The notes: generated by a model not told the origin, from the sequence alone. Shown: positions 1 to 64,000, numbered from the stretch's first letter. The stretch: DNA of 64,000 nucleotides from a virus (IMGVR_UViG_3300042523_000723:21811-85810), one strand, 5' to 3'. Numbers and translations: made by a program.

Positions 1-1
1 G

Positions 2-1015
2 GCTAAAATAGACAACGTTCAAATACAAAGTGGTGCATCATCTGAGGGTGCCACCAATCAAATACCGACAGGATATTCACAAGAGTTAGTCAATAAATCT
101 TATTATGATAATGGTAAGGTTACTTATGATAATAAAGTTATTGCCTTAAATAGAGGAAAGGCAATTAAAGGATTAATCGAAAAATTCGTAACACCACTTA
201 AAGGTAAAATAAGTGACCCTAACCCTAATCTAAACGAAAAAGAAGTTAGAGTTACCATACCATCTGGTGTTTTATTTAACTTTAAAGAAAACCCTAAATT
301 CAGTAGAGAATATAGAACACCTACTAAACAGTTTAGTGACGCTTCCGTAATAAAAGTTAATAAATGTGAGACACCGATTAAGGCGTCTGGTAGTGCAGGT
401 ATTCTACCTAATTATTTGGCAGATAGAATTGTCATTGATTTTGATGTGAATTACGCAGGTGAAATAATATTCAAGGGAGACTCATATGTTATACCTGACA
501 GATTTGTCATTAAAAGAAATAAGTTAGGTGGTAAAGAAGATTTAATCAAAGATAGTGGTTACATTACTTCTTTATCTTCAGGTGATCCAGACTTTACATC
601 TTTATCTAAACAAGTAAAAACAATTACCGGAATGGATTTACAAGGTGGAGTAAACGGTTTTACTCACACAATAAACAAAGAATCTGGTTACAATTATTTT
701 ATTGATATCTACGCACCGTTTGGTGGGACTTATTGGACGGCAAATTTGGAATGTTCTACGCAACCAGAACTAAAGACCCCCACACCTAAAAGTGAATTCA
801 AAGATGGTGAGGGTCAAATATACTATGTTGATTTAAAGACTGGTAAACATTCAGATAAAAAAGAAGGTAATTTTCAAGAACTATCTCATGAAGGAGATTT
901 CAAAAACGGTAAATTTTTTAGTGGTAGAAAATACGTTTATGATAATGATGGTATCTTAGAAAAGATAGAAGTATGGGAAAATGGTAAATTCGCTAGATTA
1001 GGGACAATAGAATAA
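2..1015 (+). CDS. 5'-partial hypothetical protein; OmpA-C-like segment near window start and MORN-like C-terminus
   Basis: Frame is open from nt 2 (AKIDNVQIQSGASS...DNKVIALNRGKAIK) into the 416 ORF. C-terminus EGDFKNGKFFSG...IEVWENGKF resembles MORN-variant repeats. Confidence 0.55.
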   Translation, partial: AKIDNVQIQSGASSEGATNQIPTGYSQELVNKSYYDNGKVTYDNKVIALNRGKAIKGLIEKFVTPLKGKISDPNPNLNEKEVRVTIPSGVLFNFKENPKFSREYRTPTKQFSDASVIKVNKCETPIKASGSAGILPNYLADRIVIDFDVNYAGEIIFKGDSYVIPDRFVIKRNKLGGKEDLIKDSGYITSLSSGDPDFTSLSKQVKTITGMDLQGGVNGFTHTINKESGYNYFIDIYAPFGGTYWTANLECSTQPELKTPTPKSEFKDGEGQIYYVDLKTGKHSDKKEGNFQELSHEGDFKNGKFFSGRKYVYDNDGILEKIEVWENGKFARLGTIE

Positions 1016-1120
1016 ATATAGGGAAACCTGATCCTCACCAATAAGACTAAAATGATTATTAAATTTTTCATAGTTATTTAATTTTTTATAACAAATATAA
1101 AAAAATATTTCATATGGCAA

Positions 1121-1151
1121 AAAAAAATCCCACAAAAATGAGATTTTTTTT
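1121..1151. terminator. probable bidirectional intrinsic terminator
   Basis: AAAAAAAATCCCA-caaaaa-TGAGATTTTTTTT imperfect hairpin with A/T tails. Confidence 0.45.
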
Positions 1152-1188
1152 AAATAGTCAATATATTTATATATAATAAAATAAAGTT

Positions 1189-1236
1189 ATGGAGTACGAA
1201 GATGATTATGAATGGTATCCTGATCAAGGAATTTAA
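1189..1236 (+). CDS. putative 15-aa micro-ORF MEYEDDYEWYPDQGI
   Basis: First ATG downstream of the ATATTTAT motif at 1163-1170; below the ORF-track cutoff. Confidence 0.3.
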   Translation: MEYEDDYEWYPDQGI

Positions 1237-1247
1237 AAAAATATATT

Positions 1248-1688
1248 ATGAAAATTAAAAAGAACGGAGAAATAATAAATCTAAGTGAATCAGATTTAAA
1301 TAGAATTATAGAACATACTAAAAGATTAGACGAAGGACTAGGTAGAAGAATTATGTCTGGCTTTAAGGGTATTGGGGGTATGTTTAAAGGCACAGGATAC
1401 GACTACACCAAATACGCTTACCAATTAAGTGGTGCAATAAACGAATTAAATGAGGAATTAGTAGAGACTAAGAAAGAGTTACAGAAGATAGTTGACAAAT
1501 CTAATAGGTCTAAGATGACAAATGTTTCCTTCGATAGACTGAGTACACATATTGCAGATGCAATGGACGCTTATCAAATGGTTATCGATACAAATGAAAT
1601 TATTATAGAAGATTTAGATGCTTCAGTTTCAAGTGAAAGGGGGGGTGATAGACCCTCTAATAACCCCGGAAACCAATTTACACAATAA
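1248..1688 (+). CDS. late/virion-associated protein with leader motif
   Basis: N-terminal INLSESDLNRIIE...LDE|G leader; coiled-coil body. Confidence 0.7.
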   Translation: MKIKKNGEIINLSESDLNRIIEHTKRLDEGLGRRIMSGFKGIGGMFKGTGYDYTKYAYQLSGAINELNEELVETKKELQKIVDKSNRSKMTNVSFDRLSTHIADAMDAYQMVIDTNEIIIEDLDASVSSERGGDRPSNNPGNQFTQ

Positions 1689-1950
1689 TCTCATAATAAA
1701 AGTATAAATCATTACCGTCGATACCTACGTATAGTTGCGTGTGTTTTTTTTTGTCTAACCTCTCTTTTGTTATTTCACTATCCTCCATTTTAAATCTAAC
1801 TATTTCACCATTAATTCCTTTTATCTTATCCCATCTAATTTTACTATCATTAGGAACATAAGTAATCGGACTTTTTTTTTCTTTAACTTCTACCCTTTTC
1901 TTAGGTGTGGTTTTTTCTAATGACTCAGATTTAACTTTTTTTCTACTCAT
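1678..1950 (-). CDS. hypothetical basic protein
   Basis: 90-aa ORF with TATATTTG box at 1955-1962 (minus). Confidence 0.6.
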   Translation of the reverse strand: MSRKKVKSESLEKTTPKKRVEVKEKKSPITYVPNDSKIRWDKIKGINGEIVRFKMEDSEITKERLDKKKHTQLYVGIDGNDLYFYYEIIV

Positions 1951-2016
1951 AATACAAATATATATACTTATTTAAAAAAAAACAATATTTATATAAATAA
2001 ATGTGACTATTAAACA

Positions 2017-3492
2017 ATGGAACAACAAGAATTTTTAGAAAAACTATTTAATACTTTAATCAAAAATCGTTTAAATTATAACCCCGTTACTAATATAGAA
2101 ATTAATATATGTGACATTAACTCTCATATCGGAAAATGGAATGTAAATAAGGTACAACTTAAAAAGGACAGTTATCTGGGTACGGAGGTTAGAAAATGTT
2201 TAAGAAATTTATACGGTGTTACTGAAGATGAATCCGATACTTTGTGGGATATGATTAGAATCCATTTAAAGAAATTAATATTTGTGGAAAATGCGTATGA
2301 GGTTTTATATGATGATTATGTACAATATGAATCTGATCCTTATCGTATAAACGGTTACAAATTGAAAGATCTTAATGATTTTATTGATTTTATGGGTGAG
2401 ATTTGGTACGGAGATTTTAAAAGTGATGTATACGGTGATGAAAAAATTAATTTCTTAGATATGTTGGATAAGAGTGAGTACGAATACATCCAAAGTGAGT
2501 TATTCGACTTAATAGAGTCTTCTTGGGAACCAAATGATGAATATAGAAGTATTAATGAAGATATTGAAAGGTATGATGAGGAGGAGAAAGAGTTTAACCC
2601 CCTTAATGATGATTTAGCAACAAAAGTACAATACGAAAAAGTTTTTAAGGCATTCGATAGTAATCCCGATAAAATATTTGACTTATTAAAAGTTTTTGAT
2701 TTTCAAAATAATGAACAAGGTGAAAAATATGAAAAAGAATATAATTTTATCTATAAGTATTTAACAGAATATAATAATAGAACACCAAAATACATAAGAA
2801 TAGTTTTCGATGCAGATGATTTATCAGGTATGTTTGTAGATGATAGGGATTATGACATACAAGATATGGTTAAAAACTATCTAAGTGGTGATTGGGATTA
2901 TGATACTACTTGGGAATGTATGGATTTTGATTCTTGGTTGTTTGATAAAATAGATGAATCTAATATTAAAACACTTAAAGAACATTATTTAAAAGATTTA
3001 GAAGGTGAAGAATCAGAAGAAGACTTTAAGGAGTTTGTTGAAAATGAGTTTGGTAGTGATATTGGTTGCGCCGCCAGTGACGCACAATACAGCGCAGATA
3101 TAGATTACTTACATTCTGATTTTGAAAATGGTATTGAGGATTATTTAAGTGGTTTTGGTGGTAAATTACAAAATAAAGTGAATAGTGATGGTAATCTTAA
3201 TATGGGATTAGAATATGTCGCAGATTTAGAAATTGGAGAACTCACACAATCTCCTTTCTTTCAAGAGTCTCTTTTAGGTATTTTAGAAGATGATTATCCT
3301 GATAGTTTTTACGATATTTATAATAATATCATTGAATCAGAAAAGGAGGGTTACAGTTCAGAGTATAATTATTTTTTACCTGAAGATAAAATTAGTATTA
3401 ATACAGATAAACATTTTAGATATGGTGGTGCGGGAAATATAGAATGGAATTATTTTAATGAAATATTATCAGACAAACTATCTTATTATTAA
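2017..3492 (+). CDS. acidic hypothetical protein (late)
   Basis: 491-aa D/E/Y-rich ORF; ATATTTAT at 1985-1992. Confidence 0.75.
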   Translation: MEQQEFLEKLFNTLIKNRLNYNPVTNIEINICDINSHIGKWNVNKVQLKKDSYLGTEVRKCLRNLYGVTEDESDTLWDMIRIHLKKLIFVENAYEVLYDDYVQYESDPYRINGYKLKDLNDFIDFMGEIWYGDFKSDVYGDEKINFLDMLDKSEYEYIQSELFDLIESSWEPNDEYRSINEDIERYDEEEKEFNPLNDDLATKVQYEKVFKAFDSNPDKIFDLLKVFDFQNNEQGEKYEKEYNFIYKYLTEYNNRTPKYIRIVFDADDLSGMFVDDRDYDIQDMVKNYLSGDWDYDTTWECMDFDSWLFDKIDESNIKTLKEHYLKDLEGEESEEDFKEFVENEFGSDIGCAASDAQYSADIDYLHSDFENGIEDYLSGFGGKLQNKVNSDGNLNMGLEYVADLEIGELTQSPFFQESLLGILEDDYPDSFYDIYNNIIESEKEGYSSEYNYFLPEDKISINTDKHFRYGGAGNIEWNYFNEILSDKLSYY

Positions 3493-3543
3493 TAAAATTT
3501 TATTATATTTGTATCATACGAGAACTAAAGTTAAAAAAATAAT

Positions 3544-3996
3544 ATGAATTCAAGACAAAAATTTATATCCACATTAATAGACTTCCTGAATAAAAGGTAT
3601 GGTAAAATGTCCAACCCAAATAAAGACTTTAATCTTTTTAGTAATGTATTGGGGTACGCAACGGAAAAGGTTAGACCAGAATTAGTTAATATATACGATA
3701 TAGAGTATCGTTCTGACTTATATTATGAGATTATTAATAAATTTGTTAGGGATAACTATGGTGACGGTAATAATGCATTACCTGGAGACAGAATACGTTT
3801 AATTAACATGCCTGATGATCCTAACCCAATAGAACCTAACACTACAGGTACTGTTACATCAATAGATACAATTAATATGTTCGATGAAGATCTTTTAAAC
3901 GTTGATTGGGATAACGGTAGAATTTTAAATTTGATTGTGGGTATTGATGAATTTGAGGTTATTGATAAAGATGAACAAAATAATTTTAAACAATGA
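3544..3996 (+). CDS. DUF4314-domain protein
   Basis: GDRIRLINMPDDPNPIEPNTTGTV...VDWDNGRILNLIVGIDEF matches the DUF4314 pattern. Confidence 0.75.
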   Translation: MNSRQKFISTLIDFLNKRYGKMSNPNKDFNLFSNVLGYATEKVRPELVNIYDIEYRSDLYYEIINKFVRDNYGDGNNALPGDRIRLINMPDDPNPIEPNTTGTVTSIDTINMFDEDLLNVDWDNGRILNLIVGIDEFEVIDKDEQNNFKQ

Positions 3997-5015
3997 AAGA
4001 TTTAATTAGGAAAATATTAAAAGAGGAGTTTACACACCCGAACCATCAAAAGTTTTTAGATGGTGTGGTTAATTCTTTATTAGAAACTATATATATTTCA
4101 CCGTCAAATAACATGACTTCGTTTGGATCTGTTAGTGAGATGGAAGATATTGGTGTTTTTGATATCGATCTCGAAAGAATAAGACATGAAGATAAATATA
4201 TAAAACAATTAGGGTGGGACTATCATTATGATCCTGAAGACGTATATGATGAAGGATATTATTTCAGAATAAATAACCCAAAACAACAATATAATTCAGA
4301 TGAATTTTATTATGAAATTGTTTATGATTGGTTAGATACTTTGGTGGAAAAGGGGGTATTGGATTATAATGAAGATTTCGGAGATGCGGGTGAATGGGTT
4401 TTATTGGAAGATGATATTTTACTAAAAAGTAAATTGTTTATTTTTAATTGTACTGTATGGAGAACGTTATTAAAAGATGGATATGAATTATTTGGGTGTG
4501 AGAGTTCCGCTAACCGAATCTCAATTATGGGAAAACTTAATAGTGTTTACGACATTGATGACTCTTTTTCTATGGATTATGTAGTAAACGAATTTTTCAG
4601 AAAATTACCATATAAGTTAAAAGATATGGGTATTAAAATGATTATACCTTCAGATAATGAAACACTGAATGAAAGTATAGTTGGTGATTTTATTGAATTC
4701 GGAAAAAGGGAATTATCATTAGGTGATGGATTTAGAGTTAATTTAACTGATAATGGTGATGACATTGAGACATTGGCGAATTATGATATGATAGATGGTG
4801 AGATTAATGTCCTAACAAGAGATAGGGCAACTCCAGATATAATTAGATCCATTGCACATGAAATGGTACATCATAAACAAAATGAAAGAGGTGATTTAAG
4901 AGGTAATCCTGATGAGGGTGAAGATGGGTCACCTTGGGAAGATGAGGCGAACGCAAAGGCGGGTGAGTTACTTAGGGTTTTTGGGAAACAATATCCTGAG
5001 ATTTATGATATATAA
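3993..5015 (+). CDS. leader-bearing protein with C-terminal HEXXH zinc metallopeptidase domain
   Basis: MKDLIRKILKEE leader; IAHEMVHHKQ...WEDEANAKAG zincin motifs. Confidence 0.7.
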   Translation: MKDLIRKILKEEFTHPNHQKFLDGVVNSLLETIYISPSNNMTSFGSVSEMEDIGVFDIDLERIRHEDKYIKQLGWDYHYDPEDVYDEGYYFRINNPKQQYNSDEFYYEIVYDWLDTLVEKGVLDYNEDFGDAGEWVLLEDDILLKSKLFIFNCTVWRTLLKDGYELFGCESSANRISIMGKLNSVYDIDDSFSMDYVVNEFFRKLPYKLKDMGIKMIIPSDNETLNESIVGDFIEFGKRELSLGDGFRVNLTDNGDDIETLANYDMIDGEINVLTRDRATPDIIRSIAHEMVHHKQNERGDLRGNPDEGEDGSPWEDEANAKAGELLRVFGKQYPEIYDI

Positions 5016-5404
5016 ACTTTATCCCCAATAGAGATATTATTTGATTTACTGAAACCATCATTTACTTCTAAATTACCATTTGATTCTACGGAAGAGTATA
5101 TTGTTGTTTCATCTTGCGCTTTCGCCCTTTTAATGTCAACAATCTGATTATTATTTATGAAAATCATCTCAATTGGGAAATTAACATTTTTCATCCAAAA
5201 CCCACCATCAACATAATCGTAAAACATTCCACAATTATCACAAAGATTATCTCTATACATTAAACCTGTCATTTTCTCTTCGTCTGTAGTTGGAACTTCA
5301 CAATTTACTACGATTTCTTCACCATCAGAGTTTGTTATTGTCAAAACACAACTTTCTTTAAATGGTACCGATACAGTTTCTAATAATAAATCCAATAGTT
5401 TCAT
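5003..5404 (-). CDS. DUF192 family protein with short leader
   Basis: EEKMTGLMYRD...GMF...FWMKNVNFPIEMIFI...LEVNDG DUF192 signature; MKLLDLLLE leader. Confidence 0.85.
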   Translation of the reverse strand: MKLLDLLLETVSVPFKESCVLTITNSDGEEIVVNCEVPTTDEEKMTGLMYRDNLCDNCGMFYDYVDGGFWMKNVNFPIEMIFINNNQIVDIKRAKAQDETTIYSSVESNGNLEVNDGFSKSNNISIGDKVYIS

Positions 5405-5415
5405 AATAATAAATA

Positions 5416-5444
5416 TTGACTTTTTAATAAAAGATAGTTATACT
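5416..5444 (+). promoter_or_regulatory. sigma70-like early promoter
   Basis: TTGACT-N17-TATACT upstream of ORF 5466. Confidence 0.45.
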
Positions 5445-5465
5445 TATAATATAAAAATTTTAATT

Positions 5466-5651
5466 ATGCCAAAAAGTAGACATAGAAAAAATCAAAAACA
5501 AAAATCTAAGGCTAGGACAGAAAGAATTGAATCTGATCAAAGAAGAGTACAAAAAATATTTCAAAAAGAGTTTATGAAAGAGATAGAAAAACTCAAAGAT
5601 AGACAACTTGATATCGAAGAAGTAGAAGTAATAGAAGAAACTGATAACTAA
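5466..5651 (+). CDS. small basic/acidic hypothetical protein
   Basis: MPKSRHRKNQKQKSKAR N-terminus, acidic tail, promoter upstream. Confidence 0.65.
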   Translation: MPKSRHRKNQKQKSKARTERIESDQRRVQKIFQKEFMKEIEKLKDRQLDIEEVEVIEETDN

Positions 5652-5796
5652 TATCAGTTTTTTTATAATATACACCCGAAAAACCCATCCATTTTTAGTA
5701 TTTGGGTAGATTGAGTAGAATGATTTGAACGGTAGATAATAGATATGTAATCGTTTGGGTCTAAATTAAATAACATTTTAAAAAAATTAAAGAAAA

Positions 5797-5991
5797 ATGA
5801 ATAACGAACAAAAAGGACAACTTTATCATTCATTATTGTTACAACATGATAAATTAGATGGACAAATTGCAGATATTAAATCTGAATCTGCTGGTATGGA
5901 ACTTAACGAAACTCAAAAAGCGAAGTTAGATTTGTTAGAACAACAAAAAAATGATTTAGTTAGGAAGGCAATTAGTTTAATGAACAGTTAA
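5797..5991 (+). CDS. small coiled-coil hypothetical protein
   Basis: 64-aa ORF with A-rich leader, followed by a terminator. Confidence 0.65.
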   Translation: MNNEQKGQLYHSLLLQHDKLDGQIADIKSESAGMELNETQKAKLDLLEQQKNDLVRKAISLMNS

Positions 5992-6036
5992 TTTATTTAC
6001 TTTTTTAACCTTATTAGTACGAGTATAGATGACATT

Positions 6037-6067
6037 CCCCCAACCCCTAAAGAGGGTTGGGGGTTTT
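6037..6067 (+). terminator. intrinsic terminator
   Basis: CCCCCAACCC-ctaaaga-GGGTTGGGGG-TTTT between convergent genes. Confidence 0.8.
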
Positions 6068-6085
6068 CGATTTATAGTAAAAACG

Positions 6086-6499
6086 TTAATATTTTTTTGA
6101 TTTTTTTAACATTTCTTTTAAAATATGAGGTTTTACCTTATAACCTTTATCGATATTCTCTTTGTAATGAAGGAATTGTAAATTTTTAATATTACCAATC
6201 AATTCTGGTGAAATATTATTATGATACCCAACTGAAATGCTACAAATATGATCTAAATGATAGTTTTTCCACCCTCTTTTGTCAGAATTCTCTAAATTAT
6301 AGTATGGTTGTAGTTCCGTAACCTCCCAAACCATCGCATAATACAATTTTTTTTCTAAATCCTTAATATTTTTGATTTTTTGTTTGATTTTTGGGTATTT
6401 TTTTGTAATTTTACGTATTTGATACCTAATTTTATCTTTAATTTTTTCAGATGAAGACTTTCTTCGGTATTTTTTATTATATTTTAATGGTTTTTTCAT
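6086..6499 (-). CDS. HNH-like endonuclease
   Basis: YHLDHICSI...NIKNLQFLHYKENIDK beta-beta-alpha-Me pattern; basic N-terminus. Confidence 0.65.
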   Translation of the reverse strand: MKKPLKYNKKYRRKSSSEKIKDKIRYQIRKITKKYPKIKQKIKNIKDLEKKLYYAMVWEVTELQPYYNLENSDKRGWKNYHLDHICSISVGYHNNISPELIGNIKNLQFLHYKENIDKGYKVKPHILKEMLKKSKKY

Positions 6500-6530
6500 A
6501 TATTTATTATAAAATAATATATTTATAAAT

Positions 6531-7082
6531 ATGAAAATTATAATTACTGAAAATCAATTAAAAAGATTAATAATTGAAAGTGACAATAGAAGTGATGGCA
6601 CTAAATTAATCGCCAGTCAAAATTTTTGGGATTGGTTAAGGTGGCATGAGGGTAGTCCAACCAAAAAAGGAGATCCGTTATTAAAGGCATACAAAGATAC
6701 CGTAGGCGTTTGGACTATTGGTTATGGACATACAGGTGAAGAAGCGTATGAGGGTAACGTAATATCTAAAAGTAAGGCAAATGATCTATTTATTAAGGAC
6801 GTGAATGAGGCCGCAAAATGTGTAAAAACATTTTTAAATTCTTGGAAGGAAACAAATCATGAGGGATATAAACTTAAACTGAATGAATATGAGGCACTCA
6901 TTTCATTAGTTATTAATAGTGGGTGTGAGGGAGTGAGAACATCTGATTTCATTCAAAAACTTAAAAAAGGTAACTATGATGATGCAGCAGAACTAATTAA
7001 AACCTATAGATCAAAAGGATTAAAAAATAGGCGTAATGTAGAATATGAATTATTCAAAAACTCACAATACATTAAGGATTGA
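6531..7082 (+). CDS. GH24 phage lysozyme with N-terminal leader
   Basis: HEG...AYKDTVGVWTIGYGHT catalytic motif; GLKNRRNVEYELF C-terminus; MKIIITENQLKRLIIE leader. Confidence 0.9.
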   Translation: MKIIITENQLKRLIIESDNRSDGTKLIASQNFWDWLRWHEGSPTKKGDPLLKAYKDTVGVWTIGYGHTGEEAYEGNVISKSKANDLFIKDVNEAAKCVKTFLNSWKETNHEGYKLKLNEYEALISLVINSGCEGVRTSDFIQKLKKGNYDDAAELIKTYRSKGLKNRRNVEYELFKNSQYIKD

Positions 7083-7126
7083 ATTTTTTATTAAAAACAA
7101 TATATTTATATAATAAAAACTAAATT

Positions 7127-8764
7127 ATGAAATACATTATATCTGAAAATCAATATAAGATATTACTTAAAGAAGATAGGGTAGAATTCTTAAGAAATCA
7201 AAATGTAATTGATCCAGAAACATTAGACCAAGCGGTAGAGGGTGAAAATGAAAGAGAAGATGAAAGAGAACCGGGAGGTGGTAGAAATAGAAGAATTAAC
7301 GTTAAACCTATCGAAAATCATGAGGGTATCGATATCGCATATATTGTTACTAGTAGAAATGGTAAACAATCAATAAAATTATCGCCAGAAATATTTCAAG
7401 ACATTGTAGATGCCGACCCATCGAACAATAAACAATATGTTCAGTGGATGATTAAAGTGTTTATGAATCATATTAACGAAAATGATTTCGAACAAGCGGT
7501 TAGATTTTTAGCGGAAGATTTACCTGAAGCGAATGAATTTTTAGGTGTTTTCGATAAAGTTAAAAGTAAAAAAGTATTTAAAAGAAGTGCACCTAATAGA
7601 CCTAACGCACCTCAAAATGTGACAGACATCAACCAATACAGCGATCTAGCACACCTATATAGTGTAGTGAGTCCCTTTGTTGGTGCCGAAGATGAAGACG
7701 AAGATGGGGAAAGTAAGATTTGGAAAAGTTTGAAAAAATTCGTTGACTTAGGTGAGGCAAGACTAGCATATCGAGATAATGACGTATTAGTATATACACC
7801 ATTAACAAGGGATTCGAGTTGTGAACCTTTAGGTGGTTTAGCCTCTTGGTGTACTAGAAGAGAAGGTAACAGTTATTTTGATAGTTATAGAAGAAATAAC
7901 CCAAAACCTGATGGGTCACTTTCCGATTATTATGTAATTATGCCTAAAAAACTTTTCGATGGTGATGATGAAGGTGGTTTATATCCACTACAATTCCATT
8001 TTGAATCTAATCAAATACACGATAAAAATAACTCATCTATAGAAAACAGCAGTAAGTTAGATAGTGTTTTAAATAGATTTTCAGGACTTAGGGATTTCTT
8101 TAAGAAAGAATTGGGTGCGTTAGTAGAGATGGACGTAAGAAAAGGATCGGGACTTATGGAGAGTTCATATATTAAATATTTAAATAAGTTTGGTGGATCC
8201 GCGAAAGAACACATAAGCGGTGAAGCGTATGAAGAAGGTGTTAAGAATATTAAGAAATTAGCGTCAGAACAAACTGTACCATTAAAACAAAACAAATACT
8301 TAAATTGGTTATTAGATAATGTTGATGATGTCGATGTTACAGAGTATTTAGATAAGGATACTGTTGAGATGGTAGACTTTTCTGATATGAAGATTAAAAC
8401 TCTACCAGACTTATCAGGATTCAAAAAACTAAGTCATTTAGCAGCCATAAATTGTGGCCTTGATAAATTCCCACCTGCGGATTACTTACCATTGGACACA
8501 TTGGTAATGCTTTCATTAAGTAATAATAATATTGTGGAAATACCTGGTGAGGGATATGAAAAATTAAAAACTGTATTTGGAATATCTGCAGGTGGTAACC
8601 CGATTAAAAAAGTTAACAACGAAACATTAAAGAAAATGTGTACTAAAGAAGGTGCTACCATCGTTAGACTTTCTTTCGACACTAATGGTTTAGAAGGTGA
8701 AAATAAAGAAGAATTCTACAAGATGAAAGATGAGTTCTGTCAGGGGATAATGTGGTCAATATAA
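7127..8764 (+). CDS. leader-bearing protein with WCT-motif domain and C-terminal leucine-rich repeats
   Basis: MKYIISENQYKILLKE leader; SWCTRR...LQFHFESNQIHD; LPDLSGFKKLSHL, LSLSNNNIVEIP LRR units. Confidence 0.7.
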   Translation: MKYIISENQYKILLKEDRVEFLRNQNVIDPETLDQAVEGENEREDEREPGGGRNRRINVKPIENHEGIDIAYIVTSRNGKQSIKLSPEIFQDIVDADPSNNKQYVQWMIKVFMNHINENDFEQAVRFLAEDLPEANEFLGVFDKVKSKKVFKRSAPNRPNAPQNVTDINQYSDLAHLYSVVSPFVGAEDEDEDGESKIWKSLKKFVDLGEARLAYRDNDVLVYTPLTRDSSCEPLGGLASWCTRREGNSYFDSYRRNNPKPDGSLSDYYVIMPKKLFDGDDEGGLYPLQFHFESNQIHDKNNSSIENSSKLDSVLNRFSGLRDFFKKELGALVEMDVRKGSGLMESSYIKYLNKFGGSAKEHISGEAYEEGVKNIKKLASEQTVPLKQNKYLNWLLDNVDDVDVTEYLDKDTVEMVDFSDMKIKTLPDLSGFKKLSHLAAINCGLDKFPPADYLPLDTLVMLSLSNNNIVEIPGEGYEKLKTVFGISAGGNPIKKVNNETLKKMCTKEGATIVRLSFDTNGLEGENKEEFYKMKDEFCQGIMWSI

Positions 8765-8802
8765 CAATAGATTAAAATAACAATAGAGTAAAAATAAATA
8801 AA

Positions 8803-8937
8803 ATGAATAAAGGTAAAAAAACAATCAGACTTACGGAATCAGAAATGGTTGAGATGATCGAAAGAATCGTTAATGAAGTAAAAAGAGAAAAAAGAAATCA
8901 AATTTCTGAGTCACGTAGAAGATATAATAGAAAATAG
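8803..8937 (+). CDS. 44-aa leader-only basic protein (not in ORF track)
   Basis: Translated by hand: MNKGKKTIRLTESEMVEMIERIVNEVKREKRNQISESRRRYNRK. Confidence 0.7.
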   Translation: MNKGKKTIRLTESEMVEMIERIVNEVKREKRNQISESRRRYNRK

Positions 8938-9021
8938 ATATTATTATGGTAAAAGGTAATATTGGAAATCTTAATGAATAATCAACTACTGTCGCAGATG
9001 TTACCGATTTAGGGCTTATAT

Positions 9022-9059
9022 TAAACACCATCTCTACGATTGAGTAGAGGTGGTGTTTA
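9022..9059. terminator. long hairpin terminator between convergent units
   Basis: TAAACACCATCTCTAC-gattga-GTAGAGGTGGTGTTTA. Confidence 0.7.
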
Positions 9060-9138
9060 TGAACTAAATACTAAATTTTTCATATTTATTTGTTTTATAA
9101 TACGAATAAAAAACAAATAATTTAAACTGCCAAATTTT

Positions 9139-11370
9139 TTAAGAGATTTTTATCACAATTTCTTCTTTTGCCTTAGAATAACTCACTTTAATAGTTTGAC
9201 CTTCTTCTACTCTACCACTTAAAATTTCTTCAGAGACAGGATCCTCAATATGTTTTTGTATTGCCCTATTCAATGGTCTTGCCCCATATTCTTCATCGTA
9301 TCCGACATCCACTAAATGATCTTTCGCAGTTTTATTTATTTGTAGTGTATAACCTATTTCAGATACCCTTTTCACTAATTTAACAATTTCTAAGTCAACA
9401 ATCTTACCGATTTGTTCCTTAGTTAATGATTTAAATATAATAACATCATCTAATCTATTTAGGAACTCAGGTGGAAATTGTTTTTTAAGTTCATCAGTTA
9501 ACATACTCTCTTTAATGTCATCTCGTTTCTCCAATTTAGATTTAGTACCAAAACCAACGCCCGTACCAAAGTCTCGTAGTTTCTTAACACCAACATTAGA
9601 TGTCATTATAACCATACAGTTTTTAAAGTTAACTTTTCTTCCTGACGAATCCGTTAAATGTCCATCATCTAATAATTGTAATAGGATATTGTATATTTCT
9701 TTATGTGCCTTTTCAATCTCATCAAATAGTACAATAGAATACGGTTTTCTCCTAACTTTCTCAGTGAGTTGCCCACCATCTTCATGTCCAACGTAACCCG
9801 GAGGAGAACCTATTAATCTAGAGATAGAATGTTTTTCCTGAAATTCAGACATATCTAATCTAATTAATGAATCTTCATCACCGAACATATGCTCCGCCAA
9901 TTTTTTCGCAATATGAGTTTTACCCACCCCACTATTTCCAATAAACATGAAAGTTCCTACTGGTTTTTTAGGGTTCCTGATCCCAACTCGATTTCTTCTT
10001 AATGATTTGGCAATCTTTTCTAACGCTACTTCTTGACCGATAACTTGTTTACCCATCTCTTTTTCCATCTCTAACATCCTCTTACCTTGATCACCACTAA
10101 TTCTTTTTAATGGTATTCCCGTCATAGATGCAACCACTTCATTAACGTCTTCAGGGGTTATTATTTTTTTATCTTTACTTAAACTATCTACCCACTTTAC
10201 CTTTTCACCATCCAACCTTTCGTTGATTATTCTCTCTTCGTCTCTTAATCTCGCCGCCTCTTCGTATTTTTGTTTCTTAACAACTTCACTCTTTTTATTT
10301 TTTAACTCTAAAATTTTATCTTCTAAATCATTAATTGCCTTTGGGACTTTAACGTTAATCTGACTTCTAGATCCAACCTCATCCATAATGTCAATCGCTT
10401 TATCGGGAAATTCTCTGTCTGTGATATATCTATCCGACATCTTAACACATTGTTCGATTGTCTCTGTTGGGTAAAATACTTTATGGTAAGTTTCATACGA
10501 ATCTTTAATTTTCATTAAGATTTTTATCGTATCTTCTACTGAAGGTGGGTCAATAATTACTTGTTGGAATCTTCTCGCTAAGGCACCATCCTTCTCTATA
10601 TTTTCTCTAAATTCATCTAATGTGGTTGCACCAATCAATTGTAAGTCACCTCTCGCCAACGCTGGTTTTAATACATTCGCAGCGTCCATAGATCCACTTG
10701 TGTTACCTGCACCTACTATAGTGTGAACTTCATCTATAAATAATATCACATTATCTACACCCATAAGTTCATCAACAACACCTTTAATCCTTTCTTCGAA
10801 CTGTCCTCTATATTTTGTACCCGCAACTAATGAAGTTAAGTCTAATGAAACAATTCTTTTATCTAACAACGTTCTAGGTGCGTCACCTTGTACAATTTTT
10901 AACGCCAACCCCTCTACTATTGTGGTTTTACCAGTATTATGACTAATTATCCCGTTCGAGACGTATCTATGGTTATTATCTTTAACCTCAAAATCATACG
11001 TATCATGAACCCCTATGTCCGTTTTAGATACAACCTCAACCATACCATCAATAGTGTTAACAAAATCACCAATTTCTACTAAACCTAATGGTAACCATGT
11101 AGCACCATCTAATTTCTTAACCCTACCATCCTCAATATCAACCATTAAATAGTGATCCTCAGATGCTTCCAAAAACATACCGTTAGATAATTCAACCCTA
11201 AAACATTTTTTATCTTTTTTAGTTATTAAAGAACCCAGACTACTAAAACCTTCATCAGTTTCTATTTGGTAGGTACCACCTTCGTCTTTTACCATGTTAA
11301 AGAAATCCGTAACTGACATCTCAACAACATCATCGATTTCCATACTTTTTTTATTTTCCTTTGTTTCCAT
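9139..11370 (-). CDS. clpC: split ClpC, C-terminal part: IntC (145 aa) followed by rest of AAA+1, UVR domain and AAA+2
   Basis: Intein ends SHN|TGKTT; AGTKYRGQFEER, LFIDEVH, RRFQ, GNSGVGKT, LFDEIEKAH, VGF loop, GARPL. Confidence 0.92.
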   Translation of the reverse strand: METKENKKSMEIDDVVEMSVTDFFNMVKDEGGTYQIETDEGFSSLGSLITKKDKKCFRVELSNGMFLEASEDHYLMVDIEDGRVKKLDGATWLPLGLVEIGDFVNTIDGMVEVVSKTDIGVHDTYDFEVKDNNHRYVSNGIISHNTGKTTIVEGLALKIVQGDAPRTLLDKRIVSLDLTSLVAGTKYRGQFEERIKGVVDELMGVDNVILFIDEVHTIVGAGNTSGSMDAANVLKPALARGDLQLIGATTLDEFRENIEKDGALARRFQQVIIDPPSVEDTIKILMKIKDSYETYHKVFYPTETIEQCVKMSDRYITDREFPDKAIDIMDEVGSRSQINVKVPKAINDLEDKILELKNKKSEVVKKQKYEEAARLRDEERIINERLDGEKVKWVDSLSKDKKIITPEDVNEVVASMTGIPLKRISGDQGKRMLEMEKEMGKQVIGQEVALEKIAKSLRRNRVGIRNPKKPVGTFMFIGNSGVGKTHIAKKLAEHMFGDEDSLIRLDMSEFQEKHSISRLIGSPPGYVGHEDGGQLTEKVRRKPYSIVLFDEIEKAHKEIYNILLQLLDDGHLTDSSGRKVNFKNCMVIMTSNVGVKKLRDFGTGVGFGTKSKLEKRDDIKESMLTDELKKQFPPEFLNRLDDVIIFKSLTKEQIGKIVDLEIVKLVKRVSEIGYTLQINKTAKDHLVDVGYDEEYGARPLNRAIQKHIEDPVSEEILSGRVEEGQTIKVSYSKAKEEIVIKIS
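10936..11370 (-). mobile_element. C-terminal fragment of split intein (IntC)
   Basis: Block B LEASEDH, block F TYDFEV, block G NGIISHN then +1 Thr; no block A. Confidence 0.88.
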
Positions 11371-11626
11371 ACTCTTTATTTAATTTTTTAATAATTTCAC
11401 TAACTGAGGTATCATAAATAACATTATAACCATTGTCTTTAAAAAAGACAATCTTATCACCCATTTTACGTGAATATTCGTCTAACATTTTATTATCAAC
11501 ATAACCAACATTTTTAATTAATCCAAAATATTCGATATATGTGTCGTATTTAGTAAGGTAGAAATCGTACCTATATTTTTTACCATCTGGGTACCACTCA
11601 TCATGTTTGAAGTCTATATTGATATG
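11351..11626 (-). pseudogene. 5'-truncated Vsr/DUF559-like (PD-(D/E)XK) endonuclease remnant
   Basis: Hand translation [35 protein letters not shown]...YSRKMGDKIVFFKDNGYNVI...; preceded by in-frame TGA with no ATG at the 5' end; stop overlaps the IntC start. Confidence 0.7.
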
Positions 11627-12336
11627 TCAGATATTTTCTTAACCTTGATTTTAGTATCACCTAATACACAACCCGGATCACCAATAATAATAGGATTATT
11701 CTTTTTCTTTCTCGCCAATATTTGGGCAACTCTTTGAATTGACTCGTCCCTACCAATTACCGGATCAATCTTACCTTCGGACGCTCTTTTAGTAACATCG
11801 ATAGAAAAATTATCTAATATAGGTGTTTCATTAGACTTACTACTTTTTAATTTATTTTTACTTTCTCTACTTTTATTTTCATCTTCATTTTCCATAGGTT
11901 CTATCGCACTTACAATGTTATCTTTATAATTTTTATAAGAAATCTTCGCACTTTTTAACATTGAGGACATATTAGTTTTTACTTTAAGTGTTGCCAAAAG
12001 AATGTGTTGGGTGTCCAAGTATTCATCGTTTAATTTATCACACTCTATTTCCGCACCCTTTAAAATGTTTTCTGTCATTTCTTCCAATGGGAAATCTTTA
12101 TTATTAATTTTCACATTATCATAATCCTCTTCTCTTAACAAAGACTTCTCTATAGTTTTATGTAAATTATCCACATCAACACCCATATTAATTAATGTCT
12201 TTATCGCATTATTATTATAGTCGTTTATTAATGATATTATTATATGTTCAATTCTAACCTCATAATCACCATAAAATTTCGCCTGTTTTATGGACATATT
12301 TATAATCCTCTTAACTTTAGGTAATACTTTTTTCAT
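11614..12336 (-). CDS. clpC: split ClpC, N-terminal part: Clp-N domain, start of AAA+1 and 18-aa IntN
   Basis: EHIIISL/QHILLA Clp-N repeats; [29 protein letters not shown]|CVLGDT. Confidence 0.9.
11617..11670 (-). mobile_element. N-terminal fragment of split intein (IntN, 18 aa)
   Basis: [18 protein letters not shown] is intein block A inserted in Walker A. Confidence 0.85.
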
Positions 12337-12396
12337 TTTAAATTTGTTTTTTTAATTAAATATCATTATCTTTGTTTCAAAGTTAACTATAAAATC

Positions 12397-13320
12397 ATGA
12401 AAAGTCAATACAAATTACAATTAGGTGATACAAAAATCGTTCTAAAAGAAATGATCGATAACGGTGAAAAGGTTGATATGATATTCACTTCTCCCCCTTA
12501 TTTTTCAATGAGAAAGAATTATAGTGGAAATGATGATGGGGAAATCGGATCCATTCACGTTGACGATTACGCAGATTGGTTGTTAGAATTCACTGAATTG
12601 TTTTTACAGGTTCTTAAACCTGATGGTAGTTTTTTCTTAAATATTAACGATAAAATTGATAAGGGTGTTGTTCATCCTGTTTTAGATGAGTTAAGATATA
12701 AGATGAGGAAACAAGGTTGGTATATGGTTGCGAAACCATATATTTGGTTTAAAAAGAACGCAATACCCACAAACTGTAAATATAGGGCAATCGATAGATA
12801 CGAATATGTTTTCCATTTTAGCAATTCAAACAAACCCAAATTTAGGGCTGACAATTGTAGGACAGAACATTCTGATGTCACTAAAAAAAGGTTTGAGAAA
12901 CCTGTTACCACAATTAACTCTAGAGATGGTGTTTATGATTCACAAATGAAGGAGTTAAATGAAAAGGGATCGTTACCACATAATGTTGTTATCGCTGCGG
13001 CGGAATCTAATCCGGGTATTTTACACCCTGCACCGTTTACGGTTGAATTGGCAGAGTGGTTTGTTAAGATTGGTAGTGATGAGAATGATGTCGTTTTAGA
13101 TCCATTCGCAGGTTCATCTACAACGGGAGTGGCATCACTAAAGAATAACAGAAAGTTCATTGGTATTGATTTGGTTGAGTTCAATATTAACTTCGGTAGA
13201 AAGAGAATGGATCATTACTTAGAAACTGGTGAGACATATATACCTAAAAAAGAATTAGAAGAAAAGGATATAGATGTCAATTATTACAAAATTAAAGGTA
13301 AACATATAAACAATCCATGA
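12397..13320 (+). CDS. DNA amino-methyltransferase (N4-C/N6-A, beta class)
   Basis: FTSPPY motif IV precedes VLDPFAGSSTT motif I; HPAPF. Confidence 0.9.
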   Translation: MKSQYKLQLGDTKIVLKEMIDNGEKVDMIFTSPPYFSMRKNYSGNDDGEIGSIHVDDYADWLLEFTELFLQVLKPDGSFFLNINDKIDKGVVHPVLDELRYKMRKQGWYMVAKPYIWFKKNAIPTNCKYRAIDRYEYVFHFSNSNKPKFRADNCRTEHSDVTKKRFEKPVTTINSRDGVYDSQMKELNEKGSLPHNVVIAAAESNPGILHPAPFTVELAEWFVKIGSDENDVVLDPFAGSSTTGVASLKNNRKFIGIDLVEFNINFGRKRMDHYLETGETYIPKKELEEKDIDVNYYKIKGKHINNP

Positions 13321-13402
13321 CAAATTGTCACATTTTAGTCGTTGGTATAACGTTTGTCTTGAACGTTTGTAAACATAATAACAATGAAAAATAAAATTAA
13401 TA

Positions 13403-13855
13403 ATGAGTACAAATTTTTTTAAGTTAATCGAAGAGTTCGAAACGATGTTAGTTAAAAATTCTTCCCCCAATTATAATCTTAAAGGTAGATTAAATAGTGG
13501 TGGTAAAATATTAGGCTTTAGTACTAATATTCCCTCAACTAATATTTTTGAGGACGAATGGGGATATAGGTACGAAATCATTACACCTGGATTATCTAAA
13601 GGGAATCTTTCTATTGAAATTAATGGTGAAACATTATCATTTAAAGGTGAACATAAATTAGAAAAAACAGAAAACGGTGATTATATATCTAAAGAGTATC
13701 GCTATAATAATTTTCATAGAACTTTTGATATCCCTACAAATGTTGTCAGTGAAGAAATTTACGCAAAAACAGAAAACGGTATAACGACAATTTACTTACC
13801 AAAAGAAAAACTAAGTAAAACAAAGTCCTATAATAGAAAGGTAACTATAGATTAA
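13403..13855 (+). CDS. Hsp20 small heat-shock protein
   Basis: PSTNIFE...PGLSK...EYRYNNFHRTFDIP...AKTENGITTIYLPK alpha-crystallin domain. Confidence 0.9.
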   Translation: MSTNFFKLIEEFETMLVKNSSPNYNLKGRLNSGGKILGFSTNIPSTNIFEDEWGYRYEIITPGLSKGNLSIEINGETLSFKGEHKLEKTENGDYISKEYRYNNFHRTFDIPTNVVSEEIYAKTENGITTIYLPKEKLSKTKSYNRKVTID

Positions 13856-13879
13856 GTACATATCTACTACATTTAAATG

Positions 13880-13911
13880 ATTCATGACTTTACAAGTTGT
13901 GGATTTTTTTT
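13880..13911 (+). terminator. intrinsic terminator
   Basis: ATTCATGACTT-tac-AAGTTGTGGAT followed by a T-run. Confidence 0.55.
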
Positions 13912-13956
13912 ATATTTATATTTGTTTAAATAATAAATTTTTTATATCTTTGTATT

Positions 13957-14181
13957 ATGATACCAAGTGCACCAACATTTAGAAAAATAGTTTTATTACT
14001 TAAAGACGAAGAAGGTAAACCTACAGACAGAATAGTATATGAAGATTCTGCAATGGTAATAACAGGTAATTATGTTTTAATTACTGAAGAGACAAGAGTT
14101 TCCATAAGTGAACCTTCTGAAATTAAGGGAGATGTTTATGAACTTAAAAATATACATTCATATAAACTTTTAAAAGATTAA
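13957..14181 (+). CDS. hypothetical protein
   Basis: 74-aa ORF; TATCTTTG at 13945-13952. Confidence 0.6.
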   Translation: MIPSAPTFRKIVLLLKDEEGKPTDRIVYEDSAMVITGNYVLITEETRVSISEPSEIKGDVYELKNIHSYKLLKD

Positions 14182-14183
14182 TT

Positions 14184-14480
14184 ATGGTTTTATTAAAACA
14201 TGAAGAAAACGGTTCGATAGAGTGTCTTTATGACTCTTCTAATATTTTAGGGTCTAAGTATGTCGTTAATGAAAAAAAATTGGCACTTATTTTTAACTCT
14301 GGTAGACAGTATATCTATGAGGGAGTTACCTTTACTGATTATAGTAAGTTTGAGGGGGGTAAAAGTCAGGGTAAGGTATTACACACAGTTATTAAAAAAT
14401 ATTCGTATTCACAATCAAGTGATATAGTAGACGTACAACCAATAGTGGAACAAATAAATGAAATAAAAAAGACGTTATGA
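14184..14480 (+). CDS. KTSC-domain protein
   Basis: SSNI...Y...LALIFNSGRQYIYEGV...SQGK...IKKY KTSC pattern. Confidence 0.8.
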   Translation: MVLLKHEENGSIECLYDSSNILGSKYVVNEKKLALIFNSGRQYIYEGVTFTDYSKFEGGKSQGKVLHTVIKKYSYSQSSDIVDVQPIVEQINEIKKTL

Positions 14481-14668
14481 TTAAGAGTTATCAGATAAAA
14501 AAGATTATGAATAAAGGTGGTAAACCACAACACGTTATTTTACTGGATTCGAATGGTGAGGTTTATGAGACATCGTGTTTTGGTGTGGTAACGAAATTAT
14601 GTGAACTATTAAATACCAACACAGATAGGGGTTGGAGATATGAAATTATTACTATAGGTAGTAAATAG
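14477..14668 (+). CDS. hypothetical protein
   Basis: 63-aa ORF coupled to the upstream gene by ATGA overlap. Confidence 0.6.
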   Translation: MIKSYQIKKIMNKGGKPQHVILLDSNGEVYETSCFGVVTKLCELLNTNTDRGWRYEIITIGSK

Positions 14669-15133
14669 AAACGGGCGTTTCATAAATAACAAATAACAAA
14701 TAAAAATTAAAAACAAATAGTTATGGAAAAATTATCATTCGCTTTGGGTGTTGCTTCTGTATTGGTTGTGCTTATGGGTATAGTCATTACTTGGGTTACA
14801 CTTAAGGTTATAAAGTTAATTAAAATTAACAAAAACTTAGAAAGTTACATATCTGAAACAGATAGAAGTATACATAATAGAATAGACAGAACAGAACACA
14901 ATTATTCTGGTGAAATAAAAGAAATATATGACACATTCCACAGACGGATTGATGACTCATATAGAAATATTGACCAAACGGTTGAACGATCCCATTCACA
15001 TACGGTTGAGTTACATAATGAGGCTATAAGATATATAGACTCTAGAATAGACAAGTTACTCAATAATCCTAAATTTTGTTTAAACAAAGAAAAGGAATTA
15101 TTGACGGATTAAAATAAGAATACGCCCGTTTCT
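14667..15133. repeat. inverted repeat pair flanking ORF 14723-15112
   Basis: AGAAACGGGCGT (14667-14678) and its exact reverse complement ACGCCCGTTTCT (15122-15133). Confidence 0.75.
14723..15112 (+). CDS. membrane-anchored coiled-coil protein
   Basis: N-terminal hydrophobic helix (FALGVASVLVVLMGIVITWV) then helical repeats (HNRID, HRRID, DSRID). Confidence 0.7.
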   Translation: MEKLSFALGVASVLVVLMGIVITWVTLKVIKLIKINKNLESYISETDRSIHNRIDRTEHNYSGEIKEIYDTFHRRIDDSYRNIDQTVERSHSHTVELHNEAIRYIDSRIDKLLNNPKFCLNKEKELLTD

Positions 15134-15184
15134 TATTTTTAAGATATTTATCCATATATTAATATATTTATTAAAAAAAGATTT

Positions 15185-15979
15185 ATGGATATTATAAAAA
15201 TTACTGAACAAGATATCAATGATATCATCCAAAAAGAAAACATTGACTTCTCTTCATTTGAAGTGAGATCCACACTTAACCCAAAAATATTCGATAAAGA
15301 ACAACATATGTATGAGGATATTAGAAGGAGACTTCTTATGATTGCAGATGATTTCTTTGAAACATTAAATGTAAGTTGGGTAGACATAAATGACATTATT
15401 TTAACTGGTAGTTTGGCGAACTTTAATTGGTCAAAATTTTCAGATGTAGACTTACATATATTAGTAGATTTTGGTGAAGTTGACGAAAACGAAGAGTTAG
15501 TTAAAGAATATTTCAACTCCAAAAAGAATTTATGGAATGAAAAACACGACATAACTATTAAAGGTTATGATGTGGAATTATATATGCAAGATACTGAAGA
15601 ACCACACGTTTCTAGTGGTGTATATTCTATTCTATGGGATGGATGGGTAGTACAACCTGACTCAACTAAAAAAGAAATAGACGCAAAAAAAGTAGAACAA
15701 AAAGTTAATAATATTATAGACACAATACATGATGTCTATTATATGTATAAAAATGAGGAATACGATAAAACTATCAGAATGATTAAAAACCTAAAAGAAA
15801 AAATCAAAAAAATGAGACAAACTGGTTTAGATCGTGAAGGTGAGTATTCGTTTGAGAATATCGCATTTAAAGTATTAAGGAGAACCATGTATTTAGATAA
15901 ATTAAGTGAAATTGAGAATAGTTCATATGATAAATCTTTAACATTAGATGAGTCTATGTTAAGAATTAAAACATTATAA
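15185..15979 (+). CDS. pol-beta-superfamily nucleotidyltransferase with leader
   Basis: ILTGSLANFNWSKFSDVDLHI (GS...DxD) plus DVELY third carboxylate; MDIIKITEQDINDIIQKE leader. Confidence 0.8.
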   Translation: MDIIKITEQDINDIIQKENIDFSSFEVRSTLNPKIFDKEQHMYEDIRRRLLMIADDFFETLNVSWVDINDIILTGSLANFNWSKFSDVDLHILVDFGEVDENEELVKEYFNSKKNLWNEKHDITIKGYDVELYMQDTEEPHVSSGVYSILWDGWVVQPDSTKKEIDAKKVEQKVNNIIDTIHDVYYMYKNEEYDKTIRMIKNLKEKIKKMRQTGLDREGEYSFENIAFKVLRRTMYLDKLSEIENSSYDKSLTLDESMLRIKTL

Positions 15980-16035
15980 AAATTAATTTGCGTTTTTTTA
16001 TGAAAAATGCAATATTTATTTAATAAAAGATAATT

Positions 16036-16356
16036 ATGGGAACATATTTAACGGGAACTTATTCCGTATTACATACATCAGGTACTACAGACTTCACTAA
16101 TTTTGTATATAGTGCAGTTTATTTCAACTCTGGATCAACATACACTATTAATGGTACTAATGTTATTGGGGTCGCAGGTAAAACATTAGACATTATAGTA
16201 CAAGTGGATGGCACAACACTAAGTACAGGATACCTATTATTAGGTAATTCAATTCCACCACAAACAAAAATTAATACAGGTTTAATTACTGCAACTGGTG
16301 GTACAGAACAATATCAATTTGTAAACATTAAAACCGGTTTACCAACTAACGGATAA
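16036..16356 (+). CDS. T/G-rich small structural protein (putative)
   Basis: Beta-rich Thr/Gly composition; ATATTTAT at 16012-16019. Confidence 0.6.
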   Translation: MGTYLTGTYSVLHTSGTTDFTNFVYSAVYFNSGSTYTINGTNVIGVAGKTLDIIVQVDGTTLSTGYLLLGNSIPPQTKINTGLITATGGTEQYQFVNIKTGLPTNG

Positions 16357-16376
16357 AATGAAATAAAAACATAAAA

Positions 16377-18416
16377 ATGAGAAAAAACGTAAATCCAAAA
16401 ACATTAAAAGGTCAAGACAAACTTAATAGGATGTTAGATCTTATGGGGAAAATGAATACTTTAAATGAAAGTAAATCATATTCTGAATTAGAATTAATCA
16501 AAAAAGGACCTAATGACGTTGTTTATGGTATCATTAGAGAAAATCACGATTACTTTATTAAAACTTCAAATAAAACTTCAGGACGATTCTTATCAGAAGA
16601 CTTTAGTTATGTCGGAGGACTACAAAACAAATATGATGAAAGATATAAGTCATATGCGGAAGCAATCAAACACTTAAATATGAAGTTTGATATGTTGAAT
16701 GAGTCTTATGGTATCGAAAACAATACTAATATTTTTGAGTCTGACGGTGTTGCCTTTGGTGGTGGGGTAGGTTTTGGATTTGTTATGGAAGAAGATGAAG
16801 AAGATCAAACTGAAGGAGAAAAAGAAATTATATCTGACGCAGATTTAGAAGAACAAAAGAAAGTTCTTAAGGTTAATACCCCTAAAGTAGAAGCACCTGT
16901 GGAAGATGAGGTAGAAGATGAGACTGAAGTTAATGTTGATATGGGAGGAGACATCGCAGATGTTGATTTCGGTGAAGAAGAAACTGAAGAGGATATGGGT
17001 GATGAAGAAGGTGATGATAACACTAAAAAGATACAAAAATATACCGGTAAAATCGGACAGTTGTTAAGAGATATGGATGTAGCGGATTCTGACTTAGAAA
17101 AATATGTAATTAATTCAATTATCTCAGCGATGCATTTAGATGAAATGGATGAAGGAGATAAAGAAGATATTATTGCAAAATTAGAAGGTGGAGAAGACGA
17201 AGAAGTTTCAGACGAGTTCGATAAGGGAGGTGATGAAGAAGTAGATGAGTTCGATATGGGTTCCACTGAAAAAACACCGGAAGAAAGTGGTGATGAACTA
17301 TCTGAAGGTGAGGACAAAGAAGATGGTGATGATAAAAAAGAAGTTCTTAACATCACAGAAAAACAAATGGATATGTTACACAAAAAAGGTATCTGTGAAT
17401 GTGATGATAAGTGTTTAGTATATAGAGAATCAGGTGTTGAAGATTCAATATTGTTAGATAAAATTGCCGAAACTGATAAAGAATGTATATTCATTTCTAA
17501 AAAACAAATGGATATGTTACACGAAAAAGGTATCTGCAAATGTGGTGATGTTACACTAAAATATAAAGAAGGTAAAAAAGAAAAAAACGAAGGTAGAGTT
17601 TTTTCTAAAAAACAATTAATGGAATCTTTCTTAAGAAGAGAAACTAAAAAAACACTTAGAAACGTTATTAAAGAAAGAAGAGAACTTTGTGAACAATGTG
17701 GTAGTAGAATGAACGAAGGTATGTGTATGAAATGTGAACTTAGCGAAAGTGAAATGGTATACGAAAAACTTGCCGGTAAACAAAGAAATTTAGATAAAAA
17801 CAATAATGGTAGAATCGATGCGGAAGACTTCAAAATGTTACGTAAAGGAAGAAAAGATAGTAGACGTAATATAGATGAAGAAGATATGTCTGTAATGGAC
17901 GCAATTGCAACTGGTCAAGGTTACTTATCCACCACAGGTGATTTAGACAGAGACTTCGATGGTATCCCTAATCGTTTAGATATGGATAACAACGATGATG
18001 GTAAATTAGATTTTGAGATGGGTAAAGGTGATGACTTCATTGACTTAGATATCAATTTCTTAAGAAATAATAATCCAGGAACTAAAGAAAGGGAAAGAAC
18101 TATAACTAGACCAACAACTACCCCAGGAAAAGGTGATAAGTGGAGAACTACTAAGCGACCTAAAGTTGATCCTAGACCTAAAGCACAAATGGATAACGAT
18201 GAAGACTTCATTGACTTAGATATCGATTTCTTAAGAAATGATAGTCCGGGAACTAAAGAAAAGGAAAGAACTATAACTACACCAACAACTAGACCAGGAA
18301 AAGGTGATAAGTGGAGAACTATTAAACGTCCTAAAGTTGATCCTAGACCTAAGGCAGAAAACCCAAATATGGATAAACCAAAACCTTCTTACAGAAGAAG
18401 AGGTATGTTTAGATAA
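16377..18416 (+). CDS. acidic multi-repeat head-core-like protein
   Basis: Many LNE/LSE/LME sites, Cys-pair repeats, CxxC...CxxC, EF-hand-like DKNNNGRIDAEDF, 57-aa C-terminal duplication. Confidence 0.7.
   Translation: MRKNVNPKTLKGQDKLNRMLDLMGKMNTLNESKSYSELELIKKGPNDVVYGIIRENHDYFIKTSNKTSGRFLSEDFSYVGGLQNKYDERYKSYAEAIKHLNMKFDMLNESYGIENNTNIFESDGVAFGGGVGFGFVMEEDEEDQTEGEKEIISDADLEEQKKVLKVNTPKVEAPVEDEVEDETEVNVDMGGDIADVDFGEEETEEDMGDEEGDDNTKKIQKYTGKIGQLLRDMDVADSDLEKYVINSIISAMHLDEMDEGDKEDIIAKLEGGEDEEVSDEFDKGGDEEVDEFDMGSTEKTPEESGDELSEGEDKEDGDDKKEVLNITEKQMDMLHKKGICECDDKCLVYRESGVEDSILLDKIAETDKECIFISKKQMDMLHEKGICKCGDVTLKYKEGKKEKNEGRVFSKKQLMESFLRRETKKTLRNVIKERRELCEQCGSRMNEGMCMKCELSESEMVYEKLAGKQRNLDKNNNGRIDAEDFKMLRKGRKDSRRNIDEEDMSVMDAIATGQGYLSTTGDLDRDFDGIPNRLDMDNNDDGKLDFEMGKGDDFIDLDINFLRNNNPGTKERERTITRPTTTPGKGDKWRTTKRPKVDPRPKAQMDNDEDFIDLDIDFLRNDSPGTKEKERTITTPTTRPGKGDKWRTIKRPKVDPRPKAENPNMDKPKPSYRRRGMFR
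18033..18357 (+). repeat. 171-nt tandem duplication (57 aa) within ORF 16377
   Basis: 18033-18186 vs 18204-18357: DFIDLDI(N/D)FLRN..PGTKE(R/K)ERTIT.PTT.PGKGDKWRT.KRPKVDPRPKA. Confidence 0.9.
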
Positions 18417-18814
18417 TGAAACTAGTATATATAAATAAAATAGGTCAAAACTGGAAGGGGAATTACATTTATGAATTCCTCTTTTCAGATATTTTAGATG
18501 ATATAGATGGTGAAGGATGGGACTCGTACCCATCATCTGGTAATCCAGAACCACCAGAAGGGAAATTAATAAAAAAGTCAGGTGTATTAAATACTGATTT
18601 AAAATTAGATTTAGTACAAGAGTCTGACTCATTTGCAATGTGGGACGCAGTTGATGGAATTGTTGCAATGGCTTGGGAAAATATGGAAGGATATGATGAT
18701 TATCCCGAAAAAAGACTATATTTCTCTTTTGGTGAAGAAATTTCTTCGGTAGAAGATAAACTATATGAAAAAGATATGGTAATAATATATGAAAAGGAAA
18801 CTATAAATACGTAA
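18416..18814 (+). CDS. hypothetical protein
   Basis: 132-aa ORF with TAATG coupling. Confidence 0.7.
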   Translation: MKLVYINKIGQNWKGNYIYEFLFSDILDDIDGEGWDSYPSSGNPEPPEGKLIKKSGVLNTDLKLDLVQESDSFAMWDAVDGIVAMAWENMEGYDDYPEKRLYFSFGEEISSVEDKLYEKDMVIIYEKETINT

Positions 18815-18817
18815 GTT

Positions 18818-19315
18818 ATGGGAAAAAAAATTAGAATATATGAATCAGAGATTAGGAGAGCAACTAGACGTAAATTAATGGAACGTTATGTTGACGAGGA
18901 CTATGAGATGAGAGATACTTATAGTAAAAAAGATTTTAAGCCAACACCAAAAGAAAGAGGTGTTGAGGATGTGTTTGGTAAGTATGGTGACGATATGGAT
19001 CCTGCGGTTGTTAGATATATGAGAAAAAATCCCGATCACATTCTAAGAAGAATGGCGAAATTATACCCAGACATCTATATGAGACACATTCCATTACAAT
19101 CTAACACAGAACTAGAAATGGGGGATGAAATGATAGGTGAGGAAACTCAAATGACTGTCTATGATGACCCAACAAAATTGGCATCTGATTTATCAAATGA
19201 TAAAATTAAAAGGGATGATACTGTAGGTCTAAAAGACGCACAAGGTAACATAAGAACCGCAACATTTGGTGAATCAAAAAAAGACTTAATTAAAAAATTC
19301 ATAAAAAGAAAGTAA
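18818..19315 (+). CDS. leader-bearing late protein
   Basis: MGKKIRIYESEIRRATRRKLME leader. Confidence 0.7.
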   Translation: MGKKIRIYESEIRRATRRKLMERYVDEDYEMRDTYSKKDFKPTPKERGVEDVFGKYGDDMDPAVVRYMRKNPDHILRRMAKLYPDIYMRHIPLQSNTELEMGDEMIGEETQMTVYDDPTKLASDLSNDKIKRDDTVGLKDAQGNIRTATFGESKKDLIKKFIKRK

Positions 19316-19318
19316 GTT

Positions 19319-20050
19319 ATGACAAAAGGGGAAATCATAAAAAAACTAATTTCAGAAAAATTTGCGTCAAAAGCACAACAAAGGTTCTTTTATGCTATGG
19401 CGGACAAAGATACTAAAAAAGGTAGAAAGTTTAAGAAGTGGGCAAAAGAATTTTCTGATGATACTGATTTTGAGGATATACCTGAAAAAGTTTCTGAGGA
19501 TAAAAAAGAAACTAAAAACCCAAAAATGAAAAAAAGGGATTTAGTAGAATACATTAATTCTAAAGTTAAGATTAATGAATCTCCATATAATGAAAGTGGT
19601 GATCGTTTTTTCGTAATTAGGGAAATACCTTCATCTGATAGAACTAAAGTATTTAAATTTTTAGAGCACCTTAGAGAAAGTGGACTTATTAATATGTATG
19701 GTGCATCCCCATTATTAAATTGGGATAAAGATGATTTACATAGATGGTTATATGGAATGGGTAAGGATCCTGAAAGTTTAGAAGAAGAGATAGAAAATTT
19801 AGATTATTATGATGAAGATGAAGATGAGTATGATTCTACTGGTGATAAAAACATGTTAGAAAAACAATTAACACACATAAATTATCTTTTAGATAATAAA
19901 CAAGAAATAAGAGATATTTTAATTAGGGCAGCTTTGGCTAGAATAGAAAATAGTGGAGGTAGTACCGACTTAATAAATGTACAGAGAGTATTTGGGAGAA
20001 TGGCATCAGATTCTTTTAAAATGTGGACTAGTATTATGTATCCGATTTAA
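19319..20050 (+). CDS. leader-bearing modular late protein
   Basis: IIKKLISE|KFASKAQQRFFYA; internal INE|S; FLEHLRESGLINMYGA segment. Confidence 0.7.
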   Translation: MTKGEIIKKLISEKFASKAQQRFFYAMADKDTKKGRKFKKWAKEFSDDTDFEDIPEKVSEDKKETKNPKMKKRDLVEYINSKVKINESPYNESGDRFFVIREIPSSDRTKVFKFLEHLRESGLINMYGASPLLNWDKDDLHRWLYGMGKDPESLEEEIENLDYYDEDEDEYDSTGDKNMLEKQLTHINYLLDNKQEIRDILIRAALARIENSGGSTDLINVQRVFGRMASDSFKMWTSIMYPI

Positions 20051-20062
20051 AAATAAAAAAAT

Positions 20063-21496
20063 ATGAAAAGAAAAAATATCATTAACGAAGTAACTAATAG
20101 AGTTATAAAAGAAAAATATAGACTTAACAAAATCGTTGAGGCAATTGAATATGATCCAGAACAACCAGAAAGGATGAATCCCGGATTAGAAAAAAGACTT
20201 AGAAGTGGTGAACATATCTTTGGTAAGAGTAAATCAATACCTGTTGGTTCGGAAGCACAAAATTATTCTGAAAAACTGGCAAGTAAAAGATTTAAAGAAA
20301 TTATTAATAAAGTAAAGAGATATCATGGAGTCCAAAACATCAACCCTATGATGATGCAACAGATGTTTCAGATTATGGGCGAAGTTAGTCAAATTGAGTC
20401 CAGACATAAAGAAGCTTTAGAACAATTGGCGATTGATATAGTTTCCGAAGAATTTGACATTCCGGATCAAATGTTAGAGGCAACATTATCACCTCCCGGT
20501 ACTGATTTAGGGTTTAATGATCAAGATGAAGAGGAAGAAGATGAACAAGACTATGGTTCAGAGTTTGAGACACCAAAAGCCCCAAAAAGTGCGGAGAGAA
20601 TGGAAGAGTTAGAAATGGAGGTAGATAAAAGAAGAGTCATAAACGCTTTGATGCAAGGGGCATCTAAAAAAGGACACTATATTTTCCATATGGTTGCTGA
20701 CGAATTAGATACTATTGACCCTAGACTTATGGGGTTATATGGTAAGCTAATGTCTTTAGCAGATTTCCAATATTGGGTGATTCCCGATACTACTATGACA
20801 GGACAAGCTGGAGGTGTAGAGAAGATTGAATGGAGAAAGGCTAAATCGCCTGAAGATTCTGACGAGGAAGAAGAAATGGATAAAGTTAATGTTGAGGAAG
20901 GAGACGAGATACCTGTAGTAGTAGCAAAGGCTTGGATATTCCCGCTTTTAGTACATGAACTTATTAAAGGTACATTAGAATTATCCGCAATCAATTGGGC
21001 GGACGGTCACTTAGATTTTGAAGAACAATCAGAAGTAATTAAAAAGGCAGATACACCAGAAGGTGAAATATGGGGGATGAGATTAGGTCCTGGTATGTGG
21101 GAGAAGTTCTTAGATTGTGTAGGATCTGAAAATTACGATATGAAACAATGGTTATTTCAAGAATTAACTAAATTGCCGGCAAAACAATTTCATGAATTTA
21201 TGAAAGAAATTTTAAGTGGTAGCCAAAAGTGTAAAGAAGTAATCCAAACATTAAAAGACTTACACGCAGAAGATCCTTCAGATAGTTTAGAAGACATATT
21301 CGATGAAACAGGTTATGATGATATGGACGATATTATAGATAACTTAGATAATGAAACCGAAGAAGAACCAACTACTGATGAACCAAAAGAATTAGATTAT
21401 TCCGAAATGTCACCTAATGAAATACAAGGGTTGATAGATGATGCATTAGATAACGGTGACTTCGATACGGTTGCGAAACTACATAAATATTTATAA
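20063..21496 (+). CDS. conserved-looking late/virion protein
   Basis: 477 aa; IINE/VIKE/IVE N-terminal sites; FPLLVHELIKG motif. Confidence 0.7.
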   Translation: MKRKNIINEVTNRVIKEKYRLNKIVEAIEYDPEQPERMNPGLEKRLRSGEHIFGKSKSIPVGSEAQNYSEKLASKRFKEIINKVKRYHGVQNINPMMMQQMFQIMGEVSQIESRHKEALEQLAIDIVSEEFDIPDQMLEATLSPPGTDLGFNDQDEEEEDEQDYGSEFETPKAPKSAERMEELEMEVDKRRVINALMQGASKKGHYIFHMVADELDTIDPRLMGLYGKLMSLADFQYWVIPDTTMTGQAGGVEKIEWRKAKSPEDSDEEEEMDKVNVEEGDEIPVVVAKAWIFPLLVHELIKGTLELSAINWADGHLDFEEQSEVIKKADTPEGEIWGMRLGPGMWEKFLDCVGSENYDMKQWLFQELTKLPAKQFHEFMKEILSGSQKCKEVIQTLKDLHAEDPSDSLEDIFDETGYDDMDDIIDNLDNETEEEPTTDEPKELDYSEMSPNEIQGLIDDALDNGDFDTVAKLHKYL

Positions 21497-21533
21497 TAAT
21501 TATTAAAACATTATATTTATTAATAAAAAGACA

Positions 21534-22604
21534 ATGGTAGGTACTTTAAACCCCAATTTTAAAAAATTAATACTAAAATATATTAGTTACCAGAAGCATA
21601 ACTATGGTGACGATTACACGTTGTATATTGACGATATGATAAAATACTTTGACGATATAGATAAAGTAGATATATTTTCAGGTGTTTTTAATTATATTAT
21701 TGAGGAAGAAGATGAGGACCCATTAGACTATATAGACTTAAATGAATTAAATGATCGGTTTTATTCTGATACTATAATAAAAATATTGAGGGATTCAGGT
21801 TGGTTTGAAAAATATTTTAATTTAGATAGGTACAAAGATTACGTAACTAAAGAAGGTAGAGCAATACCAATATTCAATGATATTAAATGGGGTGGAGATA
21901 CCCCCTATTTAATTATCGATGGGTGGCATGAATTATCAACATTATACCACTCTAATGATAGAAGTGTTGCCGAACTTGTATTAGGTGAAGATTCGTCAGA
22001 ACTTTTTAGTGTTGATAGTGTTGACTTTATGGGTGAAGTGTGGAATGAATTAAATGAAAAATCATTAAAACACATAATAGATTATATTAAGGATAATGGT
22101 TTTATTGGCGGAGAATTAGAGTATGATGAAGATCCAGATGGTGGCGGATTGAGTGAGGATATGTTGGCCGACAGTGATTTATTAGGTGAATTAATAAATG
22201 ATGAAGATATGTTTGATGACTTAAAGAGGGAATTGGAAAATTTTTATAGGTGGTCATACAACTCCGCAGCGGAATCCGAAGTGTTTAAGTCTATAAGTAG
22301 TGATATAGTAGATCTTTTGGGTTCTGAAGGTGAGTGGGATGTAATCAAATCAAAAAAAGAAGGTGGTTCAAATAAACATATTTTAAAGTTCGACATTAGT
22401 AAAATATTTATGGATATATTAGAAAGATTCGTGGAGTGTGAAGGTAAATTACCTGAAGATGAATATTCGGATTTTTTACAGGTCTTAAGTGCAACATTAG
22501 AATGTGAAGGAGAAATGTTAGAAACACCCGATATGGGATATTTTTATCCTGATAGTAGTACGATATCTGAACATTTAAATGAAAATTTATTAGGAAACTT
22601 ATAA
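21534..22604 (+). CDS. acidic hypothetical protein
   Basis: 356 aa; ATATTTAT at 21513-21520. Confidence 0.7.
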   Translation: MVGTLNPNFKKLILKYISYQKHNYGDDYTLYIDDMIKYFDDIDKVDIFSGVFNYIIEEEDEDPLDYIDLNELNDRFYSDTIIKILRDSGWFEKYFNLDRYKDYVTKEGRAIPIFNDIKWGGDTPYLIIDGWHELSTLYHSNDRSVAELVLGEDSSELFSVDSVDFMGEVWNELNEKSLKHIIDYIKDNGFIGGELEYDEDPDGGGLSEDMLADSDLLGELINDEDMFDDLKRELENFYRWSYNSAAESEVFKSISSDIVDLLGSEGEWDVIKSKKEGGSNKHILKFDISKIFMDILERFVECEGKLPEDEYSDFLQVLSATLECEGEMLETPDMGYFYPDSSTISEHLNENLLGNL

Positions 22605-23458
22605 TGAAGATTAAACTAACGGAAAGACAATATTTAAAAGTTATTACTGAAAATCAAAACCCTAACATTGATAGGTTATTACAAAAGTTTTTTGACGATA
22701 CTAGATCCTTAGATGAAGACGAAAAACTATATTATTTTTTCGATATATATGAATTTAATGAAAAAATGATGGGAGTTAGTGATAGATTGTATGATTGGTT
22801 TAAATATAGTCTTTTAAGTGACATTAAAATGATTAATCGTAGAACTCTTAGTAAATACCAAAATAAAATTAATAATCTTTTAGAATTGTTAACTACAAAA
22901 GAAACTAAAAAAATAATAGATTCTAATAAAAACGTTTTAGAAAAAATTAAAGAATTAATTAAATTAGAAAGTGTTATACCAAAATATTTTAAAAGTGAAA
23001 TCTTAAAAGAGTTAATTGATGGATTATTGTTTGATTCCATACAATATCTGTTTAACAATTATGAACCTAAAGAAGCGATTAGACAATCATCCATTCTATC
23101 TGATCATTTAGGTATAAATAGAATGGAAAATATAGAACCATTAGTTAAAGATTTCGCAGAAAAAAATGGGTTAACTATCATACCTAAACATAAAGGGTTC
23201 ACTCTCCAAAAAGATGAAGGTAGTATGGTTAGGGATTTAATTAATTATATGAAAGATATACCAGAAATACCTAAGAAAACAAAAAGAGGGTTTTTAGACT
23301 TTATTGGTAGTCATTATACGGGTGGGCAATATTCTACCTTTTGGAGTGCGGTTAATAAGGCGGGTATTATACAAAAAGTAGGTGGTGGTAATAACGTCAC
23401 ATACGAATTAGGTCCTAACTACAAAGCGTATGAAGAAGGTAATGTAGTTGCATTTTAA
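22604..23458 (+). CDS. leader-bearing late protein, possible C-terminal winged helix
   Basis: MKIKLTERQYLKVITE leader; STFWSAVNKAGIIQKVG...YELGPNY. Confidence 0.65.
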   Translation: MKIKLTERQYLKVITENQNPNIDRLLQKFFDDTRSLDEDEKLYYFFDIYEFNEKMMGVSDRLYDWFKYSLLSDIKMINRRTLSKYQNKINNLLELLTTKETKKIIDSNKNVLEKIKELIKLESVIPKYFKSEILKELIDGLLFDSIQYLFNNYEPKEAIRQSSILSDHLGINRMENIEPLVKDFAEKNGLTIIPKHKGFTLQKDEGSMVRDLINYMKDIPEIPKKTKRGFLDFIGSHYTGGQYSTFWSAVNKAGIIQKVGGGNNVTYELGPNYKAYEEGNVVAF

Positions 23459-23489
23459 TCATTTATAGATATTTATATAGAAAAAAATA

Positions 23490-26400
23490 ATGGATAGAGC
23501 AGAACAACTTAAAATATTTGCTCGATGTTTAGGTGATCCAACATACGCAATAGAAACGTTTTTAAAGACATTTGATTTAACTCAGAAAGGTATGGTACCT
23601 TTTAAGTTGTATTACAAACAAAAAGAAATCATTAAGTCATACGAAAAAAACAATCGTAATCTGGTAACTAAACCTCGGCAGGCAGGTGTGTCTACAACTA
23701 CTGCCGCATATATTGCAGTTAAAACTGCCTTTGGTGATCCAGATAACCCACATAAAGTACTTATACTCGCCAATAAACAAACATTGGCGCAAGAATTTTT
23801 AAAAAAAGTAAAAGACTTTTTAGAACAAATACCTTATTGGGTTTGGGGGTTAGATGAGTCAACAGATTATTTAGAGATAAATTCAAAAGGACATCTTAAA
23901 TTAAAATCAAACGGTTGTGAAATTAGAGCCCTCGCAACGTCTAAAGATGCATTAAGGGGTTTTACTCCAACATTCTTAGTAATGGACGAGGCGGCATTCA
24001 TCGACAATGGGGCAGATGTATTTGGTGCCGCATTGGCGTCATTAGGTACTGGTGGTAAAATCGCACTTATATCTTGTGTAACGGATGATACATTTATTTT
24101 CACTGATAAAGGATTAAGACAAGTTTCTGATTTTATAGATTATGGACAACCTGATAACCCTAATGAGGGTTATTATGTGGATGAATACTCAATTTTAGGG
24201 AAAGATAAAACTAGGCAATCGAATATTTTAGTAAATAATGGTTTACAAGATACTATTAAAATTACCACAACAAATAGTTTTTTAGAAGGTACATTAACAC
24301 ATAAACTTTGGGTTTATCAGAGTGAAACTAAAATTTATAGTTGGTTACCTATGGGTGAAATAAAAGAAGGTGATTATGTTAATATTCAGTATGGTTATAA
24401 TTTATTTGGGGATGATGATAAAATAGAACATAATTACATCTTTAATAATAAAGAAAAAAAACCAAAAAAGATTTATAAAGAGATTGATAATGATTTAAGT
24501 TATTTAATAGGGTTATACCTTTCAGAAGGTTCTAGTTATAAAAAATATAATAAAAAAGGTGAATTAGTTGGTGTAAGTATAACATTAACTTGTGGTGATT
24601 TTATTGGGGACTCCATTAATAACGCAGGTTTTAATTATAGTTGTCATGATGGATTACACTATACAATTTCATCTAAATATTTAGGTTCTTTACTGGAAAA
24701 TTTAGGCATCGATTTAAGTCTTACCGCAACTAAAAAATTTATACCTAAAAAATTATTATCATTGTCTAAAGAAAAGACTATTCATCTTTTAAAAGGTTTT
24801 ATGGATGGAGATGGTTATTCAGATAGTGTTAGGGGTAGAATAGGTATTAATATTTCTTCTAAGAAGATGTGTTTACAAATAAGATATATGTTATCTAATT
24901 TAGGTATTTTAACAGATTATCAAGAAGGTATTAATAAAGGTTCTAAATTGATACCTACAAAAAGTAACTATTATAGATTATCTGCAACATCTATTGACGC
25001 CTTAAAATACTTTGAACTAATAGGGTTTAATTTTGAAAGAAAAGAAAAGAAAAAAGATTCGATTAAAAAAGTTAATTTAAATAATAGATATAGAATCATA
25101 CCAAACGGTAAAATCATATTGAGACGAATTATTGACGATAATAATTTAGTAAGACGTTTTAGGGGTAGTAATTTAAAATTAACTAGTATTAGATTAAGTG
25201 ATAAAAATAAAACCTCAAATCTATCAGTTAACATTTTTAAAAGTTTTATAGATTATATTGAAAACAATTTAGGTATTGATATCACAAAATATAATATTGA
25301 TAAAATCTTAATGGAAAAAAGTAAATGGGTTAGAGTAAGTAAAATAGAAAAAAGTAAAAATAAAACTTATGATTTTTCATTACCTGAAACAGATGATTTT
25401 TGGTGTCATTCAGTTTTATATAACAATATATTAGGACACCAAACCCCTAATGGGATGGACGAATTATATTATAAAACATATGATAAATCCAAAACAGGCG
25501 ATAATAACTTCAATATTGTGGAAATGAAATGGTATCAGGACATTAGATATAATAGAGGGTTGTATTGGGTTAGAGGTGATGAAAAAGAAGAAGAGATTAA
25601 ATGTGAATCATTAGGTAGAACCAAACTTAGGTGGGAATATAAGGGTGTTATATATGAGACAGATGAATCTACAATAGACTATTATGAAGTAATGGTTAAA
25701 GACGGGTGGAAACCATTGTCGCCATGGTATGATGAAATGTCGGCAGATATGGGTGACCCTAAGAAAATCGCACAGGAACTTGACGTTTCATTTATTGGGT
25801 CAGGTGGTAATGTTATTGAAGATGAATATATAGTCTACCACGAAGAGAATTTCGTCTTCGATCCAAATTTTTCTGCGGAGGCAGAAAAGAGTATGTGGAT
25901 ATGGAAAAAACCTGAAGTCGGGCACAAATACATAATGGGTGTGGACGTTAGTAGAGGGGACGGTAAAGATAGTTCTACTATTGTTATATTAGACTTCGAA
26001 AACTTAGAACAAGTTGCAGAATTTAAACATAAGTTACCACCCGATATGTTGGCGGAAATTGTTTATAAGTATGGTAATATGTATAACGCGTATACTATTG
26101 TGGATATTACTGGAGGTATGGGTGTGGCAACAGTATTAAAACTTCTGGAGATGGAATATGAATATCTACATTATGATGACCCTAAAAGTAGAAAATTATC
26201 TGAAAAGTATTCGAAGACTGTATACAAACAAGGTGATAAAGTACCGGGATTTAATGTTGGTAATACTCGTCTACAAATGGTTTCTGAATTAGAAGAACAT
26301 ATTAGAGAAAATAAAACTATAATACGTTCACGGAGATTAATATCAGAACTTAGAACATTTGTTTATAAAAATGGTAGACCGGATCATATGGAAGGTTTTA

Positions 26401-26660
26401 ATGATGATATTATTATGGCATATGCAATGGCAATATTCATTGTACAAACATCTTTTAAAAAATTAGAACAAGTGGAAAAACAAACTAAGGCAATGTTAGA
26501 GAGTTGGGTAAATGTGTCAAACATCCAAAGTAAACCAATGATTAATGGACAACAACACATTAATCCCTTCTATACTAACACACCAACGTATAATCCAGTC
26601 CACCCCAATAATGGTAATAATGATAATGGTGAATACAACTGGTTATTCGGAATTAAATAG
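23490..26660 (+). CDS. terL: terminase large subunit (T4 gp17-like) containing an intein
   Basis: KPRQAGVST, LVMDEAAF Walker B, IS|TPNG motif III, GVDVSRG and DDIIMA RNase H-like nuclease. Confidence 0.93.
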   Translation: MDRAEQLKIFARCLGDPTYAIETFLKTFDLTQKGMVPFKLYYKQKEIIKSYEKNNRNLVTKPRQAGVSTTTAAYIAVKTAFGDPDNPHKVLILANKQTLAQEFLKKVKDFLEQIPYWVWGLDESTDYLEINSKGHLKLKSNGCEIRALATSKDALRGFTPTFLVMDEAAFIDNGADVFGAALASLGTGGKIALISCVTDDTFIFTDKGLRQVSDFIDYGQPDNPNEGYYVDEYSILGKDKTRQSNILVNNGLQDTIKITTTNSFLEGTLTHKLWVYQSETKIYSWLPMGEIKEGDYVNIQYGYNLFGDDDKIEHNYIFNNKEKKPKKIYKEIDNDLSYLIGLYLSEGSSYKKYNKKGELVGVSITLTCGDFIGDSINNAGFNYSCHDGLHYTISSKYLGSLLENLGIDLSLTATKKFIPKKLLSLSKEKTIHLLKGFMDGDGYSDSVRGRIGINISSKKMCLQIRYMLSNLGILTDYQEGINKGSKLIPTKSNYYRLSATSIDALKYFELIGFNFERKEKKKDSIKKVNLNNRYRIIPNGKIILRRIIDDNNLVRRFRGSNLKLTSIRLSDKNKTSNLSVNIFKSFIDYIENNLGIDITKYNIDKILMEKSKWVRVSKIEKSKNKTYDFSLPETDDFWCHSVLYNNILGHQTPNGMDELYYKTYDKSKTGDNNFNIVEMKWYQDIRYNRGLYWVRGDEKEEEIKCESLGRTKLRWEYKGVIYETDESTIDYYEVMVKDGWKPLSPWYDEMSADMGDPKKIAQELDVSFIGSGGNVIEDEYIVYHEENFVFDPNFSAEAEKSMWIWKKPEVGHKYIMGVDVSRGDGKDSSTIVILDFENLEQVAEFKHKLPPDMLAEIVYKYGNMYNAYTIVDITGGMGVATVLKLLEMEYEYLHYDDPKSRKLSEKYSKTVYKQGDKVPGFNVGNTRLQMVSELEEHIRENKTIIRSRRLISELRTFVYKNGRPDHMEGFNDDIIMAYAMAIFIVQTSFKKLEQVEKQTKAMLESWVNVSNIQSKPMINGQQHINPFYTNTPTYNPVHPNNGNNDNGEYNWLFGIK
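24075..25442 (+). mobile_element. 456-aa intein with LAGLIDADG homing endonuclease; Gln C-terminus
   Basis: CVTDDT...GTLTHK...YLIGLYLSEG...LLKGFMDGDG...TYDFSL...NNILGHQ|T. Confidence 0.9.
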
Positions 26661-26723
26661 AATGTAAACATTTAGAATTTTGATATATTTATTATAATAG
26701 TAATAAAGTATATTTAAGTAAAA

Positions 26724-28634
26724 ATGGCAAAAAAAACAATATTCCAACAATTAAACGATTTATTTGGCCCAGAGGTTGTGAAACCGCAAAATAAATCAAG
26801 GTATTCAATTAACGATAAAGAACTTCTTAAAACTAAATCTAAAGAAGAATATGATTTTGAAAAGTTAAAAAGACAACAAGATTCGTATCTTTCTAATATG
26901 TGGCAAAAAGTGGATAATGAAATCTACCAACATTCCATATATTATGAAACAACTAGGTTAGCATCTTATGCGGATTTTGAGGGTATGGAGTTTTTTCCCG
27001 AAATCGCCGCCGCATTAGATATAATGATGGAAGAATCTACCACATTAAATTCGGATAACAAAGTTATTAACATATTTTCTGAAAGTAGGAGAGTTAGAAG
27101 AATATTAGAAGACTTATTTTTTAATAGATTAGATATACATACATCATTACCTATGTGGACGAGAAATGTTTGTAAATATGGTGATGATTTTTTATTCCTC
27201 AATATAGATAGTGAAGAAGGGATTACAGGTGTTAAACAATTACCAAATATTGAGATTAGTAGAAAGGAAAATGAAGGTTTCGGTGAAAATCCTGCGAATG
27301 CCGAAACTGATAAAATTAACCCAATTAAATTTATATGGGGTCAAAGAAATATTGAGTTTAATGCGTGGCAAATCGCACACTTTAGGTTGTTGGGCGATGA
27401 TAGGAGACTACCTTACGGAACTTCAATGTTGGAAAAAGCGAGAAGGATATGGAAACAATTGTTACTTTCTGAAGATGCGATGTTGATATACAGAGTAACT
27501 AGGGCACCTGAAAGAAGAATCTTTAAAATATTTGTCGGTAACATTGATGAGAAAGATGTACCCGCATATGTTAACAATATTGCGAATAATTTTAAAAGAA
27601 GTCCTGTTATTGATCAAAACACGGGGCAGGTAGACACTAGATATAATCAAATGGCTCAGGACCAAGACTATTTTATCCCAGTAAGAGACACAAACGCACC
27701 TTCACCAATAGAGACTCTACCAGGAGCATCTAACCTATCTGAGATTGCAGACATTCAATACCTTCAGAAAAAATTGTTTACTGCACTTAGAGTACCTAAA
27801 CCATTCTTAGGATTTGAGGAGGTTAATGGTGAAGGTAAAAACTTAGCGTTACAAGATATTAGATTTGCTAGAACAATCAATAGAATTCAACAAGCAATGA
27901 TACAAGAATTAAATAAGATTGCTATCATTCATTTATATATTTTAGGGTTAGAAGATGAGTTAGAAAACTTTACACTAACATTGAATAACCCGTCTACTCA
28001 GGCAGAGATGTTAAAGGTAGAACAAACTCAATTAAAGGTAACCCTATATAAAGATGTAGTATCAGATGCGGGTAATGGATTCGGAACAATGTCAATGACT
28101 AGGGCGAAAAAAGAAATTTTAGGAATGTCTGAAGAAGAAATAAGAAATGATTTAGAACAACAAAGATTAGAAAAAGCTGCCGCAGCAGAAATGGAACAAA
28201 CCGCAACTATCATTAAGAAGACAGGTATCTTTGATAGGGTAGATAAACTTTATGGTGATTTTTCTACATTAACCGGTGGTGTACCCGCAGAGGGTGGTGG
28301 TGAAGAAGGTGAAGGCACAGGTGGTGATGACTTAGGTGGGTTCGGAACAGACACTGGAGGTGACTTAGGTGGAATCGGAACAGACACTGGTGGTGCAGAA
28401 CCCGCACCAACCGAAGAGTCAATAAAGAAAAAAGACAATCTTTTATTAGAGCAAGGAAGAAGAAGATACGAAGAGAAAGTTAATAAATATCAAAGAATTT
28501 ATTTAAATAGACTTATGGAAAGTTTAGATAAGGATGAAAGGGTTTTTAACTTAGATGAGGTAGAAAAGGATACTGAAATACTAAACTCTAAAATTAGTGA
28601 TATGGCAAAAGAAATCGATAATTTAATTAAATAG
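26724..28634 (+). CDS. portal protein (T4 gp20-like)
   Basis: PEIAAALDI, EDAMLIYRVTRAPERRIFKIFVGN, QDYFIPVR, IETLPG, ALRVPK. Confidence 0.93.
   Translation: MAKKTIFQQLNDLFGPEVVKPQNKSRYSINDKELLKTKSKEEYDFEKLKRQQDSYLSNMWQKVDNEIYQHSIYYETTRLASYADFEGMEFFPEIAAALDIMMEESTTLNSDNKVINIFSESRRVRRILEDLFFNRLDIHTSLPMWTRNVCKYGDDFLFLNIDSEEGITGVKQLPNIEISRKENEGFGENPANAETDKINPIKFIWGQRNIEFNAWQIAHFRLLGDDRRLPYGTSMLEKARRIWKQLLLSEDAMLIYRVTRAPERRIFKIFVGNIDEKDVPAYVNNIANNFKRSPVIDQNTGQVDTRYNQMAQDQDYFIPVRDTNAPSPIETLPGASNLSEIADIQYLQKKLFTALRVPKPFLGFEEVNGEGKNLALQDIRFARTINRIQQAMIQELNKIAIIHLYILGLEDELENFTLTLNNPSTQAEMLKVEQTQLKVTLYKDVVSDAGNGFGTMSMTRAKKEILGMSEEEIRNDLEQQRLEKAAAAEMEQTATIIKKTGIFDRVDKLYGDFSTLTGGVPAEGGGEEGEGTGGDDLGGFGTDTGGDLGGIGTDTGGAEPAPTEESIKKKDNLLLEQGRRRYEEKVNKYQRIYLNRLMESLDKDERVFNLDEVEKDTEILNSKISDMAKEIDNLIK
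28329..28394 (+). repeat. 33-nt tandem repeat in portal C-terminal tail
   Basis: DLGGFGTDTGG / DLGGIGTDTGG. Confidence 0.8.
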
Positions 28635-28636
28635 AA

Positions 28637-28673
28637 CTTTTTTATAAATTCAGAATATTTATTTATAAAAAAG
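28637..28673 (+). promoter_or_regulatory. 13-bp hairpin enclosing late-promoter motif
   Basis: CTTTTTTATAAAT / ATTTATAAAAAAG perfect stem; ATATTTAT at 28655-28662; ATG at 28677. Confidence 0.6.
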
Positions 28674-28676
28674 AAC

Positions 28677-29441
28677 ATGGAGAATTTTGGTAATATTAAA
28701 GATACCTTTAAAAATTTAGTAGTAGAGTCTATAATTAAAAAAAACGAAAAGAGTAAAAAACTATTTTCTAAATTTTTAAAAACAATTAAAGAAAATAAAA
28801 CATTAAAGAATCAATATCTAATTTATAGTAATTTACAAAATAGTAGGTTCGATGATGGTGTTGAGGCGAAAGAATTCGTTAAGGAGAATATTGAACTACT
28901 TAAAGGTTTAAACGAAGGACATATCGTAAAAGGTAATGAGTTTTTCGTTAAATTACTTAAAGGTAATAAAATCATAAAAGAAAATCAAGAATTCTATAAT
29001 AAAATATCTTATTTAGTTAACACCGAAAAAACACCTTCGAATATTAAAAAAATTAATGAGACAATTAATTATATAGTTAAAAATATGTTAGAAAAAGAGG
29101 AAGTAAAAGAGGTTGTTACGGAAAGTGTATATTTACCACCTAGTGTGTTAACAAAATTGGCAGTAAATAAGTTTAATTCTAGATATTCTAACATTAGTGA
29201 GTCAGAAAAAGAAATCATTAAAACAGTACTTAATGGTACAAGTGAAGATAAAGAAAATATTTTCAATAAATTAAAAAGAGAGTGTATTGATGGTATCGAT
29301 ACTAAATTAAATGAGTCTTCTGATTTAGATCTTAAAGATAAACTATTAAAAGTTAAGGATAAACTACTGAACAATAGTTTCAACATAGATTCTTTTACTA
29401 CTGATATTACAAGATTACACGATTTAAAAGAATCAATATAA
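28677..29441 (+). CDS. putative prohead core/assembly protein
   Basis: Lies between portal and protease; many (I/L/V)xE sites (VVES, IKEN, LNES). Confidence 0.6.
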   Translation: MENFGNIKDTFKNLVVESIIKKNEKSKKLFSKFLKTIKENKTLKNQYLIYSNLQNSRFDDGVEAKEFVKENIELLKGLNEGHIVKGNEFFVKLLKGNKIIKENQEFYNKISYLVNTEKTPSNIKKINETINYIVKNMLEKEEVKEVVTESVYLPPSVLTKLAVNKFNSRYSNISESEKEIIKTVLNGTSEDKENIFNKLKRECIDGIDTKLNESSDLDLKDKLLKVKDKLLNNSFNIDSFTTDITRLHDLKESI

Positions 29442-29461
29442 CTAATAAAAAAATAAGAAAA

Positions 29462-29812
29462 ATGAAAAAAAGAGTAATAAGACTTAGTGAATCTGATTTA
29501 CAAAGAATTGTAAAAAGAGTGATTAAAGAAAATATGATTAATGAATTAGGTGGGATGGACGATGGACACCCTAGATTCGGTGATGTTAAATTTTCTGATT
29601 TATCGAGAGACGAAATATTAAGAATGGGTGGTAGTGAATACTCAGAAGATTCTGACGATGATTTAACTGATGACAATGAATATTATGACTTTGATGGTGA
29701 TATTGATGACTTAAAGGGTGGTCGTAGAGGGAAATTGCCAATTATGAGGTCAATGCCTTCACGACATAATACCGGAGATAGACCGTTCAGAAGAGGAAAT
29801 AGAAAAATGTAA
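29462..29812 (+). CDS. leader-bearing small internal-protein-like product
   Basis: MKKRVIRLSESDLQRIVKRVIKENMINE leader; acidic middle, Arg-rich tail. Confidence 0.7.
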   Translation: MKKRVIRLSESDLQRIVKRVIKENMINELGGMDDGHPRFGDVKFSDLSRDEILRMGGSEYSEDSDDDLTDDNEYYDFDGDIDDLKGGRRGKLPIMRSMPSRHNTGDRPFRRGNRKM

Positions 29813-29815
29813 AAA

Positions 29816-29884
29816 AACGGATTAGGGCCGTTATTGTCTACGGACAAATATTACCCACTAGAGTTCGCTACTATAGTGGGTTTT
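29816..29884 (+). terminator. three tandem hairpins ending in an intrinsic terminator (candidate structured RNA)
   Basis: AACGG/CCGTT, TTGTC/GACAA, ACCCACTA/TAGTGGGT-TTT. Confidence 0.6.
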
Positions 29885-29898
29885 ATTTGCGATTAAAT

Positions 29899-29927
29899 TT
29901 GACATTTCACGAATATTTTTGTATTAT
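29899..29927 (+). promoter_or_regulatory. early promoter
   Basis: TTGACA-N17-TATTAT, also containing TATTTTTG (TAnnTTTG). Confidence 0.55.
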
Positions 29928-29970
29928 TATTAACAAACTTTTAAATAACAATACATGAAAAAAATTATGA

Positions 29971-30408
29971 ATGAAATTAGGAAAAGAAATCAAATTAGAT
30001 TTATTAGAAAACTATAAAACTAAGATTGGTACTGTTAACAACAAAGAATCAAAAAGTATCTATATTAATCTATCTGCGTGGGGCGAATTAGATGAATTAG
30101 ACGAAAATCTAAATTACGAATATTTTTTAAGTAATTTAAGAAAAAAAATAAAACAAAAATTAAACAACTATCTAGATCAAGATTTATACTACAATAACAA
30201 ATACATTGTAGATTTAGATATGAGAACTTCAGGACTATCAGTAGAAAAAAAAAGTTTTATGTCTTGTGAAATAACACTCTTCCAAAAAAGACATTATCCG
30301 TTAAACAACCCAAAAATTATAGATAGTACTAAAAGTATTATTTATAATGTCGTAAAAAATTGTATAGAAACCAATAACGTTTTTACTTTCCATAAGAGAA
30401 AAAAATAA
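29971..30408 (+). CDS. hypothetical protein
   Basis: 145-aa ORF with its own early-type promoter. Confidence 0.7.
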   Translation: MKLGKEIKLDLLENYKTKIGTVNNKESKSIYINLSAWGELDELDENLNYEYFLSNLRKKIKQKLNNYLDQDLYYNNKYIVDLDMRTSGLSVEKKSFMSCEITLFQKRHYPLNNPKIIDSTKSIIYNVVKNCIETNNVFTFHKRKK

Positions 30409-30418
30409 TTTTTTTAAC

Positions 30419-30453
30419 ATAGTGATATATTTATTATTAAAGTATATCACTAT
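30419..30453 (+). promoter_or_regulatory. 11-bp hairpin enclosing late-promoter motif before the protease start
   Basis: ATAGTGATATA / TATATCACTAT; ATATTTAT at 30427-30434; ATG at 30455. Confidence 0.65.
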
Positions 30454-30454
30454 T

Positions 30455-32266
30455 ATGGAAATATTAAAAAATAACGATAGCAATAAGAGGGGTGTCCTTA
30501 TTGAGTATGATTCGGGATACATTTCACCAAAAGATAACCAGAACTTTATTAGTGAAATGACTAAACTATCAAAAGGGGAACCTATCATAGAGGAACCTTT
30601 GATAGTTTATGCGGTTATGCAAAAATATGGGGTAGAAAACAGAAATGGAAGAGTATACCCTGAAGCTATACTTAGACGAGAAGCGGAAAACTACCTTAAA
30701 CTTATTAAAGAAAAAAGAGCGTTAGGGGAATGCGTACCTGAAGGTACTGAGATTTACACCACTGATGGGTGGTTTAAAATTGAGGATGTTAAAGTTGGTG
30801 ATAAAATTTTAACAATGAATATTGATACCAACTTCATTGAGGAACAAAATGTTACGGATACTATCAAAAAACAATATGACGATGACTTAATCCATATCTA
30901 TAACAATAGTAGTTTAGACATGAAAATCACTAAAAAACATAAAGTAGTATTATGGGATAGAAATGATAAATCTTATATCTTAACTGGTGAAGAATTATAT
31001 GATAAAATAAAAAATAAAGATTCTAAAGTATCTCATTCTTATATTAAACATTCCGCAGAATGGGTAGGTGATTCACCTAAAACTTATACATTAAAAAATA
31101 GTGATATTACTATAGATATAGAAGATTGGGTTTCTTTTTTAGGTATTTTTATTGCCGATGGACATTGTAGTGGAACTAAAGGTGGCAATAAGAAAAATTT
31201 AGTATGTATTACACAAGTGAAGGAAGAGTCCTCAAAAATGATTGAGTCTTTACTTGAACGGTTACCTTTTAAATATAGTGTATCAGATAACAGACAATAT
31301 AACATATATAGTAAAGAATTATATGATGAATTGTTCAGTTTAGGGAATTCATATCAAAAACATATACCTAATTATATTAAACAATACTCACCGGAATTGT
31401 TAAATATTTTATTAGATTGGTTATTACTTGGTGATGGAAGAAACAGACACAATAGTAAAAATGAATTAATTAAAGAATATGTCACTACATCAAAATCTTT
31501 GGCAGATGACGTATTCGAAATTATAGTAAAACTAGGGTACGGTGCAACAATTAACACAATCACACCAAAAGATAGAATTATTGTTGATGAAAACGTAGTC
31601 TTTAGTGAGGTTGAAAATGAAGATGGAACAATTTCTTTAATTAAAGAAAAAATTAAAACTAAACGATTAATAAAATCTTCTGATTCTAAAGTATTATATA
31701 ATGTACACCTTAGAACTAATAAGGGAATTTATTTAGATCATAGATTTATAAAGATTGATAAGATTAAACATAATGATTATGTATACTGTGTAACTGTCCC
31801 TAATAGTACGTGGTTAATGAGATCAAATAATAAGATCTCTTGGACACATAATTGTGACCACCCAGAATCATCTATTGTTGCGGTAAGTAGAATTTCTCAT
31901 AATGTGGTAGACCTTTGGTGGGAAGGTAATGTACTTATGGGTAAGTTAGAAATCATTATGTCACCGGGATTCGTAAACCAAGGAATTATATCTTGTGAAG
32001 GTGACAGAGTAGCGAATTATTTGAGAAAAGGTTTAAAGATTGGTGTGTCATCAAGAGGTGTAGGTTCTTTGGAAAAAGAAGGTGGTAAGAATATAGTGCA
32101 AGACGATTTTGAATTAATTTGTTGGGATATTGTTACCTCACCGTCTACTCCAGGTTCTTGGATTTATAGTGATGTTCCATCTAGAGAACAACAGATGTCT
32201 GAGTCGAATATTAAAAAAGAAGATGCTATCCTTAAAGATAATTTAAATAATTTTTTACTCGATTAG
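30455..32266 (+). CDS. prohead protease (T4 gp21-like) containing an intein
   Basis: NRNGRVYP, RALGE|CDHP, ISH, GVSSRGVGS, WDIVTSPSTPG; start moved to ATG 30455. Confidence 0.93.
   Translation: MEILKNNDSNKRGVLIEYDSGYISPKDNQNFISEMTKLSKGEPIIEEPLIVYAVMQKYGVENRNGRVYPEAILRREAENYLKLIKEKRALGECVPEGTEIYTTDGWFKIEDVKVGDKILTMNIDTNFIEEQNVTDTIKKQYDDDLIHIYNNSSLDMKITKKHKVVLWDRNDKSYILTGEELYDKIKNKDSKVSHSYIKHSAEWVGDSPKTYTLKNSDITIDIEDWVSFLGIFIADGHCSGTKGGNKKNLVCITQVKEESSKMIESLLERLPFKYSVSDNRQYNIYSKELYDELFSLGNSYQKHIPNYIKQYSPELLNILLDWLLLGDGRNRHNSKNELIKEYVTTSKSLADDVFEIIVKLGYGATINTITPKDRIIVDENVVFSEVENEDGTISLIKEKIKTKRLIKSSDSKVLYNVHLRTNKGIYLDHRFIKIDKIKHNDYVYCVTVPNSTWLMRSNNKISWTHNCDHPESSIVAVSRISHNVVDLWWEGNVLMGKLEIIMSPGFVNQGIISCEGDRVANYLRKGLKIGVSSRGVGSLEKEGGKNIVQDDFELICWDIVTSPSTPGSWIYSDVPSREQQMSESNIKKEDAILKDNLNNFLLD
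30731..31852 (+). mobile_element. 374-aa intein with LAGLIDADG endonuclease
   Basis: CVPEGTEI...ITKKH...FLGIFIADG...WLLLGDG...VYCVTVP...SWTHN|C. Confidence 0.9.
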
Positions 32267-32365
32267 TAAAATAATTAACACTTTTCTAAAATATCGCATA
32301 TTTATTTAGTGAACGTATAACATTGCGTTAAATAATAATTAATAACAATTAAAAAAAAAAGTAAA

Positions 32366-33721
32366 ATGGCTGAAAAAAAGAAATCAATCATCGAAGAGGC
32401 TTTACTAGAAGCAAAGTCTTTAGAGGATGCCTTAAAAGCCAATACGAAAGAAATGCTTGCGGCACTTATGTCCAAGGAATTTGAAAGTATCGTCGAGTCA
32501 TCTTTGAAAAAGGGAGATGAAGAAAAAGAAAAAAAAGTCTCAGAACAAGAAGATGAGATAGATTTAGAAATGATCGATACAGAAGTTAAAGGATCCGATG
32601 ATGAAGAAGAAGAAGAAGACCTTTTAGATCTTGAAGATGAAGAATCTGATGAGGTGGAAGACATCGAATTAGATTTAGATGATGAAGTATCTGATGAAGA
32701 GTCTGATGACATTGAACTTGACTTAGACACCGACCTAGACTTAGACGCTAGTGAAGGTGAAGAAGGAGAGGAAATGAAATTAGATTTAGAATTACCTTTT
32801 ATGGGTATGGGAGGAGAAGAAGTAATGGACTTAACAGGTGCGTCTGATGACGAAGTTGTTAAAGTTTTCAAAAAACTCTCTGACGATGATGAAGTAGAAG
32901 TTGTAAAAGATGCTGGTGGTATCCATCTAACAGATAATAAAACAGGTGCAGAGTATTACATTAAGGAATCTATGGATGAAATGAGACATTCTATGAACGA
33001 AAAAGAGTATTGCGCTGAAGGGAATTGCGGTTCTATGTACGAAGAAGTAATGTACGAGATAGAATTAGACGAAGATTCCGACATGATGGAAATGTTTAAA
33101 GAAATGGGTGGTATGAAAAAAAGTCACTATGGTGAAGACTACCACATGGAAGAAGGCGCTTACATTGATGAGGAAGAAGAAAAATTAGAAGAGGACAAAC
33201 TACAAAGACACAGAAAGTTCGCTGGTAAACAAAGATACAGTGGCACTAAAGTGGGTAGAAGAGACGAATCTATAAAACTTCGTAAACCTTTAGTAAATAG
33301 AACCCCAAAATCATCTACAGTTTCTGAATCTAAGATAATGAAAGAATACACAGAGTTAAAATCTAAAAACGAAGAGTATAAGAAAGCACTTAATGTATTC
33401 AAAGACAAACTTAATGAGGTGGCTTTGTTTAACACTAACTTAGCGTATGTGAATAGAATCTTCACTGAGCATTCGACAACGAAAAAAGAAAAAATGGATA
33501 TCCTTAAGAGGTTTGACAATGCTGAGTCGATAAAAGAGTCTAAGAACATATACAAAACAATTAAGACTGAGTTAGATAATAAGAAACCAATTAACGAGTC
33601 AGTACAAAAAAAAGTTAATAAGACTATTGAGTCGTCAAAGTCGCAAAATCTAAATGAGTCTACAGCATATGTAGATCCACAGATATCTGCGATTAAAGAT
33701 TTAATGAGAAGAATCTCATAA
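32366..33721 (+). CDS. prohead scaffold/core protein (gp22-like)
   Basis: Acidic coiled-coil between protease and MCP; many LxE/IxE sites; ATATTTAT at 32298-32305. Confidence 0.8.
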   Translation: MAEKKKSIIEEALLEAKSLEDALKANTKEMLAALMSKEFESIVESSLKKGDEEKEKKVSEQEDEIDLEMIDTEVKGSDDEEEEEDLLDLEDEESDEVEDIELDLDDEVSDEESDDIELDLDTDLDLDASEGEEGEEMKLDLELPFMGMGGEEVMDLTGASDDEVVKVFKKLSDDDEVEVVKDAGGIHLTDNKTGAEYYIKESMDEMRHSMNEKEYCAEGNCGSMYEEVMYEIELDEDSDMMEMFKEMGGMKKSHYGEDYHMEEGAYIDEEEEKLEEDKLQRHRKFAGKQRYSGTKVGRRDESIKLRKPLVNRTPKSSTVSESKIMKEYTELKSKNEEYKKALNVFKDKLNEVALFNTNLAYVNRIFTEHSTTKKEKMDILKRFDNAESIKESKNIYKTIKTELDNKKPINESVQKKVNKTIESSKSQNLNESTAYVDPQISAIKDLMRRIS

Positions 33722-33760
33722 AAATAATAAAATAACAAAAATTAAAAAATAATAAAAAAA

Positions 33761-35515
33761 ATGGGACATTTGTTAAATTCAGGTCAAGTCGGAAACATCG
33801 GACTAGAGCACCTAAAGCAAATCAGATCTAAAACTATTTCTAAGTGGACCTCATTAGGTTTCCTTGAAGGTTTGAAAGGTCACGTAAAAGAGAACATCGC
33901 ACAATTGTACGAAAACCAAGCATCTTCTTTACTTAATGAGTCGACTTCGTCTGATTCATCAGGTTCATTCGAGACAGTGGTATTTCCAATTGTACGAAGA
34001 GTATTCTCTAAATTATTGGCTAACGATATCGTATCGGTACAAGCGATGAACATGCCAATTGGAAAATTATTCTTCTTTGTACCTAAAACATCATCTACAC
34101 AAGTTCCTTTGAACGGTAAAGATGGTTCCGCTAACGGATCATTACCAGCATGTGTTATTTCTGGATGTAATGAAGATACACTTATCACTCCATTCTTAGA
34201 GAAGTCACTATATGACTTATACTATAATGATGGATTGTTTGACGCATCTAAAGGTAAAAAAATCGTTTTTGCTGGGGCAGGTTTCTATGGTGCAACACTT
34301 AACGCTAATGGTGTGAAAGTACCTACTAATTTATCATCACAACCTAAAGCTTCGGATGGTTCATTCAGAAGTGTTAAAATGTGTGTAACAGGTTTCTCTA
34401 CTACTAACGCAGGTAGATTAACTGGACCAGACGGAAACGAAATGGATACTGAATCTTTCTTATCTTCTTTATCAGTAGTTTCTACACCAGCAATTGTTGA
34501 TGGTGATGGTAAACAAATTATTGCTGCAGGTGGTAGTGTACCATTTAGAGTAGTAACTCAGAAATACGGAAGAGGTATCGTTGATTATGGTGATATCTGT
34601 ACTCCTGATGGATGTTTACTAATCGAATTGGACCTTACACATCCAGCTTGTATTGATTGTTCTTCTGCTAACTTTGACGGATATGTTGGTGCGGCAACTG
34701 GAACTTCATTTACAGGTTTGACTGTAGCTTGGTCCAGATACGAATCATTAGAATTCTCAACTGAAATGGGTGAGGTATCATTCGAACTTGATGAAGTTGT
34801 GGTTTCTGTAACAGAAAGAAAACTAAGAGCTACTTGGTCACCAGAATTGGCACAAGACGTTAGTGCATTCCATAACATTGATGCAGAAGCAGAACTTACG
34901 GCGTTATTGTCTGAGCAAGTTGCGGCGGAAATCGATAGAGAGATCCTAAGAGACTTAAGAAAAGGTTCGGCTTGGCAATTGAGATGGGATTACAACGGAT
35001 GGAAACGAGCTAACAATGGTGGTGGTTTCAACGCTTACACTCAAAAAGAGTGGAATCAAACGTTGATTACTAAAATCAATCAAATCTCAGCTCAAATTCA
35101 TAAGGCTACTTTAAGAGGTGGTGCTAACTTCATCGTTGTTTCGTCTGAAGTTTCTGCTATCTTTGATGACTTAGAATACTTCCACGTATCTAACGCATCT
35201 CCAGAGCAAGATCAGTACAATATGGGTATTGAGAAGATTGGTTCATTAGGAGGAAGATATACTGTATATCGTGATCCATATGCACCGGCTAACTCAATCA
35301 TCATTGGACACAAAGGAAAATCATTGTTGGATACTGGGTACGTTTACGCACCTTACGTACCTCTACAATTGACTCCTACGTTACAAAACCCGTTCAACTT
35401 CGCACCAACGAAGGGTATCATGACTAGATACGCTAAGAAAATGGTTAATAACCGTTTCTATGGTGTAGTTACAGTTGATGGAGTTCAAACATTCGATGTA
35501 AACGAATTGAGATAA
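33761..35515 (+). CDS. major capsid protein (T4 gp23-like)
   Basis: ENQ...LLNE|S, PIVRRV, VSVQAM, RKLRATWSPELAQD...H.IDAEAEL, EIDREI, YAPYVPL, GIMTRY. Confidence 0.96.
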   Translation: MGHLLNSGQVGNIGLEHLKQIRSKTISKWTSLGFLEGLKGHVKENIAQLYENQASSLLNESTSSDSSGSFETVVFPIVRRVFSKLLANDIVSVQAMNMPIGKLFFFVPKTSSTQVPLNGKDGSANGSLPACVISGCNEDTLITPFLEKSLYDLYYNDGLFDASKGKKIVFAGAGFYGATLNANGVKVPTNLSSQPKASDGSFRSVKMCVTGFSTTNAGRLTGPDGNEMDTESFLSSLSVVSTPAIVDGDGKQIIAAGGSVPFRVVTQKYGRGIVDYGDICTPDGCLLIELDLTHPACIDCSSANFDGYVGAATGTSFTGLTVAWSRYESLEFSTEMGEVSFELDEVVVSVTERKLRATWSPELAQDVSAFHNIDAEAELTALLSEQVAAEIDREILRDLRKGSAWQLRWDYNGWKRANNGGGFNAYTQKEWNQTLITKINQISAQIHKATLRGGANFIVVSSEVSAIFDDLEYFHVSNASPEQDQYNMGIEKIGSLGGRYTVYRDPYAPANSIIIGHKGKSLLDTGYVYAPYVPLQLTPTLQNPFNFAPTKGIMTRYAKKMVNNRFYGVVTVDGVQTFDVNELR

Positions 35516-35535
35516 TCGATTTAAAGAGTGAATAT

Positions 35536-35564
35536 AAAAGGGTAGATTTTGTCTACCCTTTTTT
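35536..35564 (+). terminator. intrinsic terminator after MCP
   Basis: AAAAGGGTAGA-ttttg-TCTACCCTTTTTT. Confidence 0.85.
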
Positions 35565-35601
35565 GTTTTATAAGATATTTATTATTATATTTACATTATA
35601 T

Positions 35602-36465
35602 ATGATAATCAAAAAGAAATACGTACTATTAGAGTCTTTATTAATAGATGATACAAATGAATTTGACGCAACTGAAAAAAGAATTTTTAAGACGTTAAAT
35701 ATCCAATACGGTGACCCAATGAAAGGTGGTGAGGAGGGTAAGAAACCATTCACTCAATGGGAAGTCGCAGCATGGTTAATTGAGAATATTGAAATTCCAT
35801 ATGATATGGCTTATGGGTTGACAAAAACGTATTATTGGAACTACGATAAACTTTTTAGTGAAACGACTTCTCTTAGAAAAACAATCCCTTCCGCACAATT
35901 ATTCAAGGATCATCATCAAACATTAAGTAAATTATTTAGAGATAAATTAACGAATGATTTATATGGGCAAATAAAAATTAATATTGATAGGGATACGGGT
36001 GTAGAAGACATGAGAGATATTAATTTTTGGGGGGGATATTCGGGAGTTGTCCTATACTTACCTTTTATGACTATGGATAATAATGGCAATTATATCTATG
36101 GTGATGATAGAAATGGTAGAAATTTAATAGTAGACGTATTTTACCGTATATTAGATAAGGAAGGTAATATTGTTGACGGTTATTTCACAGATGATAAGTA
36201 TCAAGAAAAAATTGATAATGAAAAATTTAAGGTTGTCGTAAAATATACGTTAGGTGAGACAACTGATAGAGAAGGAAGTGGTAGACAGTTTAATTTAATG
36301 GAATTTGATGTTCCATACCCTAAACCATTGTCTTTAAAAACATATTCAGAGATGTTAAATCTAATTTTGGGTGATGTCATTAAAAAGATAGAATCGATGA
36401 CATTTACTTTACCTCCCCACTTAGACGGTTTTGAGGAATCTAGTGGAGATTCTCAACCTGATTAA
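35602..36465 (+). CDS. late hypothetical protein with short leader
   Basis: Probable start MIIKKKYVLLE|S after ATATTTAT at 35575-35582. Confidence 0.65.
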   Translation: MIIKKKYVLLESLLIDDTNEFDATEKRIFKTLNIQYGDPMKGGEEGKKPFTQWEVAAWLIENIEIPYDMAYGLTKTYYWNYDKLFSETTSLRKTIPSAQLFKDHHQTLSKLFRDKLTNDLYGQIKINIDRDTGVEDMRDINFWGGYSGVVLYLPFMTMDNNGNYIYGDDRNGRNLIVDVFYRILDKEGNIVDGYFTDDKYQEKIDNEKFKVVVKYTLGETTDREGSGRQFNLMEFDVPYPKPLSLKTYSEMLNLILGDVIKKIESMTFTLPPHLDGFEESSGDSQPD

Positions 36466-37846
36466 CAATATTAAACTTTAGGGTATTGGTATATGTCTTA
36501 ACTAATTGGTTAGACGTTAATTTAATATCGATATAATATTCATTAGGTATCATCCAAGAAGTATCTAAAATAAAATAATTTTTAAGGTAAGATTTATTTA
36601 CATCAGTCCAATTAATAACGTTAACTTCAGTATTACCTTCTCTAATCCACAATCTATACTGTAATCCATCTATCACAGATGTTTCGTTTACCGTATAAGG
36701 TATTCTAGCATTAACAAATACTTTTCTTTGATCACCTCTCTTTATTTTTTCATCTCTTCTAATACCACTTAAATTAAATGTATATTCTATTGGTAAAGAT
36801 TCTGAATCACCAAAGTTATAATATTCTGTATCATCCTTAATCTCAAATTGTAGGGTAACATTAGGACGATTAATTCCATTTATAACAATATTTGACCAAG
36901 TATCGGTAAATATTGTACAATCTGAAGATGTGATAGGTACAAATAATTCTATATAATAAACACCTTTAGTTTGTTGTACTACATTATTACTTGTGAATGA
37001 GGAGAATAATGTACCATTACCATTTTTAACTACTACAGATGGTTTAGAACCCAAATTAGTCGGTTCTCCACCTAGATTAGTGTATAAGTATAGTCTATTA
37101 GTCTTTCCTCGATAAAAGTTCTTCCTGTCGTCTCTAATGGGGTTATTATAAGATGTCTCCACAAAAGGTTCATAATATGTTTGTGTGTGTCTGGTAAAGA
37201 ATCCTACATATTGTGATGGTACAACTTCTTTGGTTTCCAAATCCCTTTCAAATGCAATACCATATCCATAGTTTGTTGTCCCACCAGTAATTAAACTATT
37301 TACTTCATTGGTAATATCCATTTCAATATTTTCATTACCTTTATCGAAATGTTGTGTTGTTACAGTAATACCTGAAGGTGATCCCGAATAAACACCAGGT
37401 TCGTCCCACGCATTTGTTGTAGTCGCATTAACCCAATTACTCGCAGATTCTACGAATGTAATATCGTCACTAGGATGTAATCCCATAAATTGTTGGTAGT
37501 CGTATCCACAACCTTCATCCCATAATTTATTAACTCTAAATAAAACTAAATCAAAAGAAGATGTTCTTTGTTTACCATCTAATAATTTTTGTGCTTGCAA
37601 ATCTCTATCAAAGAATGAACTATTAGTCATTCTTAAAGTATGTGTAACATTAGATAAGTCACCTAATTCACCATTATTATATTTTTGTTGTAAATCTGAA
37701 ATATCAAAATATAATAAGTGTCTGGTGTAATCAGTTTGAGTTTCTTTTCCCCCATAATATAATTCGGCGATAGGATTTCTACCTGTATTTATTAGGGTTC
37801 CGAATATGATTGTATTGTTTTTATCTATATAAGTTCTAGTTACCAT
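36440..37846 (-). CDS. putative virion structural protein (beta-sandwich/Ig-like domains)
   Basis: 468 aa, T/N-rich; late motif at 37859-37866 (minus). Confidence 0.6.
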   Translation of the reverse strand: MVTRTYIDKNNTIIFGTLINTGRNPIAELYYGGKETQTDYTRHLLYFDISDLQQKYNNGELGDLSNVTHTLRMTNSSFFDRDLQAQKLLDGKQRTSSFDLVLFRVNKLWDEGCGYDYQQFMGLHPSDDITFVESASNWVNATTTNAWDEPGVYSGSPSGITVTTQHFDKGNENIEMDITNEVNSLITGGTTNYGYGIAFERDLETKEVVPSQYVGFFTRHTQTYYEPFVETSYNNPIRDDRKNFYRGKTNRLYLYTNLGGEPTNLGSKPSVVVKNGNGTLFSSFTSNNVVQQTKGVYYIELFVPITSSDCTIFTDTWSNIVINGINRPNVTLQFEIKDDTEYYNFGDSESLPIEYTFNLSGIRRDEKIKRGDQRKVFVNARIPYTVNETSVIDGLQYRLWIREGNTEVNVINWTDVNKSYLKNYFILDTSWMIPNEYYIDIKLTSNQLVKTYTNTLKFNIVNQVENLH

Positions 37847-37867
37847 ACCTTTTTATAAATAAATATC

Positions 37868-39175
37868 TTAATTACTATTAATGTTCTTATTTAATATCCT
37901 ATTTAAGTCAAATCTTATGACATCAGTTGTTGTGGTACTAGGATCCGCAGGTAATCCATGATATGGATGAACATGTGAGATAACATATTGTTTAACTAAT
38001 TCTAAAAATTCCACTAATGTGTCACCATAGACTAATGGGTGTGCACCTTTATTGATTTTCTCTTGTTCTTCATCAGTTATCAAACCTTTAGGGTCAGTTA
38101 AATTAAATGTGTGTTCACCATCATGACTAATTAAGTTTATTTTATTGGCAACAACATTAACTACACTACTTTTTTTACCGGTATTTTTTTCTAATCTAAC
38201 TGTTTTAATTGTCTTTTTTGGTCCTGGTATTGGTGTGTTAGTAAAAACAGATATGTTACCACTTACATTAGGTAAGGTATTTAGATAATCTTTTACGGTA
38301 GATTTAATTTTCCACTGTGTACCTTTATTTGCGTCAACGTATGTTTTTACCGCAGTCAAGGCTAAATCTCTAGATTGTGAACCCACAAAAGAACTCACAT
38401 TCTCAAATGAACTTTTAAGTGTGTTTAATTTAATATCATAAACCTTAACAAATACTTCGGTCCTATCAATATCACTTTCTCTATATCTACTCTCCTCTAA
38501 ATCGCCAGATAAGATAACACCACTATTAGTTATGCTATTTATTTCGACAGTCACAAGAGTATCAGGTATTGGTATGATACTAGTTTGTATCACTCTATCT
38601 TCAACGACTCTTTTCAATTTTTCGTTACCGTATTTCAGTTGGATGTAACCTAAATTTTTATTATTAAATTTTCTAGGATCACTTTCTAAAGTCTTACCGA
38701 CTCTCAACCACATTTCTCTATCTTTTTGTATGATATCCGTATTATATCTACCTTGTAATACAATATCTTCATCATTACCATATGCACCAGGCTCTACTTT
38801 GGGGTCATTTAATTTCACATAACCGTTAGGTAATATAGATAAGGCAGAATTATATTGTTCCTCATTTAAATTTGTTGGTTGAGTAATCAACGGTCCGATC
38901 CAAAATCTAGTATTTTTAAATGATGAGGTTGGGGAGGAATTATTATATTCATATTGAAACACAAATACACATTCACCTACTTTTGGTAGAGTTACTAAAT
39001 ATTTTGGTAGTAGTGGTACACAATCTATAAGTTCTAAATCACCTTCAGTGTCAATACCAGTAATTTTCACTTTAATTCTACCTGATTTAGTATTATCTAC
39101 AATTGATCTAACCTCACCGACTTTGATTATTGGTATGGTGTTAATATTGGTACTGTCACTATAATAATTACCCAT
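37868..39175 (-). CDS. baseplate central spike/hub protein (gp5/VgrG/gpV-like)
   Basis: N-terminal OB-fold GEVRSIVD...GRIKVKI...LPKVGECVFV...FWIG; C-terminal HVHPYH apex motif. Confidence 0.75.
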   Translation of the reverse strand: MGNYYSDSTNINTIPIIKVGEVRSIVDNTKSGRIKVKITGIDTEGDLELIDCVPLLPKYLVTLPKVGECVFVFQYEYNNSSPTSSFKNTRFWIGPLITQPTNLNEEQYNSALSILPNGYVKLNDPKVEPGAYGNDEDIVLQGRYNTDIIQKDREMWLRVGKTLESDPRKFNNKNLGYIQLKYGNEKLKRVVEDRVIQTSIIPIPDTLVTVEINSITNSGVILSGDLEESRYRESDIDRTEVFVKVYDIKLNTLKSSFENVSSFVGSQSRDLALTAVKTYVDANKGTQWKIKSTVKDYLNTLPNVSGNISVFTNTPIPGPKKTIKTVRLEKNTGKKSSVVNVVANKINLISHDGEHTFNLTDPKGLITDEEQEKINKGAHPLVYGDTLVEFLELVKQYVISHVHPYHGLPADPSTTTTDVIRFDLNRILNKNINSN

Positions 39176-39357
39176 TATTCTTCTCCTTTATATCTTTTAG
39201 TTAAAATAGTATTACCTAATAAATATTCCTTTTCAGTTAATTCTAATTTTTCAGATAATGATATTATTTTTTCTTTTATACTTTTTTGTTGGTGTGCGAG
39301 TTCCTCTAGTTGCATTTTTATGGACGCGTTACTCATATTTTTCCAATCTATTTTCAT
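39175..39357 (-). CDS. small coiled-coil protein
   Basis: 60-aa ORF in operon. Confidence 0.6.
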   Translation of the reverse strand: MKIDWKNMSNASIKMQLEELAHQQKSIKEKIISLSEKLELTEKEYLLGNTILTKRYKGEE

Positions 39358-39360
39358 ATA

Positions 39361-39765
39361 CTATCTTATAATACCTTCACCCTTACTTATACCTATAGTT
39401 GTCCCAACAACTACTATTGGCCCACCCGCATTACCACCAGTTGCTTGTATAGGTGTACCTGGAGGTATCGCCACTTCAATCTTCGCCTTAGTTAAAAGTG
39501 CGTTTAAAATTTCTTCGACTCTTATTACTTCCATTTTCAATTCAATATTTTCTGAACCACTAGGTAATGGACCAATACCTACCCCTATCTCCTTTTTTCT
39601 CTCTATTATTTTAGACGCAATATCTATCGCACTTAAACCTTCTCTAAATTTAGCCCCAATCAAAATCTCTTGTTTACTTATAGGTTGTAAAGGTGTAGAT
39701 GGTTTAAATAAATTTTTAAACAAATTCCTAATAGTGCTAATTGTAGTATTAAAATTGGTTGCCAT
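39361..39765 (-). CDS. putative baseplate-associated protein
   Basis: Gly-rich beta C-terminus PGTPIQATGGNAGGPIVVVG next to the spike gene. Confidence 0.55.
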   Translation of the reverse strand: MATNFNTTISTIRNLFKNLFKPSTPLQPISKQEILIGAKFREGLSAIDIASKIIERKKEIGVGIGPLPSGSENIELKMEVIRVEEILNALLTKAKIEVAIPPGTPIQATGGNAGGPIVVVGTTIGISKGEGIIR

Positions 39766-39776
39766 AATATTTTATT

Positions 39777-41450
39777 TTAAAAATCACAAAATCTATTTTT
39801 TCTATTAAATTGTGAATTAACATTATTTAATGAATCTAAATTCACTTTATCTGTAAACCCTCTAGCGGTATCTACAACACCCTCTACCTTACCAAATAAA
39901 TTATTTACATTTTCAATCTGTTCATTTACAAACCCAGGTAATAAACTTAGTCTAGATTTTAATAGGTTAATGTTTTTTTCTTTTATTTTTTTAGTTAATA
40001 CACACAATATTAATTGTTTTAATCTATTTATCACTAAAGGTAATAAATAATCGTAAATTAACCTTCGTATAATTTCACCTATAACATCTCTAATTATACA
40101 CTCATATTCTTTAAGTATTTTTTTAACAGATATTTCAGTGACAGGTTTACTATTAACTAAATAATAGAATAAATTTAACATTAGTAAATTCTTAGGTGAT
40201 AATACTAATTTAGTTAACACAATTTGTAGTGAGGTAATAAAATTAGATAAGAACTCACCAGATGCCCCATCTTTATCTAAGTTTTTCACATTTTCAGTTG
40301 ATTCTTTAATTAAATCATCAATCGATTTAGTATATGTGTTAATTTTTTCTTGTAAATTAGAAGAATTTTTTAAACTATCATTAATATTTTTTAATGTGTC
40401 AAATGATATAGTACTAATTTCTTTACCACAACATTTTTTAAATTTTTTCACACCCGATTTCTTCTCTTTAACTTTTTCTTTGATATTACTTAATTGTTTA
40501 CTATCAAAAGTATAAAAACTCTCATCGAATTCAATTTCAACATTATCAATGCCTGCATCTATATAGTCGTCAATTGAATTCTCCAATTCTACTACCTTAT
40601 TTAAACACGCCTCAGGTAATTTTATTTTATTTGTTAAAGTACCATATAAGAGATCAATTACATTAGGTATAGTTTTATCTACATCGAACAAAGGTTGTTG
40701 ACTATTAAAATAATCTACTAATAGTGTAATTAATGTTTTATTTTGATAATTACTATTCAAAACTCTAATATTAAATACCCTTGGTCTAGGTTCTATATTT
40801 TGATATTCCACAGTACCATCATTTTGGGTGTATGCGATGGGACTGTTTTCATAATAACGAACCTCTAAAATCTCTTTCCCATTTGTAGGGTTAGCCCATA
40901 TTAAAGGATTCCCATTTTCCTGTATAACTTCCCATAAAAATGCGTTGACATCATTAGACGAATCACCATCATAAAATAACTTCCCTATTTCGGTGTTTGG
41001 GTTTGCGGCGAATAAACAAGTTAAGTCTAATTTATTAATTTCAATATTTATCCCAACACCCTCTACTCCGCTAGATGGTTGTACTTGATATAACCATTCA
41101 GGTATTTTGGGTTCTATTTTACAAGCGTAACAACTTTTTATCGATTCAATAAAATTAACTGATAAATCTTCAGAGAGAGGTTGTAATTGTTCTACTAACC
41201 AGTTTATTAACTGCATCCTCATTTCATCAAAGTTTATTCCTGACACTAAAGCTAGCACATCTGCAAGTAAATCAATTACTTTTTGACTTGGATTTAAATT
41301 AGGGACTTCAGGTATTAAATTAGGAATACTTAAATCAGGTAGATTATTACAAATAGTTTTATTTAAATTTATCAACTCAAATATCTCCCTTTTTGCATCC
41401 GTAAAAACGTCTTTAGGTTTACATACAACATTTCTAAATTTATTGCTCAT
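39777..41450 (-). CDS. hypothetical (putative structural) protein
   Basis: 557-aa ORF in a late operon. Confidence 0.65.
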   Translation of the reverse strand: MSNKFRNVVCKPKDVFTDAKREIFELINLNKTICNNLPDLSIPNLIPEVPNLNPSQKVIDLLADVLALVSGINFDEMRMQLINWLVEQLQPLSEDLSVNFIESIKSCYACKIEPKIPEWLYQVQPSSGVEGVGINIEINKLDLTCLFAANPNTEIGKLFYDGDSSNDVNAFLWEVIQENGNPLIWANPTNGKEILEVRYYENSPIAYTQNDGTVEYQNIEPRPRVFNIRVLNSNYQNKTLITLLVDYFNSQQPLFDVDKTIPNVIDLLYGTLTNKIKLPEACLNKVVELENSIDDYIDAGIDNVEIEFDESFYTFDSKQLSNIKEKVKEKKSGVKKFKKCCGKEISTISFDTLKNINDSLKNSSNLQEKINTYTKSIDDLIKESTENVKNLDKDGASGEFLSNFITSLQIVLTKLVLSPKNLLMLNLFYYLVNSKPVTEISVKKILKEYECIIRDVIGEIIRRLIYDYLLPLVINRLKQLILCVLTKKIKEKNINLLKSRLSLLPGFVNEQIENVNNLFGKVEGVVDTARGFTDKVNLDSLNNVNSQFNRKNRFCDF

Positions 41451-41456
41451 AACTTT

Positions 41457-41837
41457 CTAATCTATGTCGTACTCAGTATTCTTATTGTTCGATTTTTCTT
41501 TAAATAATTCTCTAAGTATGTTTTTATCTTCTTCTGTTATACTACTATCAATATTATTTTGACCATCATCTGATTTAGTACCAATTATTTGAGTCTGTAG
41601 TTTAGCTAACGCGATTTTTTTATCGACAGTACTTTCTAAAATTTTGATGGTTTCATTATTAACTTTACCTATTTGGTATTCGTCATTAGTATCTTCTATC
41701 TCCGCTCTTTGTTTTCTTTCGTTAAGCTCTCTTCTAGCATTATTCATAATGGTATTACAATCATTATAAATTTCTTGCATTAATTCCTGAAGACTATTCT
41801 TATCTAAATTTATTTTAGTTTTTTTAGGTCTAGCCAT
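41457..41837 (-). CDS. hypothetical late protein
   Basis: 126 aa; late motif at 41853-41860 (minus). Confidence 0.65.
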   Translation of the reverse strand: MARPKKTKINLDKNSLQELMQEIYNDCNTIMNNARRELNERKQRAEIEDTNDEYQIGKVNNETIKILESTVDKKIALAKLQTQIIGTKSDDGQNNIDSSITEEDKNILRELFKEKSNNKNTEYDID

Positions 41838-41875
41838 AAATTGTGTTTTATTATAAATATCTTTTGTTTATTTTT

Positions 41876-42610
41876 TTATAATAAATCGTTTTCTATTTTA
41901 TCATTTTTGAAAAGTGAGTACATTTTTTTATATCTTCTCATACCAACCCTAATATCTTTAGTAGTTAAATCAGTAATTTCTCTGATGTATGATAAGATAA
42001 GATTTTTATTATATTTATTACCACTTTCAATTTGTTCAAATATGGTTTCCCAATCATCTAAAATTTTACATAGGGCATCTCCAACCTTAATTTCTGTTTC
42101 AGATAACTTACTATAAAGTAATTCAGATTTAATATTAGCCGATACCTCTTTAATAAAACTATCTAATTGCATTTTTTGATCGTCTATGCAATATATCTGA
42201 TTATTCATAGTTTCTATTGTCTTATGAACATCTTCATAAGAAACATCATATCTAATCTTTTTATCATCTTTGATCAATTGACCTAAAAGATAATGTTTAC
42301 AAATTGTACCAAAATAAGAATACGCCTTTTTATTCTTATCCGGTTTAAAGTTGTGCATTTTAGTTATTAGAAATGATAGAGTATCCGAATGGACATCTTC
42401 ATATTCGTATTCTTTTCTGTACAACTTATACCTCCTTATGATGGACTCAACCATCTTATTTATCGGGTTTTTTAGAAATTCATTATAAATTTTATTTCTT
42501 TCACTATATGACTCACTTGTTAAAAACTTAACTACTGCTTCCTCTTGGTCTGGACCAAAATATAAATTTGATGTTCTCTTTCTACCCCTTTTTTTGGGTT
42601 CTTCAGACAT
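41876..42610 (-). CDS. phage late-transcription sigma factor (gp55-like)
   Basis: INKMVESIIRRY...HNFKPDKNKKAYSYFGTICKHYL resembles sigma region 2 as in T4 gp55. Confidence 0.65.
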   Translation of the reverse strand: MSEEPKKRGRKRTSNLYFGPDQEEAVVKFLTSESYSERNKIYNEFLKNPINKMVESIIRRYKLYRKEYEYEDVHSDTLSFLITKMHNFKPDKNKKAYSYFGTICKHYLLGQLIKDDKKIRYDVSYEDVHKTIETMNNQIYCIDDQKMQLDSFIKEVSANIKSELLYSKLSETEIKVGDALCKILDDWETIFEQIESGNKYNKNLILSYIREITDLTTKDIRVGMRRYKKMYSLFKNDKIENDLL

Positions 42611-42620
42611 TACATTTTAT

Positions 42621-43403
42621 TTATACTTCATATGTTATTTCTCTATCATTAGTGAAAAAATATTCTTTCTTTGCTTTGTTCACCCAAAACTTACTTTCTA
42701 ATACATCGATTGTTGACTTATATTCTACGAATAAAGAACCCTCTCTATTGTTAGTATGTTTGTAACCTAATTTAGGTATAACCATAATAGGAATGGATAG
42801 ATAAGACATTCTTAGTAAGAATTCATAAGTAAATGTAAGTTTCATATGTGATTTTAAACCACCATTATCTAAGAAACTATCTCTTTTTACTATCATTCCA
42901 TCAAAGTTAAAGTTTTGGGCTCTGAGTAATGTATTATTATCTATTCTACCAATTTCTTCTGAGAAATCTTTAGCCCATACACTTTCATTAGTAAATGAAA
43001 TAAATTTACCATTTTCATCAGTTTCATAGACAATAGGTAAAAATACACCCACTTCTGGATATGCGTTAATATATTCTACACCATTTTTAATCCATATTGG
43101 TGATACCTCATCATCATACTCTACAAAAGTGAAATAATCACCCGTACTTTTTTCTACACCATAATTAATCTGTGTTTGAAAATCATATTTTCCGGTTTCA
43201 TTCTCAATGACTTTAGTAACGTCTTTGATATCACCGAAATCGTAATTATTTAAATAGTTTTTTACACTCTCATCATTAGATGTTACAAAAATAACCTCAT
43301 AAGGTTTAATCTTTTGTGATTTTATACTCTCAATACAACCGACTAAATAATTTTCTTCTAGTTTGTGTACTGGTACTACTATTGTAATATTTGACATATT
43401 CAT
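42621..43403 (-). CDS. GT2 glycosyltransferase
   Basis: ITIVVPVH...CIESIKSQ...INYGV...FVEYDD. Confidence 0.85.
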   Translation of the reverse strand: MNMSNITIVVPVHKLEENYLVGCIESIKSQKIKPYEVIFVTSNDESVKNYLNNYDFGDIKDVTKVIENETGKYDFQTQINYGVEKSTGDYFTFVEYDDEVSPIWIKNGVEYINAYPEVGVFLPIVYETDENGKFISFTNESVWAKDFSEEIGRIDNNTLLRAQNFNFDGMIVKRDSFLDNGGLKSHMKLTFTYEFLLRMSYLSIPIMVIPKLGYKHTNNREGSLFVEYKSTIDVLESKFWVNKAKKEYFFTNDREITYEV

Positions 43404-43420
43404 TTTTTTATTTTTAATTG

Positions 43421-43558
43421 TTATCTACCTTGACCTCTATAACTTTTCTTATAAAGTTCACTATTTTTAGTCTTGCTAGTTTTTGTTTTAGCGTGTACAC
43501 CTTTTCTCTTTACACGAGTATTAGATACATTCTTAATTGTGGTAGCACCTTTAGCCAT
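43421..43558 (-). CDS. 45-aa basic peptide ending YRGQGR (not in ORF track)
   Basis: Hand translation MAKGATTIKNVSNTRVKRKGVHAKTKTSKTKNSELYKKSYRGQGR. Confidence 0.7.
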   Translation of the reverse strand: MAKGATTIKNVSNTRVKRKGVHAKTKTSKTKNSELYKKSYRGQGR

Positions 43559-44690
43559 TGGTTTCGTTATTTCCTATAGTTATTAGTTCTTTTTCTTGAA
43601 GTTGGTTGTAAGTTGATTCTAACTCAACAACTCTTCTTTTAAAGATACCATCATACACTTCAGACAAAATTTCATTAGATTCTTCTTCCACATATTTGTT
43701 TTCCCATTCACTCATACCTTCCATAATGTTTTGAGGTAGTGCATCTTCTAAGTAAAGTCCCACCATAGTTGCAATAATATCAGGAATCGCATTCATATTA
43801 GGAGTCCATATACCGTTGTCATTTAGGTTTAGGTTACCATTTTGATCGATAGATCCCATCCATTCAGGAATCATTCTAGGAATTTTACCAATGACAGGTG
43901 TATTAGATTTCATACACTCTAACGGGAATGTCCCAAAACTTGATAATTCATCTACCCAAACACCTAAGAAAGATTGACTTAATTCTTTTGCGAAAGTTTC
44001 CCTAGGTAATCCCGCCATATCTCTGAATGACACAAATCTATAGTGAGGGTATTTCTGATAAAATACTTTTACAATTTTCAATAATTCTCTTTTATCTCTC
44101 GCAACCATCGCAACTGTAGGTATTTTAGGTTTATCACTATTTTTAAAATAAGATGGAATACTCACAGGTACTTCATCAGTTCTAATACCCCTAAATACTG
44201 AATTTGCATAATCAGAAAGATTCTTATTAGTAGTAATCACATCTCTTATCCCAAATTGTTCCCAACCTTCACCTATTTCTAACATCTCAAAGATATATTC
44301 GTATGATTGTAGGAAAACAATTCTTTTACAAGGGAAGTTTGCGGTTTGTTTAATAATACTTGCAAACGCTTCAGGAATAATAACAAAATCTGAAGGACCA
44401 ACTTGTAATTGTTGTGATTCTATAGAGACATGTGGTAAATTTGCATATTCTTCACCTAACCACTCTGCGATACCCATACCTTCTTCATCCTCACTGAGTT
44501 TATAATCATTTTTGTCGTGAAGAATTTGAGCGTTATAACCCAGTTCTCTAAGTTGTTTTACGTGTTCGTAAATTGTTGCAACACCTGCGGTTGGATTACC
44601 TTTGGTGTCAATAGTGAAAAAATAGATACCGAAATCTTTATTGTTAATTTTGTCGATACTACTTTTAATTCTGTCTAATTGTTCACTCAT
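43551..44690 (-). CDS. GT-B fold glycosyltransferase (GT4/WsaF-like)
   Basis: AGVATIYEH, IIPE, SSFGTFPLECMKSNTPVIG. Confidence 0.75.
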   Translation of the reverse strand: MSEQLDRIKSSIDKINNKDFGIYFFTIDTKGNPTAGVATIYEHVKQLRELGYNAQILHDKNDYKLSEDEEGMGIAEWLGEEYANLPHVSIESQQLQVGPSDFVIIPEAFASIIKQTANFPCKRIVFLQSYEYIFEMLEIGEGWEQFGIRDVITTNKNLSDYANSVFRGIRTDEVPVSIPSYFKNSDKPKIPTVAMVARDKRELLKIVKVFYQKYPHYRFVSFRDMAGLPRETFAKELSQSFLGVWVDELSSFGTFPLECMKSNTPVIGKIPRMIPEWMGSIDQNGNLNLNDNGIWTPNMNAIPDIIATMVGLYLEDALPQNIMEGMSEWENKYVEEESNEILSEVYDGIFKRRVVELESTYNQLQEKELITIGNNETNG

Positions 44691-44711
44691 AACATTTATT
44701 TGTTTTTATTA

Positions 44712-45044
44712 TTATAATTCTTTAAGTATACCTTTCATCAATAAAGTATTAAAGGCAATCTTAAAAGGTATTGTTGCATTGTTGAGTGCAACCATACCCA
44801 TTTTATTATCTACTTCTTCGTTATACATCATAAGTGCACCGATCATATCACGATACATTTCATATTTTGTACCATCAATATGTAACTCAACCATGTTCGG
44901 TAGAGGTTCTTCCATTCCAGCATCACATTGACTTTCATTAACCGTCAATGGTTGTGATTCTTGTTCGATTCGAACTATTTCTGACAATCTATCAATGTCA
45001 AGGTATAATTCTTTACCTCCGATATCTAACAATAAGTTATCCAT
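44712..45044 (-). CDS. hypothetical protein
   Basis: 110-aa ORF. Confidence 0.65.
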   Translation of the reverse strand: MDNLLLDIGGKELYLDIDRLSEIVRIEQESQPLTVNESQCDAGMEEPLPNMVELHIDGTKYEMYRDMIGALMMYNEEVDNKMGMVALNNATIPFKIAFNTLLMKGILKEL

Positions 45045-45089
45045 ATGATTTTTTTATTAAATTTATGTAAAATTCTAAATTAGTAAATA

Positions 45090-45707
45090 TTAAATGTCCT
45101 CAAACTCGATAGTTTCTGTTCCTAATATTTTTTCTAATATTTTTTTATCATCTAAAATTTCTTTTAGATCTAAAATTGTGTAATCTGCGTCGCAATCCTT
45201 ATTATAGTGATTTATAACTTTAATCGATACTTTTTCTTTTGGTTTAGTTTCTAATGTTGTTGGATTTGCAGTGATAAGAACATCCACATGTTCCCATTTT
45301 TTATGATAATCTTTAACAAAAACAATATTATTTACCTTCGCTGAAAGTTTAGATAAAAAGAATAATGTTGCGGGTTTACTATTATTTAATTCTTTACTGA
45401 TCACAATGGGTGTATGTCCCATATCTTCTATTAGATTATGTAGTTGGTTTAGGTGTTCTACAGAATTAAGTTTTGTCTCACCTGCGTGTCCAAATATTTC
45501 TAAAGATGAATCGATATAGAGAAATCTATTAAGTTCTTCAGTACCACCACTAAATTCAAAATGTTCTAAAAGATTTAAAGTGTTAATGTCTCTCTTAGGT
45601 AATTCCTCTCCTTCTTCTAATTCCGCAAGGTAATATTTGTCATATACCGACTCAAACTTACTTATAAAATCTCTTACTACACCATCAATTGTTATTCCTA
45701 TTCTCAT
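45090..45707 (-). CDS. 5'(3')-deoxyribonucleotidase-like HAD protein with degenerate motif I
   Basis: MRIGITIDGVVRDF (TxDG instead of DxDG); DVLITAN; YNKD. Confidence 0.6.
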   Translation of the reverse strand: MRIGITIDGVVRDFISKFESVYDKYYLAELEEGEELPKRDINTLNLLEHFEFSGGTEELNRFLYIDSSLEIFGHAGETKLNSVEHLNQLHNLIEDMGHTPIVISKELNNSKPATLFFLSKLSAKVNNIVFVKDYHKKWEHVDVLITANPTTLETKPKEKVSIKVINHYNKDCDADYTILDLKEILDDKKILEKILGTETIEFEDI

Positions 45708-45753
45708 ATTTTAATTTTTATTAATAGTAGTAATATATAGTAATTAGTAAACT

Positions 45754-46509
45754 TTATTTACTGCTTTCTAAATCATCGAAGGTTGATTCGATGACCTTGA
45801 TGATTGGGTTTCTAACTACATCATCAGGATCTCTCAATGTAACAGTACCAAATCCTTCAACACCTTCAAATTTTTCAATAATGACTTCTAAAGAACTGTC
45901 AGTTCTTTTCTTAATATCTTTTTGTTTAACATCACCTAAAATAACCATCTTTGAGTTGTCACCAATTCGAGTCATTAAGGTTCTCATATTACTTACGGAT
46001 ATGTTTTGTGCCTCATCAACAATAATAATTGTGTTATCAATACTACGACCCCTAACAAAGGCTAATGGTTGGATATTAATAATACTCAACTCCCTTAATT
46101 TTCTAGTTAAACTCTCGCCAATGATCTTTTCAAAATTATCAATAAAAGATATCATATAAGGATCTAATTTTTCTGATAAATCTCCAGGTAAAAAACCTAA
46201 TTCTTCTCCGGGTAACTGTATTACAGATTTAACCAAAAGTATTTTTTTATATTTTTCTTTTGTTTTGATTAATTTTAGGGCTTCTGCACACGCAATATAT
46301 GTTTTTCCACTACCAGCCAATCCTGACGCAATAGTTATCTCATTTTCTTTTATCGATTGTACTAATTTTTTTTGGTTTTCTGTTTTACATTTAACATTAA
46401 CAAACATAGATGATAAAAATTTATCTTCTTCCATGTTTTTACTATATACGAAGGATTCGACTTCTCTAAGTTCTTCCTCTGTTAGTTTTTTATTTCGTCT
46501 TCTACTCAT
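45754..46509 (-). CDS. phoH: PhoH-family ATPase
   Basis: GLAGSGKT, LGFLPGDL, RGRSI, VDEAQN, TRIG, GDVKQKD, VVRNP. Confidence 0.93.
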   Translation of the reverse strand: MSRRRNKKLTEEELREVESFVYSKNMEEDKFLSSMFVNVKCKTENQKKLVQSIKENEITIASGLAGSGKTYIACAEALKLIKTKEKYKKILLVKSVIQLPGEELGFLPGDLSEKLDPYMISFIDNFEKIIGESLTRKLRELSIINIQPLAFVRGRSIDNTIIIVDEAQNISVSNMRTLMTRIGDNSKMVILGDVKQKDIKKRTDSSLEVIIEKFEGVEGFGTVTLRDPDDVVRNPIIKVIESTFDDLESSK

Positions 46510-46545
46510 ATATTTAATTTACCATATTTTTATAAAAATTAAAGT

Positions 46546-47457
46546 TTATTTTCTAATATTTTCGTAATTAGATTCAAACCACTCTATTGTTTCTTTTAAC
46601 CCATCATATAGTGGAGTGAATTTAAAATCGGGTAAATAGTTTTTAATTTTAGAATTATCTGATGGTTTTCTAAATTGACCATCAGGTTTGTTAGTATCCC
46701 ACTTTACCTCACCTTTGAAGTTCATTAGTTCTACAATCAATCCTACAACGTCTTTAATTGATACTTCATCAGAAGTCGATAATATAATCGGTTCATCTTC
46801 ATTATAATTTTCTAAAACCCATTCAGTTAATTTAACCACATCTTTATTGTAAATAAACTCTCTAAGTGGTATCCCACTACCCCATATAGTTAATGGTGTA
46901 TTAGTTTCTCTCGCAATATAACATTTATGTATTAAAGAAGGTACGACATGACCATTCTCTATATCAAAATTATCATTAATTCCATATATATTAGTAGGTA
47001 TAACCGATTTGTAATTTAACCCATATTGTTCTCTGTATGACTTGATTTGAATATCTGCCATACGTTTTGCATATGCATAAGCGTCATTACTAAAATGTGG
47101 TGGACCTAGATGTATCTTTTTTTCAGTTAGTGGGTATTCCACATTATTTGGGAAGACACAAGTAGACAAAAACACTACTAAGTCTTCTACATTATTTTTT
47201 CTACATTCTTCTATTACATTTGTATTCATCATAATATTTTGGTAGAAAAAATCACCTTTATGTTTCATGTTACCCATAACACCACCTACCTTACCCGCAC
47301 AATGTATTACCGACTTAGGTTTATTGGTACTTATCATTATATGAGTTGATATGGGATCTATTAGATTGTAATCTTTAGAACCAAACTTTATATAGTTGGA
47401 ACCTATAAATTGTGATCCGACTAAACCATTTCCGCCAGTAACTAAAATCTTAGACAT
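46546..47457 (-). CDS. fcl: GDP-L-fucose synthase
   Basis: VTGGNGLVG, AGKVGG, STCVFP, YAYAK, PTNIYG, HVVPSLI, WGSG..REF, KPDG. Confidence 0.93.
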   Translation of the reverse strand: MSKILVTGGNGLVGSQFIGSNYIKFGSKDYNLIDPISTHIMISTNKPKSVIHCAGKVGGVMGNMKHKGDFFYQNIMMNTNVIEECRKNNVEDLVVFLSTCVFPNNVEYPLTEKKIHLGPPHFSNDAYAYAKRMADIQIKSYREQYGLNYKSVIPTNIYGINDNFDIENGHVVPSLIHKCYIARETNTPLTIWGSGIPLREFIYNKDVVKLTEWVLENYNEDEPIILSTSDEVSIKDVVGLIVELMNFKGEVKWDTNKPDGQFRKPSDNSKIKNYLPDFKFTPLYDGLKETIEWFESNYENIRK

Positions 47458-48445
47458 ATATAATATTTTTTTCATTATAATATGTTAACCAATACGATAT
47501 CATTTCATCTAACATAGTTTCGAAAGTATATTCAGTTACCCACCCTAATTCTTCCCTTAATTTTGTAGAGTCCCCTTTTAAGTTTTCTAATTCCTCAGGT
47601 CTCATATGTTTTTCATCAACTATAATGTAATCTTTATAATCTAAACCTAATTTTTTAAAGGTGTATTCACATAAATCGCTAACTGAGTGTGACACACCTG
47701 TTGCGCATACATAATCTGTCGGATTATCTGTTTGCAACATCATCCACATTGCTTTAACGTAGTCTTTAGCATGACCCCAATCCCTAGTAGCGGATAGATT
47801 ACCTAACGATAGTTTTTCTTGTAACCCTAACTTAATTTTAACTGCTGCCTTAACAACTTTATTTGTTACGAAATTAGTACCCCTACGAGGAGATTCGTGA
47901 TTAAATAGAATACCGTTCCATATTTTCATACCATAAGAATTTCTATAATTTCTACAGATATTATATGAAAATACTTTTGCACACCCATATGGGGATACTG
48001 GATTCATAGGTGTGGTTTCTCTTTGGTATCCATCGGAATCAATGGAATTTCCAAACATTTCAGATGAAGATGCCTGATAAATTTTCGAATGTGGGGATAC
48101 CATTCTTATCACCTCTAAAAGATTAAGTGTGCCCACACCAGTAACATTTGCAGTACATATTGGTTGATCGAAACTAATTCTAACGTGTGATTGTGCTGCC
48201 AAATTATAAACTTCATCTGGTTGTACTTTAGATAAAATTCTAATTAACGATGCCATATCCGTTAAATCCGCATACTCTAAATTTATTAAATTACCATCTC
48301 TTAAAGATTCAATTCTCGATGATTGTGTTTCAGATACTGAGTTTCTTTTCACAGTTCCCCAAACCTCATATCCCTTTTCTAAAAGAAATTCTGCCAAATA
48401 TGAACCATCTTGCCCATTAATTCCAGTTATAAGTGCTTTTTTCAT
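47450..48445 (-). CDS. gmd: GDP-mannose 4,6-dehydratase
   Basis: ITGINGQDGSYLAE, NLAAQSHV, YQASSSEMFG, SPYGCAK, FNHESPRRG, RDWGHAKDYV. Confidence 0.96.
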   Translation of the reverse strand: MKKALITGINGQDGSYLAEFLLEKGYEVWGTVKRNSVSETQSSRIESLRDGNLINLEYADLTDMASLIRILSKVQPDEVYNLAAQSHVRISFDQPICTANVTGVGTLNLLEVIRMVSPHSKIYQASSSEMFGNSIDSDGYQRETTPMNPVSPYGCAKVFSYNICRNYRNSYGMKIWNGILFNHESPRRGTNFVTNKVVKAAVKIKLGLQEKLSLGNLSATRDWGHAKDYVKAMWMMLQTDNPTDYVCATGVSHSVSDLCEYTFKKLGLDYKDYIIVDEKHMRPEELENLKGDSTKLREELGWVTEYTFETMLDEMISYWLTYYNEKNIIYV

Positions 48446-48457
48446 TTTTTATATTTT

Positions 48458-50011
48458 TTATTTTTTATTAAAATATTCGTTCCAATAATTATATGTTTTA
48501 TAATCATCAGGTGTTCCCCAACAAATATAATCCTCAACCTCAAAAACTTTTACTGTTAATCCCATATCTATATTTTGATTTAAAACATCATCAACATAAA
48601 ATTCGTTATTAGTTCTAATATTTTTTTCTTTATTATTTTTTAAACCATTTAAAAAATATTTTGCCTTCCTAAAAAACATTGTGCCTACTATTGCGTGAGT
48701 TGTTAATGGATCATCATAAATGAAATTTTTACACGAAACATGCCTAATGTTATCATCGTCATCAACATCCAACCAAGCATAACTATTCGGATTAAGTTTA
48801 CTTGTTTGATTGTTTCTAAATGACCAAACTAAAACATCAATACTTTCATCGAATAACATTTCTTGACATTTTTCTACATTATAATATATACCATTATCAC
48901 ATGCAGATATTAAAATAGGGTTTTCAGGGTTAATAGTACCCATACCTAATTCACAAGTACAGGCTTGTCCTTCGGTAACATAGTCTAATTCAACTACTGA
49001 ATGATTCGAATAGTATTTTTTTATAATTGAGTTTATGTCAAAGTTATCTGTATGTTCTTTCCTAACAATAAAAATATTATTTTCACAAGTAGGTAAATCT
49101 TCTACCGCTTTTATTACCATAGGTTTATCTTCTACATCTATAAATGGTTTTGGGGTTAGGTAACCTTCTTTATAGAATCTATTTCCATTACCCGCCATAG
49201 GTAAAATTAATGTAGTATTATTAGGTGTTTTTATCTTTTTCATTTTTTCTTTTTTGAAAAAATTTGACCAAGATTTATAAATTTCTAAATCATAAGGTGT
49301 ACCCCATTGTAACATTTTTTGAATCTCAAAAATACTTACTTTTAAACCATCTTTAATTAATAAATTATATACTAAACTTACATAATATTCACCATTAATA
49401 TTTATATCTAAATCGATTAAAATTTTAAAATATTTTTTTAATAACTTACCACTTTTAAAATAATATGTACCATTAGATGCATATTCATTCATTTTGTTTT
49501 TAGTAAAAGATTCTTTTTCTTTTATTTGTTCTAAAAACATATTTTTTTCTTTACAAAATGCATAATTATCACCACCCAACATATGGGGGTGAAATCCCTT
49601 ATAACATGCCATTGCACCATCAGAATTTTTTATTCTTACATCATCTAAAAATTGATTATAATCCCAAACAGTACCATAATCACAATAACTAACAATTACG
49701 TCTCTATTATCATCTATTGAATCGAATATTTGATAAACCGCATCCACAGGACCTTTTCTATTTTCATTTGGTACGGTGAAAATTTTACAGTTCGGAGAAA
49801 TATTTTTTAGTGTCTGTAATATATTAGTCTCATCAATATGTTTTTGATTACAAATAAATATAACATCATCTGGCCTATTAAACAAATTAACTACATGTTC
49901 AATTATTGGTAAGTTATCTACTATTATTAAAGGTTTTGGATTCACATAACCTGCATCTATAAATCTTTTACCCATTCCTGACATAGGAATAATTATTTGT
50001 GGTTTTTTCAT
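48458..50011 (-). CDS. tandem two-domain sugar nucleotidyltransferase (BcbE-like)
   Basis: Two copies of IPM(S/A)G.G.RF...GY..PKP, E(Y/F)YV and WGTP.D. Confidence 0.8.
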   Translation of the reverse strand: MKKPQIIIPMSGMGKRFIDAGYVNPKPLIIVDNLPIIEHVVNLFNRPDDVIFICNQKHIDETNILQTLKNISPNCKIFTVPNENRKGPVDAVYQIFDSIDDNRDVIVSYCDYGTVWDYNQFLDDVRIKNSDGAMACYKGFHPHMLGGDNYAFCKEKNMFLEQIKEKESFTKNKMNEYASNGTYYFKSGKLLKKYFKILIDLDININGEYYVSLVYNLLIKDGLKVSIFEIQKMLQWGTPYDLEIYKSWSNFFKKEKMKKIKTPNNTTLILPMAGNGNRFYKEGYLTPKPFIDVEDKPMVIKAVEDLPTCENNIFIVRKEHTDNFDINSIIKKYYSNHSVVELDYVTEGQACTCELGMGTINPENPILISACDNGIYYNVEKCQEMLFDESIDVLVWSFRNNQTSKLNPNSYAWLDVDDDDNIRHVSCKNFIYDDPLTTHAIVGTMFFRKAKYFLNGLKNNKEKNIRTNNEFYVDDVLNQNIDMGLTVKVFEVEDYICWGTPDDYKTYNYWNEYFNKK

Positions 50012-50487
50012 GGGTGTAATCCTTTAGTTTTTAAATTATACTCACAGTAAGTAATATAATCGGTACAAACACCGTATGGTATTTTATTTTTAAATTTGTT
50101 TATATCATCTATATTTAATAATGGTATTATTGTTCTTTCACAAATATTTAAATTTAGATTGTGAACCCATATTAAATTATTACTGGTTAAAACGTAAGGA
50201 TCAGAATTGTGACAAAAATATATAAAATTATTTTTATTTTCACTTAATTGTATTGCAGAATCTAAATCTTTACAATGTAACCATAGTTTAGATTTTCTTT
50301 TTTCTAACCATAATTCACTAACCACATAATCTGGATTATCGTGACCTAAATAAAATTTATTATCAATGAATCTTATATCCACCTCGACATCATAACCACT
50401 AGATAGGGCAATATCAATATATGACGGTGAATTTTCTTTATTAGGTAATGGTTCTTTTATGTTTCCTCTATGTGAAATTAATTTCAT
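50008..50487 (-). CDS. GDPD/PLC-like phosphodiesterase-fold protein
   Basis: ISHRGN...EN...DVEVD...LGHD...WLHCK...GVCTD. Confidence 0.75.
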   Translation of the reverse strand: MKLISHRGNIKEPLPNKENSPSYIDIALSSGYDVEVDIRFIDNKFYLGHDNPDYVVSELWLEKRKSKLWLHCKDLDSAIQLSENKNNFIYFCHNSDPYVLTSNNLIWVHNLNLNICERTIIPLLNIDDINKFKNKIPYGVCTDYITYCEYNLKTKGLHP

Positions 50488-50777
50488 ATCTCTTCAATTC
50501 TTAAAGTTTTATCATCTATAAATAAATCGTAATACGGTTTGTCAACAAATAATTCATGATATTTTACCCCCCACTCATCTAATTGTTTTTTTGTTAAATC
50601 ATACCAATTTATTTTAGTTCTACTACCTCTAGCCGTCCAATAAACAATAGTATTACCTTCATCGTAAAGTTTGTTTATTTTATCTATATTTTCTTTTATA
50701 GGTTGAGCATTAAAATAATTTCTAGGGTGAGGTGTTTCACATATGGTTTCATCAATGTCTACATATATAACTTTCAT
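50484..50777 (-). CDS. HAD phosphatase (capsule-biosynthesis BcbF-like)
   Basis: YVDIDETIC, WTARG, KP..DLFIDDK. Confidence 0.8.
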   Translation of the reverse strand: MKVIYVDIDETICETPHPRNYFNAQPIKENIDKINKLYDEGNTIVYWTARGSRTKINWYDLTKKQLDEWGVKYHELFVDKPYYDLFIDDKTLRIEEI

Positions 50778-51439
50778 ATTAAAGATTTTCTATATTTTTC
50801 GTTTTCATCATTTATTAATTTATTAATATCTAAGTCAGACAAATAAGTCATATTCATTTTATCTACTCCTGATAAAAAAATTTCTGCAGATTTTTCACAA
50901 ATTTCTGTTGCAACTACACATTCTTCTATTGTCTTTCCACAAGTTATAATACCATGATTTTTTAATAGTATAAGTTTAGGAAAAAATTTTTCACTTTCAA
51001 TAAATTTATTAACTATATCTTCTATATGTTTAAATAATTCTTCTCCAGGATTTGCATATGGTATGACACACGATTTTTTATCATTAAATATTACTTGATC
51101 AGGAAACAACCTGTAAACAGAAAAATCATAAATATTGTCTGAACAAAGTATCTTTAGTGTATTTGTTGGGTGAGTATGACACACATAATTTATTTCCACA
51201 TGTTTAAGTAAAAATCTATGAAAATTTAATTCCATACTACCTTTTTTACCTAAATTATCTTTTTGGTTACCCAAAAAATCATAACAAACTATATCGTCAT
51301 CAGTTAAATTGTTTAAAAATGAACCACTACTTTTTATGAAAAATAAGTCTCCTTCTTTTTTTGATATATTCCCCTCTGCACCAACGACAAATTTTTCAAT
51401 CTTTTTACCTAATAATTTAAGGTCTTTATGTTTATCCAT
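50774..51439 (-). CDS. class II aldolase/epimerase family protein
   Basis: EGNIS, IKSSG, SMEL.FH, HTHP, LKNHG. Confidence 0.85.
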   Translation of the reverse strand: MDKHKDLKLLGKKIEKFVVGAEGNISKKEGDLFFIKSSGSFLNNLTDDDIVCYDFLGNQKDNLGKKGSMELNFHRFLLKHVEINYVCHTHPTNTLKILCSDNIYDFSVYRLFPDQVIFNDKKSCVIPYANPGEELFKHIEDIVNKFIESEKFFPKLILLKNHGIITCGKTIEECVVATEICEKSAEIFLSGVDKMNMTYLSDLDINKLINDENEKYRKSLI

Positions 51440-51531
51440 ATTAAATGATTTACAACAAAATTAAGTATTTTTTTTAAAAAATAAATAGTATTTTGTCTTT
51501 ATATTTTGTCATAATTCAGTATTTTTGTTAA

Positions 51532-52758
51532 ATGAAAATATATAAATTAGATGAGATAAAAGAATTTACTAACATTCTAAAAAAAGATAAAAACGGTAGG
51601 GTTATTAATCTGTACAATTTGAGTGAGTGTCAATTTAATACTGATAAAACATTCTATCCTGATGTGTCTATTTATTCTTATAAAAATAAAAAACACTTTA
51701 ACCCAATAAACGAAATAGTATTATCACTAGAGAAACAAAGTATAAAAAAAAATACAAATTTAACCGTAAAAAAATATAAATATAATGAAGTAAATCCAGT
51801 ATTTTATTTCATATATAATACAGAAAATTATTTCCATTTTATTTACGATACTTTACCTTATTTAATTACATTTAAAAAATTAAAAGATACTACACCTGAT
51901 ATTAAATTATTAGTGAATTACCCTAATCAACAAACAAAACATATATATAAATTCGTTTTAGAATTTTTAAGTTTAGTTGGTATTAATTTAGAAGATTTAA
52001 TATTTGTAAATGATGAAACAGTTTATGAAAATATATTTATTTCTTCTTCTTACACTCACAATGAAAATTCTAATCTACCTCCAAGAGAAGAAGTATATGG
52101 TTTTTTTAGATATATAGTTAATTCTAATTTAAGTCATTTTAAAAATGATACCCCTAAAAAGATTTATATTTCGAGAAGAAGTTGGGTACATAACGATTAT
52201 TCTAACATAGGGACTAATTATACTGCAAAAAGAAAAATGTGTAATGAGGATGAATTAGTAAATTTATTAGAAAAAATGGGGTATGTAGAAATTTTTACTG
52301 AAAATTTAAACACTATAGAAAAATTAAATTTATTTTTTAACGCAGAAAGTGTTATTGGGGCGATCGGTGGTGGATTGTGTAATGTTTTATTTTCTAAAGA
52401 AGACACTAAGTTGTTAACAATAGTATCCCCAACATTTTTAGATGTCAATTATAGATTTAAATATTCCTTAGATGGGGTATCAAACAATTACTTTTACAAT
52501 ACTACCCATACTGAGGATAGTGAATTTAAAAGTAATATGAGAGTTGAGTGTGAAGAATTATCTATTGTTGGTGAGGTGTCTAAAATCGATGGGGATATGT
52601 TATCAATAATTTATTCTGATAATTTAGTGGCTGGTTGGAACAACCAAATAAATTTTAAAAAAACTACAGTTAATTCTAAAAGTTGTAAGAAATTAGATGA
52701 AGGATTAAATTCACCATTTTTAATAGATTTAGAAAAAATTAAAAGTTTAATTTTTTAA
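51532..52758 (+). CDS. GT61 (DUF563) glycosyltransferase
   Basis: NYFHFIYD, KKIYISR, R...NEDEL, IGAIGGGLCN. Confidence 0.75.
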   Translation: MKIYKLDEIKEFTNILKKDKNGRVINLYNLSECQFNTDKTFYPDVSIYSYKNKKHFNPINEIVLSLEKQSIKKNTNLTVKKYKYNEVNPVFYFIYNTENYFHFIYDTLPYLITFKKLKDTTPDIKLLVNYPNQQTKHIYKFVLEFLSLVGINLEDLIFVNDETVYENIFISSSYTHNENSNLPPREEVYGFFRYIVNSNLSHFKNDTPKKIYISRRSWVHNDYSNIGTNYTAKRKMCNEDELVNLLEKMGYVEIFTENLNTIEKLNLFFNAESVIGAIGGGLCNVLFSKEDTKLLTIVSPTFLDVNYRFKYSLDGVSNNYFYNTTHTEDSEFKSNMRVECEELSIVGEVSKIDGDMLSIIYSDNLVAGWNNQINFKKTTVNSKSCKKLDEGLNSPFLIDLEKIKSLIF

Positions 52759-54169
52759 GGCGCATTATAATAAATATAATATAATCATAAAAATTGTTTA
52801 ATTTAGGGATATCTAAATTTATGTCAACATACTTTTTAAAATCTAACGTATAAAAATTATTTTCGACACTAACTTCTATTGAAACTTTCAGATTTTTTAA
52901 ATCCTCTACTATTGACTTTATATCAAAATTAGATTTTAATAATAACCTTAAAGAAATATTTTTATCCTCAAAATTATTTCCATTTAAATTTTCGTAATAA
53001 AAATTTATAATTAAGTCTGATTTTTCTCTCTGGGGATAAATATATTCATAATAATCTTTTCTTCTACTTTCTATTTGTTTTAAAGATTTTTCTAAAGTAT
53101 AACCCCTTTCTTTTGTGTCCCTTTTAATCTTCCAATAGTTCTTTAACTTTTCTTCAGTGTCTATATAAATTTTTAAATCATAAATATTTTCATCATTAGT
53201 ATATAAACTATGTAAACCACACACAATAATATTATCTGTCGGTTCTACAGTTTGTTTGTCTGTAAATTTACCAGTGGAATGATCATAATCTACATGATAA
53301 ATTTCTTTACCAATCTTTAAATCAAATATATCTGAGTTCATTTTAGTAATTAAGTTAGCCTCAGGATTTAAATGAGTATATTTTTCCCAATTTGAGTCAC
53401 CTCTTTCCCATTTATGGTATCTGTCACATTCTAATAAAAATGAATTAGAAAAATATTTTTTAAGGGTGTTTGCCAATGTAGTTTTACCAGATCCTGAATC
53501 TCCCGCAATTGAGAATACGTTACATTTAGATAGAATTACATTATAATCTAAATCTATTAATTCATATTTTATATTATTATCATTTAAATAATGATAAATT
53601 AGTGTTTCAGGTACATTACCATATTTTTCAATTAAGTTGTCTAAATGATTGTAAATACCAAAATAGGTATCCATAATTTTTGATGATCCGTAAGCAAAAA
53701 TATCACATAAAAATTTATCATCTTTCTTATTTAGTTTACTTATATCGATTTTACTGTCTTTTGGTATATAAATTACATCTTCATCTATTTTTTTAAAAAT
53801 ATCATCTGATAAAATATTTAAATCTGGTCTATATTTAATTACAACATCGTATTTCTGATTTGTTTCATTTAAACTTTTTAGTGTATTTAATTTATAAAAT
53901 TTTAACCAAGAGTTTTTTACGTCGTTAGTCTTTTTATCTGAATTAATTTCATAATTTGGTTCGTGTAGAATAACAGGATTTAATTTATTTATTAAAGAAT
54001 TAATTAAATCCTCCGTATAATTTAAATATTTGTCATCACTTTCTTCATTTTTTGTTATATGGATATACACGTCAACATTATCAAACCTATTAATGATATT
54101 TGATTTGATATTTTCTATGTTTAACTCAAAACTTCTTAAATAACCTGAAATGATTAATGCAACATTCAT
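52739..54169 (-). CDS. fusion of N-terminal GT-like domain and phosphoribulokinase/uridine-kinase domain
   Basis: ALIISGYLRSF...YRPD...DIFAYG; IAGDSGSGKTT, DRYHKWER, HLNPEAN, YDHSTGKF, WKIKRD..ERG. Confidence 0.8.
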   Translation of the reverse strand: MNVALIISGYLRSFELNIENIKSNIINRFDNVDVYIHITKNEESDDKYLNYTEDLINSLINKLNPVILHEPNYEINSDKKTNDVKNSWLKFYKLNTLKSLNETNQKYDVVIKYRPDLNILSDDIFKKIDEDVIYIPKDSKIDISKLNKKDDKFLCDIFAYGSSKIMDTYFGIYNHLDNLIEKYGNVPETLIYHYLNDNNIKYELIDLDYNVILSKCNVFSIAGDSGSGKTTLANTLKKYFSNSFLLECDRYHKWERGDSNWEKYTHLNPEANLITKMNSDIFDLKIGKEIYHVDYDHSTGKFTDKQTVEPTDNIIVCGLHSLYTNDENIYDLKIYIDTEEKLKNYWKIKRDTKERGYTLEKSLKQIESRRKDYYEYIYPQREKSDLIINFYYENLNGNNFEDKNISLRLLLKSNFDIKSIVEDLKNLKVSIEVSVENNFYTLDFKKYVDINLDIPKLNNFYDYIIFIIMRLKKLNF

Positions 54170-54172
54170 TAA

Positions 54173-54892
54173 TTATATATTTTTTATTTTGTTATATAAT
54201 ATTTCTATTAATTCTAAACTTATGTTTAGATGATGATTTTCCCCTTCTATTCTAAACTTATCTTTTATAATATCATTTTCAGTAATATCATCCCATATAT
54301 TAATAAATTTAAAATTATTGATCTCACACATTTTTTCTAATTTAGAATTAAAATATTTATGATTTCGATTACGTATTTCGTTTGAATCATTATATATGTG
54401 TTGGTAATCTATAAAATTTATGGATTCATCTAATTCTCCAGTTTCATTAAAGTTATTAGTTACGTGTGAAATATTATCTTTGAAATTAACATTAAAATTA
54501 TATTCAATGTTATTCACAGTACAAGGATTAATCCCACTAACAATAAAATCATTTTCATAACCCAATAAAAACTCCTCATATTTTTTAATTAAATCGTCAA
54601 AAAAATAATCTAAAGAAATTTTTTCATTCTGTAATACTGATTTATAATAATAACCAAATTCAACATCACATTGTCCTATCACAAATAAAGTTTTTTGTCT
54701 TTCATTAAAATCAAAATTTTTTATTCTTTCCAATAAACCTAATGTTGATTTTTTTTTTAATAACCCCTTTATACTTGCACCAGGGGCATTTAACAAAATA
54801 ATATTATTTATGTCTTTATATGATTTTAAATTGTCAAAACCATATTGAGATGTGTGCGAATCTCCAATAACAACTAATTCATCTATATTCAT
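54173..54892 (-). CDS. SGNH/GDSL-like hydrolase or acyltransferase
   Basis: IGDSH, GAS, GQCD, C-terminal HH. Confidence 0.6.
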   Translation of the reverse strand: MNIDELVVIGDSHTSQYGFDNLKSYKDINNIILLNAPGASIKGLLKKKSTLGLLERIKNFDFNERQKTLFVIGQCDVEFGYYYKSVLQNEKISLDYFFDDLIKKYEEFLLGYENDFIVSGINPCTVNNIEYNFNVNFKDNISHVTNNFNETGELDESINFIDYQHIYNDSNEIRNRNHKYFNSKLEKMCEINNFKFINIWDDITENDIIKDKFRIEGENHHLNISLELIEILYNKIKNI

Positions 54893-55740
54893 ATTATATT
54901 ATTATTTTTTAAAAATTCAATAAAATCTGATACATTAATTTCCATATTATCATCAGAATCTATTTTATTTGTAGTATACTTAAAATAAGGTAGATTAAAA
55001 TGGTTACATATAGATAAATATTGATTACTTATTTGTGTTGGGTTATTTACATTCAGTTCAACTACATTTGTTTTTTCTGAAAAAATACTAAATAATAAAC
55101 CCCCACTATTAGGTGAAATTATAGTTTCAGAATTTCTAAATAATTTAATTTTTTCTTCCACATTTAAATCTTCTAAAAATACTACCTCAACACCAAAAGA
55201 TTTAAGGGTTTCACATAATTCATTTTCATTTATTATTTGTCTTTTTTTAACATTATTAAAAAATTCATTACCACTTAATAAATGTGATTTACTTCTACAT
55301 AAATAATATTTTTTATGGTATTTACTTTCATCTTCACTTTTAGGTATTTTAAAAATAGATTTAATATAATCATACCCTTCACCTGAAATGTGATATAACC
55401 CATTATCTATGATAGGTTCACCATAATTATTAATAATTATATCTTCACTGTTAATATTTTCTACAATTTTAAATTCATCTTTCAATAAATCAAATGCCTC
55501 TTTTTGGAAATCTAACATAAAAATATCGTCTTTATATGATGGATTTAAACTAAAATATAAATTATATGGTTTTTTTAAGTTCCCATTATATAATTCTTTA
55601 TTTTGTTCTAATTTACCACCGCCACCGACACCGTTTATACCCCCATTTTGTATGTGTCTTAAACCAGAAATCATGTAAATAAACCAATGGTAAATAAAAA
55701 TAGACCCTCTATTTTCTATATGGAATACAACTCTACTCAT
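54889..55740 (-). CDS. GT61-like glycosyltransferase
   Basis: YHW, YYLCR, RQIINENEL, LEDL..EEKIKLF, SPNSGGL. Confidence 0.7.
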   Translation of the reverse strand: MSRVVFHIENRGSIFIYHWFIYMISGLRHIQNGGINGVGGGGKLEQNKELYNGNLKKPYNLYFSLNPSYKDDIFMLDFQKEAFDLLKDEFKIVENINSEDIIINNYGEPIIDNGLYHISGEGYDYIKSIFKIPKSEDESKYHKKYYLCRSKSHLLSGNEFFNNVKKRQIINENELCETLKSFGVEVVFLEDLNVEEKIKLFRNSETIISPNSGGLLFSIFSEKTNVVELNVNNPTQISNQYLSICNHFNLPYFKYTTNKIDSDDNMEINVSDFIEFLKNNNII

Positions 55741-55742
55741 AT

Positions 55743-56489
55743 TTAAATTTCATTTTTACTAATAAATCTATTTTCTTCTGAAGTTTGTAGATTTAATTTA
55801 TACTTATCTATTATTCTTAATAAATCATCTTTTAAATCATAATAATAATCTAAATTAAGTAATTTACCTTTTACTGTTATATGTAAAAAATTTAAGTCTG
55901 AAGAAAAAACAAACCCTCTATGATAAACTAAATTTATTTTTTCAGATTTTTGTAACCCATAAAATTTAAAATTATCGTTAACAAATTTTTGAACATTATC
56001 ATTAGTTTCAAAAGAAGGATAGGTTTCATCAGGAAATGATTCACATAATCTTAACAAAGAAGTTTTTTTATATAAAGAAGGTGCATAATCATATGGTGTA
56101 AAAAAATGATTGTCAGTTATGTTATTTATACTCGTTAAAATAAAACTATCTTTTTCTAAAATTTCTTTACTTTTATTGAATACACCAAAACTTATCCTAT
56201 CTAAATTATTTTCTTTCATAATACTTAAATAGTTAGAAACGGCTTTCTCATCAATATTAATAATCACATCAACATCACTAAATAACATAATATACTCATC
56301 ATCAATATTTTTTAATATTTCTATTAATCTTCTAACATAATTTAAAGTACCATCATATATAAAAGTATCGTGTTTAAATATATACCCATTTAAATTATCA
56401 GTACATAACAAAATATTTTTACTTTCATAATCATTAATTATATCCCACAAATGTGAATAATTACTATTCGAAATTATTATTTTTTTCAT
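55743..56489 (-). CDS. putative glycosyltransferase
   Basis: GT-A-like (DVD) ORF inside the glycan island. Confidence 0.5.
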   Translation of the reverse strand: MKKIIISNSNYSHLWDIINDYESKNILLCTDNLNGYIFKHDTFIYDGTLNYVRRLIEILKNIDDEYIMLFSDVDVIINIDEKAVSNYLSIMKENNLDRISFGVFNKSKEILEKDSFILTSINNITDNHFFTPYDYAPSLYKKTSLLRLCESFPDETYPSFETNDNVQKFVNDNFKFYGLQKSEKINLVYHRGFVFSSDLNFLHITVKGKLLNLDYYYDLKDDLLRIIDKYKLNLQTSEENRFISKNEI

Positions 56490-56492
56490 AAT

Positions 56493-57374
56493 TTATACAT
56501 ATTTTAACCATTCATTACCTGTTTGAAATTGTGATATATCTTTACCATCATTATCTGTGGTAAATCCAATATCTTTAATATACTCACTAACACAACAAGA
56601 ACACTTAGGAGTATTATTAGTCCCCCCCAAATCTGTGTGACAACACCAACAATTATTATGTCCGTCCATTCTAACATGTGTTAAAAACCCCTCACTTATA
56701 CCAATTCTTAACCCTAAATCGCCCCATATTTTATCCATATTAGGTTCAATGTGTGGATCACCATTAGAGTATTTTAAAATTATTTCATTAAAAAATTTTT
56801 TTGAAGTAATAAAACAATTATTACTATAACCACAAAATTTAGAATCTATAATATACATTTTAGGGTTATCATTATATTTTTTAATGTAATTTGAAAATTT
56901 TATTTCAGGATTTTCAGTATAATAACACGCATAATCTATTTTACTTATATCAGACATTTCATTATTATATTTATGTTTAGTAGTTATAGGGTGACCAGGT
57001 ATTTTTAAACTTCTTATACGAATCAAATCAATTTTATCTTCATTAATAAGTTTCTCTGAATAATTAATAATTTTTATAACTTCTTCCTCACTTGTATGTA
57101 TTCTAAAATCATTTTCAGTCCATAAAACACACTCATATTTAGATTCTTTAAAAACCCTTTTCATACCACCTAACATCATACTATTATAGTCTTCTAAATA
57201 GTATTTTACACCATAAAAATCACAAACATTAATTTCCTCACCAACATTATCAGATGGTTGTAGTACACAAAAAACATCGTCAGAAATATTTAATAACCCA
57301 TAATGTTTATAAGATAATAATGTATTTTTAAGAGTAATAGGTGAATTATGTGATAGTATACCTACAGATACCAT
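56493..57374 (-). CDS. GT2-like glycosyltransferase
   Basis: VGILSHN...TLLSY...VLWTENDF. Confidence 0.6.
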   Translation of the reverse strand: MVSVGILSHNSPITLKNTLLSYKHYGLLNISDDVFCVLQPSDNVGEEINVCDFYGVKYYLEDYNSMMLGGMKRVFKESKYECVLWTENDFRIHTSEEEVIKIINYSEKLINEDKIDLIRIRSLKIPGHPITTKHKYNNEMSDISKIDYACYYTENPEIKFSNYIKKYNDNPKMYIIDSKFCGYSNNCFITSKKFFNEIILKYSNGDPHIEPNMDKIWGDLGLRIGISEGFLTHVRMDGHNNCWCCHTDLGGTNNTPKCSCCVSEYIKDIGFTTDNDGKDISQFQTGNEWLKYV

Positions 57375-57384
57375 TATTTTAGTT

Positions 57385-58149
57385 TTATATATACGTTATT
57401 TTACTTTGCTCAATACCTTCTGGTACTACCCTATATATATCACCAAACCTATTTAATTTATTATAGTTAAACCATCTTTTTGGTCCAATAATTAATTTTT
57501 GATTTTCATTCAAATAAGATGTCCACCAAGAAAAAGATGAGTTAGACATTATCATATATTTACATTTACTTAAAATATAAAAATCAGTAAATTCATCATT
57601 ACTAATATATTCTTCATTAGGATATATGGACTTACAATATTCAATATCATCTGTAACAAATAGAAACTTTATATCTTTTTTGTTTTCTAAAATATTATTT
57701 TTAGCGTAATCATAATATTCTTTAGGTAAAACCCAATCTATTTCTTTATAGTCACCACCTCTTAAATGAATGTAGCAATAGTCATCAACATCGTACTTCT
57801 TTAATATATCTTCTGATTTTTCATCATATTCTAATTTAAAGTCATTTTTAATAATTCCTTCTATATCTTTAAAATAAAAATCAGATTGGAAAAATCCACT
57901 AATTAGTGTATTATCAGAAATATTAAATATTTCGTGATGTATATCTTCTGATTTTTGATAAAACACATTAGTTACTACCTTATTATCTACACCCAAATCA
58001 CATTTTAAATTAAGTTGACTAACCCCCAAAAAATCTCTAGGTATGTGATAATCATACCCATTTTTTAATGCTATTGATTTACAAACTGCATATTGAAATA
58101 GTTGATTACCTAATCTACCACCTCTTTCATTCATTTGTATACTAATCAT
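57385..58149 (-). CDS. GT11 alpha-1,2-fucosyltransferase-like
   Basis: GRLGNQLFQYA, GFFQS, IHLRGGDY, SNSSFSWW. Confidence 0.9.
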   Translation of the reverse strand: MISIQMNERGGRLGNQLFQYAVCKSIALKNGYDYHIPRDFLGVSQLNLKCDLGVDNKVVTNVFYQKSEDIHHEIFNISDNTLISGFFQSDFYFKDIEGIIKNDFKLEYDEKSEDILKKYDVDDYCYIHLRGGDYKEIDWVLPKEYYDYAKNNILENKKDIKFLFVTDDIEYCKSIYPNEEYISNDEFTDFYILSKCKYMIMSNSSFSWWTSYLNENQKLIIGPKRWFNYNKLNRFGDIYRVVPEGIEQSKITYI

Positions 58150-58948
58150 TTTTAAAAATTGTATCGTTAAAATTATTTAAATTATCTATATATCTATTAT
58201 ATGTATTAGCAACACTACCTTTCCAAGGGGCTGACCAATGACAATAATGTGAGACTATTGTGTTAGAATCCTGATCACCAAAGTATGAAACATATTTATT
58301 AGGTATTTGTACCCATCTATCTAAAAATAATAAATTTAAAATTGGTTGATCAGTACCTTCAGTTAACCCAACATGATAATTTATTTTCTTAAATCTTTCT
58401 CGTAATTTTTCTAATTCATCAACAGTAGATTCATCAATTAATTTTGTATTGAAATACATAAATGCCGAATTAAAACAATATTTTTGAACATCAAAGTTTT
58501 CATCTAGATCCCCCAACGATTCTGTATCCATATTTGTGTTAAAATGTTTTCCATTAATTTGATCCGATAAACCACCACAATACCACATACTAAATAAATC
58601 TCTAACTGTGTTTTTTTCTCCATCACAATACATATCAACCTCATCTAAATTTTGTATTTTACTTAATGATTCATTAATTAAAATATCACAATCTAAGTAC
58701 ATTACTTTTTTCCATTGTTTAAAAAATGAGTCAAAAACACTAAATTTAACATAAAATGGGTTAGACATATTTATTTGTTTGACATAAATACCTTTATCCA
58801 CAAATTCTCTATATTCTTCTTCAACCATATTTGTTAATAAACAATAATCTCCATCCCATTGACCTTCTTTTTTAATGTTAACAAATAAAGATTTGGCATG
58901 TTCTTTATAATTTTTATCTGCCACTAATACAACTACTTCATTTTTCAT
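58142..58948 (-). CDS. GT8 glycosyltransferase
   Basis: MYLDCD, FNSA, DQPILN, HYC...PW. Confidence 0.85.
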   Translation of the reverse strand: MKNEVVVLVADKNYKEHAKSLFVNIKKEGQWDGDYCLLTNMVEEEYREFVDKGIYVKQINMSNPFYVKFSVFDSFFKQWKKVMYLDCDILINESLSKIQNLDEVDMYCDGEKNTVRDLFSMWYCGGLSDQINGKHFNTNMDTESLGDLDENFDVQKYCFNSAFMYFNTKLIDESTVDELEKLRERFKKINYHVGLTEGTDQPILNLLFLDRWVQIPNKYVSYFGDQDSNTIVSHYCHWSAPWKGSVANTYNRYIDNLNNFNDTIFKND

Positions 58949-58949
58949 A

Positions 58950-59804
58950 TTATTTTAGTTTATTTAATTTATTAATTATTTTTAAAGAACAGTTTTTATA
59001 GTCAAAATATTCGTTATATATATTATTACCATTCTCCCTCAAAATTTTTATGTGTTCACTATCTAACGATTCTAAAATATTTGGTATTTTTTCTATTTGA
59101 CTTTCATGTATTTTAATACCAATATCCTCAAAATTAAATTCATCATACCAAGGAGTCCAATCTTTATCATAAATATATACAGGTATAGATCCTTGTTGGA
59201 GGGATTCACAAATTCTAAATGATGTTGCCCCATACCCTCTAGGGCATAAACTAAATACACTTCTTTCCATTTTATCTACAAATTGTTCATAACTAATTTT
59301 TGATAAAACTATATCAAAACCAGATACGTGTCTGAGAGTTTCAGTCATTTTATTTCTTAATGGGTGAGTATTTGAACCGATAAAACTACACAATATATCC
59401 CTTTCTCTATTAATGTCAATATTGTTTCTAGGTTGACAAACTAAGGGTATTGGGTAACCTATATTTTTTTCTGGTACAATTTTTTGTCCTCCACCACCAG
59501 AACAAAATACTATAATATCTAAATCTTCTATGTTTTGTAAAATACCGTCATCATACTGTAAAACAGTAAAATATTTTTTACTTCTATCTAAATTATTTAA
59601 AAACGTTTGAACGTCATCCATATTGGAGTTTCCGTAATTTCTACTTATATACAGATTAGTCCATAATATAGGTATATATTCTCTTTCTGTTATAATGTTA
59701 TTATTAACATAGAAATCATAAAAATACTCCTCATATATTTGATGGTTATTAGGGGGGTATGTATGATTAGTTCTTATAAATAAATTTTGTGGGATTTCTA
59801 CCAT
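58950..59804 (-). CDS. exostosin-family (GT47) glycosyltransferase
   Basis: SFIGS, SVFSLCPRGYGATSFRICESLQQGSIPV. Confidence 0.85.
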   Translation of the reverse strand: MVEIPQNLFIRTNHTYPPNNHQIYEEYFYDFYVNNNIITEREYIPILWTNLYISRNYGNSNMDDVQTFLNNLDRSKKYFTVLQYDDGILQNIEDLDIIVFCSGGGGQKIVPEKNIGYPIPLVCQPRNNIDINRERDILCSFIGSNTHPLRNKMTETLRHVSGFDIVLSKISYEQFVDKMERSVFSLCPRGYGATSFRICESLQQGSIPVYIYDKDWTPWYDEFNFEDIGIKIHESQIEKIPNILESLDSEHIKILRENGNNIYNEYFDYKNCSLKIINKLNKLK

Positions 59805-59805
59805 A

Positions 59806-60522
59806 TTATAAATGTTTAAGTCTATTTATTATTTCTTTTGTATTATTATTACATAATGAACGATTATTCAGATACCAACTATTTTCATGTTGTCTATGGA
59901 AATAATTTAAACCGCCTACTATTTTTATTCTATTATTTGATTTAATCCATAAATAAGAAAAATAAAAAGCATCATTTGTTTGTAAATCATATTCTATAGT
60001 TTCTCTCAAAAACGAATTTATATAGGTATCTCTATTAACTAAAAAATTACCAGTATTTAGGGCGGTAGTTATTTCTGGTTTATCTAAAAATAATTTAATA
60101 TTATCAATAGAGTATTCATAATCTTTATAATTAGAGAAATCGGAAATTAAATCACCATTAAAATGCAATAATTTTTCTGGTATATACAATGTGTTTTTAT
60201 CTTTACCTATATTTTTAATAGTGTCAATATAATTGTCATTTAATTTATTATCAGAATCTAAAAGTATTACCCATTCGTTTTTAGAATGTTTTACCGCTTC
60301 TAATTTATTCATTAATGGTTTTAAATTAGACTCATTCCTATATAATTTTATTTTATCACTTTTTAACTCATCTAACTTATTTTTAAGATTATTAAAAAGT
60401 GTGTCCTCTGAACAATCGTCAACTATCACTATCTCATCTATTAATTCATTATCTAAAACAGATGAAAAAGAATCTATTACTAAATCTAATCTATTGTAAG
60501 TTGTAATCGCTATTGTAAACAT
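59806..60522 (-). CDS. GT2 glycosyltransferase
   Basis: IAITTYNR, IVDDCS, LLDSDN; start moved to MFTIAIT. Confidence 0.85.
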   Translation of the reverse strand: MFTIAITTYNRLDLVIDSFSSVLDNELIDEIVIVDDCSEDTLFNNLKNKLDELKSDKIKLYRNESNLKPLMNKLEAVKHSKNEWVILLDSDNKLNDNYIDTIKNIGKDKNTLYIPEKLLHFNGDLISDFSNYKDYEYSIDNIKLFLDKPEITTALNTGNFLVNRDTYINSFLRETIEYDLQTNDAFYFSYLWIKSNNRIKIVGGLNYFHRQHENSWYLNNRSLCNNNTKEIINRLKHL

Positions 60523-60535
60523 ATCTATTTTAATT

Positions 60536-61192
60536 TTATTGCCAAGTAGTAGTGAATAAGTGTATACAAAATGTATTGTCAGTTTTAAAAGATTCAATAT
60601 AATTTATATCATTTTCATTTAAACTTCTTATACTATGTCTTTCTGCACCAGGAAATGGATAAAAATAATCACCTTTTAATATTTTAATATCATATTCCCA
60701 TTTATTATCATTAATTAATTTTGTTAAATAATAAGGCCCAGTTTCATTCATAACTCTATTAATTTCATGTCTCTTTATTGGTTCATTATTTAATATGTCA
60801 TTTAAAAACTTTTCACATATTTTGTTTTTTGGGGTGGATCCGACTATACTATTCCATACTTCATTAGGGTTATTTTTATCAGTTCCAGCAAAAAAATCAT
60901 ATTCTAATAATTCATCAAAAGACTTTATCTGTAAAAAATCGTAATCCATATAAATACCACCATACTTATACAATAATTCAAATCTAAGAATGTCGGATTT
61001 AGATCCTAAATTTTCTGTTTCATCAAATAACCTTTGATTAATCAATTCAAAATTAATGTTGTTATCGTTCCATTCTATAACATCGTAATTTTTATTTTTT
61101 TCTTTTATTTTTTCTAATAAAAAATTAAATTTTTTAGGTTTTTCACCCCCTAACCATATTAAATGGATTTTTTTAGGTATTTTATTTTCCAT
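60536..61192 (-). CDS. GT32 (OCH1-like DxD) glycosyltransferase
   Basis: IPKKIHLIWLG, SDILRFELLYKYGGIYMDYD, TGP. Confidence 0.9.
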   Translation of the reverse strand: MENKIPKKIHLIWLGGEKPKKFNFLLEKIKEKNKNYDVIEWNDNNINFELINQRLFDETENLGSKSDILRFELLYKYGGIYMDYDFLQIKSFDELLEYDFFAGTDKNNPNEVWNSIVGSTPKNKICEKFLNDILNNEPIKRHEINRVMNETGPYYLTKLINDNKWEYDIKILKGDYFYPFPGAERHSIRSLNENDINYIESFKTDNTFCIHLFTTTWQ

Positions 61193-61991
61193 ATGTAAGT
61201 TTTTCAAATATTATATCGTCAGCAACTAAATAGTTTTTACTTATCTCATAGTTTTCTAAAATATATTTTTTTCTTTCATCATAATATTTCTTATCAATAT
61301 CCTTTAAAATATCTTTTAAATCATCAATATTATTGAAAACTATAATCCCTTTTTCGTTGAAAAAATTACCTATTGATGGGCATCCCCAATAAATAGGGAT
61401 AGTACCTGTGATAAAACAATCGATTAATTTTTCTGAAAAATAAAAATCTTTTTTACAATTTTCTATTGTAATAGAAAACATATATTCTTTTAACGCCTCA
61501 GATTTATTTATGATAGGTTTATATCCTGAACCATAAAAGTCAATACCATTTATTTGATTTGATATATCATGCCTCAATTTATGTCCCACTAAATGTTTTT
61601 TATTAGAATAAATCATGGAAATTAATTTATTCTTTTCAGTTATAAATCTCTCATTTTCATTTATCCAACAACCACCTAAAGGGATAAGAACAAATTTTTC
61701 TGAAATGTTTAATAATTCCACATCAAACGTGAATATACCCTCAAAAAGATTAAAATTATTTTTTGCATATTCATAATATTGTGGAGTTACTAATGGTGAT
61801 TCTACTAACCACCCATAAACTTTTTTATTAGGTAATTTTTCTACCAAAGTTAAATCGGTTATTACCACAATTTGATTGTCATCTAAAATAGTATCTCTAT
61901 CCCATAAAAAATTTTTAGGTGAATTATACCAACTAGAAGACGAAGCGTGTGAAAAAAAATTATCAATTATATTTAATTTTTCTATGTTCAT
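61182..61991 (-). CDS. GT10 alpha-1,3-fucosyltransferase-like
   Basis: YMFSITIEN...YFSEKLIDCF..GTIPIYWG. Confidence 0.85.
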   Translation of the reverse strand: MNIEKLNIIDNFFSHASSSSWYNSPKNFLWDRDTILDDNQIVVITDLTLVEKLPNKKVYGWLVESPLVTPQYYEYAKNNFNLFEGIFTFDVELLNISEKFVLIPLGGCWINENERFITEKNKLISMIYSNKKHLVGHKLRHDISNQINGIDFYGSGYKPIINKSEALKEYMFSITIENCKKDFYFSEKLIDCFITGTIPIYWGCPSIGNFFNEKGIIVFNNIDDLKDILKDIDKKYYDERKKYILENYEISKNYLVADDIIFEKLTYGK

Positions 61992-62599
61992 CCTTTAATA
62001 TAAAAAGCGTCTCCCCAAGTACCTCCTGCCCATGTAGTTTCTACTCTATTAAAACCATAAGAACCTAAATACGAATCTAACTCTTCTATCTTAGCACAAC
62101 CCTTATATAATTCAGCCCTATTAACCTCAGTCATTACATAATCAATAGTATTAAGGTATTCTGATCCACCTTTGAATACTTCTAATTCATAACCCTGTAC
62201 ATCTATATTAATAAAATTAAATTTTTCTTTATGTTCAATAAATTTATCTAATTTAGTCATTTTTACAGTTTCTTTACCATCAAACTGTATCGATGGATGT
62301 TGTACTAAATGATAATCAGGTTCTAAAACTGAACTAGATTGTCCTTCATTTATAGTTTCAGTGAACATCTCAACTTCACCTTCTTTATTACCTAATGCAG
62401 TATTTATTAATATTGCCTTATCCCCAACATTTTCTTTGAGTCTGTTAAATGTGTTTTTTATTGGCTCAAAAAACATAACATTTTTAATACCTAATCTTTC
62501 ATAAGTTTGAAATTCTTGCCCAATATGTGCACCAATATGTAAAACACCTTTAATTTTTAAATCATATTTTTCTTTTAAACTATCTAAATTTAACAACAT
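61988..62599 (-). CDS. FkbM-family methyltransferase
   Basis: HIGAHIG, FEP, SSSVL, IDVQGYELEVFKG. Confidence 0.9.
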   Translation of the reverse strand: MLLNLDSLKEKYDLKIKGVLHIGAHIGQEFQTYERLGIKNVMFFEPIKNTFNRLKENVGDKAILINTALGNKEGEVEMFTETINEGQSSSVLEPDYHLVQHPSIQFDGKETVKMTKLDKFIEHKEKFNFINIDVQGYELEVFKGGSEYLNTIDYVMTEVNRAELYKGCAKIEELDSYLGSYGFNRVETTWAGGTWGDAFYIKG

Positions 62600-62665
62600 A
62601 AAAATTATTTTTTTTTATTATTTAATATATAATTATCGTAAAATTTTTTAAAAAGTAAACGTTAT

Positions 62666-63481
62666 TTATTTTAAAAACCCATTGTCATAAATAACATTAA
62701 TTTTTTCCCATTCGGGTTCATAAATGTCTTCATATTTTTTTTCACCATTAGGTCCAAACCAAATAGATGGTACACATACTTTTTTGTCTTTATTTTTGTT
62801 TAAGTATGATCCCCACCAAGAAAAAGATGAATTAGACATAATATTATGATTACATAAACTAATTGCCCATAAATCTTCATAATCATCTAAATCAGTAACA
62901 ATAGTACATTTGTCGTAATCTAAATTTTTTTCTGCCCAATCCTTGTCGTTGGTAAAAACAAAAACATTAGAGTGATTACCAATATATTTAAGGGATTTAT
63001 CTATATAACTTTTTTCTATAACAGGTAATATATCAGACACAGTTAAATAATCACCTCTTCTGATATGAATAGATACTGAATTTTTTTCAAATATTAATGG
63101 GTATAAAGTCATCAACTTTTGTTTAAACTCTTCAGTTGGTAGAAATAGGTTTTTTATATTCTCACTATAAATCTTAAAATTTTTACTACTTTGGAAGTAC
63201 CCATAAAACATTATTGATATATCATAATCGTATTTCAGATCACTATAATCCCAACTAATCTCATTAACCCTTTTTAGTGGGTTAATATTTTCTTTAAAAT
63301 CAATATTTCTAAAAATATTATCTACATAGTTAATAGTTTGATTACCTTCCATAGGAAGAAATGAGAAAGGTTTAAAAAAGACAGGTGTATTATGGATATA
63401 CCCTTCTGTTTTGGCTTTAGCAATTTGAAACATTTGATTTCCTAGCCCACCCATTAAATATGAAGTTATAAAATTTTCCAT
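62666..63481 (-). CDS. GT11 alpha-1,2-fucosyltransferase-like (second copy)
   Basis: GGLGNQMFQ, GYFQS, HIRRGDY, SNSSFSWWG; start moved to MENFIT. Confidence 0.9.
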   Translation of the reverse strand: MENFITSYLMGGLGNQMFQIAKAKTEGYIHNTPVFFKPFSFLPMEGNQTINYVDNIFRNIDFKENINPLKRVNEISWDYSDLKYDYDISIMFYGYFQSSKNFKIYSENIKNLFLPTEEFKQKLMTLYPLIFEKNSVSIHIRRGDYLTVSDILPVIEKSYIDKSLKYIGNHSNVFVFTNDKDWAEKNLDYDKCTIVTDLDDYEDLWAISLCNHNIMSNSSFSWWGSYLNKNKDKKVCVPSIWFGPNGEKKYEDIYEPEWEKINVIYDNGFLK

Positions 63482-63482
63482 A

Positions 63483-63998
63483 TTAAAATAACCATTTATA
63501 ATTAACATTTTTATTTTGTATATCACTAAAACTTTCTCTTTGTAATGCAATACTAGGGTTAAACCCGTAACAATTATAAGATTTTTGTATATCAGCGTAA
63601 TATACGTCTATCGGTTTTCCCCTTATACTTATTAAATCCAATATTAAGTCATATATAGTATTGTTTATAACCACACAATGTATCCCATATGTTTCATTTA
63701 ATTTTATAATTTTTTCATTTAAAAAATTAATTTGTTTACCCATATGTTTATTATGGTTACCACCAAAATATATCATATCCCAATCCTCTGGTACTGATGA
63801 CATATATTGTTCTAAATTTAATATTTCTTCAGTAAATTCTATATCGTCTTCTATTATTAATATATTTTTATAACCTTTTTCTTTAGCCTCATTAATGATG
63901 TTAATGTGGGTAGTTAAAATACCTAATTCCCCATTATTTATTATGGTGTCATTAATTAATGTATTACCATCTACGGCAGAAAAACGAGTAACACTATC
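63483..63998 (-). CDS. GT25 glycosyltransferase, 5'-partial
   Basis: Frame open to window edge: RFSAVDG...GELG...H...ILIIEDD...WDMIYFG. Confidence 0.85.
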   Translation of the reverse strand, partial: DSVTRFSAVDGNTLINDTIINNGELGILTTHINIINEAKEKGYKNILIIEDDIEFTEEILNLEQYMSSVPEDWDMIYFGGNHNKHMGKQINFLNEKIIKLNETYGIHCVVINNTIYDLILDLISIRGKPIDVYYADIQKSYNCYGFNPSIALQRESFSDIQNKNVNYKWLF

Positions 63999-64000
63999 AG

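Follow-up and report, generated by a model that had tools for sequence, protein, structure and literature searches.

The closest known counterpart to the leader peptide described here is the capsid targeting sequence (CTS) system of bacteriophage T4, which comprises IPI-III and Alt alongside the short propeptide of gp24, and in which gp21 removes the tag. This precedent, an internal-protein tag that is removed by gp21, had been invoked in a sequence-only reading of the DNA analysed here, and it agrees with sections 2.5-2.6 of PMC9026906, where gp21 cleavage is placed after L/I-x-E (section 2.5) and the CTS is given as 10-19 residues long (section 2.6). As to related phages, the T4 literature goes no further than to foresee that they may have CTS-like tags (PMC9026906 section 2.6). 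Longer propeptides are found on the head and ejection proteins of phiKZ and SPN3US (proteases gp175 and gp245), as described in PMC5694885. According to that source, these giant phages have many head-internal proteins that are cut after Glu, a gp21-related protease, paralogues with conserved N-termini and several cut sites per propeptide, all of which recall the present case, but their propeptides are mostly >100 residues long, carry A/S-x-E motifs and belong to few paralogous families (PMC5694885). Here, by contrast, one short leader is found on dozens of unrelated bodies. Encapsulin cargo-loading peptides are also short and portable and direct diverse cargo into an HK97-fold shell from either end of the cargo; they bind the shell protein directly and remain uncleaved, with neither scaffold nor protease involved. 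Their sequences are unlike the leader, and encapsulin-type loading was rejected for the present genome, a tailed-phage genome that encodes a portal, a terminase, a protease and a scaffold.

The DNA derives from an uncultured giant T4-type phage, and the window (the whole stretch analysed) covers 64 kb out of the 85.8 kb of its IMG/VR contig. PF03420, PF07068 and PF07230 were all detected in it by Pfam search, and its head genes include a T4-type portal, an S77 prohead protease, a scaffold and a gp23-type capsid protein (Table 1). Eight window proteins with mutually unrelated bodies open with a leader whose consensus of ~26 residues reads [IV]-[RK]-L-T-E-S-D-L-x-R-I-V-K-x-V-I-x-E, and of which shorter variants exist. 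The coordinates first proposed for these eight full leaders (1248, 6531, 7127, 8803, 15185, 18818, 22604 and 29462) proved correct, and all lie on the + strand; the total of at least 13 leader proteins that had been claimed falls to between 8 and 10 in the window. When the whole contig was searched in six frames with a regular expression for the leader core, 11 matches were obtained, every one on the + strand, nine of which are no more than 10 residues from a start codon (the eight window leaders and one at contig position 18362), whilst the other two are C-terminal (contig ORF 17350-17613) and internal (amino acid 324 of window ORF 16377-18416).

Table 1. Coordinates of leader genes, head-maturation features and promoter-like boxes in the window.
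Coordinates	Strand	Feature	Evidence
1248..1688	+	146-aa leader protein, longer prefix	24.8 bits, leave-out 10.5
3993..5015	+	340-aa HExxH protein, truncated-class leader M-K-D-L-I-R-K-I-L-K-E-E	no profile score
6500..6526	+	two ATATTTAT boxes before leader-lysozyme gene	similar at 7102-7109, 15144-15171
6531..7082	+	GH24 phage lysozyme, short-class leader aa 1-16	PF00959, E 1.4e-24, aa 51-171
7127..8764	+	545-aa protein, C-terminal leucine-rich repeats, short-class leader aa 1-16	23.4 bits, leave-out 2.3
8803..8937	+	44-aa ORF, scarcely beyond leader	35.4 bits, leave-out 22.7
15185..15979	+	264-aa nucleotidyltransferase-like protein, leader-like aa 1-18	24.2 bits, leave-out 9.9
18818..19315	+	165-aa protein, divergent leader aa 1-22 ending K-L-M-E	26.2 bits, leave-out 2.1
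19319..20050	+	243-aa protein, putative truncated-class leader …E-I-I-K-K-L-I-S-E	by-eye resemblance; no profile score
22604..23458	+	284-aa protein, short-class leader aa 1-16 ending V-I-T-E	25.7 bits, leave-out 11.1
29462..29812	+	116-aa leader protein, variable slot of head module	37.6 bits, leave-out 29.9
30422..32266	+	T4 gp21-type S77 prohead protease, intein-interrupted	PF03420 5.5e-18, Intein_splicing, LAGLIDADG_3
32366..33721	+	acidic scaffold-like protein, gp22 position	conserved L-N-E|S-T aa 429-433
33929..33943	+	predicted maturation site L-L-N-E|S, gp23-type capsid protein (gene 33761-35515)	aa 57-61

A profile that included the contig's own leaders separated 10 of the 109 contig proteins (at least 23.4 bits) from the remainder, the best of which reached 3.5 bits, and 20 shuffles of the proteome peaked at 9.0 bits with the same profile. 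With a leave-out profile built from 23 leaders, all from other contigs, eight of the 10 were recovered at 9.9 bits or more, and the proteins at 7127 and 18818 were at noise level. Five further proteins had been credited with short forms of the leader (3993, 5404, 19319, 20063 and 35602), none of which scores with either profile. That at 3993 has some backing by class, as N-termini of its truncated class stand in for the full leader on the lysozyme orthologues P0282-P0285, P0297 and P0303 (its own Pfam search returned no family), and that at 19319 bears a resemblance to this class by eye, but those at 5404, 20063 and 35602 found no support; an [ILVM]-x-E motif within residues 2-22 is common regardless, occurring in 36/55 genes of the plus-strand block versus 21/54 others.

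The best-scoring protein of the contig is encoded at 29462, where the leader occupies amino acids 1-23, with the invariant Glu at residue 10 and a terminal V-I-K-E at residues 20-23, and is followed by an acidic stretch and then a basic tail. The gene lies between those for the portal and capsid, a position in which only seven of 47 related loci have a leader gene, and it is because of this that the protein is regarded as accessory; its interpretation as a fixed gp67/gp68-like core protein was rejected on the same count, and on the finding that the nearest relatives are without it. At 1248, the leader (amino acids 1-22) reads M-K-I-K-K-N-G-E-I-I-N-L-S-E-S-D-L-N-R-I-I-E, and the same prefix class is also found on P0083, P0113 and P0276. 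The N-terminus of the protein at 7127, for which an LRR_4 match falls under Pfam's cut-off, is kept in its orthologues P0100 and P0119; the leader at 22604 is retained by many 284-aa orthologues; and the ORF at 8803 is truncated relative to orthologues of 101-132 aa (P0093, P0095, P0096, P0102, P0107 and P0108). The protein at 15185 (PF01909 weak; phrog_36119 3.5e-48) has an N-terminus that is conserved inside its own family, as judged from the best 120 of 2,395 homologues, and nucleotidyltransferase-like homologues in Lak, Molly and LR756504 have different starts; its membership among the leader proteins is uncertain.

Alignment of 356 distinct leaders revealed high information content from -8 to +17 around an invariant Glu, and a sharp boundary just past the last Glu, where the information content drops from 1.43 to 0.22 bits. 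Within the core, the residues are L (79%) or I (16%), T (85%), E (100%) and S (70%), although the presence of Glu in 356/356 [LI]-T-E cores has to be read in the knowledge that the anchor used to collect the leaders itself demanded it. In the long class, a Glu at +17 closes 55% of instances, and the shorter classes stop earlier. Paralogous leaders differ by synonymous codons at Ser, Leu, Arg, Thr, Val and Glu, and because the codons vary in this way the constraint must act on the peptide; a DNA-level repeat or expression cassette was rejected on this synonymous variation together with the existence of internal copies.

At the level of protein, the leader behaves as a portable module that is attached to late proteins which are otherwise unrelated. 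The bodies had been described as unrelated, and indeed the best BLASTP match among 14 of them has an E value of 0.14. The reverse situation is seen for the lysozyme, where one body common to 41 orthologues is preceded by at least six leader types, each of which closes with h-h-x-E ahead of the body. In the window the lysozyme leader reads M-K-I-I-I-T-E-N-Q-L-K-R-L-I-I-E, and an AlphaFold2 model, with pLDDT >90 for the body and 46-56 for residues 1-20, depicts it as a floppy add-on. On a second body, the nucleotidyltransferase-like protein at 15185, no leader swapping was seen among the best 120 of 2,395 homologues. These data bear on the proposal that gene birth or shuffling gave rise to the common N-terminus as a side effect, the peptide having no targeting role and being carried along as a cassette of promoter, ribosome-binding site and 5' coding sequence recombines among late genes, or being selected for expression. 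Each array gene does have its own T-run and ATATTTAT box, and for T-even phages the idea that conserved leader regions act as hot spots at which internal-protein genes are exchanged has been discussed (Repoila 1994, as cited in PMC3012670 and PMC12373910). Yet the peptide is kept despite synonymous codon variation and is preserved across 7,261 protein clusters, no promoter stands before the internal and C-terminal copies, and the leader classes swap on one body with the architecture unchanged, and we therefore hold this origin to be very improbable.

The sites at which the head proteins are predicted to be matured supply a second line of evidence. The prohead protease of the window has orthologues of 227-257 aa in relatives that are without the intein. 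In the capsid protein, the predicted site aligns with T4 gp23 F-L-T-E|A upstream of a V-R-R motif, and the aligned position is [LIM]-x-E followed by S or A in 69/69 rows. In the scaffold, whose C-terminal domain is conserved in G001-G003, immuto and Mel-JY01, the site Glu is invariant across 42 alignment rows. The capsid LLNE|S (aa 57-61) and scaffold L-N-E|S-T (aa 429-433) are therefore of the type that had been claimed for them, and the L-T-E|S of the leader and its terminal h-h-x-E resemble, at the level of sequence, these conserved L-x-E|S/A sites. One difference counts against a capsid-targeting role, namely that the position after the terminal Glu is unconserved, as opposed to the S/A of the capsid and scaffold sites. 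When the scaffold (42-row alignment) and the leader (32-row alignment) were folded together, the score was 0.00, which weighs neither way.

On balance we consider it probable, by a modest measure, that the leader is a propeptide like the T4 capsid targeting sequence, used at a much larger scale. The leader would be a short strand-plus-amphipathic-helix module required for uptake into the assembling prohead, most likely because it binds a component of the core or scaffold, and the T4-type S77 prohead protease, presumed to be the leader-processing enzyme, would then remove it. Two bonds are candidates for the cut, one directly behind the invariant Glu (…L-T-E|S…) and the other behind the terminal Glu (…h-h-x-E|). 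Once freed, the bodies would remain in the head and pass into the host with the DNA; the cargo would consist mostly of small ORFan proteins, which are joined here by a lysozyme and by LRR and zincin-like proteins, one of each, and a protein with several leader copies would yield several pieces of cargo. Core binding, cleavage, packaging and injection of the leader proteins are steps that we infer. As in T4, an S77 protease of gp21 type is encoded together with a scaffold like gp22 and a capsid protein of gp23 type, the tag contains L/I-x-E and is expressed late, and the tagged genes lie partly in the portal-to-capsid block, the site of T4 genes 67 and 68. A further parallel is that the T4 tag is N-terminal and common to otherwise unrelated, non-essential and fast-changing proteins (PMC9026906, PMC3012670 and PMC12373910). 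The likeness of the leader to the start of T4 gp24 (…L-L-R-E-S) and to gp23 F-L-T-E|A is one of architecture rather than demonstrated homology, and the T4 proteins compared were gp67, gp68 and gp21-24. Unlike the T4 tag of 10-19 residues, the leader is a module of ~26 with a conserved helix after the invariant Glu, and its greater length counts against the capsid-targeting reading; the length would nevertheless fit the T4 range if it were cut after the invariant Glu, because 7-14 residues precede that position in the window leaders. There are also several interchangeable leader classes here, unlike in the T4 system.

Whether the tag is strictly N-terminal was examined in related loci and metagenomes. 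The N-terminal placement stood for 183 of the 195 profile matches among 2,922 related-locus ORFs, in which the leader starts within the first 20 residues, but not for the 12 others, of which 11 are internal and one is C-terminal. Among the top metagenome matches, 87/231 leader copies are internal or C-terminal, and such copies, for which no cases are known with the T4 tag, speak against a strict N-terminal signal. Two counts favour the capsid-targeting reading: E-[SA] precedes the internal copies in 38/87, versus 9.5% of control windows, and 11/51 leader genes of five complete genomes map no further than 5 kb from the protease gene, where 1.4 would be expected; both counts include related genomes and protein families and hence non-independent events. 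The five genomes in question were reached via the leader alone, and PF07068 and PF03420 are present in 5/5. A flexible terminal tag that may also be internal or C-terminal would suit an unfoldase or adaptor, and the leader has a high content of Arg and Lys, as a docking tag for another machine might. The best candidate for such a machine is a ClpC-type AAA+ unfoldase, with a separate Clp_N protein, that would unfold, remodel or degrade the tagged late proteins. A ClpC homologue occurs in 8/8 leader-positive large genomes (G001-G003 and G008-G012) and in 0/2 leader-free cultured relatives, and it is on account of this co-occurrence that the docking-tag reading is kept, as an unlikely one. The co-occurrence was discarded as a discriminator between readings, ClpC tracking the leader as well as the head genes do; it amounts to a single clade set against two outgroups, and G003 has ClpC yet just two weak leader matches. 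A docking tag would, moreover, leave unexplained why the leader resembles the capsid and scaffold sites, why E-[SA] stands ahead of internal copies and why the genes cluster with that for the prohead protease.

The leader genes share a promoter-like element with the structural genes. Most of them had been said to sit behind a ATATTTAT box, which is directly upstream in three of the eight (6531, 7127 and 15185), but not in the other five; these remaining window leader genes are within same-strand gene strings that have a box at their head. The box is also found 12-39 nt upstream of TerL, portal, p254, protease and tail-side genes, and it is missing ahead of ClpC, MTase, Hsp20, PhoH and the glycosyltransferases, none of which, as had been stated and as a profile search confirmed, carries the leader. 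In the G001/G002 arrays, it precedes 24/28 leader genes versus 15/42 other genes (Fisher p 5.8e-5), and it is a late-type promoter-like element of leader, head and tail genes. Leader genes are accessory in the head module and most are in arrays distant from it, which counts against capsid targeting. The late-type box and the linkage to structural genes would equally suit an uncleaved adaptor helix that anchors decoration, neck or tail-associated enzymes outside the DNA-filled head, on the virion or an assembly intermediate. Variable bodies with conserved N-terminal anchors are familiar from tail fibres and spikes, and a lysozyme and an LRR protein would be plausible at the tail or surface. This anchoring role is, in our judgement, distinctly unlikely: 7-21 mostly tiny ORFans per genome (the 102 leader ORFs of related loci have a median length of 132 aa) are far more numerous and much smaller than known anchors, and the adaptor helix leaves unexplained why conservation stops exactly at a protease-site-type Glu.

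The same 102 ORFs, which were taken from 109 of at least 110 aa after seven near-duplicates had been dropped by hand, yielded no Pfam match at the family cut-off (0/102), and 104 top metagenome matches yielded two, P0161 (GNAT) and P0201 (a repeat protein), the latter of which is probably a false leader match. In this respect the ORFan cargo resembles the internal proteins of T-even phages, which are diverse and have the leader alone in common, as outlined in PMC3012670 and PMC12373910. In database searches, tblastn with the leader protein P0098 against 50,697 GenBank phage records gave zero matches at E ≤ 1, the same search with P0123 gave three records (E 0.4-5) that match the body only and leave the leader unmatched, and the leader part of P0176 matched unnamed clusters alone in the ESM Atlas, with scores <0.9. 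The leader was nowhere described in the literature searched. Its absence from the cultured relatives immuto and Mel-JY01 counts against the capsid-targeting reading. In metagenomes, the leader profile matches 7,261 protein clusters, and complete related genomes have 7-21 copies each, whilst T4 has three such genes and the T-even phages about 10 types; the scale is far beyond what could be seen from one sequence. Samples come from ocean, lake, gut and rumen, and the hosts of the clade are probably Bacteroidota. A tentative extension of the capsid-targeting reading, which we regard as possible though short of an even chance, is that throughout the clade interchangeable leaders make up a general head-loading system for 7-21 proteins per genome and thousands of bodies overall, and that some carriers are beads-on-a-string polyproteins which the protease cuts at E|S and h-h-x-E.

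If the capsid-targeting reading is true, injected protein arsenals would be a major and fast-evolving part of giant-phage genomes in both sea and gut, and would exceed the T-even curiosity of three to ten members; if general loading also holds, no known set of phage-injected proteins would come near them in size. The sequence profile would then yield thousands of candidate first-minute effectors from metagenomes, for example anti-defence proteins, wall-degrading enzymes and host-takeover factors, and the leader itself would be a candidate programmable tag for bringing foreign proteins into phage heads.

The IMG/VR viral contig (85.8 kb; G+C ~29%; 26% complete by CheckV), whose bases 21811-85810 make up the window, contains a T4-type head module within the window, every gene of which lies on the + strand (see table). 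In capsid-protein sequence it comes closest, among named phages, to Flavobacterium phage immuto, Microcystis phage Mel-JY01 and uncultured huge phages (~40-43% identity). Related loci in IMG/VR number at least 598, and some of these are complete genomes (273-356 kb). Across 47 loci the order of the module is kept: portal, 254-aa protein, variable slot, 145-aa protein, protease, variable slot, scaffold, capsid. S77 proteases without an intein (227-257 aa) occur in relatives, and portals of ~1,030-1,040 aa in three related loci (L008, L014 and L077) may contain inteins too. After PhoH comes a long minus-strand block, very low in G+C (21-26%), whose genes are of sugar-nucleotide and glycosyltransferase-like kinds.

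Window positions of the head-module genes and of other features mentioned in the text
Feature	Position	Strand
Large terminase with LAGLIDADG intein	23490-26660	+
gp20-type portal	26724-28634	+
S77 gp21-type prohead protease with intein (LAGLIDADG homing-endonuclease domain)	30422-32266	+
Acidic scaffold-like protein	32366-33721	+
gp23-type capsid protein	33761-35515	+
ClpC-type ATPase, split over two ORFs	9139-12336	-
Upstream ClpC ORF (Clp_N)	12336-11614	-
Downstream ClpC ORF	11370-9139	-
244-aa protein	41876-42610	-
Sugar-nucleotide and glycosyltransferase-like block	46546-63803	-

The sequence-only reading had proposed that a short leader peptide is shared by otherwise unrelated proteins, and the eight full leaders that it named are real. 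A core regular expression, run in six frames over the whole contig, gave 11 matches, 11/11 of them on the + strand. No more than 10 residues separate nine of these from a start codon; of the other two, one is C-terminal and one internal. With a profile of 32 leaders, 10 of the 109 contig proteins reached at least 23.4 bits and the next 3.5 bits, the maximum in 20 shuffled proteomes being 9.0 bits; ClpC, the methyltransferase, Hsp20, PhoH and the glycosyltransferases, which were said to lack the leader, gave no score. Using 23 leaders of other contigs only, 8 of the 10 proteins still reached at least 9.9 bits, and the leaders at 7127 and 18818 dropped to 2.3 and 2.1 bits. The protein bodies behind the leaders are indeed unrelated (lowest BLASTP E = 0.14 among 14 bodies), and the contig upstream of the window holds one further N-terminal and one C-terminal copy. 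As for the five supposed short forms, none scores with either profile, and [ILVM]-x-E by itself occurs frequently close to the start in this AT-rich proteome (36/55 vs 21/54 genes); the one at 3993 is rescued, its N-terminus being of the class found in place of the full leader on several orthologues of the lysozyme.

When 356 distinct leader instances were aligned on the Glu of L-T-E (the invariant Glu), the conserved span was found to comprise M-K-K at -8 to -6, [IV]-[RK]-L-T-E-S-D-L-x-R-I-V-K… and a final [IV]-[LI]-x-E. One step past this terminal Glu the information is 0.22 bits, down from 1.43, and the residue that follows has no conservation. The hydrophobic spacing suggests a short strand and then an amphipathic helix. 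In the AlphaFold2 model of the window's leader-bearing GH24 lysozyme (pLDDT 91.2), confidence in the enzyme is high from residue 21 onward, and the leader part (pLDDT 46-56) has a short helix at 7-13 only. In tandem arrays of two large related genomes (G001 and G002), paralogous leaders are near-identical as peptides with codons that differ synonymously, and the constraint is therefore on the peptide. That the leader is a shuffling or expression cassette with no peptide function is very unlikely.

The strongest single result is the swapping of modules on the lysozyme. All 41 orthologues of this enzyme (E <= 1e-10) have a single body in common, from …D-G-T-x-L-x-A-S-Q-x-F-W-D-W…, and differ in their N-terminal modules: the window's short class, a long class with a K-N-G-K prefix (orthologue P0276), a truncated M-K-D-L-I-K-R-I-L-K-E-E (P0282-P0285), M-R-N-I-I-R-R-I-L-R-E, M-x-P-Y-R-I-L-Q-E-E-R-E-R-I-L-S-L-H-E…Q-Y-L-K-E (P0290-P0302) and others, several of which end in L-L-N-E↓S (arrow, presumed cut), identical to the capsid protein's site. 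This pattern indicates that the leader classes are functionally interchangeable add-ons. For a second body, the NTase-like protein, no leader swapping was seen: its own N-terminus is kept in the best 120 of 2,395 homologues, which makes its membership uncertain, and more distant homologues (Lak, Molly, LR756504) have different starts.

On balance, the leader is probably a propeptide resembling the T4 CTS. Leader proteins would be made late, the leader would bind the prohead core, the S77 protease would cut after the invariant Glu, the terminal Glu or both, and the body would remain in the head, to be delivered along with the DNA. The model for this mechanism is the T-even internal proteins, which are anti-restriction factors. 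In the capsid protein, [LIM]-x-E then S or A stands ~15 residues before an F-P-I-V-R-R block in 69/69 rows, at the place corresponding to F-L-T-E↓A in T4 gp23, and in the scaffold L-N-E↓S-T is kept, its Glu invariant. Going by their residues, two parts of the leader are putative sites of the same type: its core, L-T-E↓S, and its end, h-h-x-E. T4 gp24, with an N-terminus of …L-L-R-E-S, is cut after residue 10. The cleavage by gp21 is after L/I-x-E (PMC9026906), and the gp24 propeptide is within a 10-20-residue range (PMC5694885). Before internal leader copies, E-[SA] was found in 38/87 cases vs 9.5% of control windows, the families involved being related. A leader that serves as an uncleaved virion anchor is quite unlikely. 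Five complete genomes (295-413 kb) found via the leader alone have PF07068 and PF03420 in 5/5, and 11/51 of their leader genes are no further than 5 kb from that for the protease vs 1.4 expected (0/100,000 permutations as high), counts that are non-independent given arrays and related genomes.

A ClpC-type ATPase occurs in 8/8 leader-positive large genomes tested and is absent in 2/2 leader-free relatives, and this co-occurrence keeps alive the explanation that the leader is a tag for a phage ClpC machine; however, it sets only one clade against two outgroups, and such a tag is unlikely. In the window the upstream ClpC ORF ends in the first half of the Walker A box, followed by an 18-residue Cys-led tail and a stop; the first ~144 residues of the downstream ORF end …S-H-N, with T-G-K-T immediately after, and this ORF matches, below the threshold, the C-terminal end of the intein splicing domain (E 3.3e-4). 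It looks as if the P-loop holds an intein that is either split in an atypical way or broken, its N-part being very short.

A promoter-like box, ATATTTAT, precedes the terminase, portal, 254-aa, protease and tail-side genes at a distance of 12-39 nt and also stands before leader genes or gene strings containing them; ClpC, the MTase, Hsp20, PhoH and the sugar-nucleotide and glycosyltransferase-like genes of the minus-strand block have no such box in front. In the G001/G002 arrays, laid out with a T-run and box for each gene, the box was counted before 24/28 leader genes vs 15/42 other genes (Fisher p 5.8e-5). The 244-aa protein, which matches Sigma70_r2 weakly and below cut-off (E 3.3e-4), is possibly a phage late sigma factor reading the box. 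The methyltransferase gene and two small genes (window 12397, 13957 and 1950; -) are preceded, at 12-30 nt, by TAnnTTTG motifs, which match the -7 box that housekeeping promoters have in Bacteroidota and would be in line with a host from that group and with separate early and late promoters. In the part of the contig before the window (locus L002), other recurrent N-terminal families are found on unrelated proteins (contig 2593-5795, 18051-18931 and 19522-20805): M-N-L-Q-E-[EQ]-I-x-R-[IM]-K-x-M-M-G on 4-5 consecutive genes (7/7 matches N-terminal in the sequences searched), M-G-R-I-E-K-Q-K-R-L-[IM]-I-E on 2 genes, and M-K-R-N-L-T-E-E-I-Y-R-M-R-K-L-M-G. All three lie behind or downstream of ATATTTAT boxes, several end h-h-N-E, and they may be further leader classes.

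A leader profile gave 177 matches among 5.8 billion proteins (E <= 0.01), with bodies beyond the window's included, and 7,261 among 1.84 billion cluster representatives (E <= 0.001; 36 at E <= 1e-10). At least one copy was present in 149 of the best 150 of these 7,261 matches, whose 231 copies (144 N-terminal, 75 internal, 12 C-terminal) are tilted to multi-copy proteins because scores add up. The less biased set of 2,922 ORFs from related loci yielded 195 copies (183 N-terminal, 11 internal, 1 C-terminal) on 152 distinct carriers (median 132 aa). Complete or near-complete relatives have 21, 13, 10, 16, 11, 7 and 7 copies, a 356-kb relative only 2, both weak, and LR756508 3 weak ones; no leader was found in immuto or Mel-JY01. 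With tblastn, two leader proteins searched against 50,697 GenBank phage records matched nowhere in the leader, one having no match at all and the other 3 weak matches, to its body. The leader has no Pfam model, a literature search found no paper on it, and a known Pfam domain is present in 2/104 carriers (top metagenome matches) and 0/102 (related-loci ORFs). The 442-aa metagenome protein P0114, which has a DUF5856 domain and carries the leader twice, once internally and once at its C-terminus, is a DNA-binding ferritin-like protein according to one source.

Read as a CTS-like propeptide, the leader would follow the same logic as the T4 tag. It departs from the simple T4 picture in occurring at any position in a protein (N-terminal, internal or C-terminal), in the variable residue after its terminal Glu, and in that leader proteins are accessory, not core, since a variable head-module slot holds a leader gene in only 7/47 loci and the window's 116-aa leader gene is missing in the nearest relatives; most leader genes are in arrays elsewhere in the genome. 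Unlike the T4 tag, it is a different, longer peptide, with several interchangeable classes and multi-copy proteins, on a scale of thousands of bodies.
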